Below are positions 1 through 64,000 of a stretch of DNA of 64,000 bases, in pieces. Made by a program: the position numbers and the translations under genes. How positions within the stretch are numbered: position 1 is the first letter of the stretch; each line of letters opens with the position of its first letter. Source of the DNA: Ostrea edulis (lineage: Eukaryota); the NCBI RefSeq assembly GCF_947568905.1, contig NC_079164.1, positions 27,280,001 to 27,344,000 of the forward strand. Direction: 5' to 3'. The notes under the pieces were generated by a model. The model saw nothing but the letters and a program-made list of their open reading frames with translations, had not been told where the DNA came from and searched no databases.

Positions 1-70
1 TAAATTAAGTGGCGGCCGCCAGTTAAATAAATATTAATTTTATACCGTGGCACCTATCGGCTTCCGTAGC
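1..70 (+). repeat. 3' end of an interspersed repeat with a GGCGGCCGCC-containing ~24-bp tandem core
   Basis: TAAATTAAGTGGCGGCCGCCAGTTAAATAAATATTAATT...GGCACCTATCGGCTTCCGTAG matches the ends of the elements at ~17020-17085 and ~45835-45902. Confidence 0.7.
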
Positions 71-161
71 TTAGTGCTGACTTATCAAATTGAGCAGTTA
101 TTTTAGTATGGCATCCCTATACATGGATGACAACTACATTTTAATAAATTTAAAGTACTTG

Positions 162-258
162 GAAGGCGAAGATAACGAACAGTGATCAATCTCATAACTC
201 TTATAAGCAATACAAAATAGAGAGTTGGGCAAACACGGACCCCTGGACACACCAGAAG
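162..258 (-). mobile_element. Penelope-like element (PLE) 3'-terminal fragment
   Basis: Reverse complement of the recurrent end GGGTCCGTGTTTGCCCAACTCTCTATTTTGTATTGCTTATA..GAGTTATGAGATTGATCACTGTTCGTTATCTTC, which follows the RT reading frame in longer copies. Confidence 0.7.
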
Positions 259-1681
259 AACACGGACTATTCCATATAACATCTTTATCCGTAAATAAAT
301 AAGTTGCGGTAGGGTACAAAAATGAACTAACCTTAAAACAGAAATGAGCGGTGCTTCATCAAATCAGCATTAAAAAAATCGAAACCGGTCATAGTGCACG
401 CTGACAACCGAGGAGAACGAATACAGACTAAACATCCCCAATATACAAATATACAGACTGCGGAATACACGGGTTGCGAGACCTCAGATGCTCCGCGATT
501 AAAACACGTTTGGAACAGGCTCCCAGCGTTAGAAGGTACCGCCAGGCCCATCCCTGAAATCTGACAATTCCAGTGTTTTGCAGAATGTTGACCAATCATG
601 AGAAGGACCCATAAAGGACGGACTATAAGAATGTCCCTGCGGATAATAAATTTAAGTTTACATACAACAAACTGTTTTACAGACTTATTATTCATTGAAG
701 GAGAATGATAAAGACATGGTGATTTTAGTGATGAGAGGATTATGGAAATAAATAGCAATTTAATCGGTCATTGGGATTTCAAAAGACTTATTTCATTGAT
801 ATAAATAATCATTTTACAAAATGTTTGTGCTATGTGAAAATTGCAGACGACTTCAGTTAATCATCCTTAATCAACACTAAAGAGAACAACACCTTCAAAA
901 ACTAAAGAGTATATAAGGTGTGTTTTGTCAAAGACGTTATCTTAGATTGTTTAATTTGATAAGACATGTAAAGGTTCTGCACTCGTTTGATGACGATTTT
1001 TTTATGGAGGCTATGGAAAACGGAAAAGTGAGAAAACCGTTTGGTGATGTGACGTGCTATATATGTCTCTGCTATTGAATATTTGGAGATCTGTGATGAT
1101 TTGTATCATTCTCTTTCGTCCATACGTGAATTGATTCCTATCGCAAAGCATAAAACACGATACAGATTTTTAAATTGACAGTGTAACAAGCTTGAGTTGA
1201 TAAGTAAAGTTTTGCGTGTAATTCACATTGCTCACGGCGGTACAAGGCGTACTGGTATTAGTTGGATATCATCATACGGATAAATGCATGTGGTTTATTT
1301 TTTTTAATCAGGCTTTATCAGTTGATGTAAATTATACACTTTAACTCAGTCACATTAAAAGGCCATCAAGCGAATTTCCTATCCAATTATTTATTCTTTG
1401 AGATAGATAACAAACGTTCCTCTTCGAAATTTTTATGACCATTTGACGTCGCAAGTTGAAGTAGAAAGTAAATAATTATGACGACACGGAAGTATGGAGA
1501 GCCCGCAAGTTCTTGCAATTGGTGAGTGAAATAGAGTTGAAATTTTCTATGAAACATAAAATTATTTTAAATATAACTACATATTGTAAATGAAATCCTA
1601 CTCTACGTGATGTTTCTACTACATGTAGATCAAATACTGTTATCGTGCTTGCCCACGTGCATTATAAATGAAAATCCTTCA

Positions 1682-1828
1682 NNNNNNNNNNNNNNNNNNN
1701 NNNNNNNNNNNNNNNNNNNNNNNNNNNNNNNNNNNNNNNNNNNNNNNNNNNNNNNNNNNNNNNNNNNNNNNNNNNNNNNNNNNNNNNNNNNNNNNNNNNN
1801 NNNNNNNNNNNNNNNNNNNNNNNNNNNN
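1682..1828. other. assembly gap (147 N)
   Basis: Run of N. Confidence 1.
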
Positions 1829-2150
1829 AACACTCAACAATCAAAAGTGTCGGATCTAATAGTAGATACGAGGTCAAATAAAAAAGGGATATAAAAGCAC
1901 TAAAAATTACCAATGACACGAATAACTTGTCCCTTCCTCGGGACGAGAGAATATTTATATAGAAAAGAAAACTAAATAGAAAAGGAAACTAAATCTACAA
2001 CTAAACTACAAAAGCTGATAACAAAACTTAGATTATTGAGTGTAATATGTGATAATAGAAAAGTCTGTTCCTATCGAGCGTCAAGACTGATCTGAACTGA
2101 TCAATCTTACGCTGGGCCAAGTCATTTCAGTGCTTTATACAAAAACTTAC

Positions 2151-2463
2151 TCATGTATGATTTAGTGTCACGTTGTAACCTTTGAGTCCGCTCGGTGTCC
2201 TGGAACCCAGCTGTTCCCTGTTCACGACTTTCTGAAATATTTTTGTGGATCACACGATTCCTGTTGTCATCTATCAATACGGACTTGTCATGTTTCTCTC
2301 TCTGAATCAACATTTCCATCATCTTTTCTAAGTAATATATTCGTTGATTCTGTAAACGTACCGTTTCTCTTAGAGAAGTGAGCTCCTTCACATCAATGAT
2401 AGCATGGGTCGCCGAATACAAACACGGGAGTAAAATGAAGGAAAAAAGCAAAAATATTACCAT
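2151..2463 (-). CDS. first coding exon of a secreted protein: signal peptide + coiled coil + RxxR site; downstream exon(s) not identified
   Basis: ATG at 2463. Hydrophobic MVIFLLFSFILLPCLYSATHA, heptad-like LTSLRETVRLQNQRIYYLEKMMEML, and RLQR. Ends at a phase-1 donor ATG A|GTAAGT (2150). The layout resembles leader exons of bivalve C1qDC/lectin/FReD-type secreted proteins (inference). Confidence 0.65.
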
Positions 2464-3093
2464 TTTAAAATGTTTTGGAGTTTTTACAACAGATTTGCTC
2501 TAGACGTTCCGTTTTATCGGAGAGAGTCACCATTAATACTCCTCTAGGCGTATCTCATACGACAAATCAGTGCAAGTAAATATATAAGGGAGTTTATTTT
2601 CAGTCTCTCAGTAGTTCCATAGAAACCAATGAACTTCAATACATACCATCGTCTGACCTTTTTCTTGCGGAGTACAAAAAATAAATCAACAAATAATTAC
2701 AAAAAAAACTAACTTTTAAAAAAAAATCCAAAAAACACCGTTGATGTAAGTAGAACAGCCTGTTTTCTCAAATAATGAGATTGATTAAATGATAAATGTT
2801 GAATCTTCCTGACATAATCTTTTTAAAATAATTGTACCAAACACCTAGTTCTAATCGTAACGGGACCGTTATGGTTGTTTCCAAACGTCCCCCGTTTAAA
2901 AACCAAATACCTTGCATTCTAAGGTTTTGTATAACATGTATGTACCTATGATGTCAATATTAGTCCAGTCTTGGAGATCTACATTTAATAGTGCGAAACT
3001 ATCCGCTGCTACCTAGTGATCTTCCAATCATCTTCACAATACCGCTGTTTTGTTATTTTTCTCTCTAATTTTATGTACAATTCAGTACTTTAG

Positions 3094-3094
<1 letters not shown>

Positions 3095-3143
<49 letters not shown>
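3095..3143. repeat. (TC)n microsatellite; related tracts at ~3697-3730, ~4298-4341, ~32319-32362, ~33374-33424
   Basis: Direct reading. Confidence 0.95.
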
Positions 3144-3149
<6 letters not shown>

Positions 3150-3315
3150 ATCTATTCTTATCAGATACGTTGGTGACGAATTCGCATTCTAGTACATTTT
3201 TAGTTAAAAATAGTATATTTATTAATTTAGTAAATTCGTGTATGATGTAGATATTTGGGTTTTTTTTTTCTCTTTTTTTTTTTTTTGGTCGCACTTGAGT
3301 AACATGGGTTCGTTT

Positions 3316-3570
3316 GATGGATGGTTGTATATTGTTTAACGGGGCGTTAAGAATCAAGAGTCAAGAATCTTTCAATCATATGGAGATGTCACCATTCCCG
3401 GTGAAGGGCTGCAAAATTTAGGCCAATGCTCGGCATTCCTTACGGCCTTTGAGCGGGGGGGGGGGGGGGGGGTTCTTTATCGTGTTTGGCAGTATCACAT
3501 GATGGACTAACCTATTTGGCCATTCACTTGCCTCAAGACAAGCAAGGGGTACTGAGGACCTATTTTACAT
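3316..3570 (-). mobile_element. SINE-like element (decayed), reverse orientation
   Basis: GGAGATGTCACCATTCCCGGTGAAGGGCTGCAAAATTTAGGCC...CTCGGC...GGGGTACTGAGGACCTATT is the reverse complement of the element at 8670-8929. Confidence 0.75.
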
Positions 3571-3691
3571 GTAGTTAACCAGGATGTGTAGTATGTAATA
3601 TCTGTTTATGTAATACGTTTCTCTTGATGAAGTCATGAAGACGCGGGTTGCGTCGAAAATGTGAAGTTTGAATAACCAATAGTGTTGTTGC

Positions 3692-3735
<44 letters not shown>

Positions 3736-3917
3736 GAAATAGAGGAAAAGGCATACAGAATTTCAATTTTTTGTGTATTTTTTCTTTTTCAATTTCTTTT
3801 AATACTTTAAACCGGGCACGGATGTTCTTATATTAAATGTATAGACATACTTTCCTGTATTTGACATTGAACTCAACAAATAACCGTTCTGTACCTATGC
3901 ATCTACATATTGTACTT

Positions 3918-4045
3918 TCATCTCTGATTTAGTGTCACGCTGTAACCTTTGAGTCAGCTCAATTTCCTGGATCCCAGCTGTTCCTTGTTCATGATCGACT
4001 TTCTGAAATATTTTTGTGGTTCACACGATTTCTGTTGTCGTTTTG
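3918..4045 (-). pseudogene. truncated/decayed copy of the coiled-coil leader exon (3' half)
   Basis: Encodes NDNRNRVNHKNISESR then a frameshift and RLQRDTKS; donor site lost; upstream part contains stops. Confidence 0.7.
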
Positions 4046-4297
4046 GGGTGGTGATCTTTGTGCGAGATTCATTTATTCGTCAATTGGTTGTGTGATTTTG
4101 TATTTTGATATTATTGAATCACTTTATTCTTACTAGCATTTGTCTTTGTCGGCACTGTTCATCATTCCCAATCCACAATGGTACGAATTACCACCTAACG
4201 TTTCAACATAATTGCTCTAATGACCTTCCAATCATCTTCACGATACCACAGTTTTGTTATTTTTCTCTCTAATTTTATGTACAATTCAGTACTTTAG

Positions 4298-4344
<47 letters not shown>

Positions 4345-4833
4345 ATGTACGTTGTATCTATTTATATCAGATACGCTGGTGACGAATTAGCATTCTAGTA
4401 CACTTTTAGTCAGAAATAGTTCATTTATCAATTTTGTCTATTCGTGCAATATTACTGTTAATGATGTAGATATTTGTCTTTATTTTTCCTTTTTCCTTTT
4501 TTGGTCGCACTTTAGTGGTATGGTTAGGTTGGATGGATGGTTTAATTTTTAAACGTCCCGCTCTAGAATCTTTCAATCATATGGATATGTCACCATCGCC
4601 GGTGAAGGGCTGCAGAATTTATGACTATGCTCAACATTCCTTCCGGCCATTGAACAGTGTCGTTGCAACCCCCCCTTTCTCTCTCTTTTAAGAAATAGAG
4701 GAAAAACATACAGAATTTCAATTTTGTGTGTATTTTTCTTTTTTAATTTCTTTTAATAGTTTAAATCGAATATATATAGAATTTCCTGTATTTGACATTG
4801 AACTCAACAAATATCCGTTCTGTACTTGTGCAT

Positions 4834-5130
4834 CTACTTATCCATGTCTGATTTAGTGTCACGTTGTAACCTTTGAGTCCCCTCGCTTTCCTGGAACCCA
4901 ACTGTTCCCTGTTCACGATTTTCTGAAATATTTTTGTGGATCACACGATTCCTGTTGTTATTTATTAATGCGTACTTGTCATGTTTCTCTCTCCGAATCA
5001 ACATTTCAGCCATCCTCTCTAAGTAATCTATTCGTTGATTTTGTAAATGCACCATTTTTCTTAGAGAAGTGAGCCTTTTCACATCAACGTCCACATAAAT
5101 CTCCAAATACAAGGCGATGTAAAATTTCAT
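4834..5130 (-). pseudogene. paralogous coiled-coil leader exon, shortened leader and mutated donor
   Basis: ORF closely similar to 2151-2463 from DVK onward; leader MKFYIALYLEIYVDV is short and charged; donor reads ATGG|ATAAGT instead of GTAAGT. Confidence 0.6.
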
Positions 5131-5632
5131 CGTTTTTGATTGTATGGAGTCTTTTTAACAGATTCACTCTACATATTCCCGTTTATCGGACAACGGATCT
5201 TTTTATGATCCTTTAAGTTAATTTCGTACGATATAGTCACATTAAGTACATGTAACAAACTAATGCTAATAAACTCAATTATTGCTTCATATAAAATTAT
5301 GTCTGTCATGTGCACTACTGATGTGTATTGCGAAGTGTTTCAAACATTGTTACTTTTTGTAAGCATCTACAGAAATGTTCTATTTCTTGGAGACTTTGGC
5401 ATTGCCATTGTTTAAATAAAAGCATTAACACCAGTTTTGGGTCATTTCTTTGAGTATTTCCCCATTCTTTGTGACAAGACAAACCTTTCTCATACATAAA
5501 GTAATGTACTGACTAGGTATTTTGAGGTACAAAATCATGTAGAAGTACCATGCCAGTTTTACGTTAGCGCAATTACCACCCAATGCATTTCGACACAACC
5601 ATCACCACTAAAAAAAGCTTGAATATCGAAAA

Positions 5633-5837
5633 CAGGCGCAGATATAAGAGGGGTGGGGTAGGGGTGGTGGTAACCCTCCCCTCGAGATTGGCAAATATAC
5701 AAATATTTGTCTACTTTTATGCACTAACATACTGTGTTAGACCCTAATATACACCTGTAGATTGGACCCTTGAAAATACAATGTAATTGCATATCGTAGA
5801 ATCTCCAACCTGTGGAAAAATTCTTGATCCGCGCATG
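5633..5837. mobile_element. short MITE-like element (second copy ~34378-34583)
   Basis: Ends CAGGCGC(A/G)GAT... and ...GATCCGCGCATG form a short inverted repeat around G-rich/C-rich subtermini. Confidence 0.55.
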
Positions 5838-6810
5838 CCCTCAATATCAATCTAGACGTTCAATGCATTGGAAGATTTATGGCATCATAAAATTGCACAT
5901 TTTTTTCACAATATCATTATATCGTGATGAATACTAAATCATTAAACCCGGATTAAATCACTAGAACATTGGGGCACAATTCAGTTGGCTTGAAGTGTTT
6001 ATATTTCATATATATTGGTCCTTAAACAATTCTTATTGTTTCTTAAAACAGTTCTTACGTGTGAAACATTCAATATTTCCGCAATGAGCGTGTGAATATG
6101 GTGTATGCTGTTGAATTGATTTTATTTTACATTTTCCTAGACTTGAAAGGTAATGTATATTTTCATGATTTCTTTTCTTCATAACCATATAGAAAAATAC
6201 ACAGTTAAAAATAATCACGTCTTAACTGTTTGGTAACCGCAATATGAATGTTTTGTAATCAAAGAACAGACCAATAAATAACATTAATTTGTGAGTATTT
6301 ATATTCCACGTAGGCATTCGATACTGAAATCAGTTGTTACACATTGATATTCTATACTGAAATCATTTGTCACACATATATTGATATCCAAACTTCCCCT
6401 CACCTTTCAAGCTGTCAGTAATTGTTCATTCCTTTGGCCGTTACGTATATTCCGGTTTAATTTGCGCGATAATAGCTACCGAGGAGAGAAATTAGATTAA
6501 CTCTATATTAATCAATCATCAAAACAATGAAGATTCGTGTTACAATCATAATTGGTTTTGTCCTCTTTAAATACCATTGTTTCAATATCACGATATATTG
6601 AACAATATCTTAAATATATTTCACAACGGTAAGAGAATGCATCCAAATATTGAGTTAATGTTGTTCCAATTCATAGTAAATCATGATGAAACATGCATTT
6701 CATTTAACAATATTCTGAACTTCTGTAAAATGCAACAAGCTTTAATTTTCTCCTTTTACACAAATGTTAATTATTTTCAAGAATGTGATGTCATGTTTTT
6801 CATTTGGCAG

Positions 6811-9800
6811 TGAAATGTATGCTGATTTCGTCTCCGTGTATGGAAACACAATACTGGAACAATTACACACTCCAATGTTTCCAGAACCACAGTATATATA
6901 TCACACGCCACATCGGTAAAGATGTCGTCCAGCAATGGACTCCGCCAGAAAATACATCGGGATGTCAGGAAATGATTTCAAATTATTGTAGTTTTTCATT
7001 ACCACTCGAAGAAATGATAAGAAAATATTCATCACCGTTTGCATCTGCAGTAAACCAATGTAATAACAAAAGAGAGTGTACATTACCTGCAGATTATTTT
7101 GGAAAAATTGATTCCGATCTTCGAAGTTTATGCAAGGACAGTCTTAACATCTCGTTTCGTCAGAGTATTGAATATGAATGCATACCAGGTGTGTACATGT
7201 ACACATATTTCTGAACCTATTCAATATCTGGCTAGTTTATTTATAATGTTTCAGACGAATTCGTGAATATTTTATTTTTTGTTCTTCGTAGATGCACATG
7301 TAGTGAGGAACTGTTCCGGAGTAACGGACAATAGATCAAAACATATTTACCTACAGCTCTTTGACGGATTTAGTGACCAGCCTTGTCATGTTTACGCCGA
7401 TTTATCAAAAGTTAAAATTTTACAAACCTACCAGACAGAGTTACGCATTTCATCGAATGGAATTCTTATCTATGGTATGAAATGTCAGCGAAGATTTTTG
7501 TTTACTTTTACATTATCTATGCATTGACATGGGACCAAGATATATTCATTTCAAAGATACAGAATTATTTGAAGGCCATTCAACCATAGAATCTATAGTC
7601 GTTTAGGATATGTTGACCTTCACATCCAGTAGTACCAATAGACCCACGGGCTGTATCGATCATCTGAGTATCATGTAATGCACATGTCAGGCACATAACA
7701 TTGTTTATCAAAGTGAGGGTGGAGGTGCCTTATCCTCAAGTGTTGTGTGCAATTGTGTGGTGCAAGTGATTGAGAACTAAATGTCCGTATGTTAAAATAG
7801 AAGCACAGGCAATCCTAGTATTGCTAATATCTCTGATGTAATAAGCAGTGTATTACTTCATAGTTTAAACCAAGATCCTCTTATTTGTATAGATCAACAG
7901 TCAGTACATCATCAAATAGTATCAAGAAAACAAGTTAAAACAAGTGATCTTGACCTTATTCAAATGACTTTGGTTCAAGGTTAATACACATTTTCCGGTT
8001 AGCAATCTTCGTGTATACACAAGTTAGATATTCAGGAGTAAATCTATTGAGTTAACTGCTGTCTGGCGTGTTTCATTCCGATTCTTACAATGAAGGCCGT
8101 TCTTGGCACACTGATTTTGACAACGAATAACTCCGTTTACCTGATCAAGATATAGGGCTCACGGCAGGTGTGACCGGTCGACAGGTGATGCTTACTCCTC
8201 CTATGCACCTGATCCCACCTCTAGTGTGTCCAGGGGTCCGTGTTTACCCAACTCTCTATCTTGTCTTGTTTATAGGAGTCATGAGATTGATCACTGTTCG
8301 TTACATTTCATGTTTACTATGAGCTATAGAACCCCACCCTTGGACCAGAACTACAAACCCGGGGTTTATGAATTTCATAATTTGGGCTTCATGTTCATCA
8401 TAACTATGCACCCAGTGTGTATTTTAGATGTTCAGAGTAATAACCATTTAATACATTTTCACAAGGTGGTTTCCTCAGAATTAGAGATCAATACATATTT
8501 GAATAACTATATATATAATACATGCAGCCGGTTCCTGGAACCCTTGGCCCATAAGACATGAATTCAACAGTTTTGATAAAGCCGGGTGTGCATTATACCA
8601 TGGGCATAATTTATTACTTAATATTTACATTCGTTGAATATTTTCTCTTATATTTCTTTTGGAATCAATCCCGTGGGGATCCGGGCTAGAATGGGTCCTC
8701 AGTAACCCTTGCTTGTCGTAAGAGATGACTAAATGAGGCGGTCCTTTGGATGAGATAGCAAAAACAGAGGTTCCGTATCATATCAGGTGTGGCACGATAA
8801 AGATTCCTCCCTGCCCAATGGCCATAAACGCCGAGCATAGACCTAAATTTTGCAGCTTTGCATCGGCAATAGTAACGTCTCCATCCGAGTGAAATATTAG
8901 TACGTTAAACAATACACAAACAATCAATCTTTTAGAATTGGCATTGCTTTCATCTGCGGCTAATAATACATGTATTTTGAAAACTAGTTCGATCCAGTTT
9001 TTAGTACCGCCTGTCTGCGTTATCATTACCAAATATGGAACATCATCAAGATCAAACGGTGAATTGGTTGTTTCGTTTAACGTAACGAATGAGTCAATCA
9101 TACATTATTTTAATACGTATTTCTAGTCTTTTTGTATGCTTCGAAAATACATAAAACTATAGATATGAAGGTAGCAATCATTGCAGAAAAAATTCATGAT
9201 TTTTTCCCTGCAATGCTTGCTACCTTCATTACCCGATGAAACAACAAATAAAGCATTTTATTGTCTAAATATTGAGATATACAATGTTTGTACCTTTTGA
9301 AATTTTACCGACTGAAATGATAGCCATTTCGTCATGAATGCGGACTATATAGCACGTCTATTTTCACGGCTGAGAATTCAGATGAAGTTAAAAAATAAAT
9401 AGTGAAATGAATTTCAATTTTGAAAAATACTTCAGGATATGAACTCCAACGCTTCATGCCAGCATATGCATTTTCAACATATGATACATATGGCATATAC
9501 ATGTAGCTCCATCTTGAAGCTTAAATCCTTGATCCAGGGATATTGATAGAAGCATTCATGCTCAATAAATGCCTAGTTTAAATATACAGTATATTTTCAC
9601 CGTATGATCCAATGCTGGTCTCAGATTACACACTTTTGTCAGAGACCTAATAGCTCATATTTTAGCAGTTACATGTATGTATTTTTACCATCTGATCCAT
9701 GAGTTTCACTTTTCTAGTAAAGGTTTCAGTCCTACCCTGGGATTCCATAAGGTCAGGGACCACAAAATTCACAATGTTTGTTCCCCTTCCTAAATTTATG

Positions 9801-11061
9801 CCCCACAACAAAATTAATTTTGAAAAGTAAGTAAAGGCACCTAGAAAAGTTAATGACGGACGACGCAAGATGACGGATGGACACGTTAAGAAATAGGTCA
9901 TTTGAAATCTCAGGATACTGGTAAAACTTGTCGCTACTTTTGCTATTTAATCTAAAGTCATTTTACAGAACACCTAGCGTCCAATGCTGGCCTATATGGT
10001 GTAGACATTCCTCTGTTTACAAACCACCTGATAATTGATATGCGGGAAAGAAGTACAAATACCTATATAATGATGAAATTAGAAGGTATGGTGCATTTAA
10101 AAAGAAATGGAGCTCTGAAATATATGGTATAGTTTCACTCTGTTTTACATGAAATTTTGTTTTCATTGAATATTTGTAATCAGAATTATACCCAACATCA
10201 CTTCCTTCTATGTAGAAAAGTATAACCACCATTTCCATTATCTTTTCATACTAGTCAAGAAATCGTCAAAAATCGTCTTTGAAGTCGGAGGATCTCACGG
10301 TAGCATCAAAATTGTGAAAAGTAAGTGAAATACTACAATATTTGATAAATGACATTTTTGTTTTGTTCCCTTGTATCTGTCAGTTCTTCGATGGGCTAAC
10401 AGTATGAGGCATAAATGACATTGCAGTTAAATATTCTAACGTCTTAGTATGAAGCAGATAAAAGGCGAAGATAACGAACGGTGATCAATCTCATAACTTC
10501 CACAATCAATACAAAATAGAGAGTTGGGTAATCAATCATCTTTAAACAGCTTGATTATATGTCATGCGGTTCGTTTCTTTCAGAGGAGACCCACACCAGT
10601 GCCTTCATATGGATTCCCACCATATTCACCGTGATGCTTATTCTCCTTGTATCATTTTCAATCTGTCAACAAAGGTACATAAAGGAAAAAAAACTATTAA
10701 CTTTTAATACATCAAATAAAATATCAGGCGGTTGCTATTCAGATTTTATTTAAATTAGGCTAATATATATATATATTTCAGAATGCAGCACTCGAGGTCG
10801 GCAGTAATCGACATGGCTGATACTGGTGGTAAACTCGTATTCCGACTGGAGACCAAAAGAAAGGGCAATGGTATCAAGATAGAGATGCATAAAGCGGAGT
10901 GTTTGTGTGAACCGCCTCAGTCGCGCACCACAAGAGTAATCTCTTATCCTCTGTACATACCCTCCAAACATGTCAGCACAGTAAATAACACAATGAACAG
11001 TGAACAAGACCTCTCAGATGCAGAATCTGAAACTTACATAGATATGTTATCAAGAAACTAG
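6811..11061 (+). CDS. Gene A: SUEL-like lectin domain / beta-rich domain / TM / Tyr-motif tail type I receptor (first exon unresolved)
   Basis: Phase-compatible exons with AG/GT boundaries: 6811-7188 (8-Cys SUEL-like, ...CNNKRECTL...LC...IEYEC), 7292-7474, 9969-10085 (EHLASNAGLYGVDIP...), possible 10255-10320 and 10384-10401, TM exon 10584-10674 (FIWIPTIFTVMLILLVSFSIC), last exon 10782-11061 ending ETYIDMLSRN*. Exon 3 and exon 4 lengths (183, 117 nt) equal those of paralog B. Confidence 0.85.
8058..8310 (+). mobile_element. PLE 3'-terminal fragment (intron of gene A; copy at ~36827-37085)
   Basis: CTGTCTGGCGTGTTTCAT...GATGCTTACTCCTCCTATGCACCTGATCCCACCTC...GAGATTGATCACTGTTCG. Confidence 0.75.
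8670..8929 (+). mobile_element. SINE-like element with (AATC)n tail (copy at ~37445-37705)
   Basis: CCGTGGGGATCCGGG...GCTTGTCGTAAGAG...GGTGTGGCACGATAAAGAT...AGACCTAAATTTTGCAGC...GACGTCTCC...CAATCAATC; about ten related copies on both strands in the window. Confidence 0.75.
9165..9229. repeat. 22-bp-arm palindrome (21/22 match) inside an intronic repeat; copy at 37940-38004
   Basis: ATGAAGGTAGCAATCATTGCAG-spacer-CTGCAATGCTTGCTACCTTCAT. Confidence 0.9.
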
Positions 11062-12294
11062 TAAAGAACACTGGATTTGACAAACGACAGCGATGTGATT
11101 TACAAAGATAGACTCACGGCGCATTAATTCATATTCCGCCTGCGAGCAGGTCGTAATATAAGTACAGACGATGTATCCGATGATATTCGATTTTATTTAT
11201 AGTACATATAAAAAATTTATTCCTTGCCAAAAATATGAGAAACCCAAATTCTACCTGAAATTTTATCCCTTGATAATCTACGGTAGTAGTTAACGTTAGA
11301 TAGAAATTCATTTGGTCAAAATCCAAGAAAGTGTCCTTGAAACAAAAATCCTGCTGCACCTCTCGAAACAGACGCCGTGTTTAGCAAACTGTAATAAGAG
11401 TGTTCTTTAAAAAGATTTCTGATTTGCATCATAACATGTATTTTCGAAATGAAGAACGTTTTTAAGTGTGCATGACGTTATGAACTTCCAGTTGCTCTCC
11501 TGGCATATGTTCTATGATGAGCATATGCGAAAAATACCCGGATTTGACTTTGGACTAGTTTTATACTTGTACTATCTCAATAAAGGCTGGGTATATTGAA
11601 GTTACCCTGGTCCGTCCGCCTGTCACACTTTCTTTTTCCTCAAACTTTTTTTGAATATGAAAAATATTTTTTTTATTTGTTCTCAATAAATTGCGATTAC
11701 ATTGTGATATACTTGTTCGATTCTAAATATTAAAGGAAGAGTTGTTGTGTATTGCTGGCACATAGTGAAACACTATGTGCTACCTTAGTAAACAACTCTG
11801 ACATATATGTATTTGTTTGACACAAACAAACGGCACATTGCATCAAAATCTGCATTTTGATAAGTACATGTATAAATTGTCATACAGTAAAAGGTCATAT
11901 CTCCTTAGAAAACAAAGATTGTGGTGAGTATTGCAAACTTCATTATGCCACTACGCAAGAATACACGTAAAAGGAAATCTACAAGACAGACAAACATTAC
12001 CGGCTCTTAGTAATTAGTGTTATGGGTCAGAACACACCATTGGTATAGCGCAGCAGAATTTACTAACAAAAGGGAACTAAACAATTAATAAGATTTCTTT
12101 ACAATTAATAATTGAAAGATAATTATAATTGTAAGAATAGCAAAATACTAACTACGGTAGTTGAATGATAAATCCAAACATAACCTACACACACAAAAAT
12201 ATTAATCCCAAATCGTAATTCCCAGTGAAATTAAATCCAACAGCATATAAAGGTGTCTAACCAGAGCCTTTTTATCATAAGAATTTCAGTATAT

Positions 12295-13300
12295 TTATAA
12301 TGGGAATGGATTTTCAGTACGATCTTGAAAGACAATGATGCAACCAATACGTAATCTTTCTACTAAAAATAACATATCCAGAACAATCTCGGTCACAGAT
12401 GTCAATGACAAGTAAACATAACTTTCTAGAACCATCCAAGTCAATTGAGTGCAAATAGTATTATACGTGTACACAACATTAGACTCAGCAATACCAGATA
12501 TTTCGCTGTCCACAGAACGAGTAGAACAAATCTTAGAATATCAATTATAACCTCTATGTTTCTATGTCTCAAAACATCAATTCTTTGACCCTAAACACAT
12601 TTGTAAACACCTTTTTGAAACTAGGGATCAATGATGACTTGGTTTACCTTGCAAACATTATACAGAACCAATATATTGCAGCATCTCTGAGAATTGTTTC
12701 GACATTCATAGAGTGGTTGTTTAGGTTTGAGATGGGGGTATTAACTATCCACCACTCCCAGGATGATTTTTTCTAGGGTTGATGATATTTTTTTTTTTTT
12801 AGATATTGTGTGTAGATTTTGACATACCTTTTTATGAAACTAAAGTTACGTTTCCTACATTTAATTCATTTGTGATGGTCTTGTCATTGATACAGGTTCT
12901 CAAAGCATTAGAATACGTACAAATACGTTAGATGACCCATTTCTTAATCTTACCAGCATTGCAATAAGTGAGAGAACATCCCTAATGGTTATACTTAAGC
13001 TTAGACTGAAATGCAGTGGATGGGAAGATAACCATCGCCAGCAAAGTAGTGTGTTGTGTTAGAGTTTCAATAGGCGACCTTGTTATATCCCTCTTTCTCC
13101 CTATGACACTGGTTCTCAAAATAGTAATATACTATTTAAAGCAGTTTAGTTTTAAGGACCTGGCAAATACAGCACATTTTCTAAATTCTACTATCGTGTA
13201 TGAAATGGTCCTGATTTCATCCAGAAATAAAAAAGCAGACAAATCCCATTGTCCGACCTCTCCAGAATCCCAGATAAAGTAGACTATCTATAGGTAATCA
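12295..13300 (+). pseudogene. decayed coding relic, possibly death-domain-like (copies at ~41100-42100 and ~60640-61420)
   Basis: Frames NTFLKLGINDDLVYLANIIQNQYIAASLRIVSTFIEWLFR and VVCCVRVSIGDLVISLFLPMTLVLK. Differences from the 60.6-61.4 kb paralog are enriched at third codon positions, but stops and frameshifts are present. Confidence 0.35.
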
Positions 13301-13349
13301 ATAGCATAAAAGCAATTCATATTGGTTGGATAATTGTATAGTGCTAACC

Positions 13350-13582
13350 GTCCCGCTCGAGAAGTTTTCGCTAATATGGAGACGTCACAATCCCTGGGGA
13401 AGGACGGTAAAATCAAGGCCAATGCTCGGCGCTTATGGCGTTTGAGCCTTTGAGCAGGTAGGGATCTTTATCGTGCTACACGTGCTCAGACTGAGTGCGT
13501 CGGTTTTTTAGGTCTCATCCGAAGGACAGTCCTCATTTAGACGCCTCTTTTGACAAGCTATCCTAACCAGGATCCCCCACGA
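13350..13582 (-). mobile_element. SINE-like element, reverse (copies at ~42155-42392, ~61490-61730)
   Basis: GGAGACGTCAC...GCTCGGCGCTTATGGC...GGGATCTTTATCGTGC...TCTCATCCGAAGGAC...GGATCCCCCACG. Confidence 0.75.
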
Positions 13583-15037
13583 GAAAAAGCAATTGATAGT
13601 TTAGTTGTAAAGTCGAAGTTATTTAAGGTTTTTAGGGCATTTCATAGGGTATATCAAATCTAGCCACCTGGTGCACCCACTATTACAAAGTTTACAGTTT
13701 TTGGGTTACGAACCCGTTCAATTATGAAAATACATGATAGATTAAAATGTAAAGACTTGAATACAAAATAAACATAAAATAACGATTTTACAAACAGATT
13801 TATAGCATGTGATGACAGCAAAATATTACATTTTCCCAGCGATATAGTGATGGACTTGCGTCATGAAACACTGTTTCATTGTGACGTCATATCATGTATT
13901 GGGTTACTACGGTGATTTTAATTTTGTCTTTAAACCATGAGGATGCGTATGCTATAATATTATAATAATTCAGATACGGACTATTTCTTCGTGGTATTCC
14001 AGCTTAGATTTAGAATAGTTGTGAATTTCCTGTGTAGAAATAGGAAGTGATGTGCGTTTATATGGATGACTTCAAGTGGAAGTATGATTTTTTTTAATGA
14101 AATATAGAATTTATGAAATCGATCACTATTCGTTTTCTACACTTGTTTATAAATACATTTTCACGTCCTCGTGCCGATGCACATTTATTTATGAGGGCAT
14201 ATCTAGGATTCATGTTACTGGGACCGGATAAATAAGTAAAAAGAATCGGAATTGTTTACTTGTTATTCTTCCGCATTTTTAATCATTAATATTTTCAGTC
14301 ATTGATGAGGATGTATTTTGTGGTAAATTTAGTAGTAGTTTTTCTCATACAGAACGTTAAAGGTAACTCTTTACAAGTGTTTTGATAATTATGAATGCTA
14401 TATGAGAGAATGGCTTTCAACAGTAATATGTTAGCACAATGACACTTCCTGTATCTAACCAAAGATATGACATTATTTTGACTATCTTGTGATAAAATTT
14501 ATTCTTATGTAGACTCTACCGTCATGCAAGTGATTTGTCTATTTCTCATACCGTGATTCAAACATGTTCAATTCATTTTATTGTGTAACTTAATGGATTT
14601 TAAATCGAATATTTCTTGCAAAAACATTTAGCTGAAAATGAAAATTGAGTTTGATTACAATGAAAATACTTACAAAACACGATTGGAAGTCAGATTTCTT
14701 TGGGTAACTTCAGTGGAACTCAGTAGTTAATATATAAATTTTCAAAATTAGGAAACAAAACAGTCCAACTTGATTATAAGACCGACGATTCGCGAACTTT
14801 AATTCTAAATCTTTCTTTGATTTTCTTTGATTTCAGCTCTTGAATAATTACAGACCAAAATCATTGTTAAGGTTATGATTTTCACTTGTTTCTAGGAATT
14901 CCAAGCAGATAAAGACATGTCACTAATAAAACAGAATAACATAATTATATCTATTCGAAGGTGATAATGATTTTCTGTTCAAATATTGTCTGTGCTTAAT
15001 AGTTATTTGTTTCATAATGGATTTTCCTTGATATTAG

Positions 15038-18000
15038 TCTATGAATGTTTCTGTTTTGAACTGAAAGGTTCGTTGATCAATTCTTCATGCAAGAAAACAA
15101 AAGACTGGAAGAACTACGATTGCCAATGCCCCATAAATCACACAATTTATATCAAACATCACGTCATCGAGGATGGTTTTCAAAGATTATCACCTATCGA
15201 CATTGTCCTCGGGTGTAACACCACGAACGCTGTGTATTGTGGTATCCAGTTCCCAGTCAACCATCGGACAGAAAGAAACAATAGTGCTTTTGCATCTGCT
15301 GTCAAGATGTGCAATGGCAAAAATCGGTGTAATCTGTCAAATGAATATTTTCAAACAATGGAGACAAGTCTTCGAAAATCCTGCAAAGACTCCAAACGAC
15401 CAGGGCTTCAGAATGCGTCATTTCGACAGAGCATTGTCTATGAGTGTATCCAAGGTAGTGTAATGAATGTTAAGTGAGAAATTTGATGTCCTAAAAATTC
15501 TTTGAAGATCTTTGGTCTGCATTTATCCACTTTTCTCCATGTTTGTAGATTATCAAGTCGTTGATACATGTGTGTACAGAAAAGATACCAGAAGTCCCCA
15601 AATTTATCTACAGTCGACTGGTAACAAGGGTAACTGTTCTTGTCACATAAGTGGTGACGTGTCACGAGTCGAAATTTTACAGACTGTTATGGTGGAACTT
15701 ATGATGTCTGACAATGGAATCCTTCATTACGGTTAGATGTTATCAATTCAATGTAAATAATCAAACCACAGATAGAAAAAAGCACTAATTTTAATACATA
15801 CTTGTAAAAACAAATAAACTACCTCTTTTGTTCTTTCAACTATAATTCCGTGGGGATCCTGGTTAGAATAGGTCCTCAGTACCCCCTGCTTGCCGTAAGA
15901 AGCGACTAAATAAGGCAGTCCTTCGGATGAGACCGCGAAAACCGAGGTCCCGTGTGACAACAGGTGTGGCACGATAAAGATCCCTCCCTAACCAATGGTC
16001 AGAAGCGCTGATCGTAGGCCTAAATTTTGCAACCCTTCACCGGAAATGATGAAGTCTCCATATGAGTGACATATTCTCCAGAGGGCGTTAACCAAATACA
16101 ATCAATCAATTTTTCAACCATGGTCCAGTTAGACATGTCATTACCGGTGATGGAGATATAGTTCAAAGGAAGGAATCACTTATTTCAAACTATTCTTAAT
16201 TCAGAGATTTCCGGTCTTTCACTTTAAACGCATCAAAGCAAGAGCTTGTTCTGCGTATAGTCAACTTTTAAATCGAGTTTAACAAATAAGTTGATGTAAC
16301 TGGGGTTTCAACAGTCAATATTTCGCATATTTCATGGTTGTTATAAAGATTTAATTTACCAATACAACCTGTTATTAAGTAAAATGCTGTCTGACATGAT
16401 CAAACTGCCCTCCTTCTCTCTCCCAAAGTGAAACGGATGGAACCAATGTAATCTCCCTTTCCAATTTACTTACCATTCATACATTTATTATATTACTACC
16501 ACCACTAAAAGAGTCGGGTGGGGCCAATCCGCCAATATATCTTATTTTGCATGTCAAAATAACTTAGTTTGCATATAGAAATAAGGAAAGTTAGACAAAA
16601 AAGTGTAGAGACAGCCCCCTGCTTCTATGTTCGTGATATGTTGGTATCTCAAGTGCATGTGAAGATTTTCTCTAGCGCGAGTTTGTCGACATTTGGTATC
16701 ATGAACATTTATATAACTTTTTAAATTAACAGCACCAGCTTTTAATTATTGTAGAGGGAGATTACAGGAGTTGGACTCCTTTCATTTTGGAGGAGGAGCA
16801 GTTGAATAATAGGCGACCGCCATATCACTGAACAATCTTGAATAATCGACTTCACGCGAATATATGTTCACGCATACGAGTTATTTCACCCTATCAAGTA
16901 TTCGCACAAGAAATAAGGCTGCCAATTAAATTGAGTGGCGATCACCAGTTAAATTAAGTGGTGGCCACCGTCAAATAATTTATTTGATTCAATCAATTTA
17001 TATGGCGGCCGCCAAATAAATTAAATGGCGGCTGCCAGTTAAATAAATATTAATTCTATACCCTGGCACTTATCAGCTACCGTAGGTTTCTGATCGAATG
17101 TTTTCGCTCCCATGGTTAATATTTGAATCTTTGTTGCCTTTGCATGCATACAGTTTTTAATTTCCACAAACCCAATTGATAAGAATCAAACTTTCTTGCT
17201 ATAAGTGTTAATGAGAATATCAAAGATTTCATGAATATGAGATAAAGTATTATCATCAGCAAAATGTATAACTTAAGACTGAGAAATGACATTCAAAACC
17301 TATTAGAAAGCTAGGGTCCCAAAATGAAGCTTTTGGGTTACACCTTCTTAATACGGTTGATTCCTAAACATACACGAGGAATTTATTATCGCGTAATTTC
17401 CCTAGATGCATCACTCGCAAAATAAATTATTCGCTTTAAAATACATAGTAGAAATCTTGAATAATCGACTTCACGCGAATTTATGTGCAGGCGATTTGAC
17501 GCATACGAGTTATTTCTCTCTATCAAGTATTCGCACAAAAAATTAGGAATCCAAAATATTGACCCAATTACTTAATACACCTTGAACATTGTACTTTGGC
17601 AGACTTTCTTCTATTTCTGAGGCAATCCTTTACCAATTGAATTACATTTCCACTAAACCATGTAATGCAGCTTTACAGTTTAAATTATCCTGTGGTAATG
17701 TCTTAGGTCGCAAAACTTTTCTCGAATCAACAACATTAAAACGTATGACTTTTCAACACTTTACTCGACCATTCCTCAAACTAAATTAAAGACTAGACTT
17801 TTTGACATCATAGATAGTTGTTTCTTTAACAAAAAGGAACAACGCAAATATTCCTATCTTGTGATCAGTCATCCAAAAAATTACTTTATTAAACGCCACT
17901 CTGATTCCACGCACAAGTACTCTGAATTTCAATTAAATAATATGCTAGCGTTGCTCATTGACAATATTCTCGTGGTCTTTTGTGATCAGGTCTTCCAACA

Positions 18001-19086
18001 GTCTGTTGGAATTTCCGTGGGCACGAATTGTGCTCCTTTGTTAGCTGAACTGTTTTTATATTCCTATAAAGCACAATTTATTCAAAAACTTCTACGTGAG
18101 AAGAAAATATATCTTGCTGTGGCCTTCAATTCGACATTTAGAGATATCGACGATGTATTATATATTAACAATAATGATTTTCATTCATATATCGATTCAA
18201 TATACCCCAATTAACTCGAAATAAAAGGCACCACAGAGTCGTCCACTTATGCTTCATACTTATCTGGACTATAGGTAAAGGAAAAAGAATAACAAGAGCA
18301 TGTGGGAGGATTTTGTGTATGGTGGTCTATATCTAGGCAGCGTAAAGTTTGATGCGATAGTAGAGGTCTATTTGTACGAAATACAGGGTGTAAACTTGAA
18401 AAAGAAATATGATGGAACACAATACAGACATTTCTCAATCTGATTTGAATTACTATAGGTTTACATTCAATAACTATTTATCAGGATAGAATTTGTTATT
18501 TACTGAGAGAAATAATTTTGTCACATTTAATTCATGAATGTAAATAGATATACTTATTTTTGATACTCTAGAACACCAAAACTACAATGTTGATTTATAT
18601 GGAGTCAAAGTTCCCCCTTCAAAAGAGAAACTGCTCGTGAAAATAAAGACACATTCTACAGAGAGTCGAGTACTGATTAAAGTAGCGGGTGAGTAGTCTA
18701 CTGGTTATAGTACCGGGTGAGTACTCTACTGGTTATAGTAGCGGGTGAGTACTCTACTGGTTATAGTAGCGGGTGAGAATTCTACTGATTATAGTAGCGA
18801 GTTAGTACTCATCTGATTATAGTAGCGAGTGAGCACTCTGCTATTTTTTCCAAAATGGTTTTAATTAGAGAGAGAGAAAACCGCATCATTTATTGCATCA
18901 ATTAATATCATAAAACACAATACGAAAAAAGGCAAGTGTAAATTATTTACATTTCTAATAAAAAAGACACTACTAGACTAAATTAAGAAATAAACAATCC
19001 GTGTACTAGGATGTGAATATCGCATCAGCGATCTGATAAGAGTAAAGACGTCGGTCTAGAGAGTTCATACTAGCATCGGGTTGGAA

Positions 19087-19125
<39 letters not shown>

Positions 19126-22100
19126 AAAATATAGAAAGTAGGAAAAGGTAAAGAGCAAAATTACAAAACAACGAGATTGTGAAATAAAGAGGATGAAAAT
19201 ATATTAAATTATAGTAATTAGGGTATTAAAAAGTGGATGGTAATTCGAACTACTGTGGATTATTTATTATAGGATGTGTGAAATTAATCACTATTCGTTA
19301 TCGTCATCTTTTCATTCTTTAAAAAATTGTTTTGAATTTATGATAATTGTACTCTTATTTGGTGACTCATGCAACTGATTAATGTCATTTAAGTAAATTT
19401 TTAAGAGATGGCTTTCAAATCGAATAAACTATTTAATGACGTATTGCTAAGATTGGCTTGTTATTCCGAATCACTGATAATATCAATGATTTCAAAATAT
19501 TTAAAGTGTATCCAGAAATTATCCCTATCTTTCACTTGATGTTTATCATTAAATATCCACTAAGAAAGCGGCTCCAAGACGTCCTCTACATTTACGCCAT
19601 AAATTCATCTATATGCATATATATTATATGAAAACAGAGTATTGGATCAAATCATAGCATTAAACTTATCATAGAAGCAGGATAATGACTGATATTTAAG
19701 GGTTTACAATTGCTTTTTGTTATTGTCTTGTTTTGTTTGCAGGAAATGTAACATTTTATTGTATGAAGGAAGAATTAATTGCCAATACCAACGAACACAG
19801 TCAGTCAATAAATTATTCAGAGAGTCGTTTAAGGGTTGAGGCATTGGAAGACACAGCTTCTTCATCACCGTCTGAACCAGATCTTAATACAGCTACTATA
19901 TCAGAACCGTCCTATTTGGAGGATGTTAGTCCCACTAAGAGCAGCATCACAGCGAACAAACAGGGGAATGGTGACAACTTGGGTAACAGTAAGTATAGTT
20001 TGCAGGAAAGCCTTCCATATAGAGACATAATGGTCATGATAAGTCTGCATTCAATTATATCAATGACATTTTATCCGAAACTTACATTCTATAGAAAATC
20101 CATATATCTTTTAAAAAGAGAATATGAAAAAGACGAACTTAAGACCTTGTCCAACTGGAATAAAAGTATAAGAGGAATATTAGCATCCCGTATTAGAACA
20201 AAAGTACGTAAATCTATCCTACTGTGTGTGGAGAAACTTCAAACAAACTGTGCCACAACATATGCAAGAAATAGTGTATATCAAATGGGGAGTATAAAAT
20301 ATTCTACAGAACTATTAGTAAATTTGAAATAGCAAAACTTTTTTTCAAATCAACATCAAAACATATGGCTTTACAATACTTTACACGACCATTCCTCACG
20401 ATAAACTAACGACTTCACCTTTTCACATCGTAGACAGTTGCTTCTTTGACAAAAATTAAAAAGGAACTATTATATCTAGTGAACAGTCATCCAAACAATT
20501 GCTTTGTTAAACACCATTCTGATTCCACGCACAAGTACTCTGAAGTTGAACAAAAATATGCTGGAGTTTTTCATTGACAATATTCTCGTGGTCTTTCATG
20601 ATCAGGTCTTCCAACAATCTGTTGGAATTACCATGGGCACGAACTGTTGTCATCTGTTAGCTGACCTGTTTTATATTTTTATGAAGCAGAGTTGATTAAA
20701 ACAAACTTCTACATCAGAAGAAAAACATTTCTTGCTGTGGCTTTCAACTTGATATTTAGATATACATGTATCGATGACGTTTCATATAATAATCGTTTTC
20801 ATTCATATGTCGATTCAATATATCCCTGTAAACTTGAGATAAAAGGCACCAAAGTCTTCCATATCTGCTTCGCACCAGATATTTCTTTGATATGAATATT
20901 AACGGCAAACTAACAACCCAACTTTGTGACAAACGGAATGCTTTTAGGTAATCCATCGTCAATTTCCTATATTTATGTAGCAATATTCCATTATCACCTG
21001 CATATGGTGTGTATCACTTTCAACTGATTCGAAAGGCAAAAGCTTGTTCCGTGTATGGCCAATTTATTTTAAAATCGAGGCAGATTACTGACAAAGAACG
21101 TAATGTGCTTTGTATATTGGAAGCAATGGAATACCTATACTCCTATTGCCCTTTCAAAAGATGAAATTCTTCAAAACCATGCTTCAGGTTTAGACACATT
21201 TAATATCCAAGTCAATGGGTCGAAAGAATATGAGTTACCGTACCTATACTGGATTCCTAAACTACATAAAACTATTACAAACAAATATACATTGCTGGAT
21301 CCAGTAAGTCCCTATATTTGCTCCTCACAAAAATATTAACAGCAAACTAACAACCCAACTTTATGACAAACGGAATGATTTCAAGTAATCCATCGTCAAT
21401 TCCCCATATCTATGTAGCAATATTCCATTATCACCTGCATATGGTGTTTATGTCTCTCAACTGATTCGATACGCAAGAGCTTGTTCTGCGTCTGATCAGT
21501 TTTGAAATCGAGGCAAGCTGCTGACAAACAGGTTGATGGTACACGAGTTTCAACAATCTCGTTTAAATCTCGTTTAAAGTCAGCATTTCGCAAATCTTAT
21601 AGTCGTTATAACCATCTAGTTTGCCTATACAGACTATCATAGGGTCAAATGCTGTCTGACGTGTTTCATACCAATTATTATGCCGTTCTCTGTACACTGA
21701 TTTTGACTACGAATAACTCCGTTTACCTGATTAAGATATAGGGCTCGTGACGGGTGTGACCGGTGGACAGGGAATGCTTACTCCTCCTAGGCACCTGATC
21801 GCACCTGTAGTGTGTACAGGGGTCCATGTTTAACCAACTATATTTTGTATTGCTTATAAGAGTCATGAGATTGATCACTGTTCGTTTTCTTCACCTTTCA
21901 TAAGCATAGATTATTGCCATATTTCTTTCTTTATTTTATCTAGATCCATCACTTTCTTCGTTCGAAAGATATGGTGGTCCTTTGACTTGGATTATCACGT
22001 TCCTCCTTGCTGTATTGATTCTTCTTGTATTTTTTCTGATCATCAAACAGAGGTATTCTTAAGATCAATATATCATATGCAAATTACCAGTAAATGATTC

Positions 22101-22463
22101 AACAAATACGTTTTTATACGTCCACTAATATTTCCGTTTTGTACTCGTGTAATTAGTTTTACTTATGTTCTGATAATAATGAAAATATAAAATTTCAGAC
22201 GACTGGATTTAAACACAGCGGTGATCCATGTAAGCAATGCGGGTGACAGATTTTTGCTTAAGCTCACTCCTCAACGAGAATCCAGCAACGCACAGTTAGA
22301 GATCCACAGAGCAGGATGTTTGTGTGATCAGCCAGAAACCAACGACATTCAAACTTCCGTACAGCAATATGAACCTTTACTGAATGTTAACGTCAATAAT
22401 GTCACACTGTATAGTGAACTCAGTCATACACATGAATACATTGATATTTTACAGGAAACATGA
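15038..22463 (+). CDS. Gene B: SUEL-like lectin domain / beta-rich domain / Ser-Thr-rich stalk / TM / multi-Tyr tail type I receptor (first exon unresolved)
   Basis: Exons 15038 (or 15068)-15454, 15549-15731, 18572-18688 (EHQNYNVDLYGVKVP...RVLIKVA), 19743-19988 (GNVTFYC + S/T/E-rich stalk, donor AAC A|GTAAGT), 21944-22052 (LTWIITFLLAVLILLVFFLII), 22199-22463 (...QQYEPLL...VTLYSELSHTHEYIDILQET*). All phases join without stops. Confidence 0.88.
15848..16110 (+). mobile_element. SINE-like element in intron of gene B
   Basis: Same family as 8670-8929; the copy at 44650-44912 is flanked by a TTTCAACTATA direct repeat (putative TSD). Confidence 0.8.
16225..16400 (+). mobile_element. PLE RT C-terminal fragment (copy at ~45025-45205)
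   Basis: GCAAGAGCTTGTTCTGCGTATAGTCA...TGGTTGTTATAAAGAT...ATGCTGTCTGACATG corresponds to ARACSAYSQ...MLSD. Confidence 0.7.
16560..17085 (+). repeat. interspersed repeat with ~24-bp tandem core (copy at ~45380-45902)
   Basis: Repeats of TTAAATTAAGTGG(C/T)GGCC(G/A)CC(A/G) and a shared end with positions 1-70; an ~90-bp internal segment (16837-16920) recurs at ~17455-17545. Confidence 0.65.
17590..18265 (+). mobile_element. decayed PLE reverse transcriptase fragment
   Basis: FQQSVGISVGTNCAPLLAELFLY and FRDIDDVL (RT motifs B/C); disrupted upstream. Confidence 0.85.
18683..18841 (+). repeat. 28-bp minisatellite containing the exon-4 splice donor of gene B (copy 48106-48264)
   Basis: About 5.7 units of TAGCGGGTGAGTACTCTACTGGTTATAG; the first unit spans the GCG G|GTGAGT junction. 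Confidence 0.95.
20200..21900 (+). mobile_element. nested decayed PLE RT fragments in the stalk-TM intron of gene B (copy ~49640-51310)
   Basis: EKLQTNCATTYAR, FQQSVGITMGTNC, IDDVS, LPYLYWIPKLHK and the conserved 3' end; frameshifted. Confidence 0.85.
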
Positions 22464-22495
22464 TTTTGTTCATGAGGTGATTTCATTAACGAAAT

Positions 22496-22605
22496 GTGAT
22501 TTTGTAAATGAATTTTGATTCTGTAAATAAATTGTAATTTTGTAAATGAATTGTGATTTTGTAAAGAAATTGTGATTTTGTAAATAAAGTGTGATTTTGT
22601 AAATG
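22496..22605 (+). repeat. ~19-bp minisatellite immediately 3' of the gene B stop codon (copy ~52128-52258 with an extra unit)
   Basis: Units of GTGATTTTGTAAATGAATT. Confidence 0.9.
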
Positions 22606-23103
22606 AGACATGGTTTAGTACAGGAGACATACTTTCGTACAGGATACGTGATTTTATATATAAAATTTGATGTTGAACATGAAACATGATATTAATGCCG
22701 AATTAATTGCACAGTATTGTATATTGTTTTTTCTTTTAGAGATCACCCGTGCCTAACAATAAATCTACTTACAATTCTATGGTGTCATTCTAGTTCTACG
22801 ATCTCTCTGTAGTAATTGCGTGCTGATGATTACTGACTGGAATTAAATATCAGCCACAACATTGATGATTTCGGCGACAGCCTCATTGAAATGCTAGCAA
22901 AGGAATGTAGCAGATTTTTCTTGTTTGCACTCATCAAACTGTAATGCTTCGTTGAATTAAAATTTTGTTATCAGTGCTCCAGGCTGAATGATTACTCCCA
23001 CATCTGCATTATACAAGTCGTGTATGTATTGGAAGTTATGTACATAATTGCATCGTTATGTGGATAAAACTATAATGCATTCCTAGCTGATATGCAAGTT
23101 AAA

Positions 23104-24477
23104 GATAACGAATAGTGATCAATCTCGTAACTCCTATAAGCAATACAAAATAGATTGTTGGGCAAACACGGACCCCTGGATACACCAGAGGTGGGATCAG
23201 GTGCCTAGCAGGAGTAATAATCCCTTGTTGACCGGTCACACCCGCCGTGAACCCTATATCTTGATCAGGTAAACGGAGTTATCCGCAGTCAAAATCAGTG
23301 TGCCAAGAACGGCTTAACAATCGGTATGAAACACGTCAGACAGCATTTGACCCAATGCAAGGTTGTATTGACGAACTAGATCGTTATAACGACCATAGAA
23401 TTTGCGAAAAGCTTACTTCAATCGAGACTGTTGAAACCCCTGTATCATCAACTTGTTTGTCAGTAGCTTACCTCGATTTGAAAACTGACTATACCCAGAA
23501 CAAGCTCTTGCATATCGAATCAGTTGAGATACATAAACACCATATGCAGGTGATAATGGAATATTGCTACATAAATATGGGAAGTTGACGATGGAGAAGC
23601 TGAAATCATCCCGTTTGTCATACAGTTGAGTTGTTAGTTTGCCGTTAATGTCTACTTTCATTAAAATATTTAAGTATGAAGCAGAAGTTGACGATTCTGT
23701 AGTGTCCTTTATTTCGAGCTCACAGGGATATATCAAATCGACATATGAATGGAAGCTATTATTGTTAATAGACAGAACGTCATCGATATATCTAAATGTC
23801 GAATTGAAGGCCACAGCGAGAGATTTTTTCTTCTCGCGTAGAAGTCTTTAAATAAATTCTGTTTAATATGAATATAGAAACAGGTCAGCTAACAAAGGAG
23901 CACAATTCGTGCCGATGGGAATTCCACAAGACTGTTGGAAGACCTGATCACCAAAAACCACGAAGATATTGTCAATGAGGAACTCTAGCATATTTTTTAT
24001 TTTAACTTCAGAGTACTTGTGCGTGGAATCAGAGTGGTGTTTCACAAGTAAGTTTTTGAATGACTGATCACTAGATATGAATATTTCCGTTTTCTGCTTT
24101 TGTTGAAGAAGCAACTGTCTATGGATGTCAAAAAGTGTAGTCTTTAATTTATCGTGAGGAATGATCGTGTATAGTGTTGAAAAGTCATGGGTTTTAATGT
24201 TATTGATTTGGGATAAATTCTGCGATTTCAAGTTTACTAAAAGTTCTTTAGAATTTATTAGAATCCACATTTGATTAACACCACTTCTGGCATATGTAGC
24301 GCCTTCACATCCATATGGAAATGCAGTGCCTAGGGTCGTGATCCGGTGATCTTTTCGTTGTCTACGAAAAAGGGTGCTTAATGTTGGATTGTTTGTGTGA
24401 TGGTAAGTTTTTTTCCTAAAATCCTTACCCTCATGGACAAGATGGAGTGGTCCGGTGCATTAAAATGTTTGTTATCA
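23104..24477 (-). mobile_element. best-preserved PLE-like retroelement copy (RT core with one in-frame stop); absent from duplication copy 2
   Basis: IKTHDFSTLYTIIP, GIPIGTNCAPLLADLFLY, FRYIDDVL and TTQLYDKRDDF...SNIP..AYGVYVSQLIRYARAC (PLE-type thumb region); ORFs 23863-24270 and 23413-23814 are in the same frame; copy 2 reads TTAAA|TTTCTAAG at ~52755. Confidence 0.88.
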
Positions 24478-27199
24478 TTTCTAAGATTTCTAAACATTTA
24501 TTTTGAAAAATACAATTGTGATATCAAGCGCTAAATTACAATTCAAACATTTATTCATAACTGTACATTTAACTGGTTGTCAAAATGTAAGTTCTGTGAC
24601 ACTTAGCAGCACAGTTTCCCGCAACTATTTACGGCACATTTAATGAAAGTATATTTTTTGTATCCAAAATTATTCTTCGAGACTTAATTTGCGGTGAACT
24701 TGCCGGAAAGTTATATGTGGTTATGAAATTCAATATCTTTAGTAAAATGTATTAATTGTGTTTGTATCTATATTTGTCTCGATTTTCAATGCGGACAAAA
24801 CTCTGTTTTGAGGCCCTCTCTTTCAGATGTTGCATATGTATATAAGTTTTCTTGTCATTAGCAGTCTTGTGTGGACATTTTCGATTATGTAACCCTTGAG
24901 GATGTAATGTTGGATTACTGCCCTTTATTTAACAATCACAACGTCCCGTTATGGTTCTTTTGGCACTCTTCTTTATTCGCTCGGAGTGAATAGACGGCTC
25001 ATTTGCAACTGGAAATGAACTTTATCTCTCGGTCGTGATTATCAATTGTGCATTTGTCCTTCATTTGTTTTGCATTACGTTTTTCTACATGCTCCCTTCT
25101 TAGAAAACGCAGGTTTTGCTTTTAAAATGTTGTGGTCTATCAATGGTCATTATGTCATGCAACTATGGATCTCCATATTACATGTATCTAACCAATATAA
25201 TTCATAACTGACAACATAGTTGTGGTTTACGCTGTAGATAAACAAGTATCTTGTAAACAGGCCATACTCGTGAAGCTTACTAGTCATTAGTTATGGTGAC
25301 TTTATCAAATGATATGATTTTAAGGCAAAATAGAGTCGAGTATATTTGCTGATCATCTTTCTTGTTTGGTCTTTCAAGAAGCTTTCAAGATAACCCCACA
25401 CTTGACTCATATCAGCTATTCACAGAACAGTATAGTATCACACACGTCTGCTATTAGTTTTCTACACAAACTTGTGCGCATTAAAGACCCAACACAAGCT
25501 TTGGGTACAAAAGAAATCTTTTTAAATAGGCTGACAGGTTAAGGGTCCTTCAAAAGACATCAGACTCCCTATTACAGACAGTATTATACGCAAATTGTTA
25601 TCAGCACTAAACCGTACAATCCCCTAATATTCAAATCGTAATCTGTTTCGAGTAATATTTCTTCTGACTGTTCGGGCTTTTTAAGGTTAGGGGAAATTAC
25701 CGTAAAATCAATAAGGCAAAATTTCTAATTCTTCAATGTGTAGATTTCTTTAGAGCATGCCAAGCTAGTAAATTCCGTCCAGTACAAGCGATGTTTGAAT
25801 ACTTGGAATTTTCCAAAGACATAATCGGTCCTCTTTTTCAGCTTTTGGGCGATTCACTTGTAACTAATTCAAAAGCAGTTTTTCATTTAATACAAGCGAT
25901 GATTTGAATTCAGTGGATTAAGTCCCAAGAGGTATAATGTTAAAAACATATATCTCAAGATATGCAGCTTATCTGGGTTACTCCGAGAACCCAATACAAA
26001 ATCTTAAGGTAGATGACAATCGGATGCACTACGCATTTATATTCACATTGAATCTCTTCGGATTTAATACATTTCAATTCTTAGGTGTATATATTTACTC
26101 GATCTGAATGGTTTTAAGACAATTTCATTATATGCAACTGTGACAGTTAAGATACATCTAGGTCCGCTTTCACTGAGATTGTGTAAATGCTGGTGTCACA
26201 GTTCAGAGATGTCTGCTGCTTTTAGGCTGTGTTTAATTATAATTAATTATAAAGATTTGTTAAGATGTATCTACTGGCTGCCCGAACAATGTACGTGTAT
26301 ATTAGTTCGTTATATATATTTCCTAGTTACCTCTGGGTGGAAGGATCCAATTAGCAATCGGGTTTTGACCTGATTAATTTGTAAAATCCCTTCTTATTTG
26401 ATTGCAGGCAGTTCTACTTCAATATTTCATTATAGGGGATGCTTACTCCACCTAGGCACCTGATCCCACCTCTGGTGTGTCCAGGAATCCGTGTTTGTCC
26501 AGCTATCTATTTTGTATTGCTTATGGGATTGATGAGATTGATCACTGTTCGTAATCTTCACCTTTCATGCGTTAGGTGGTCAGATTGATAATTATACCCA
26601 TGTGCCCTTCCCAAATTGCAAAGTTTGCTGTAAATATGTCGCAAGTTTGCGGCAAGCAATTCAGAATATACTTCATGATAGTCAGAAAAAGAAGTTATAT
26701 GGTGCGACCATTGACCAGGCTGGCTGTTTTCAACTTGCCATTCTGAGAGTTCCAACACGCAGGCCCGGATTTGAAAATACAGTTTAACGTGACAATTGAA
26801 TGAGGCAGTAGAGTTGTAGACAATACGAGATGTGATGATCAACTACTGAACAAATGGAAGGTAATAAGAAGGTGCCAGAATTTAATCATGCTTTTGATTC
26901 TATTGTGTAGACAGCAAGGAAATCTCCCGCTCATCTTAGATAGAAAAAGTTGTGTAAAACTTTAAAGTGTTCTCCCAAATAGTGTAGTGTAATGTTCGAG
27001 GGGGTCAATGTTCGTGGATAGCTAAATGTTTACTATTTCGTGTTTAACGCCATTTTGAAAATATAAATCATATTACTATAAAAGCTATTACGAAATATCA
27101 CTGGTTAGTGGGAACGTAAATCATGGGTAAAACGTATCCATCAAATCCACGAACATTGAGCCCCCCGACCAATAAAGATTCTACAGTAAGTGCCTCTGA

Positions 27200-27975
27200 A
27201 ATAGAAATGATTTCTCTTCCTGTCGATATTAACGATATCGTGTCGTTATCGGATCATGATCGTTTTTGTAATGGCTGTATGAGGACTGAAGTAGATCTGA
27301 TTTTTCTTCCTGTCAATGTCGTCGATGTCGACAATATCGTGTCGATATCGAATCGCGATTGTTTTGAAATTAGTGTTAGAACTGAAATAGAAAAGATATC
27401 TCTTCCTGTCGATCTCGTCGATATCGAGTCGCTACCGGATCATGATCGTTTTTCTAATGACTGTATGAGGGTTAGAATAGGTTTAATTTTGCTTCCTGTC
27501 GATATCGACGATATCGTGTCGAGAACTAGTCACGTTCGTTTTGCTTAACTTGTGTTTACATTGTGCTGTGTAGATTAAGGCTATTAATTCAAACACATTT
27601 GAAATTTAAATTGTCGATATCGATACGGTGTCATTGTGAGACTGTCGATATTGACATCGTAGACAGATATGATGTTGTGTAAACTAAGACTATCAATTCA
27701 AACACGTTCAAAATAGAAATTGTAGATATGGATACGATATTTTTGTGAGAATGTTAATATCCACGATATCGATATCGCAGACATACATTATGCTGTATAT
27801 ACTAAGACTATTAATACAATACATTCCGAATAAAGATTGCCGATATCGATACGAAATCGTTGTGGGAATGTCGATATCGACGATATCGACAACGTAAGCA
27901 GGCATCACGATATCGACCCCAATCAATTTGATATTGTCGATATTAACGATATCGAAATCAGATTGGATCTTGTAC
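27200..27975. repeat. CGATATCG-rich composite tandem/inverted repeat (~70-bp and ~110-bp units); copy at ~55520-55996 plus 57820-58110
   Basis: Repeated TCTTCCTGTCGATAT..CGATATCGTGTCG units and ATTCAAACAC..TTGTCGATATCGATACG units; dense GATATC/ATCGAT palindromes. Confidence 0.8.
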
Positions 27976-28859
27976 ATGTATGATCAAACGTTCTAACTTT
28001 CTTCATTTCTTGACTGTAATGGGAAGAAGACATTGTCCTTCGAGTAAAAAATAAGATAAAATGAATCTCCTGTGTCAAACTTTGTTTTTAAACACACAGA
28101 GAGAAACGGCAACCTCTTCTTTTATAAACTATCACGTTACCTCGGTTGAGTTTTTAAAAAAATCCCATTAACATTCCCAATTGAAATGTTTCAGAAAACA
28201 ATGTGACTAGAATACACCACATATCTGGCAAACACGGCAATAGCATGAAAAAAGTGCTAGTGGATAGTATTGTGCTTACGATTATAACAAAGGGATTGGT
28301 ATGTTACAAAGTACATGCAAATGGACTTATGAGCTGTAGAACAAACACATTTCACTTTCTATACTAACTTACGCTTCCCTGTGAAATGTAAATTAATGTT
28401 ACATCCTAGTGGATTTCCAGCAGAGTACATGCATATTTAAGGTTTGTCAACAAGATAGAACATCGAAAAAATATATATCCTATTACAAAAACGAAGAATT
28501 AACGTCTAAAACCACAGTAAGTTCGTTAAATCCTGCACTCACATTGCTCAATAATTGGTGACAACAATCACATATCGTCTGCAGCAATTCAGTTGTCAGC
28601 TCTGTCCATTTGTCACAATACATATGTACAAATTGTGAATGATGTTTCAGTTCAGAACGCATATACTATAACTACATGTCGTAGTCTTACCAGATTCACT
28701 TTGGAAGTTAATTGAAGTGTCAATCTTTGTTTTAACTTAAACTAAACTCATATGGCAAGTTTATACATCGTCCCAGGCTTATATGCTGTAACATTCAGAC
28801 TGGCGAGTTGAGACAAGCCTACCCTTTAATCATTTTATATATCCATTGTATCTGAATAT

Positions 28860-29460
28860 CATGAAGGACGCTTTGAAAAGGAAAGGTGAAGATAACAAAC
28901 AATGATTAATCTCATACCTTTTATAAACAATACAAAATATAGAGTTGGGCAAACACGGACCCTTGAATATACCAGAGGTGGGATCAGGTGTCTAGGAGGA
29001 GTAAGCATCCCCTGTCGACTGGTCACACCCGCCGTGATCTCTACATCTTGATCGGGTAAGTGGAGTTTTACATATTCAAAATCAATGTGCCATGAACGGC
29101 CTAACAATCGGTATGAAACACGTCAGACAGCTTATCCCACCTCTGGTGTGTCCAGGGGTCCATGTTTGCCCAACTGTCTATTTTTGTATTGCTTATAGGA
29201 GTTATGAGATTGATCACTGTTCGGTATCTTCACCTTACAGCATTTGACCCAGCTATAGTTTGCATTGTCAAACTAGATCGTTATAACGACCATAAAATTG
29301 TCTAAATGCTGATTGTAAATGAGACTGTTAAAACCCTTCATCATCAACTTGTTTGTTAGTAGCCTGCATCGATTTGAAAACTGACCATACGCAGAACAAG
29401 TTCTTGCGTATCGAATCAATTGAAATATATAAACACCATATGTATACAATTTAAGCTTTC
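28860..29460 (-). mobile_element. rearranged PLE 3' fragments (copy ~58960-59440)
   Basis: AAGGTGAAGATAAC...GGCAAACACGGACCC...GAAACACGTCAGACAG; copy 1 contains a short internal plus-strand piece (29136-29238). Confidence 0.75.
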
Positions 29461-32036
29461 AAAAATTATCTACTCCCAGTTTTGTGGCCCTTTTCACACA
29501 AACAATCCTACGATTAAGAAGAAAATTTTAAAACACTGCCATTCTTTTACAATTCTCCACTCATATTCCCGAATGAGCAAAACGTAAGTATATACATAGG
29601 TGAACAACTGGTATTCTTACTCAAGATTTTGTTCCACTCAGTTGAGTAGAAGAGAGAGACACAATTTTTATCTTAGTCGTAATCCCATTCAATATTTCAA
29701 TAATTATCTATTTTCCAGTTCTATCTTTTTAAGAGAATTTCTTAAATTGCTTTCTTTTTATAATTGTTTTATTTGTTCTCGATAAATCGCGCTTACATTC
29801 TGATGAAAGGTGAATATAACGAACAGTGACCAATCTCCTAAAATCTATAAGCAATGCAAAATAGAGAGTCGGGCAAAGACTGGTGTATCTATTCAATTCT
29901 AAATATGAGAGAAAAAGTGGTATGCTGCTGGAACACTGTGCTAGATGTCACAGAATGGAACACTATGTGCTGCTAGCTGATTTAGTTAACAGTCCTGACA
30001 CACATATCTGATTTACACAAACAAACAACCCATTTGCTGCAAACTTACAATCTCTGTCCAGAGTTATCGTTCCCGCTACGCTCCACTAATACCTCTGTCA
30101 ACGTCTAAAAAGTATATTAAATTGTACTAAAACTAACTTAGCATATCAAACTGTAATGATAATATCTAAGCAAATCAAACACTTGTCTGAATTTTTCACA
30201 AGCTTAAGATGGTAAATATGAGACACCTGAGCGAATTAACAGGTTTATAAAAATATTCATTCATTCAATAATACATGTACTTGAATAATCATACAATTCG
30301 TTGTTTTTGTGAACCTACATTAAGATTTAAAGCTTAAAACTTAAACTTGTAAAATTATAATATATGATGCAATAGGTAAAAGTAAGTTTGGCCAAGAATC
30401 TTGCCATTTAGACGATGACAGATGTGTTGTAGAATAGCGTAATACGCCCTTTGGTGAGATATTGGCAAACTCGATCTGCATTGTGGTAAGTATATATTGA
30501 GAAGTAAACGGGGATATATCATTATAAAACAAAGATTGCGGTAATAATTGCAGACTCCATGATGCCACCACACAGGAATACACATTGAACTACATCCACA
30601 AGAGAGTACACAAGACCAACATCCCAACAAACACTGTCAGGTCTTAATAATGGTTCACTACCGATATACAGAGTTAATGCCCCTGATTTAATTCATGCTA
30701 CGTGGCGTTGTGCTTGGTAGTTCCGGTGTCTCTTTGAACATTTGAAAATTCAGAAAACGATTGAGCGGATTGTTTAACATACAATTCCATCATTAGAAAC
30801 AGCATTGCCTTGGCATTTTGCGGAAATGAAGTGCACTGAAGGTAAGACATTCATTGATGGAAAGACTGTTTTAACCATGTTAGTTATTTTATACCGGCGA
30901 GATACAGATCAAGTTTTTATCGAAGTTATAACGTTGGTATAGATTGGCTTAAAAACGTGCATAATGACTTACTCAATGTTCAATATTTTACATTCAAAGA
31001 GAGAAAAGGTAGTTAGATATTATACAGATCTGAATGTTCAAATGCATAACCAATGAAACAAAACAGGTTCCTACACGTAGGTGGTCTTTCAGAGGAAATT
31101 CGGATACAACGAATACTTGTCGATTTTATTAACTTGTTAATTTCAACATAAATATGGAGGCAATTATGTGAACTAATTTATCATAATAGCCACATTTTAT
31201 ATGTATTTTTTCCCAATCTAATCGGATTATAGCAATTGGTTGATGAATATACTAACTACATTGTACTAGAAGAAAAACTCGCTGGTTTAATTATTATCTA
31301 GCAAGAGCAGGGTATGAACTCGTTAGGATAAGCGAGTTCTGCCCAATTTCTCCTCTTTTCATTCTTGTTCCCTCACTTTGTATTGTCTACAGTGGGATGG
31401 TCGGGCAAGTATAACTGGCAGCGTCCAAGTATGGGTCATGTTCAATTTTTTGTTGTTGACAATGTCATTGCTCATTTAATGCTATCTTGGGTTCTAAAAA
31501 CGACTTGTTGTAAAATACTGACTCTGAAGCATCGTTTCATAAGAGATTTGTCTGGGTCTGGAGATTTGGAAGTGAATTTCAAAATATTTTATTCTATCTG
31601 TCATTCCCTTCATACTTCCCTGGTTCTGTGGTGTTCAATAAAGTTGATATAACAAATAGCAGTATATAGCTAGTCCAATGTATCACACCACTGTCACATG
31701 TTGACTGAAAAATCAAAATTCCAAATTGACAGTTATGCTTTACATCTTAATGGTAACACATCTGTCAGCAGGAATTTTCTATTATTTATCAACAGAAATA
31801 ATTTTGGAAAGTGAACTTGTAATGTATGGGTAAGGGGTGTTACAACTATTATGGAGAAGAGAAATGGCAAAATATTAACAAATGAAATACCCATAGGTAT
31901 AGATATTATTTAAAGAGGTATACTACACCAGAGAAATATGATATGGATGAAAAGTGGAGAATATGTACAACAATTTACTGTATTTGGTCACAAAATGCAG
32001 TTTAAGTAGAAAGCAATCTGAAAATAATAGATAAAA

Positions 32037-32103
32037 CCCCTGCTGGACTCGAAAACACGATCTACAGTTTAGCAGTCAACGTGCTGAGCTACTCAGCTAG
32101 GCG
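32037..32103 (-). other. degenerate tRNA-like sequence (Ser-GCT-like), probably repeat-derived
   Basis: Minus strand GCCTAGCTGAGTAG...GACTGCTAA...TTTCGAGTCCAGCAGGGG has A-box/B-box-like motifs and a CT-GCT-AA loop; the acceptor stem is poor. Confidence 0.3.
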
Positions 32104-32315
32104 ATGATTTTAGAAATGAATAGACAAATATTGCTAATATTTATATCTTCATCCACGTTTTAAAAGGAAGTTGGCCATTATGACGATTTAGAGTACTTCC
32201 TTAAGATAGCACAGTAATGGAGTTAAACAGGAATATCATCTGGAGTCAGTCTGGTCCCAGTATATGTAAATTGAATAATAAAATGTTGCAAAGGAACAAT
32301 TTTCTTAATCCTTTA

Positions 32316-32365
<50 letters not shown>

Positions 32366-32544
32366 AGAAATAGAGGAAAAGGCATACAGAATTTCAATTT
32401 TTTGTGTATTTTTCTTTTTCAATTACTTTTAATACTTTAAACCGGGCACGGATGTTTTTAAATTAAATCTTATAGATATAATTTCCTGTATTTGACATTG
32501 AACTCAACGAATATCCGTTCTGTACCTATACATCTACATATTGT

Positions 32545-32672
32545 ACTTTCATGTCTGATTTAGTGTCACGCTATAACCTTTGAGTCCGTTCGATTTCCTG
32601 GAGCCCAACTGTTCCTTGTTCACGATCGACTTTCTGAAATATTTTTGTGGTTCACACGATTTCTGTTGTCGT
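32545..32672 (-). pseudogene. truncated coiled-coil leader exon copy
   Basis: Counterpart of 3918-4045. Confidence 0.65.
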
Positions 32673-32910
32673 TTTGGGGTGGTTATCTTTGTGTGAGATC
32701 TATTTACTCGTCAATTGGTTGTGTAATTTTGTATTTTGAAATTATTGAATCACTTTATTCTTACTATCATTTGTCTTTGTCGGCACTGTTCATCATTCCC
32801 AATCCACAATGGTACGAATTACCACCTAACATTTCAACATAATTGCTCTAATGACCTTCCAATCATCATCACGATACCACAGTTTTATTATTTTTCTCTC
32901 TAATTTTATG

Positions 32911-33063
32911 NNNNNNNNNNNNNNNNNNNNNNNNNNNNNNNNNNNNNNNNNNNNNNNNNNNNNNNNNNNNNNNNNNNNNNNNNNNNNNNNNNNNNNNNNN
33001 NNNNNNNNNNNNNNNNNNNNNNNNNNNNNNNNNNNNNNNNNNNNNNNNNNNNNNNNNNNNNNN
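32911..33063. other. assembly gap (153 N)
   Basis: Run of N. Confidence 1.
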
Positions 33064-33368
33064 TTTTTATCAGATACGCTGGTGACGAATTAGCATTCTA
33101 GCACACTTTTAGTCAGAAATAGTTCATTTATCAATTTTGTCTATTTGTGCAACATTATTGTTAACGATGTAGATATTTGTCTTTATTTTTCCTTTTTCCT
33201 TTTTTTGGTCGCACTTTAGTGGTATGGTTAGGTTGGATGGGTGGTTGTAATTTTTAACGTCCTGCTCTAGAATCTTTCAATCATATGGATATGTCACCAT
33301 CGCCGGTGAGGGCTGCAAAATTTAGGCCTATGCTCAACATTCCTTACGGCCTTTGAACAGTGTCGTTG

Positions 33369-33427
<59 letters not shown>

Positions 33428-33581
33428 ATCTCTCAAAAGAAATAGAGGAAAAGGCATACAGAATTTCAATTTTGTGTGTATTTTTCTTTTTTAGATTCTT
33501 TTAATAGTTTAAATCGGATATATATAGAATTTCCTGCATTTGACATTGAACTCAACAAATATCCGTTCTGTATTTATGCAT

Positions 33582-33878
33582 CTAATTACCCATGTCTGAT
33601 TTAGTGTTACGCTGTAACCTTTGAGTCCCCTCGCTTTCCTGGAACCCAGCTGTTCCCTGTTCACGATTTTCTGAAATATTTTTGTGGATCACACGATTCC
33701 TGTTGTTATTTATTAATGCGTACTTGTCATGTTTCTCTCTCCGAATCAACATTTCAGCCATCTTCTCTAAGTAATCAATTCGTTGATTCTGTAAATGCAC
33801 CGTTTTTCTTAGAGAAGTGAGCCTTTTCTCATCAACGACCATATGAATCTCCAAATACAAGGCGATGTAAAAATTCAT
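33582..33878 (-). pseudogene. paralogous coiled-coil leader exon (donor intact, weak leader)
   Basis: MNFYIALYLEIHMVVDEKRLTSLRKTVHLQNQRIDYLEKM...RLQRNTKS; donor ATGG|GTAATT retained; no downstream exon found. Confidence 0.55.
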
Positions 33879-35579
33879 CGTTTTTAATAGTATGGAGTCT
33901 TTTTAACATATTCACTCTACATATTCCCGTTTATCGGACAAGGGATCTTTTTATGCTCCTTTAAGTTAATTTCGTACGATATAGTCACATTAAGTAGCAA
34001 ACTAATGCTAATAAACTCAATTATTGCTTCATATAAAATCATTTCTGTCATGTGCACTATTGATGTGTATTGCGAAGTGTTTCAAACATTGTTGCTTTTT
34101 GTAAGCATCTACAGAAATGTTCTATTTCTTGGAGACTTTGGCATTGCCATTTTTTAAATAAAAGCATTAACACCAGTTTTGGGTCATTTCGTTGAGTATT
34201 TCCCCATTCTTTGTTACAAGACAAACCTTTCTCATACATAAAGTAATGTACTGAATAGGTATTTTGAGGTACAAAATCATGTAGAAGTACCATGCCAGTT
34301 TTACGTTAGCGCAATTAACACCCAGTCACGCATTTCGACACAACCATCACCACTAAAAGAAAGCTTGAATATCGAAAACAGGCGCGGATACAGGCGGGGT
34401 GGGGGTAGGGGTGGTGGTAACCCTCCCCTCGAGATTGGCAAATATACAAATATTTGTCTACTTTTATGCACTAATATACTGTGTTAGACCCTAATATACA
34501 CCTGTAGATTGGACCCTTGAAAATACAATGTAATTGCATATCGTAGAATCTCCAACCTGGGGAAAAATTCTTGATCCGCGCATGCAATCAATATCAATCT
34601 AGACGTTCAATGCATTGGAAGATTTATGGCATCATAAAATTGCACATTTTTTTCACAATATCATTATATCGTGATGAATACGAAATCATTAAACCCGGAT
34701 TAAATCACTAGAACATTGGAATACAATTTATTTGGCTTGAAGTGTTTATATTTCATATATATTGGTCCTTAAAACAGTTCTTATTGGTCCTTAAACAATT
34801 CTTATTGGTTCTTAAAACAGTTCTTACGTGTGAAACATTCAATATTTCCGCAATGAGCATGTGAATATGGTGTATGTTGTTGAATTGATTTTATTTTACA
34901 TTTTCCTAGACTTGAAAGGTAATATATATTTTCATGATTTCTTTTCTTCATAACCATATAGAAAAATACACAGTTAAAGATAATCACGTCTTAACTGTTT
35001 CGTAACCGCAATATGAATGTTTTGTAATCAAAGAACAGACCAATAAATAACATTAATTTGTGGTGTTTATATTCCACGTAGGCATTCGATACTGAAATCA
35101 GTTGTTACACATTGATATTCTATACTGAAATCATTTGTCACACATATATTGATATTCCAACTTCCCCTCACCTTTCAAGCTGTCAGTAATTGTTCATTTC
35201 TTTGGCCGTTACGTCTATTCCGGTTTTAATTTGCGCGATAATAGTTACCGAGGAGAGAAATTAGATTAACTCTATATTAATCAATCATCAAAACAATGAA
35301 GATTCGTGTTACAATCATAATTGGTTTTGTCCTCTTTAAATACCATTGTTTGAATATCACGATATATTGAACAATATCTTAAATATATTTCACAACGGTA
35401 AGAGAATGCATCCAAATATTGAGTTAATGTTGTTCCAATTCATATTAAATCATGATGAAACATGCATTTCATTTAACAATATTCTGAACTTCTGTAAAAT
35501 GCAACATGCTTTTATTTTCTCCTTTTACACAAATGTTAATTATTTTCAAGAATGTGATGTCATGTTTATCATTTGGCAG

Positions 35580-38500
35580 TGAAATGTATGCTGATTTCGT
35601 CTCCGTGTATGGAAACACAATACTGGGACAATTACAGACTCCAATGTTTCCAGAACCACAGTATATATATCACACACCACATCGGTAAAGATGTCGTCCA
35701 GCAATGGACTCCGCCAGAAAATACATCGGGATGTCAGGAAATGATTTCAAATTCTTGTAGTTTTTCATTACCACTCAAAGAAATGATAAGAAACTATTCA
35801 TCACCATTTGCATCTGCAGTAAACAAATGTAATAACAAAAGAGAGTGTACATTACCTGCAGATTATTTTGGAAAAATTGATTCCGATCTTCGAAGTTTAT
35901 GCAAGAACAGTCTTAACATCTCGTTTCGTCAGAGTATTGAATATGAATGCATACCAGGTGTGTACATGTACACATATTTCTGAACCTATTCAATATCTGG
36001 CTAGTTTATTTATAATGTTTCAGACGAATTCGTGAATATTTTATTTTTTGTTCTTCGTAGATGCACATGTAGTGAGGAACTGTTCCGGAGTAAAGGACAA
36101 TAGATCAAAACATATTTACCTACAGCTCTTTGACGGATTTAGTGACCAACCTTGTCATGTTTACGCCGATTTATCAAAAGTTAAAATTTTACAAACCTAC
36201 CAGACAGAGTTACGCATTTCATCGAATGGAATTCTTATCTATGGTATGAAATGTCAGCGAAGATTTTTGTTTACTTTTACATTATCTATGCATTGACATG
36301 GGACCAAGATATATTCATTTCAAAGATACAGAATTATTTGAAGGCCATCCAACCATAGAATCTATAGTCGTTTAGGATCTGTTGACCTTCACATCCAGTA
36401 GTACCAATAGACCCACTGGCTGTATCGATCATCTGAGTATCATGTAATGTACATGTCAGGCACATATCATTGTTTATCAAAGTGAGGGTGGAGGTGTCTT
36501 ATCCTCAAGTGTTGTGTGCAATTGTGTGGTGCAAATGATTGAGAACTAAATGTCCGTATGTTAGTAAAGAAGCACAGGCAATCCTAGTATTGCTAATATT
36601 TCTGATGTAATAAGCAGTGTATTACTTCATAGTTTAAACCAAGATCCTCTTATTTGTATAGATCAACAGTCAGTACATCATCAAATAGTATCAAGAAAAC
36701 AAGTTAAAACAAGTGATCTTGACCTTATTCAAATGACCTTGGTTCAAGGTTAATACACATTTTCCGGTTAGCAATCTTCGTGTATACACAAGGTAGATAT
36801 TCAGGAGTAAATCTATTGGGTTAACTGCTGTCTGACGTGTTTCATTCCGATTCTTACAATGAAGGCCGTTCTTGGCACACTGATTTTGACAACGAATAAC
36901 TCCGTTTACCTGATCAAGATATAGGGCTCACGGCAGGTGTGACCGGTCGACAGGTGATGCTTACTCCTCCTATGCACCTGATCCCACCTCTAGTGTGTCC
37001 AGGGGTCCGTGTTTGCCCAACTCTCTATCTTGTCTTGCTTATAGGAGTCATGAGATTGATCTCTACTCGTTACCTTCACATTTCATGTTTACTATGAGCT
37101 ATAGAACCCCACCCTTGGACCAGAACTATAAACCCGGGGTTTATGAATTTCATAATTTGGGCTTCATGTTCATCATAACTATGCACCCAGTGTGTATTTT
37201 AGATGTTCAGAGTAATAACCATTTAATACATTTTCACAATGTGGTTTCCTCAGCATTAGAGATCAATACATATTTGAATAACTATATATATAATACATGC
37301 AGCAGGTTCCTGGAACCCTTGGCCCATAAGACATGAATTCCACAGTTTTGATAAAGCCGGGTGTGCATTATACCATGGGCATAATTTATTACTTAATATT
37401 TACATTCACTGAATATTTTCTCTTATATTTCTTTTGGAATCAATCCCGTGGGGATCCGGGCTAAAATGGGTCTTCAGTAACCCTTGCTTGTCGTAAGAGA
37501 TGACTAAATGAGGCGGTCCTTTGGATGAAATTGCAAAAGCCGAGGTCCCGTATCATATCAGGTGTGGCACGATAAAGATTCCTCCCTGCCCAATAGCCAT
37601 AAACGCTGAGCATAGACCTAAATTTTGCAGCTTTGCATCGGCAATAGTAACGTCTCCATCCGAGTGAAATATTGGTACGTTAAACAATACACAAACAATC
37701 AATCTTTTAGAATTGGCATTGCTTTCATCTGCGGCTAATAATACACGTTTTTTGAAAACTAGTTCGATCCAGTTTTTAGTACCGCCTGTCTGCGTTATCA
37801 TTACCAAATATGGAACATCATCAAGATCAAACGGTGAATTGGTTGTTTCGTTTAACGTAACGAATGAGTCAATCATAGATTATTTTAATACGTATTTCTA
37901 GTCTTTTTGTATGCTTCGAAAATACATAAAACTATAGATATGAAGGTAGCAATCATTGCAGAAAAAATTCATGATTTCTTTCCCTGCAATGCTTGCTACT
38001 TTCATTACCCGATGAAACAACAAAGAAAACATTTTATTGTCTAAATATTGAGATATACAATGTTTTTACCTTTTGAAATTTTACCGACTGAAATGATAGC
38101 CATTTCCTCATGAATGCGGACTATATAGCACGTCTATTTTAACGGCTGAGAATTCAGATGAAGTTAAAAAATAAATAGTAAAATGAATTTCAATTTTGAA
38201 AAATACTTCAGGATATGAACTCCAACGCTTCATGCCAGCATATGCATTTTCAACATATGATACATATGGCATATACATGTAGCTCCATCTTGAAGCTTAA
38301 ATCCTTGATCCAGGGATATTGATAGAAGCATTCATGCTCAATAAATGCCTAGTTTAAATATACAGTATATTTTCACCGTATGATCCAATGCTGGTCTCAG
38401 ATTACATAATTTTGTCAGAGACCTAATAGCTCATATTTTAGCAGTTACATGTATGTATTTTTACCATCTGATCCATGAATTTCACTTTTCTAGTAGAGGT

Positions 38501-39535
38501 TTCAGTCCTACCCTGGGATTCCATAAGGTCAGGGACCACAAAATTCACAATCTTTGTTCCCCTTCCTACATTTATGCCCCACAACAAAATTAATTTTGAA
38601 AAGTAAGTAAAGGCACCTTGAAAAGTTAATGACGGACGACGCAAGATGACGGATGGACACGTTAAGAAATAGGTCATTTGAAATCTCAGGATACCAGTAA
38701 AACTTGTCGCTACTTTTGCTATTTAATCTAAAGTCATTTTACAGAACACCTAGCGTCCAATGCTGGCCTATATGGTGTAGACATTCCTCTGTTCACAAAC
38801 CACCTGATAATTGATATGCGGGAAAGAAGTACAAATACCTATATAATGATGAAATTAGAAGGTATGGTGCATTTAAAAAGAAATGGAGCTCTGAAATATA
38901 TGGTATAGTTTCACTCTGTTTTACATGAAATTTTTGTTTCATTGAATATTTGTAATCAGAATTATACCCAACATCACTTCCTTCTATGTAGAAAAGTATA
39001 ACCACCATTTCCATTATCTTTTCATACTAGTCAGGAAATCGTCAAAAATCGTCTTTGAAGTCGGAGGATCTCACGGTAGCATCAAAATTGTGGAAAGTAA
39101 GTGAATTACTACAATATTTGATAAATGACATTTTTGTTTTGTTCCCTTGTATCTGTCAGTTCTTCGATGGGCTAACAGTATGAGGCATAAATGCCATTGC
39201 AGTTAAATATTCTAACGCCTTAGTATAAAGCAGATAAAAGGCGAAGATAACGAACGGTGATCAATCTCATAACTTCCACAAGCAATACAAAATAGAGAGT
39301 TGGGTAATCAATCATCTTTAAACAGCTTGATTATATGTCATGCGGTTCGTTTCTTTCAGAGGAGACCCACACCAGTGCCATGATATGGATTCCCACCATA
39401 TTCACCGTGATGCTTATTCTCCTCGTATCATTTTCAATCTGTCAACAAAGGTACATAAAGGAAAAATACCTATTAACTTTTAATACATCAAATAAAATAT
39501 CAGACGGTTGATATTCAGATTCTTTTTAAATTAGG

Positions 39536-39590
<55 letters not shown>

Positions 39591-39873
39591 CAGAATGCAG
39601 CACTCGAGGTCGGCAGTAATCGACATGGCTGATACTGGTGGTAAACTCGTATTCCGACTGGAGACCAAAAGAAAGGGCAATGGTATCAAGATAGAGCTGC
39701 ATAAAGCGGAGTGTTTGTGTGAACCGCCTCAGTCGCGCAGCACAAGAGAAATCTCTTATCCTCTGTACATACCCTCCAAACATGTCAGCACAGTAAATAA
39801 CACAATGAACAGTGAACAGGACCTCTCAGATGCAGAATCAGAAACTTACATAGATATGTTATCAAGAAACTAG
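35580..39873 (+). CDS. Gene A': duplicate of gene A receptor
   Basis: Exons 35580-35957, 36061-36243, 38745-38861, possible 39031-39096, 39360-39450, 39594-39873; splice sites and frames intact. Confidence 0.85.
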
Positions 39874-42800
39874 TAAAGAACACTGGATTTGACAAACGAC
39901 AGCGATGTGATTTACAAAGATAGACTCACGGCGCATGAATTCATATTCCGCCTGCGAGCAGGTCGTAATATAAGTACAGACGATGTATCCGATGATATTC
40001 GATTTTATTTATAGTACATATAAAAATTTTATTCCTTGCCAAAAATATGAGAAACCCAAATTCTACCTGAAATTTTATCCCTTGATAATCTACGGTAGTA
40101 GTTAACGTTAGATAGAAATTCATTTGGTCAAAATCCAAGAACGTGTCCTTGAAACAAAAATCCTGCTGCACCTCTCGAAACAGACGCCGTGTTTAGCAAA
40201 CTGTAATAAGAGTGTTCTTAAAAAAGATTTCTGATTTGCATCATAACATGTATTTTCGAAATGAAGAACGTTTTTAAGTGTGCATGACGTTATGAACTTC
40301 CAGTTGCTCTGCTGGCATATGTTCTATGATGAGCATATGCGAAAAATACCCGGATTTGACTTTGGACTAGTTTTATACTTGTACTATCTCAATAAAAGCT
40401 GGGTATATTGAAGTTACCCTGGTCCGTCCGCCTGTCACACTTTCTTTTTCCGCAAACTTTTTTTGAATATGAAAAATATTTTTTTTATTTGTTCTCAATA
40501 AATTGCGATTACATTCTGATATACTTGTTCGATTCTAAATATTAAAGGAAGAGTTGTTGTGTATTGCTGGCACATAGTGAAACACTATGTGCTACCTTAG
40601 TAAACAACTCTGACATATATGTATTTGTTTGACACAAACAAACGGCACATTGCATCAAAATCTGCATTTTGATAAGTATATGTATAAATTGTCATACAGT
40701 AAAAGGTCATATCTCCTTAGAAAACAAAGATTGTGGTGAGTATTGCAAACTTCATTATGCCACTACGCAAGAATACACGTAAAAGGAAATCTACAAGACA
40801 GACAAACATTACCGGCTCTTAGTAATTAGTGTTATGGGTCAGAACACACCATTGGTATAGCGCAGCAGAATTTACTAACGAAAGGGAACTAAACAATTAA
40901 TAAGATTTCTTTACAATTAATAATTGAAAGATAATTATAATTGTAAGAATAGCAAAATACTAACTACGGTAGTTGAATGATAAATCCAAACATAACCTAC
41001 ACACACAAAAATATTAATCCCAAATCGTAATTCCCAGTGAAATTAAATCCAACAGCATATAAAGGTGTCTAACCAGAGCCTTTTTATCATAAGAATTTCA
41101 GTATATTTATAATGGGAATGGATTTTCAGTACGATCTTGAAAGACAATGATGCAACCAATACGTAATCTTTCTACTAAAAATAACATATCCAGAACAATC
41201 TCGGTCACAGATGTCAATGACAAGTAAACATAACTTTCTAGAACCATCCAAGTCAATTGAGTGCAAATAGTATTATACGTGTACACAACATTAGACTCAG
41301 CAATACCAGATATTTCGTTGTCCACAGAACGAGTAGAACAAATCTTAGAATATCAATTATAACCTCTATGTTTCTATGTCTCAAAACATCAATTCTTTGA
41401 CCCTAAACACATTTGTAAACACCTTTTTGAAACTAGGGATCAATGATGACTTGGTTTACGTTGCAAAAATTATACAGAACCAATATATTGCAGCATCTCT
41501 GAGAATTGTTTCGACATTCATAGAGTGGTTGTTTAGGTTTGAGATGGGGGTATTAACTATCCACCACTCCCAGGATGATTTTTTCTAGGGTTGATGATAT
41601 TTTTTTTTAGATATTGTGTGTAGATTTTGACATACCTTTTTATGAAACTAAAGTTACGTTTCCTATATTTAATTCATATGTGATGGTCTTGTCATTGATA
41701 CAGGTTCTCAAAGCATTAGAATACGTAAAAATACGTTATATGACCTATTTCTTAATCTTACCAGCATTGCAATAAGTGAGAAAACATCCCTAATGGTTAT
41801 ACTTAAGCTTAGGCTGGAATGCAGTGGATGGGAAGATAACCATCGCCAGCAAAGTAGTGTGTTGTGTTAGAGTTTCAATAGGCGACCTTGTTATATCCCT
41901 CTTTCTCCCTATGACACTGGTTCTCAAAATAGTAATATACTATTTAAAGCAGTTTAGTTTTAAGGACCTGGCAAATACAGCACATTTTCTAAATTCTACT
42001 ATCGTGTATGAAATGGTCCTGATTTCATCCAGAAATAAAAAAGCAGACAAATCCCATTGTCCGACCTCTCCAGAATCCCAGATAAAGTAGACTATCTATA
42101 GGTAATCAATAGCATAAAAGCAATTCATATTGGTTGGATAATTGTATAGTGCTAACCGTCATGCTCGAGAAGTTTTCGCTAATATGGAGACGTCACAATC
42201 CCTGGGGAAGGACGGTAAAATCAAGGCCAATGCTCGGCGCTTATGGCGTTTGAGCCTTTGAGCAGGTAGGGATCTTTATCGTGCTAAACGTGCTCAGACT
42301 GAGTGCGTCGGTTTTTGAGGTCTCATCCGAAGGACAGTCCTCATTTAGACGCCTCTTTTGACAAGCTATCCTAACCAGGATCCCCCACGAGAAAAAGCAA
42401 TTGATAGTTTAGTTGCAAAGTCGAATTTATTTAAGGCTTTTAGGGCATTTCATAGGGTATATCAGATCTAGCCACCTGGTGCACCCACTATTACAAAGTT
42501 TACAGTTTTTGGGTTACGAACCCGTTCAATTATGAAAATACATGATAGATTAAAATGTAAAGACTTGAATACAAAATAAACATAAAATAACGATTTTACA
42601 AACAGATTTATAGCATGTGATGACAGCAAAATGTGACATTTTCCCAGCGATATAGCGATGGACTTGCGTCATGAAACACTGTTTCATTGTGACGTCATAT
42701 CATGTATTGGGTTACTACGGTGATTTTAATTTTGTCTTTAAACCATGAGGCTGCGACTGCTATAATATTATAATAATTCAGATACGGACTATTTCTTCGT

Positions 42801-43840
42801 GGTATTCCAGCTTAGATTTAGAATAGTTGTGAATTTCCTGTGTAGAAATAGGAAGTGATGTGCGTTTATATGGATGACTTCAAGTGGAAGTATGATTTTT
42901 TTATGAAATATAGAATTTATGAAATTGATCACTATTCGTTTTCTACACTTGTTTATAAATACATTTTCACGTCCTCGTGCCGATGCACATTTATTTATGA
43001 GGGCATATCTAGGATTCATGTTACTGGGACCGGATAAATAAGTAAAAAGAATCGGAATTGTTTACTTGTTATTCCGCATTTTTAATCATTAATATTTTCA
43101 GTCATTGATGAGGATGTATTTTGTGGTAAATTTAGTAGTAGTTTTTCTCATCCAGAACGTTAAAGGTAACTCTTTACAAGTGTTTTGATAATGATGAATG
43201 CTATATGAGAGAATGGCTTTCAACAGTAATATGTTAGCACAATGACACTTCCTGTATCTAACCAAAGATATGACATTATTTTGACTATCTTGTGATAAAA
43301 TTTATTCTTATGTAGACTCTACCGTCATGCAAGTGATTTGTCTATTTCTCATACCGTGATTCAAACATGTTCAATTCATTTTATTGTATAACTTAATGGC
43401 TTTTAAATCGAATATTTCTTGCAAAAACATTTAGCTGAAAATGAAAATGGAGTTTGATTACAATGAAAATACTTACAAAACACGATTGGAAGTCAGATTT
43501 CTTTGGGTAACTTCAGTGGAACTCAGTAGTTAATATATAAATTTTCAAAATTAGGAAACAAAACAGTCCAACTTGATTATAAGACCGACGATTCGCGAAC
43601 TTTAATTCTAAATCTTTATTTGATTTTCTTTGATTTCAGCTCTTGAATAATTACAGACCAAAATCATTGTTAAGGTTATGATTTTCACTTGTTTCTTGGA
43701 ATTCCAAGCAGATAAAGACATGTCACTAATAAAACAGAATAACATAATTATATCTATTCGAAGGTGATAATGATTTTCTGTTCAAATATTGTCTGTGCTT
43801 AATAGTTATTTGTTTCATAATGGATTTTCCTTGATATTAG

Positions 43841-46800
43841 TCTATGAATGTTTCTGTTTTGAACTGAAAGGTTCGTTGATCAATTCTTCATGCAAGAAAA
43901 CAAAAGACTGGAAGAACTACGATTGCCAATGCCCCATAAATCACACAATTTATATCAAACATCACGTCATCGAGGATGGTTTTCAAAGATTATCACCTAT
44001 CGACATTGTCCTCGGGTGTAACACCACGAACGCTGTGTATTGTGGTATCCAGTTCCCAGTCAACCATCGGACAGAAAGAAACAATAGTGCTTTTGCATCT
44101 GCTGTCAAGATGTGCAATGGCAAAAACCGGTGTAATCTGTCAAACGAATATTTTCAAACAATTGAGACAAGTCTTCGAAAATCCTGCAAAGACTCCAAAC
44201 GACCAGGGCTTCAGAATGCGTCATTTCGACAGAGCATTGTCTATGAGTGTATCCAAGGTAGTGTAATGAATGTCAAGTGAGAAATTTGATGTCCTAAAAA
44301 TTCTTTGAAGATCTTTGGTATCCATTTATCTACTTTTCTCCATGTTTGTAGATTATCAAGTCGTTGATACATATGTGTACAGAAAAGATACCAGAAGTCC
44401 CCAAATTTATCTACAGTCGACTGGTAACAAGGGTACTTGTTCTTGTCACATAAGTGGTGACGTGTCACGAGTCGAAATTTTACAGACTGTTATGGTGGAA
44501 CTTATGATGTCTGACAATGGAATCCTTCATTACGGTGAGATGTTATCAATTCAATGTAAATAATCAAACCACAGATAGAAAAAAGCACTTATTTCAATAC
44601 ATACTTGTAAAAACAAATAAAATACCTCTTTTGTTCTTTCAACTATAATCCCGTGGGGATCCGGGTTAGAATAGGTCCTCGGTACCCCATGCTTGTCGTA
44701 AGAAGCGACTAAATAAGACGGTCCTTCGGATGAGACCGTGAAAATCGAGGTCCCGTATCACAACAAGTGTGGCACGATAAAGATCCCTCCCTAACCAATG
44801 GTCAGAAGCGCTGATTGTAGGCCTAAATTTTGCAGCCCTTCACCGGCAATGATGAAGTCTCTATATGAGGGACATATTCTCCAGAGGGCGTTAACCAAAT
44901 ACAATCAATCAATTTTTCAACTATAGTCCAGTTAGACATGTCATTACCGGTGATGGAGATATAGTTCAAAGGAAGGACCTGGAATCACTTATTTCAAACT
45001 ATTCTTAATTAAGAGATTTCCGGTCTTTCACTTTAAACAAATCAAAGCAAGAGCTTGTTCTGCGTATAGTCAACTTTTAAATCGAGTTTAACAAATAAGT
45101 TGATGTTACTGGGGTTTCAACAGTCAATATTTCGCATATTTCATGGTTGTTATAAAGATTTAATTTACCAATACAACCTGTTATTAAGTAAAATGCTGTC
45201 TAACATGATCAAACTGCCCTCCTTCTCTCTCTCCCAAAGTGGAACGGATGGAACCACTGTAATCTCCCTTTCCAATTTACTTACCATTCATACATTCGTT
45301 ACATGTATATTACTAACACCACTAAAAGAGTGGGGTGGGGCCAATTCGCCAATATATCTTATTTTGCATGTGAAAATAACTTAGTTTACATATAGAAATA
45401 AGGAAAGTTAGACAAAAAAGTGGAGAGACAGCCCCCTGCTTCTATGTGCGTGATGTGTTGGTATCTCAAGTGCATGTGAAGATTTTCTCTAGCGCGAGTT
45501 TGTCGACATTTGGTATCATAAACATTTATATAACTTTTTAAATTAACAGCACCAGCTTTTGATTATTGTAGAGGGAGATTACAGGGGTTGGACACCTTTC
45601 ATTTTGGAGGAGGAGCAGTTGAATAATAGGCGGCCGCCATATCACTGAACAATCTTGAATAATCGACTTCACGCGAATATATGTTCACGCATACGAGTTA
45701 TTTCACCCTATCAAGTATTCGCACAAAAAATAAGGCCGCCAATTAAATTGAGTGGCGATCACCAGTTAAATTAAGTGGTGGCCACCGCCAATTAATTTAT
45801 TTGATTCAATCAATTTATATGGCGGCCGTCAAATAAATTAAATGGCGGCTGCTAGTTAAATGAATATTAATTCTATACCCTGGTACATATCGGCTACCGT
45901 AGGTTTCTGATCGAATGTTTTCTCTCCCATGGTTAATATTTGAATCTTTCTTGCCTTTGCCTGCATACAGTTTTTAATTTCCGCAAACCCAATTGATAAG
46001 AATCAAACTTTCTTGCTATAACTGTTAATGAGAATATCAAAGATTTCATGAATATGAGATGAAGTATTATCATCAGCAAAGTGTATAACTTAAGACTGAG
46101 AAATGACATTCAAAACCTATTAGCTTGCTAGGGTCCCAAAATGAAACTTTGGGTTACACCTTCTTGATACTGTTGATTCCTAAACATACACGAGGAACTT
46201 ATTATCGCGTAATTTCCCTAGATGCATCACTCGTAAAATAAATTATTCGCTTTAAAATACATAGTAGAAATCTTGAATAATCGACTTCACGCTAATATAT
46301 GTTCACGCATACGAGTTATTTCACCCTATCAAGTATTCGCACAAAAAATAAGGAATCCAAAATATTGACCAAATTACTTAATACACCTTGAACATTGTAC
46401 TTTGACAGACTTTCTTCTATTTCTGAGGCAATCCTTTACCAATTGAATTACATTTTCCACTAAACAATGTAATGCAGCTTTACAGTTTAAACTATCCTGT
46501 GGTAATGCCTTAGGTCGCAAACCTTTTCTCGAATCAACAACATCCAAACGTATGACTTTTCAACACTTTACACGACCATTCCTCAAAATAAATTAAAGAC
46601 TACACTTTTTGACATCATAGATAGTTGTTTCTTTAACAAAAAGGAAAAACACAAATATTCTTATCTTGTGATCAGTCATCCAAAAAATTACCTTATTAAA
46701 CGCCACTCTGATTCCACGCACAAGTACTCTGAATTTGAAATGAAAAATATGCTAGAGTTGCTCATTGACAATATCCTCGTGGTCTTTTGTGATCAGGTCT

Positions 46801-48511
46801 TCCAACCGTCTGTTGGAATTTCCATGGGCACGAATTGTGCTCATTTGTTAGTTGAACTGTTTTTATATTCCTATGTAGCACAATTTATTCAAAAACTTCT
46901 ACGTGAGAAGAAAATATATCTTGCTGTGGCCTTCAATTCGACATTTAGAGATATCGACGATGTATTATCTATTAACAATAATGATTTTCATTCATATATC
47001 GATTCAATATTCCCCAGTGAACTCGAAATAAAAGACACCACAGAGTCGTCCACTAATGCTTCATACTTAGATATTTTATTAAAAGTAGATATTGACGGCA
47101 AACTAACAACTTAACTTTATGATAAACGGGATGATTTCAACTTCTCCATCATCAACTTCCCATCTTTATTTAACAATATTACATTATAACCTGCATATGA
47201 AGTTTCTGGTTCGATACGCAATAGCTTGTTCTGCGTATTGTCAGTTTTTAAATCAAAACAGACTAGTGACAAATTAGTTGATGATGCAGGGGTTCCAACA
47301 ATTTTGTTTAAAATCAGCATTTCGCAAATTCTATGGTTGTTATAACGATCTTGTTCGCCAATACAACCTACCATTGGGTCAAATGCTGTCTGTCGTGTTT
47401 CATACTGATTGTAAGGCCTTTCTTGGCACCCTGATTTTGAACTTTGTTTACCTGATCAAGATATAGGGCTCACGGCAGGTGTCACCGGTGGGCAGGGGAT
47501 CCTTACTCCTTCATAGGCACCTGATCTCACCTCTGGTTTGTTCGGGGATCCGTGTTTGCCTAACTATATATTTTGCATTGCTTATAAGAGTTATGAGATT
47601 GATCAATGTTTGTTATCTTCACCTTTCATCCATTAAAATTGCTACAACATACAAATTACTTATTTCATCAGTAACGACATGTCCATCTCGACTATAGGTA
47701 AAGGAAAAAGAATAACAAGAGCATGTGGGAGGATTTTGTGTCTGGTGGTCTATATCTAGGCAGCGTAAAGTTTGATGCGATAGTAGAGGTCTATTTGTTC
47801 GAAATACAGGGTGTAAACTTGAAAAAGAAATATGATGGAACACAATACAGAAATTTCTCAATCTGATATGAATTACTATAGGTTTACATTCAATAACTAT
47901 TTATCAGGATAGAATTTGTTATTTACTGAGAGAAATAATTTTGTCACATTTAATTCATGAATGTAAATAGATATACTTATTTTTGATACTCTAGAACACC
48001 AAAACTACAATGTTGATTTATATGGAGTCAAAGTTCCCCCTTCAAAAGAAAAACTGCTCGTGAAAATAAAGACACATTCTACAGAGAGTCGAGTACTGAT
48101 TAAAGTAGCGGGTGAGTACTCTACTGGTTATAGTAGCGGGTGAGTACTCTACTGGTTATAGTAGCGGGTGAGTACTCTATTGGTTATAGTAGCGCGTGAG
48201 AATTCTACTGATTATAGTAGCGAGTTAGTACTCATCTGATTATAGTAGCGAGTTAGCACTCTGCTATTTTTTCAAAAATGGTTTCAATTAGAGAGAGAGA
48301 AAACCGCATCATTTTTGCATCAATTAATATCATAAAACACAATACGAAAAAGGGCAAGTGTAAATTATTTACATTTCTAATAAAAAAGACACTACTACAC
48401 TAAATTAAGAACTAAACAATCCGTGTACTAGGATGTGAATATCGCATCAGCGATCTGATAAGAGTAAAGACGTCGGTCTAGAGAGTTCATACCAGCATCG
48501 GGTTGGAATGA

Positions 48512-48565
<54 letters not shown>

Positions 48566-51500
48566 AAAATATAGAAAGTAGGAAAAGGTAAAGAGCAAAA
48601 TTACAAAACAACGAGATTGTGAAATAAAGAGGATGAAAATATATCAAATTATAGTAATTAGGGTTTTAAAAAGTGGATAGTAATTCGAACTACTGTGGAT
48701 TATTTATTATAGGATGTGTGAGATTAATCACTATTCGTTATCTTCATATTTTCATTCTTTAGAAAATTGTTTTGAATTTATGATAATTGTACTCTTATTT
48801 GGTGACTCATGCAACTGATTAATGTCATTTAAGTAAATTTTTAAGAGATGGCTTTCAAATCTAATAAACTATTTAATGACGTATTGCTAAGATTGGCTTG
48901 TTATTCCGAATCACTGATAATATCAATGATTTCAAAATGTTTAAAGTGTATCCAGAAATTATCCCTATCTTTCACTTGATGTTTATCTTTAAATATCCAC
49001 TAAGAAAGCGGCTCCAAGACGTCCTCTACATTTACGCCATAAATTCATCTATATGCATATATATTATATGAAAACAGAGTATTGGATCAAATCATAGCAT
49101 TAAATTTATCATAGAAGCAGGGTAATGACTGATATTTAAGGGTTTACAATTGCTTTTTGTTATTGTCTTGTTTTGTTTGCAGGAAATGTAACATTTTATT
49201 GTATGAAGGAAGAATTAACTGCCAATACCAACGAACACAGTCAGTCAATAAATGATTCAGAGAGTCTTTTAAGGGTTGAGGCATTGGAAGCCACAGCTTC
49301 TTCATCACCGTCTGAACCAGATCTTGATAGAACTACTATATCAGAACCGTCCTATTTGGAGGATGTTAGTCCCACTAAGAGCAGCATCACAGCGAACAAA
49401 CAGAGGAATGGTGACAACTTGGGTAACAGTAAGTATAGTTTGCAGGAAAGCCTTCCATATAGAGACATAATGGTCATGATAAGTCTGCATTCAATTATAT
49501 CAATGGCATTTTATCCGAAACTTACATTCTATAGAAAATCCATATATCTTTTAAAAAGAGAATATGAAAAAGACGAACTTAAGACCTTGTCCAAATGGAA
49601 TAAAAGCATAAGAGGAATATTAACATCCCGTATTAGAACAAAAGTACGTAAATCTATCCTACTGTGTGTGGAGAAACTTCAAACAAACTGTGCCACAACA
49701 TATGCAAGAAACAGTGTATATCAAATGGGGAGTATAAAAGATTCTACAGAACTATTAGTAAATTTGAAATAGCAAAACTTTTTTTCAAATCAACATCAAA
49801 ACATATGGCTTTACAATACTTTACACGACCATTCCTCACGATAAACTAACGACTTCACCTTTTCATATCGTAGACAGTTGCTTCTTCGACAAAAATTAAA
49901 AAGGAACTATTATATCCAGTGAACAGTCATCCAAACAATTGCTTTGTTAAACACCATTCTGATTCCACGCACAAGTACTCTGAAGTTGAACAAAAATATG
50001 CTGGAGTTTTTCATTGACAATATTCTCGTGGTCTTTCATGATCAGGTCTTCCAACAATCTGTTGGAATTACCATGGGCACGAACTGTTGTCATCTGTTAG
50101 CTGACCTGTTTTATATTTTTATGAAGCAGAGTTGATTAAAACAAACTTCTACATCAGAAGAAAAAAATTTCTTGCTGTGGCTTTCAACTTGATATTTAGA
50201 TATATCGATGACGTTTCATATAATAATCGTTTTCATTCATATGTCGATTCAATATATCCCTGTAAACTCCAGATAAAAGGCACCACAGTCTTCCATATCT
50301 TCTTCGCACTAGATATTTCTTTGATATGAATATTAACGGCAAACTAACAACCCAACTTTATGACAAACGGAATGCTTTCAGGTAATCCATCGTCAATTTC
50401 CTATATTTATGTAGCAATATTCCATTATCACCTGCATATGGTGTGTATAACTTTCAACTGATTCAATAGGCAAAAAGCTTGTTCCTTGTATGGCCAATTT
50501 ATTTTAAAATCGAGGCAGATTACTGACAAAGAACGTTTGTGCTTTGTATATTGGAAGCAATGAAATACTTATACTCCTATTGTCCTTTCAAAAGATGAAA
50601 TTCTTCAAAACCATGCTTCAGGTTTAGACACATTTAATATCCAAGTCAATGGGTCGAAAGAATATGAGTTACCGTACCTATACTGGATTCCTAAACTACA
50701 TAAAACCATTACAAACAAATATACATTGCTGGCTCCAGTAAGTTCCTATATTTGCTCCTCACAAAAATATCAACAGCAAAATAACAACCCAACTTTATGA
50801 CAAACGGAATGCTTTCAGGTAATCCATCGTGAATTCCCCCATATCTATGTAGGAATATTCCATTATCACCTGCATATGGTGTTTATACCTCTCAACTGAT
50901 TCGATACGCAAGAGCTTGTTCTGCGTCTGATCAGTTTTGAAATTGAGGCAAGCTGCTGACAAACACGGGTTTCACCAATCTCGTTAAAAGTCAGCATTTC
51001 ACAAATCTTATGGTCGTTATAACCCTCTAGTTTGCCAATACAATCTATCATTGGGTCAAATGCTGTCTGACGTGTTTCATACCAATTATTAGGCCGTTCT
51101 CTGCACACTGATTTTGACGACGGATAACTCCGTTTACCTGATTAAGATATAGGACTCGTGGCGGGTGTGACCGGTGGACAGGGACTGCTTACTCCTCCTA
51201 GGCAACTGATCGCACCTCTGATGTGTACAGGGGTCCATGTTTAACCAACTATATTTTGTATTCCTTATAGGAGTCATGAGATTGATCACTGTTCGTTTTC
51301 TTCACCTTACATAAGCATAGATTATTGACATGTAAAACTTATACGGTACCAATTTTGATGCACCAGATGCGCATTTCGACAAATAATGTCTCTTCAGTGA
51401 TGCTCAACCGAAATGTTTGAAATCCGAAATAACTATGAAGTTTTAGAGCTAAATATAGCCAAAAACAGCGTGCCAAAAAAAAAGTGGAGCCAAATTCGTC

Positions 51501-52096
51501 CAAGGATAAGAGCTATGCATGAAGGGGATAATCCTTAATTTTTTCTTTTTTTATTTTATCTAGATCCATCACTTTCTTCGTTCGAAAGATATGGAGGTCC
51601 TTTGACTTGGATTATCACGTTCCTCATTGCTGTATTGATTCTTCTTGTATTTTTTCTGATCATCAAACAGAGGTATTCTTAAGATCAATAATTCATATGC
51701 AAATTACCAGTAAATGATTCAACAAATATGTTTTTAAACGTCCACTAATATTTCCGTTTTGTACTCGTGTAATTAGCTTTACTCATGTTCCAAAATGTAC
51801 AGCTGATAATGATGAAAATATAAAATTTCAGACGACTGGATTTAAACACAGCGGTGATCCATGTAAGCAATGTGGGTGACAGATTTTTGCTCAAGCTCAC
51901 TCCTCAACGAGAATCCAGCAACTCACAGTTAGAGATCCACAGAGCAGGATGTTTGTGTGATCAACCAGAAACCAACGACCTTCAAACTTCTGTACAGCAA
52001 TATGAACCTTTACAGAATGTTAACGTCAATAACGTCACAGTGTATAGTGAACTCAGTCATACACATGAATACATTGATATTTTACAGGAAACGTGA
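43841..52096 (+). CDS. Gene B': duplicate of gene B receptor
   Basis: Exons 43841 (or 43871)-44257, 44352-44534, 47995-48111, 49183-49428, 51564-51672, 51832-52096; frames intact; tail TVYSELSHTHEYIDIL. Confidence 0.87.
44650..44912 (+). mobile_element. SINE-like element with putative 11-bp TSD
   Basis: TTTCAACTATA occurs just before the 5' end and just after the (AATC)n tail. Confidence 0.8.
46400..47640 (+). mobile_element. decayed PLE RT fragment with complete 3' end
   Basis: VGISMGTNCA, FRDIDDVL, IKDTTESSTNASYLDILL, then the conserved 3' terminus; about 0.6 kb of this is missing in copy 1. Confidence 0.85.
51332..51537 (-). mobile_element. ~206-bp ribozyme-bearing insertion unique to copy 2
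   Basis: Absent at the orthologous site (~21920, GATTATTGCCAT|ATTTCTTTC). Confidence 0.8.
51360..51403 (-). ncRNA. minimal type I hammerhead ribozyme
   Basis: Minus strand: GCATCA (stem I) CTGAAGA (core) GACA-TTATT-TGTC (stem II) GAA ATGCGCAT (palindromic helix III) C (cleavage site, AUC) TGGTGC (stem I', 6 bp including one G-U). Confidence 0.85.
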
Positions 52097-55000
52097 TTTT
52101 GTTCATGAGGTGATTTCATCAACGAAATGTGATTTTGTAAATGAATTTTGATTCTGTAAATAAATTGTAATTTTGTAAATGAATTGTGATTTTGTAAATG
52201 AATTGTGATTTTGTAAAGAAATTGTGATTTTGTAAATAAAGTGTGATTTTGTAAATGAGACATGGTTTAGTACAGGAGACATACTTTCGTACAGGAGACG
52301 TGATTTTATATATAAGATTTGATGTTGAACATGAAACATGATATTAATGCCGAATTAATTGCACAGTATTGTATATTGTTTTATTTTTGTAGAGATCTCC
52401 CGTGACTAACAATAAATCTACTTACAATTCTATGGTGTCATTCTAGTTCTACGATCTCTCTGTAGTAATTGCGTGCTGATGATTACTGACTGGAATTAAA
52501 TATCAGCCGCAACATCGATGAATTCGGCGGCAGCCTCATTGAAATGCTAGCAAAGGAATGTAGCAGATTTTTCTTGTTCGCACTCATCAAACTCTAACAC
52601 TTAGTTGAATTAAAATTTTGTTATCAGTGCTCCAGGCCGAATGATTACTCCCACATCTGCATTATTCAAGTCGTGTATTCATTGGAAGTTATGTACATAA
52701 TTGTATCGTTATATGAATAAAACTATAGTGCATTCCTAGCTGATATCATATTAAATTTCTAAGATTTCTGAACATTTATTATGAAAAATGCAATTGTGAT
52801 AGCAAGCGCTAAATTACAATTTAAACATTTATTCATAACTGTACATTTAACTGGTTGCCTAAATGTAAGTTCTGTGACACTTAGCAGCACATTTTCCCGC
52901 AACTATTTACGGCACATTTACTAAAAGTATATTTTTTGTATCCAAATTTATTCTTCGACACTTAGTTTGCGGCAAACTTGCCGGAAAGTTATATGTGGAA
53001 ATTCAATATCTTTTGTAAAATGTGTTAATTGTGTCTGTATCTATATTTGTCTCCATTCTCAATGCGGAAAAAAAATCTGTTTTCAGGCCCTCTCTTTCGG
53101 ATGTTGCATATGTATATAAGTTCTCTTGTCATTAGCAGTCTTGGGTGAAAATTTTCGATTATATAGCCCTTGAGGATGTAATGTTGGATTACTGCCTTTT
53201 ATTTAACAATCACAACGTCCCGTTATGGTGCTTTTGGCATTCTTCTTTATTCGCTCGGAGTGAATAGACGGCTCATTTGCAACTGGAAATGAACTTTATC
53301 TCTCAGTCGTGATTATCAACTGTTCATTTGTCCTTCATTTGTTTTGCATTACGTTTTTCTCCCTTCTTACGAAACACAGGTTTTGCTTTTAAAATGTCGT
53401 GGTCTATCAATGGTCATTATGTCATGCAACTATGGATCTCCATATTACATGTATCTAACCAATATAATTCATAACTGACAACATTTCTGTGGTTTACGCT
53501 GTCGATAAACAAGGATCTTGTAAACAGGCCATACTCGTGAAGCTTCCTATTCATTAGTTATGGTGACTTTATCAAATAATATGATTTTAAGGCAAAATAG
53601 ATGCCCCGTAAGTAGAGTATATTTGCTGATCATCTTTCTTGTTTCATCTTTCTTGTTTCATCTTTCAAGATAACCCCACACTTGACTCATATCAGCTATT
53701 CACAGAATAGTATAGTATCACACACGTCTGCTACACAAACTTGTGAGCATTAATGACCCGACACAAGCTTTTGGTACAAACGAAATCTTTTTTAAAAGGC
53801 TGAGAGGCTAAGGGCCCTTCAAAAGACATCAGACTCCCTATTACAGACAGTATTTACGCAAATTGTTATCAGCACTAAACCATACAATCCCCCAATATTC
53901 AAATCGTATTCTGTTTCGAATAATATTTCTTTTGACTGTTCGGACATTTTAAGGTTAGGGGAAATTACCGTAAAATCAACAAAGGCAAAATCTCTGATTC
54001 TTCAATGTGTAGATTTCTTTAGAGCATGCCAAGCTAGTAAATTCCGTCCAGTACAAGCAATGTTTCAATACTTGGAATTTTTCACAGGTACAATCGGTCC
54101 TCTTTTTCAGCTTTTGGGTGATTCACCTGTAACTAATTCAAAAGTGGTTCTTCATTTAAAACAATCGATTTGAATTCAGTGGATTAAGTCCCAAGAGGTA
54201 TAATGTTAAAACATATATTTCAAGATATGCAGCTTATCTGGGTTACTCCGAGAACCCAATACCAAATCTTAAGGTAGATGGCAATCTGATGCACTTCGCA
54301 TTTATATTCGCATTCAATCTCTTCGGATTTAATACATTTCAATTATTAGGTAGTTTAGATATACATTGTACATGTACCTCCTGCCATTTACTCATATACA
54401 TCAATAAAGCAGTTTTACAATTAAATATCCTTTGACCCTAGTGCAGATTACTTTAAGAATGTGTATCATTGTACATGTCTTTTCTGTTTTTTGTGTTACG
54501 TACCAGTTCCTTACTGTATGTATTTACTCGATCTGAATGGTTTTAAGACAATTTCATTATATGCAACTGTGACAGTTAAGATTTGTTCTGATGTATCTAC
54601 TGGCTGTCTGAACAATGTGCGTGTATATTAGTTCGTTATGTATATTTCCTAGTTACCTCTGGGTGGAAGGATCCATTTAGCAATCGGGTGTTGACCTGAT
54701 TAATTTGTAAAATCCCTTCTTATTTGATTGCAGGCAGTTCTACTTCAATATTTCATTATAGGGGATGCTTACTCCCCGTAGACACCTGATCCCACCTCTG
54801 GTGTGTCCAGGGATCCGTGTTTGTCCAACTATCTATTTTGTATTACTTGTGGGATTTATGAGATCGTTATCTTCACCTTTCATGCTTTAGGTGGTCAGAT
54901 TGCATAATTATACCCATGTGCCCTTCCCAAATTACAAAGTTTGCTGTAAATATTTCACAAGTTTGCGGCAAGCAATTCAGAATATACTTCATGATAGTCA

Positions 55001-55996
55001 GAAAAAGAAGTTATATGGTGCGACCATTGAACAGGCTGGCTGTCTTCAACTTGCCATTCTGAGAGTTCCAACACGCAGGCCCGGATTTGAAAATACAGTT
55101 TAAAGTGACAATTGGATGGGGCAGTAGAGTTGTAGACAATACGAGATTGCGATGACCCAATACTGAACAAATGGAAGGTAATAAGAAGGTGCCAGGATTT
55201 AATCATGCTTTTAATTCTATGGTGCAGACAGCAAGGAGAATGCATCCTAAACTCTTCCGTTCATCTTAGATAGAGAAAGTGTTGTAAAACTTTAAAGTGT
55301 TCTCCCTAATAATGTAGACTCTTTAAAGTTCCAGGGAGCCAATGTTCGTGGGTAGCTAAATGTTTACTATTTCTTGTTTAACGCCATTTTGAAAATATAA
55401 ATCATATTACTATAGAAGCTATTACAAAACATCACTGCTTAGTAAATCATGGGTAAAACGTATCCATTAAATCCACGAACATTGAGCCCCCTGACCAATA
55501 ATGATTCTACAGTAAGTGCCTCTGAAATAGAAATGATTTCTCTTCCTGTCGATATTAACGATATCATGTCGATATCGGATCATGATCGTTTTTGTAATGG
55601 CTGTATGAGGACTGAAGTGGATTTGATTTATCTTCCTGTCAAAATCGTCGATGTCGACGATATCGTGTCGATATCGAATCGCGATTGTATTGAAATTAGT
55701 GTTAGAACTGAAATAGAAAAGATATCTCTTCCTGTCGATATCGTCGATATCGAGACGATATCGTGTCGATATCGGATCATGATCGCTTTTCTAATGGCTG
55801 TATGAGGGCTAGAATAGGTTTAAGTTCTCTTCCTTTCGATATCGTCGATAACGAGTCATGTTCGTTTTGCTTAACGCAGTGTTTACATTATGGTGTGTAG
55901 ATTAAGGCTATTAATTCAAACACATTTTAAATAGAAATTGTCGATATCGATGCGATATCGCTGTGAGACTATCGATATTGACATCGTAGACAGATA

Positions 55997-57819
55997 CAGT
56001 ACTCGCAACGTTATTTTTACACTCCTATCGTGTTCTATCGTGCGTGCATCCTATCGTATCGTGCGTGTATCCTATCGTATCGTGTTTTGCGTTTATCAGG
56101 TTTTCCATTTTCTATCGTGTTCTGCGTTTATCAGGTCTATCGTATATCGTGTTTTGCACGTATCAGGTTTTCCGTTTATCGTGAAAATTGTTTATCGTGT
56201 AGCTTCGGAAACTATCGGGATTGTATATCAAATCTAATGAAAAAGTACGATACTTTTCGAAAGCTTTATTCGTTTTGTTAACGAAGCTATTTTTAGGAAT
56301 CGAGAAAACAGTATATTTGAAGGAGTACATAACGCTGTCGATTTTAAGGCCAAAAAAAGCTATTTGTCTGTCCAGAGAGTTTATTACAATTTCATTTTAA
56401 GTGGTCTGGAAAGTAGGCAGTGGTTTGCCGAGCAAACCGGGTACAGTAAATCTGAAAGCTCCTTCATGTACAGCTCATAAACATTTGCTTGTCTAGAAAC
56501 AATAATTTGTAATTAACACTAACAGAGAAATAGGAAGTTCCGATTTGAAAGGAAAAATTAGTTAATCACGTTCTTTAGTACATATATTTTAATAAAGGCT
56601 CGTTTTCTTCCGATTTTTTGCACCTGTGTTCTATTTATATACCCACCTTGAACTTGTGTGCGTCCGTGTATCACCCCTGTTTTGACTGCAAACATTCTCA
56701 GGGACATTGTATTTGACACATTTAGAAGATTAAATTTTAAAAGGGTGCTGCATCTCCCAAACGTCTGCCCAACTGGGTACGACTCGGCTGTCATTGTTGT
56801 TGTTTTTACTTGTACTTGTACACTTGTACATGTACCTATAATCATATGGGTAGATACTGGAAATTAATATCGGGTCTGATGATTATTTGTATTTTTTTTA
56901 CATACTAAACACAAAAATTGTTAAGCGTTTCAAAATTGTGAATTTTAAAAAAAAAACGTTTTTTATTTTTTTCCCCATAGTTTATTTATATTTGTTATTA
57001 AGATATCAATTCAAATACATATGTTCCAATTACTTATGAATATCAATCATCACTCATCGTGTAGAAATATCTAACGTATGAAGATTTGGTGTAAAGCAGT
57101 GGATCGTTTTTTTAAAGCAGGCATAATGAAAATAATTGTAATTGTTGAATGACCGGTGAACTTAGAGCTTGATGCGAAATAACCCCCTCCTCGCTACACT
57201 TAAAATGTTCCTTGGTTTATTTCACATTCAAGATAATATACATTAGAATTAGAGAGCTACTGAAGCATGATATCACTACATTATATTACATTTAATTAAT
57301 TAACTGTATAATATATGTATTAAACATTAGGTGACAATTATAATTTTAGAATCATTGGCTGGGAAAATTCAAATATATATCAAATAATGAATTAAATACC
57401 GTATACAGTTTAGTTTTCTGATTTTAGCTGTGATGGCGTAAAAAAAAAATGAAATAAAAAGATATTTTTTAAAAGTACGACCGTGTATTAAAGAAATTAT
57501 ACGTTTTAGGTGTATAATGAATATTGAAATCCTTCAGTATTATCACCAACATAATGTAATTATGTTGTCGGTATCAAAATTTCGCTCTGTCTAAATTGAT
57601 TCTAAATTTGCAACATTTATATCAGGTTTTCCGTTTATCGTGAAGATCGTTTATCGTGTTTTGCGTTTATCAGGTCTATCGTGAAGATCGTTTATCAGGT
57701 TTATCGTGTATCCTATTGTATCGTGCGTGTATCCTATCGTATTGTGCGTGTATCCTATCCTATCGTGCGTGTATCGTGTTATATCGTTTATCATGTCAAG
57801 AATAACGTTGCGGGTACTG
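55997..57819. mobile_element. non-autonomous DNA transposon (Tc1/mariner-like termini), 1823 bp, unique to copy 2
   Basis: TIRs CAGTACTCGCAACGTTATTTTTACA / TGTCAAGAATAACGTTGCGGGTACTG; flanks TA...TG against the empty site GACAGA-TA-TGATG at ~27665; no transposase ORF. Confidence 0.85.
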
Positions 57820-60800
57820 TGTGATGCTGTGTAAACTAAGACTATCAATTCAAACACGTTCAAAATAGAAATTGTCGATATGGATACGATACCTTTATGA
57901 AAATGTTAATATCGACAATATCGAAATCGTAGACCGACATTATGCTGTATATACTAAGACTATTAATACAATACATTCCGAATAAAGATTGCCGATATCG
58001 ATACGATATCGTTGTGGGAATGTCGATATCGACGATATCGACAACGTAAGCAGGCATAACGATATCGACTCGATATCAATTCGATATTGTCGGTATCAAC
58101 GATATCGAAATCAGATTGGATCTTGTACATATATGATAAAACGTTCCAACTTTCTTCTGTGTCAAATTTTGTTTTTAAACACACACACAGAAACAGCGAC
58201 CTCTTCTTTCATAAAGTATCACGTCACCTCGGTTGAATAAAAAAAACCCATTAAAAGTCCTAATTGAAATGTTTCAGAAAACAATGTGACTAGAATACAC
58301 CACATATCTGGCAAACACGGCAATAGCATGAAAAAAGTACTAGTGGATAGTACTGTGCTTACGATTATAACAAAGGGATTGGTATGTTACAAAGTACATG
58401 CAAATGGACTTAATGAGCTGCAGAGCAAACAATCTATATTCCGGAAAATTTCAATTTCTGTACTAACGTACGCTTCCCTGTGAAATGTAAATTTATGTTA
58501 CATCCTGGTGGATTTCCAGCAGAGTATATGCATATTTAAGGTTTGTCAACAAGATCGAACATTCAAAAATTATAAATCCCTATTACAAAAACGAAGAATT
58601 AAAGTCTAAAACCACAGTAAGTTCGTTAAATCCTGTACTCACATTGCTCAATAATTGGTGATAACAATCACATATCGTCTGCAGCAATTCAGTTGTCAGC
58701 TCTGTCCATTTGTCACAATATATATGTACAAATTGTGAATGATGTTTCAGTTCAGAACGCATATACTATAAATACATGTCGCAATCTTACCTGATTCACT
58801 TTTGAAGTTAATTGAAGTGTTAATCTTTGTTTTAACTTAAACTAAACTCATATGGCAAGTTTATACATCGTCACAGGCTTATATGCTGTAACATTCAGAA
58901 TGGTGAGTTCAGACAAGCCTACCCTTTAATCATTTTATATACCTATTGTATCTGAATATCATGAAGATTGCTTTGAAAAGGAAAGGTGAAGATAACAAAC
59001 AATGATTAATCTGATACCTTTTATAAACAATGCAAAATAAAGAGTTGGGCAAACACGGACCCTTGAATATACCAGAGGTGGGATCAGGTGTCTAGGAGGA
59101 GTAAGCATCCCCTGTAGACCGGTCACACCCGCCGTGACCTCCATATTTCGATCAGGTAAGTGGAGTTATTCATATTCAAAATCAATGTGCCATAAACGTC
59201 CTAACAATCGGTATGAAACACGTCAGACAGTATTTGACCCAATTATAGTTTGCATTGTCAAACTAGATCGTTATCAAGACCATATAATTTGCTAAATGCT
59301 GATTGTAAACGAGACTGTTAAAATCATTCATCATCAACTTAATTGTTAGTAGCCTGCATTGATTCAAAAACTGACCATACGCAGAACAAGTTCTTGCGTA
59401 TCAAATCAGTTGAAAACACCATATGTATACAATTTAAGCTTTCAAAAATTATCTACTCCCAGTTTTGTGGCCATTTTCACACAAACAATCTTACGATTAA
59501 GAAGAAAATTTTAAAACACTGCCATTCTTTTACAATTATCCACTCATATTCCTGAATGAGCAAAACGTAAGTATATACATAGGTAAACAACTGGCATTCT
59601 TACTCAAGACTTTGTTGCACTCAGTTGAGTAGAAGAGAGAGACACAATTTTTATCTTAGTCGTAGTCCCATTCAATATTTCAATAATTATCTATTTTCCA
59701 GCTCTATCTTTTTAAGAGAATTTCTTACAATTGCTTTCTTTTTATAATTCTTTTATTTGTTAAAATCGCGCTTACTTTCTGATGAAAGGTGAAGATAACG
59801 AACAGTGACCAATCTCCTAACTCCTATAAGCAATACGTAATAGAAAGTTGGGCAAAGACTGGTGTATCTATTCAATTCTAAATATGAGAGAAAAAGTGGT
59901 GTGCTGCTGGAACACTGTGCTAGATGTCACAGAATGGAACACTATGTGCTGCTAGCTGATTTAGTTAACAGTCCTGACACATATATCTGTTTTACACAAA
60001 AAAGACCCATTTGCTGCAAACTCACAATCTCTGTCCAGAGTTATCATTCCCGTTACGCTCCACTAATACCTCTGTCAACGTCTAAAAAGTATATCAAATT
60101 GTACTAAAATTAACTTAGCATATCAAACTGTAATTATAATATCTAAGCAAATCAAACACTTGTCTGAATTTTTCACAAGCTTAAGATGGTAAATATGAGA
60201 CACCTGAGCGAATTAACAGGTTTATAAAAATATTCATTCATTCAATAATACATGTACTAGAATAATCATACAATTTGTTGTTTTTGCGAACCTACTTTAA
60301 GATTTAAAGCTTGAAACTAAAACTTGTAAAATTATAATTTATAATGCAATAGGTAAAAGTAAGTTTGGCCAAGAATCTTGCAATTTAGACGTTGACAGAT
60401 GTGGTGTAGCATAGCGTAATACGCCTTCTGGTGAGAGATTGGCAAACTCGATCTGCATTGCGGTAAGTATATATTGAGAAGTAAACGGGTATATCTCATT
60501 ACAAAACAAAGATTGCGGAAATGATTGCAGACTCCATTATGCCACCACGCAGGAATACACGTAGAAGTACATCCACAAGAGAGTACACAAGACCAATATC
60601 CCAACAAACACTGTAAGGTCTTAGTAATTAGGCTCAACAGTACCAGATAGTTCGGTACCCACAGTACGAGAACAAATCTTAAAATGTCAATTATAAACCT
60701 CTACGTCTCATAACATCAATTTTTTTTTTTACCTCAAACACAGTTTAAAACACCTTTTTAAAACTAGGGATCAACAATGACTCGGCTTATCTTGCAAACA

Positions 60801-62289
60801 TTATAGAGAATTGATACATTGCAGCAGTTCTGGGAAGCTTTTCAACATTCGTAGAATGATTGGTTAGGTATGAGAGATGGAGGTATCAACTATCCACCAC
60901 TACCTCGATGTTTTTATCTACGCCTAATGAAAAATTTCAGATATTATGTGTAGATATTCTTTATGAAACTAAAGTTAAGTTTCCTACCCTTAATTGACAT
61001 ATGATGGTATTTTTATTGATACAGGTTCTCAAAACATTAGAATACGTAAATATAAGTAAGCTGACCCATGTCTTATTCTTACCTGAATCGCAAATAGTGA
61101 GGGAACACCCCTAAAGGTTATTCATAGGTTTAGGCTGGAATGCAGTGAGTAGGAAGATAAACATTGCTAGTAATGTAGTTTGCTGTGTTAGAGTTTTAAT
61201 AGGTAATCTTGTCATGTCCCTCTTTCTCCCTATGACAATGGTTCTCAAAAGTAATAAATCATCTAAAGCAATCCAATTTCAAGGATCTAGCAAATACTGC
61301 AAATGAAAATGCACTATCGTGTAAGAAATGGGTCTGATTTCATCCAGAAATCCCAAATTCAGACAAATCCCCAGGTCCAACCCCTCCTGAATGCCAGAAT
61401 ACAATTTCACCTATGATGTAGACTACATGTAGTCAATGGCACAAAAGCAATTCAGATTGGTTGGATGGTTGTATATTGTTTACCGTCCTACTCAGGAATT
61501 GATATGGAGACGTTACCATCGTCGGTGAAGGGCTGACAAATATAGATCTGTACTCGACTCGTACGGCATTTGAGCAGGGAGGGGTCATAATCGTGCTAGT
61601 ATACGTTTTGTGACACGGAACGTCGGTTTTTTAGGTCGCATCCGAAGGGCCGCCCCCATTTACTCACCTCGTACGACAAGCAAGTCTTTTTCAGGACGTA
61701 TTATAAACAGGATCCCCACGAGAAAAAGCAAATCAGATTTTAGCTGCAAAGTTAAATCATTTAAGACTTTCAATACATCTCATAGGTTATAGCAGATATA
61801 GCCACTTACAAAGTTCTTAGGTTACGTATCTGTTCACGAGAACTCAGCTTTTACAGCCAGTAAAGATATTCTAACACTATATTGAATTGTAAAACTTAAT
61901 ACTATAGTATACGTCATAAAGAAATGCTTTATTTGTTGTACACAATCCATCTCTGTTTATCCTAAGTCATTCTCGTTACATTTGCAGCATCCATTGCTTT
62001 GATTTTTTTTAAAGGATTAACTGAATATACTTCGACAAAGGAGTATATATGTGCATTAATATTAGTAAAGTCAATTTCAGGCATTAAATAAACTAGAAAT
62101 ATGCTAGAATACACATTCGATACGCGAGCGCATGTTCTATCTATAACCAATGTTTAAATCGAGGCATACTACTTACATACATTTTTCATGTGACAGGGGT
62201 TTCGACGGTCACGTTTAAAATCAACATTCCGCAAGTTGTTTGGTCATTATAATGATCTAATTTTCAATTACAAGATATCACTGCGTCGA

Positions 62290-62550
62290 ATATTGTCTGA
62301 CGTGTTTCATACCAATTCGAGGCTGTTCCTCACATATTGATTTTGACTTTGGATTGCTCCATTTGCCTGAGCAAGATGTCGGACACATTCGTGCATTACG
62401 GTCATCAGTAAATGCTGACTTTTCCTTGGCACCTGGTCAGATCTTTGGTATTTCTTCAGGTCCGTGTTGCCATTATCCTAATTTTGTATCGTCTATAGCT
62501 AGAATATATGAGATTGATTACTGTTTGTAATCTTCACTTGTTCATGCTAA
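62290..62550 (+). mobile_element. old PLE 3'-terminal fragment
   Basis: TGTCTGACGTGTTTCATACC...GGCACCTGG...GAGATTGATTACTGTTTGTAATCTTCAC. Confidence 0.6.
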
Positions 62551-64000
62551 CATGTAAATGTTAACAAAGTTAGGAATATCAAGCATCACAGAGAGAATCT
62601 ACTTTTTCTACGTCGATGTATACATGCAAGTCACATGAACGTTCTGAAGGTCATATAATTAATCGTCTCATCGCAAATCAAAAGTAGTTAGATATATAAA
62701 GCGCTGTCAGATTTTCTTTAAAGTGAAATATGTCACAAAAATTATAACATGTAAAATATGTGGCCAAAGAAAAAAACATCGTCATATTTAGAGGCATTTT
62801 TCGACAACACCAATCAGTTACAAAAGGAATACACTGTACCTCGTACCTTTTCTTAGCAAAGTAAATGAAAATATGGAGGATATTCAATGTTTTGTTGTTG
62901 TATACAGAATTTATTTCACGAGTGAGACAGGATTTTCTTGATATTTTCACGAATGTGGTTTTTCCTTCAGCGTTGTTCCTGTATAAACACTGATAAATAC
63001 AAATCGCTTGCACTTCGCAAGGATTCACTTTCAAACATACCGACGGAGCGAGAAATCGCCAGTTTGGTTTTATTGTACTTTATTGATCAAATTTGAAAAC
63101 TGAAGGTGGAGTTTGCAATGAATCTTGATAACAGAAGATATGTGTAGGCTACATATGTAGGCCTAATGTTTACTTCACAGCACATGATCAACTTTTGAGT
63201 CGCTTTGACTGAAAGTACCGGGAATTTTAAATTTAGGCCCAACATCATACGTCATATACCAGAAAAAGCTATAGGCCTATAATTTGGACTTTTTGTATTT
63301 AAAAAAGTTTCCAACATAACTTACCATAGCATGCAGCATTGTCGCCAAATGAAATCCAACACAGTAAACTAAGCGTCACAGATCCATGTCAATCGATATG
63401 ACGTGACATCATCTGGTGCATTTTGCAAGGCATGACACATTTTCTGCTTTGGTAGGCGGATCAAGCAATTCCCCCAAGTGATTATTTTTGGGCATTCAAA
63501 TAAAAAAAAACATTAAAAATCAATTATACATATAACGTAATATGAATGATCTTTTGTATTACGGATAAATATTGTCGGCAAATAGTCCCGGTTATCATTT
63601 TCACAATGTGAAAATAACACTTCTTATTTTCACAGTATGAAAAAAAATAACCGTAAAAATAACAACTTTTATTCAACGGATAAATTCCAGTACTTCACTG
63701 TTAAAAATATAATAAACATGATTTTTTGCTGGTTTATCACAAAAATACCAGCAAACAATCCTCATCTTGCGTTTAGACCATACCGTTGTAATCACGCATT
63801 TGACTATCTTCTTCTATATCTCTATGGCTAATCAGGGACGAATCGAAGGTTTCAGTAAAGTATCAAACTGCCATACATAATAGATTAAAATGTGAAGACT
63901 TATACAAAATAAACATAAAATAACAAAATAACGATTTTACAAACAGATTTATAGCATGTGATGACAGTAAAATACATGTATGACATTTTCCCAGCGATAC

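What the first reader, a model, noticed from the sequence alone, without database searches (positions are those of the whole stretch)
6811..52096. Array of SUEL-like / beta-domain / TM receptors with tyrosine-motif tails: candidate paired immune or recognition receptor family
Manual splicing yields four intact type I receptor models (A, B, A', B') hidden from the ORF track. A and B share intron phases and two exon lengths (183, 117 nt) despite low identity. The N-terminal domain keeps the 8-Cys SUEL skeleton (C..L.C...C...C...C.xxxxC...C...YEC) but replaces the sugar-binding YGR and DPCxxTxKYL motifs with RHIGK/HHVIED and SLC..SFRQSI, so the ligand is probably not rhamnose/galactose. Tails differ. 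A has a single YIDM (YxxM, PI3K p85 consensus). B has YEPL plus TLYSEL-x5-YIDI, an ITSM/ITIM-like motif in a near-ITAM tandem. A clustered, duplicated pair with related ectodomains and different signalling tails resembles paired receptors. I do not recognise it as a named family.
Basis: partly seen in the sequence, partly recalled or inferred. Interest (0 to 1): 0.85.

Follow-up and report, generated by a model that had tools for sequence, protein, structure and literature searches.

The report
Oyster lectin-like paired membrane receptor genes
The window holds four intact, already annotated but unnamed flat-oyster genes for single-pass membrane proteins with a sugar-lectin-like domain, a CUB domain and tyrosine-motif tails. 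With a fifth gene just outside the window they look like a mollusc version of vertebrate "paired" immune receptors.

Summary
Observation confirmed. The window is Ostrea edulis OX387704.1, 27,280,001-27,344,000. My four spliced models A, B, A', B' have 7 coding exons each, intron phases 1,1,1,1,1,2, and shared 183- and 117-nt exons. They equal four RefSeq "uncharacterized" proteins letter for letter.

No Pfam family matches. AlphaFold models show a SUEL/rhamnose-lectin fold with 8 conserved Cys and no YGR/DPC/KYL motifs. Next comes a clear CUB fold (Z 10.4), then a variable stalk, a TM helix and a 90-115 aa tail with three tyrosines.

The N gap lies 1.8 kb upstream of A' exon 1. Its flanks are collinear with copy 1, and no exon of the four models crosses it.

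A and B are old, separate subfamilies (about 43% identical ectodomains) with homologous tails, so they are not the pair. The real pair is B/B' and gene C (LOC125663858), which starts 461 bp past the window's end. Their ectodomains are 99.6% identical and their tails are unrelated. In four oyster species ectodomains group by species and tails by type (AU p 4e-44), which indicates concerted evolution. Function is inferred only. Whether A'/B' is a true tandem copy or a haplotype duplicate stays open (about 75:25).

The parts
6098..6149 (+). Gene A (LOC125663857) exon 1: ATG and signal peptide MVYAVELILFYIFLDLK, phase-1 donor
6811..7188 (+). Gene A exon 2: SUEL/RBL-fold domain with 8 conserved Cys
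7292..7474 (+). Gene A exon 3 (183 nt): first half of the CUB-fold domain
   Evidence: The RNA contig ends at 7473/7474.
9969..10085 (+). Gene A exon 4 (117 nt): second half of the CUB-fold domain
   Evidence: The one RNA contig seen skips it.
10255..10320 (+). Gene A exon 5 (66 nt): short stalk
10584..10674 (+). Gene A exon 6: transmembrane helix, phase-2 donor
   Evidence: The RNA contig covers 10583-10674.
10782..11061 (+). Gene A exon 7: cytoplasmic tail (Y351, Y354, Y381 = YIDM) and stop
14305..14362 (+). Gene B (LOC130052433) exon 1: signal peptide
15068..15454 (+). Gene B exon 2: SUEL/RBL-fold domain
15549..15731 (+). Gene B exon 3 (183 nt): CUB fold, first half
18572..18688 (+). Gene B exon 4 (117 nt): CUB fold, second half
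19743..19988 (+). Gene B exon 5: Ser/Thr/Pro-rich glycosylated stalk
21944..22052 (+). Gene B exon 6: transmembrane helix
22199..22463 (+). Gene B exon 7: tail with YEPL (Y424), TLYSEL (Y438), YIDI (Y447) and stop
34867..39873 (+). Gene A' (LOC130052443 X1). Exons 34867-34918, 35580-35957, 36061-36243, 38745-38861, 39031-39096, 39360-39450, 39594-39873. Intact, 16 amino-acid differences from A.
43108..52096 (+). Gene B' (LOC125663859). Exons 43108-43165, 43871-44257, 44352-44534, 47995-48111, 49183-49428, 51564-51672, 51832-52096. Intact, 17 amino-acid differences from B, including C156Y at a CUB cysteine.
3697..30651 (.). Copy 1 of the duplicated A-B unit
32328..60628 (.). Copy 2 of the duplicated unit (90-97% identical to copy 1), interrupted by the N gap
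32911..33063 (.). Assembly gap. Its flanks are collinear with 4279 and 4361 of copy 1. It is intergenic, 1.8 kb upstream of A' exon 1.
30826..30841 (+). Alternative first coding exon (MKCTE) of RefSeq isoform X2 of A'. It has no signal peptide, and its intron spans the gap.

Best explanation
The window carries part of an oyster-specific gene cluster, ordered A - B - A' - B' in the window and then C just beyond it. All five encode type I membrane glycoproteins. Each has a signal peptide, a degenerate SUEL/rhamnose-lectin-fold domain (8 Cys kept, canonical sugar-contact motifs absent), a CUB-fold domain, a variable glycosylated stalk, one TM helix without a charged residue, and a 90-115 aa tail with exactly three tyrosines in conserved YxxØ-type motifs.

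Shown:
- The gene structures and their intactness.
- The two folds.
- Restriction of this sequence family to Ostreidae.
- Conserved gene order (A, then a type-1-tail gene, then a type-2-tail gene) in Ostrea and two Saccostrea species.
- B/B' (type-1 tail: YxPL, YxEL-x5-YxD[IV]) and C (type-2 tail: NYQEIP, N[PA]xY, G[IV]YELQK) share an almost identical ectodomain under strong purifying selection (9 synonymous to 1 nonsynonymous change), while their stalk, TM and tail are old and unrelated.
- The same discordance recurs in four oyster species, which indicates repeated homogenisation (gene conversion) of the ligand-binding exons between neighbouring genes.

Inferred:
- These are cell-surface recognition receptors. 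The SUEL-like plus CUB module binds a protein or a non-canonical glycan ligand.
- The tails are read by SH2 or PTB proteins after tyrosine phosphorylation. B's double motif would suit a tandem-SH2 partner of Syk or SHP type. C's tail would give a different output.
- B and C would then couple one ligand to two responses, as vertebrate paired receptors do.
- A/A' is a separate, older subfamily with a reduced version of the type-1 tail.
For: - Gene models equal RefSeq proteins.
- A spliced RNA contig joins 7473|10583 at canonical sites and ends at the TM exon's donor.
- Only 22 relatives were found among 1.84 billion representatives, and all those that carry a name are oyster proteins.
- Fold of the N domain: the 13 best Foldseek PDB hits are all latrophilin Lec, CSL3 or SUL-I. 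All 8 hits with Z>=5 in an unbiased scan of 48,161 chains are SUEL-type domains, followed by a drop to Z 4.3. The only PDB sequence match of the family profile is the rhamnose lectin CSL2, at E 0.13. A language-model search gives 'SUEL-type lectin' at 0.91.
- CUB: Z 10.4, and the top 50 hits are all CUB domains with 85-95 residues aligned at 2.1-2.8 Å.
- B against C: 99.6% identical over lectin plus CUB. Exon 2 is 99.0% identical in DNA against 91-94% in the flanking introns. The stalk exon is 75% identical. dN/dS is 0-0.05 in the ectodomain with dS 0.05-0.08, against dS 0.45 in the stalk.
- The tree and AU test reject a single clade of type-2 ectodomains (ΔlnL 528, p 4e-44). Identity matrices agree.
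- The genes are separate and adjacent in three species.
- Tail motifs are conserved across genera.
- Oysters have a working ITAM-Syk-ERK route (PMC6994640).
Against: - There is no functional, expression or phosphorylation evidence.
- B's tandem motif has a 5-residue spacer, not the 6-8 of the ITAM consensus. C has no canonical ITIM. No TM helix carries a charged residue. So 'activating versus inhibitory' cannot be assigned.
- All the tyrosine motifs also fit YxxØ or NPxY sorting signals.
- The fold match of the N domain is moderate (Z 5.5-6.5, TM 0.44-0.56).
- No Pfam model matches any member, even at E<=10.
- The only RNA contig found has low depth (4.7), is 95-96% identical, carries another organism label, and skips A's 117-nt and 66-nt exons.
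- The clade for the AU test was named after the tree had been seen.
Confidence: 0.6

Rival explanations
1. These are endocytic, scavenger or adhesion receptors rather than signalling immune receptors. In this reading the tail tyrosines are AP-2 sorting signals (YxxØ: YEPL, YSEL, YIDI, YIDM) or NPxY sorting signals. The two tail types would direct the same ectodomain to different trafficking routes. Alternatively the proteins act as co-receptors or scaffolds, like EVA-1, neuropilin, CDCP1 or DCBLD2.
For: Every motif fits YxxØ. Type-2 tails of Saccostrea and Crassostrea carry NPVY or NPGY. The nearest structural and feature neighbours are EVA-1/EVA1C, neuropilin-type CUB proteins, CDCP1 and DCBLD1, none of which is a classical immune receptor.
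Against: Concerted evolution of the ectodomain with divergent tails is the signature described for immune paired receptors such as CEACAM and Siglec-11/16 (PMC2832619 and PMC5701461, listed). A tandem Tyr pair at fixed spacing is conserved between genera.
Confidence: 0.25
2. A'/B' is not a second locus. It is the other haplotype of A/B, wrongly placed in tandem across the scaffold gap, so the genome would hold only A, B and C.
For: Copy 2 is interrupted by an assembly gap near its start. Coding divergence is only 2%, which is within the range of oyster heterozygosity (my own knowledge). In DNA of other samples, all 40 listed differences from A are the A' letter. Some samples show only one state at a site, such as the 22-bp indel at 6012. 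The Saccostrea species carry a single A - t1 - t2 set. The older LOC1256638xx gene numbers cover only one A, one B and C. That last point is an inference from NCBI's numbering practice.
Against: The contig that ends at 32910 holds the end of copy 1, then 1.7 kb of unique spacer, then 583 bp of the start of copy 2 at 94.7% identity. The sequence after the gap continues collinearly. The tandem junction therefore lies within contiguous sequence. The distal third of the unit is only 90-93% identical, which is high for alleles. Logan contigs pop bubbles, so single mosaic contigs do not show a single copy.
Confidence: 0.25
3. One reading: A and B themselves are the paired receptors. A would signal through PI3K p85 by YIDM, and B through an ITSM/ITIM-ITAM-like tandem.
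For: A and B are adjacent, share their architecture, and differ in the number of Tyr motifs.
Against: Their ectodomains are 39-48% identical. They form two clades, each with Saccostrea orthologues. Their tails are homologous, with YIDM aligned to YIDI. No A-type tail from another species was available to test whether Met is conserved.
Confidence: 0.1
4. The N domain is a working rhamnose/galactose lectin, and the proteins are glycan pattern-recognition receptors.
For: SUEL/RBL fold and Cys skeleton.
Against: The lectin-like domain of every member lacks YGR, DPC and KYL/GTxKY. No member reaches PF02140 even at E<=10. Latrophilin and EVA-1 use this fold for protein ligands (titles of 8suf, 6vhh and 5ftt).
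Confidence: 0.1

Closest known systems
SUEL-type / rhamnose-binding lectin domain (Pfam PF02140; CSL3, SUL-I, latrophilin Lec, EVA-1/EVA1C)
   Same: The fold, a skeleton of 8 cysteines, the CxGKxxC core, and a position at the N-terminus of a membrane protein, as in latrophilin and EVA-1.
   Different: About 25 residues longer. No YGR, DPC or KYL motifs. Below every Pfam threshold. Followed by a CUB domain and a tyrosine-motif tail, not by olfactomedin/GAIN/7TM or a second SUEL domain.
CUB domain (PF00431; spermadhesins, neuropilin a1/a2, MASP/C1r/C1s, Kremen, CDCP1, DCBLD)
   Same: A beta-sandwich that superposes at Z 9-10.4 over 85-95 residues. Membrane-proximal in a type I protein, as in Kremen, neuropilin, CDCP1 and DCBLD.
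   Different: About 100 aa, 4-17% identity, no Pfam hit, and 2-3 rather than 4 cysteines. The Ca2+ site was not assessed.
Uncharacterised spiralian 'SUEL-type lectin / CUB domain-containing' proteins in AlphaFold DB clusters (for example A0A815CA00, K1RAL9, R7UP01, V4ADR7)
   Same: The whole two-domain module superposes over query residues 2-231, with E down to 8e-11 and TM by query up to 0.58. The SUEL-like plus CUB tandem is therefore not an oyster invention.
   Different: 11-15% identity. The oyster family is not linked to them by sequence search. Their tails and genomic organisation were not examined.
Vertebrate paired receptors with concerted evolution (CEACAM1/CEACAM3, Siglec-11/16, Siglec-5/14, SIRP, CD300A/C)
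   Same: Neighbouring genes with near-identical ligand-binding ectodomains, unrelated cytoplasmic tails carrying Tyr motifs, and ectodomains that cluster by species while tails cluster by type (papers listed).
   Different: A non-Ig scaffold. No canonical ITAM (spacer of 5), no clear ITIM in the partner, and no charged TM residue. No ligand, cell type or opposing function is known.
Oyster ITAM or ITIM receptors (CgIgR-Syk-ERK, PMC6994640; NCAM1-SHIP2, PMC11841013)
   Same: Type I oyster membrane proteins whose tails carry tyrosine motifs. They show that the downstream machinery exists in oysters.
   Different: Those are Ig-superfamily proteins with canonical motifs and experimental support. 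This family has neither.

Membership tests
SUEL/RBL lectin domain (PF02140) | Sequence match to the Pfam model at or above its gathering score | tested here: not met
   No hit for the exons, for 10 full-length members, or for any of 26 members at E<=10. The family profile against PDB gives only CSL2, at E 0.13.
SUEL/RBL lectin domain (PF02140) | Alpha/beta fold of about 100 aa stabilised by eight cysteines | tested here: met
   C9, C22, C51, C59, C83, C89, C107 and C123 are invariant or nearly so. Models have pLDDT 83-90. The top Foldseek and VIA hits are all SUEL-type domains. Disulfide pairing was not checked.
SUEL/RBL lectin domain (PF02140) | Sugar-contact motifs YGR, DPC and (GT)xKYL | tested here: not met
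   Absent from the lectin-like domain of all members. The few regex hits fall in the CUB domain or elsewhere.
CUB domain (PF00431) | Sequence match to the Pfam model | tested here: not met
CUB domain (PF00431) | Beta-sandwich (jelly-roll) of about 110 aa that superposes on solved CUB domains | tested here: met
   Z 10.4 to spermadhesin. All top 50 hits are CUB domains, with 85-95 residues aligned at rmsd 2.1-2.8 Å.
CUB domain (PF00431) | Four conserved cysteines (two disulfides) and, in many members, a Ca2+ site | tested here: inconclusive
   B has C156, C178 and C180. A has C151 and C175. B' and some Saccostrea and Crassostrea members lack the first Cys. The Ca2+ ligands were not examined.
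Paired receptors | Highly similar ectodomains in two clustered genes | tested here: met
   Met for B/B' against C: 99.6% amino-acid identity and 12 kb apart. Also met in S. echinata (100%), with 84% in S. cucullata and 65% in C. gigas. Not met for A against B (39-48%).
Paired receptors | Cytoplasmic parts of opposite sign (ITIM against ITAM, or a charged TM helix that recruits an ITAM adaptor) | tested here: inconclusive
   The tails are unrelated, but neither carries a canonical motif set and no TM helix is charged.
Paired receptors | Concerted evolution or gene conversion of the ligand-binding exons | tested here: met
   Tree and AU test. dS is 0.05-0.08 in the ectodomain against 0.45 in the stalk. 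A 1.76-kb tract is 96% identical in S. echinata.
Paired receptors | Shared ligand with opposing cellular responses | not testable with these tools
   Needs ligand identification and cell assays.
ITAM | YxxL/I, then 6-8 residues, then YxxL/I | tested here: not met
   B has YSEL-SHTHE-YIDI and Saccostrea has YTEL-SLTNE-YLDV. The spacer is 5 in both genera.
ITIM / ITSM | (S/I/V/L)xYxx(I/V/L), or TxYxx(V/I) | tested here: inconclusive
   O. edulis B has TLYSEL and B' has TVYSEL: T at -2 and L at +3, which fits neither consensus strictly. Saccostrea STYTEL and C. gigas SNYTSL fit ITIM. A third tail type (the front part of P0014) has VVYTSL.
p85 PI3K docking site | A conserved YxxM | tested here: inconclusive
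   A and A' have YIDM. The homologous site in B is YIDI. No A-type tail from another species could be retrieved.

The most novel reading that the evidence does not exclude
Oysters have a true paired-receptor system built on a non-immunoglobulin scaffold (degenerate SUEL-lectin plus CUB). A type-1-tail gene with a bi-tyrosine, ITAM-like module and a neighbouring type-2-tail gene keep the same ligand-binding surface through recurrent gene conversion. They deliver different signals, and the system is driven by a pathogen or self ligand. That would make it an independent, invertebrate invention of the decoy/counter-receptor logic known from CEACAM, Siglec and SIRP. The O. edulis-specific doubling of the A-B unit would be ongoing birth-and-death evolution.
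Probability: 0.3. Interest if true: 0.8.

Novelty: new variant of a known kind. Interest (0 to 1): 0.62.

Why it matters
Paired receptors with concerted evolution are a hallmark of vertebrate innate immunity and are taken as footprints of host-pathogen arms races. Clear invertebrate cases are scarce, and the documented ones are Ig-based. Here a small, unnamed, oyster-restricted family with no Pfam match shows the same genomic signature on a different scaffold, in four species. The species include O. edulis and C. gigas, which suffer major infectious mortalities. The finding gives concrete, testable candidates: five O. edulis genes, defined motifs and a defined ectodomain. It also shows that structure prediction can place 'uncharacterized' mollusc genes into domain classes that sequence profiles miss. 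If instead the genes are trafficking or adhesion receptors, the family is a modest annotation gain.

Tried and rejected
- Pfam on single exons, on full-length proteins and on all 26 alignment members found no SUEL or CUB hit.
- The search for homologous proteins with the Saccostrea A-type protein, and with the A-type part of P0014, returned only the queries themselves. A's protein ids came later from a cluster look-up.
- The look-up of encoding contigs for isoform X2 of gene C found nothing on record. Isoform X1 worked.
- I first took ATG 6527 (MKIRVTIIIGFVLF...) and the donor at 6629 for A's first exon. I rejected this because the frames disagree and a stop follows at 6599. The true exon 1 is 6098-6149.
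- tblastn of all family proteins found no further family exons in the window outside the four genes.
- The RNA search found one weak RNA-like run; the other six runs listed, three of which were laid (X2-X4), behave as DNA. So only two A junctions could be checked and none of B's.
- I tried to use the DNA runs to tell paralogues from alleles. All listed variants equal the A' state, but contig mosaics are uninformative because assemblers pop bubbles.
- Rfam at gathering threshold over the whole window, and at E<=1 around 51200-51700, gave no real match.
- Literature searches for the LOC ids and for an oyster SUEL/CUB/TM receptor found no description.
- The small gene downstream of C was checked as a possible ITAM adaptor. 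It is a single-TM protein of about 160 aa without an ITAM.

Full report
**Where we are.** The window is Ostrea edulis chromosome record OX387704.1 (assembly GCA_947568905.1), positions 27,280,001-27,344,000. This follows from the locus coordinates returned for the proteins it encodes. It is AT-rich (32-38% GC) and full of repeats.

**Duplication and gap.**
- A unit at 3697-30651 recurs at 32328-60628. Identity is 96-97% over the genes and 90-93% over the distal third.
- The N run at 32911-33063 lies inside copy 2. Positions 32328-32910 match 3697-4279 (94.7%), and 33064 onwards matches 4361 onwards. The two sides are therefore collinear with copy 1, and the gap stands for roughly 81 bp of intergenic sequence.
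- The gap is 1.8 kb upstream of A' exon 1. No exon of the four models touches it, so no reading frame depends on it. Only RefSeq isoform X2 of A', whose first coding exon MKCTE lies at 30826-30841 and lacks a signal peptide, has an intron across it.

**Gene models.**
- A HMMER scan of 1.84 billion representatives with B's Cys-rich exon returned 22 proteins. The best of them (P0001, 454 aa) maps exactly onto seven window exons.
- I derived A by homology and splice logic, and A' and B' by mapping the exons onto copy 2.
- All four are open, with AG/GT at every junction and intron phases 1,1,1,1,1,2.
- They equal RefSeq proteins exactly: A = LOC125663857, A' = LOC130052443 X1, B = LOC130052433 X1, B' = LOC125663859. 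All are named 'uncharacterized protein'.
The signal-peptide exon is 6098-6149, and A has a further 66-nt exon at 10255-10320.
- A and A' differ at 23 of 1167 coding bases (16 nonsynonymous codons, 6 synonymous). B and B' differ at 28 of 1365 (17 nonsynonymous, 10 synonymous).
- Changes between A and A' concentrate in the lectin-like domain (8 nonsynonymous, 1 synonymous). The numbers are too small for a test.

**Transcripts.**
- Only one RNA-like run held the sequence. One of its contigs (depth 4.7, 95-96% identical, another organism label) joins 7473 to 10583 and stops at 10674.
- That supports the donor of the 183-nt exon and both ends of the TM exon, at canonical sites. It skips A's 117-nt and 66-nt exons.
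- B's junctions rest on the RefSeq model alone. RefSeq also lists a 334-aa B isoform without a TM helix.

**Domains.**
- No Pfam model matches any exon or any of 26 family members, even at E<=10.
- AlphaFold with the family alignment gave a confident two-domain ectodomain for B (pLDDT 90) and a model of A's N domain (pLDDT 83).
- Second domain (B residues 151-250, encoded by the 183-nt and 117-nt exons): a CUB fold. Z is 10.4 to spermadhesin, and the 50 best rows are all CUB domains with 85-95 residues aligned at 2.1-2.8 Å.
- First domain, structural evidence: the 13 best Foldseek PDB hits are all SUEL/RBL domains (latrophilin Lec, CSL3, SUL-I). In a scan of 48,161 chains that does not rely on Foldseek, all eight hits with Z>=5 are of that type, and the next hit drops to Z 4.3. 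They include P113, RIPR and the C-terminal domain of rice beta-galactosidase; I call these three SUEL-like from my own knowledge.
- First domain, sequence evidence: the family profile's only PDB sequence match is the rhamnose lectin CSL2 at E 0.13, aligned on the CNGKxxC core. A language-model search points the same way.
- Eight cysteines are conserved. YGR, DPC and KYL are absent from this domain in every member.
Loss of the canonical sugar site is supported at the level of motifs.
- The two-domain module as a whole matches many spiralian proteins labelled 'SUEL-type lectin' or 'CUB domain-containing' in AlphaFold DB clusters (E down to 8e-11 over residues 2-231). The architecture is thus wider than oysters. 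The sequence family found by HMMER is oyster-only as far as names are given (Ostrea, Saccostrea, Crassostrea/Magallana).

**Tails.**
- Each tail has exactly three tyrosines. B has YEPL, TLYSEL and YIDI, with 5 residues between the last two motifs. A has SYPLYIPS and YIDM.
- The tails of A and B are homologous. They share the block G.(R/K)(F/L)...EIH(R/K)A.CLC, and YIDM aligns with YIDI.
- The type-1 tail is conserved in Saccostrea (YTPL, STYTEL-x5-YLDV) and more loosely in C. gigas (SNYTSL ... LYSDV).
- The spacer of 5 fails the ITAM consensus.

**The actual pair.**
- RefSeq LOC125663858, which I call gene C, starts 461 bp after the window's end (L002 10008 = window-equivalent 64461), 12 kb downstream of B'.
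- Its lectin-like and CUB domains differ from B's by one residue in 229. Its stalk is 75% identical in DNA. Its TM helix and tail (NYQEIP, NAVYES, GVYELQK) are unrelated to B's.
- Exons 2-4 show 9 synonymous changes and 1 nonsynonymous change. dS is 0.05-0.08, close to the 6-9% divergence of the alignable flanking introns. dS in the stalk exon is 0.45.
- So the ligand-binding part was homogenised, or duplicated, much later than the rest, and has since been under strong purifying selection.
- The type-2 tail is conserved in S. cucullata, S. echinata and C. gigas.
- In all four species the ectodomains of the type-1 and type-2 genes are closest to each other (100, 84, 100 and 65% identity) rather than to their tail-type orthologues (44-54%). 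Tails group by type.
- The maximum-likelihood tree shows four species-wise pairings. The AU test rejects a single clade of type-2 ectodomains (ΔlnL 528, p 4e-44). The caveat is that I named the group after seeing the tree.
- The genes are separate and adjacent, in the order type 1 then type 2, in three species. In S. echinata a 1.76-kb tract covering the ectodomain exons and introns is 96% identical between the two genes.
- This is the pattern described for CEACAM and Siglec paired receptors (PMC2832619 and PMC5701461, listed).
- A-type genes form their own clade with Saccostrea orthologues (100/100 support), so A and B diverged before these genera split.

**What it probably does.**
- Shown: the anatomy, the folds, conservation of the motifs, and concerted evolution.
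- Inferred: a surface receptor family whose ectodomain binds a protein or an unusual glycan, and whose tails are read through phosphotyrosine or sorting motifs.
- Oysters do possess an ITAM-Syk-ERK route (PMC6994640), so such signalling is possible.
- The motifs equally fit YxxØ or NPxY trafficking signals, and no sign (activating or inhibitory) can be assigned. I put 0.6 on the receptor-pair explanation and 0.25 on the trafficking/adhesion rival.

**True copy or artefact.**
- For a true tandem copy: the contig before the gap runs from copy 1 through 1.7 kb of unique sequence into the first 583 bp of copy 2. The distal third of the unit is 7-10% diverged.
- For an artefact: the gap lies near the start of copy 2, and coding divergence is only 2%. 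The Saccostrea species have a single set. The older gene numbers cover only one A and one B. In other individuals' DNA every listed difference from A is the A' state, sometimes alone.
- Logan contigs cannot settle this. I put about 75% on a true copy.

**Novelty.** The genes are annotated but unnamed. I found no Pfam family and no paper. The folds and the paired-receptor principle are known. What is new is their combination, the loss of the lectin motifs, and concerted evolution in a mollusc.

Noticed in passing
just past the window: L002 10008-21388 (window-equivalent 64461-75841): Gene C (LOC125663858, isoforms of 473, 470 and 462 aa) has B's ectodomain with a different stalk, TM helix and tail. 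It is the likely paired partner of B/B'. The window ends 461 bp before its start codon.
   Followed up: yes
window 51332-51541: B' intron 5 carries an insertion of about 210 bp that B lacks. It ends about 22 nt upstream of the acceptor of the TM exon. Rfam found nothing at gathering threshold and no hammerhead at E<=1, only a chance tp2 match.
   Followed up: partly
window 8000-8400, 8600-9000, 10400-10600 (A introns) and their copies in A': Very high-copy repeats. Summed word depth in DNA runs reaches 10^4-10^6 times the flanks. The ORF-like string LTPPMHLIPPLVCPGVRV recurs many times in the window, which suggests a SINE or another abundant element.
   Followed up: no
window 17861-18214, 20504-20895, 23413-24270(-), 46668-47114, 49944-50329: Fragments of a retroelement, with reverse-transcriptase-like ORFs. 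One has a weak RVT_1 match (E 2.4e-4, below gathering). They lie in B/B' introns and downstream of B.
   Followed up: partly
window 19988 onwards (B isoform X2, P0033): RefSeq lists a 334-aa isoform of B that ends after the stalk (…GNNDWI) without a TM helix. It could be a secreted form of the same ectodomain.
   Followed up: no
window 7474 / 10584: The only RNA contig found joins the 183-nt exon directly to the TM exon and skips the 117-nt and 66-nt exons. That would delete half of the CUB domain. It may be an isoform of a congener or a non-productive transcript.
   Followed up: partly
L002 23682 onwards; L004 19063-22378; L006 23312-25245: A small gene of about 160 aa with one TM helix (…LVVLSGIQTFFCVTIIASIAVLALYIR…) lies directly downstream of the type-2-tail gene in O. 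edulis, S. echinata and S. cucullata. It has no ITAM and its function is unknown.
   Followed up: partly
window 44378 region (B' codon 156): B' has C156Y at a cysteine of the CUB domain that most family members keep. Some Saccostrea and Crassostrea members also lack it.
   Followed up: partly
tails of B (residues about 381-388) and C (about 449-455): A short (G/S)DRF(L/V)L motif occurs in both tail types. In type 1 it is juxtamembrane and in type 2 it is near the C-terminus. The tails are otherwise unrelated.
   Followed up: no
window 1682-1828: A second assembly gap (147 N), upstream of the finding. Local repeats of about 0.3-0.6 kb (3013-3452 ~ 4217-4653; 3697-4038 ~ 4675-4958; 2134-2421 ~ 33573-33860) surround the start of the duplicated unit.
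   Followed up: partly
window 39540-39590 versus 10760-10780; 32330-32380; 48500-48560: Microsatellites. A (TA)n run in the last intron of A is expanded in A'. A (CT)n run lies just before the gap. Another (TA)n run lies in a B' intron.
   Followed up: no
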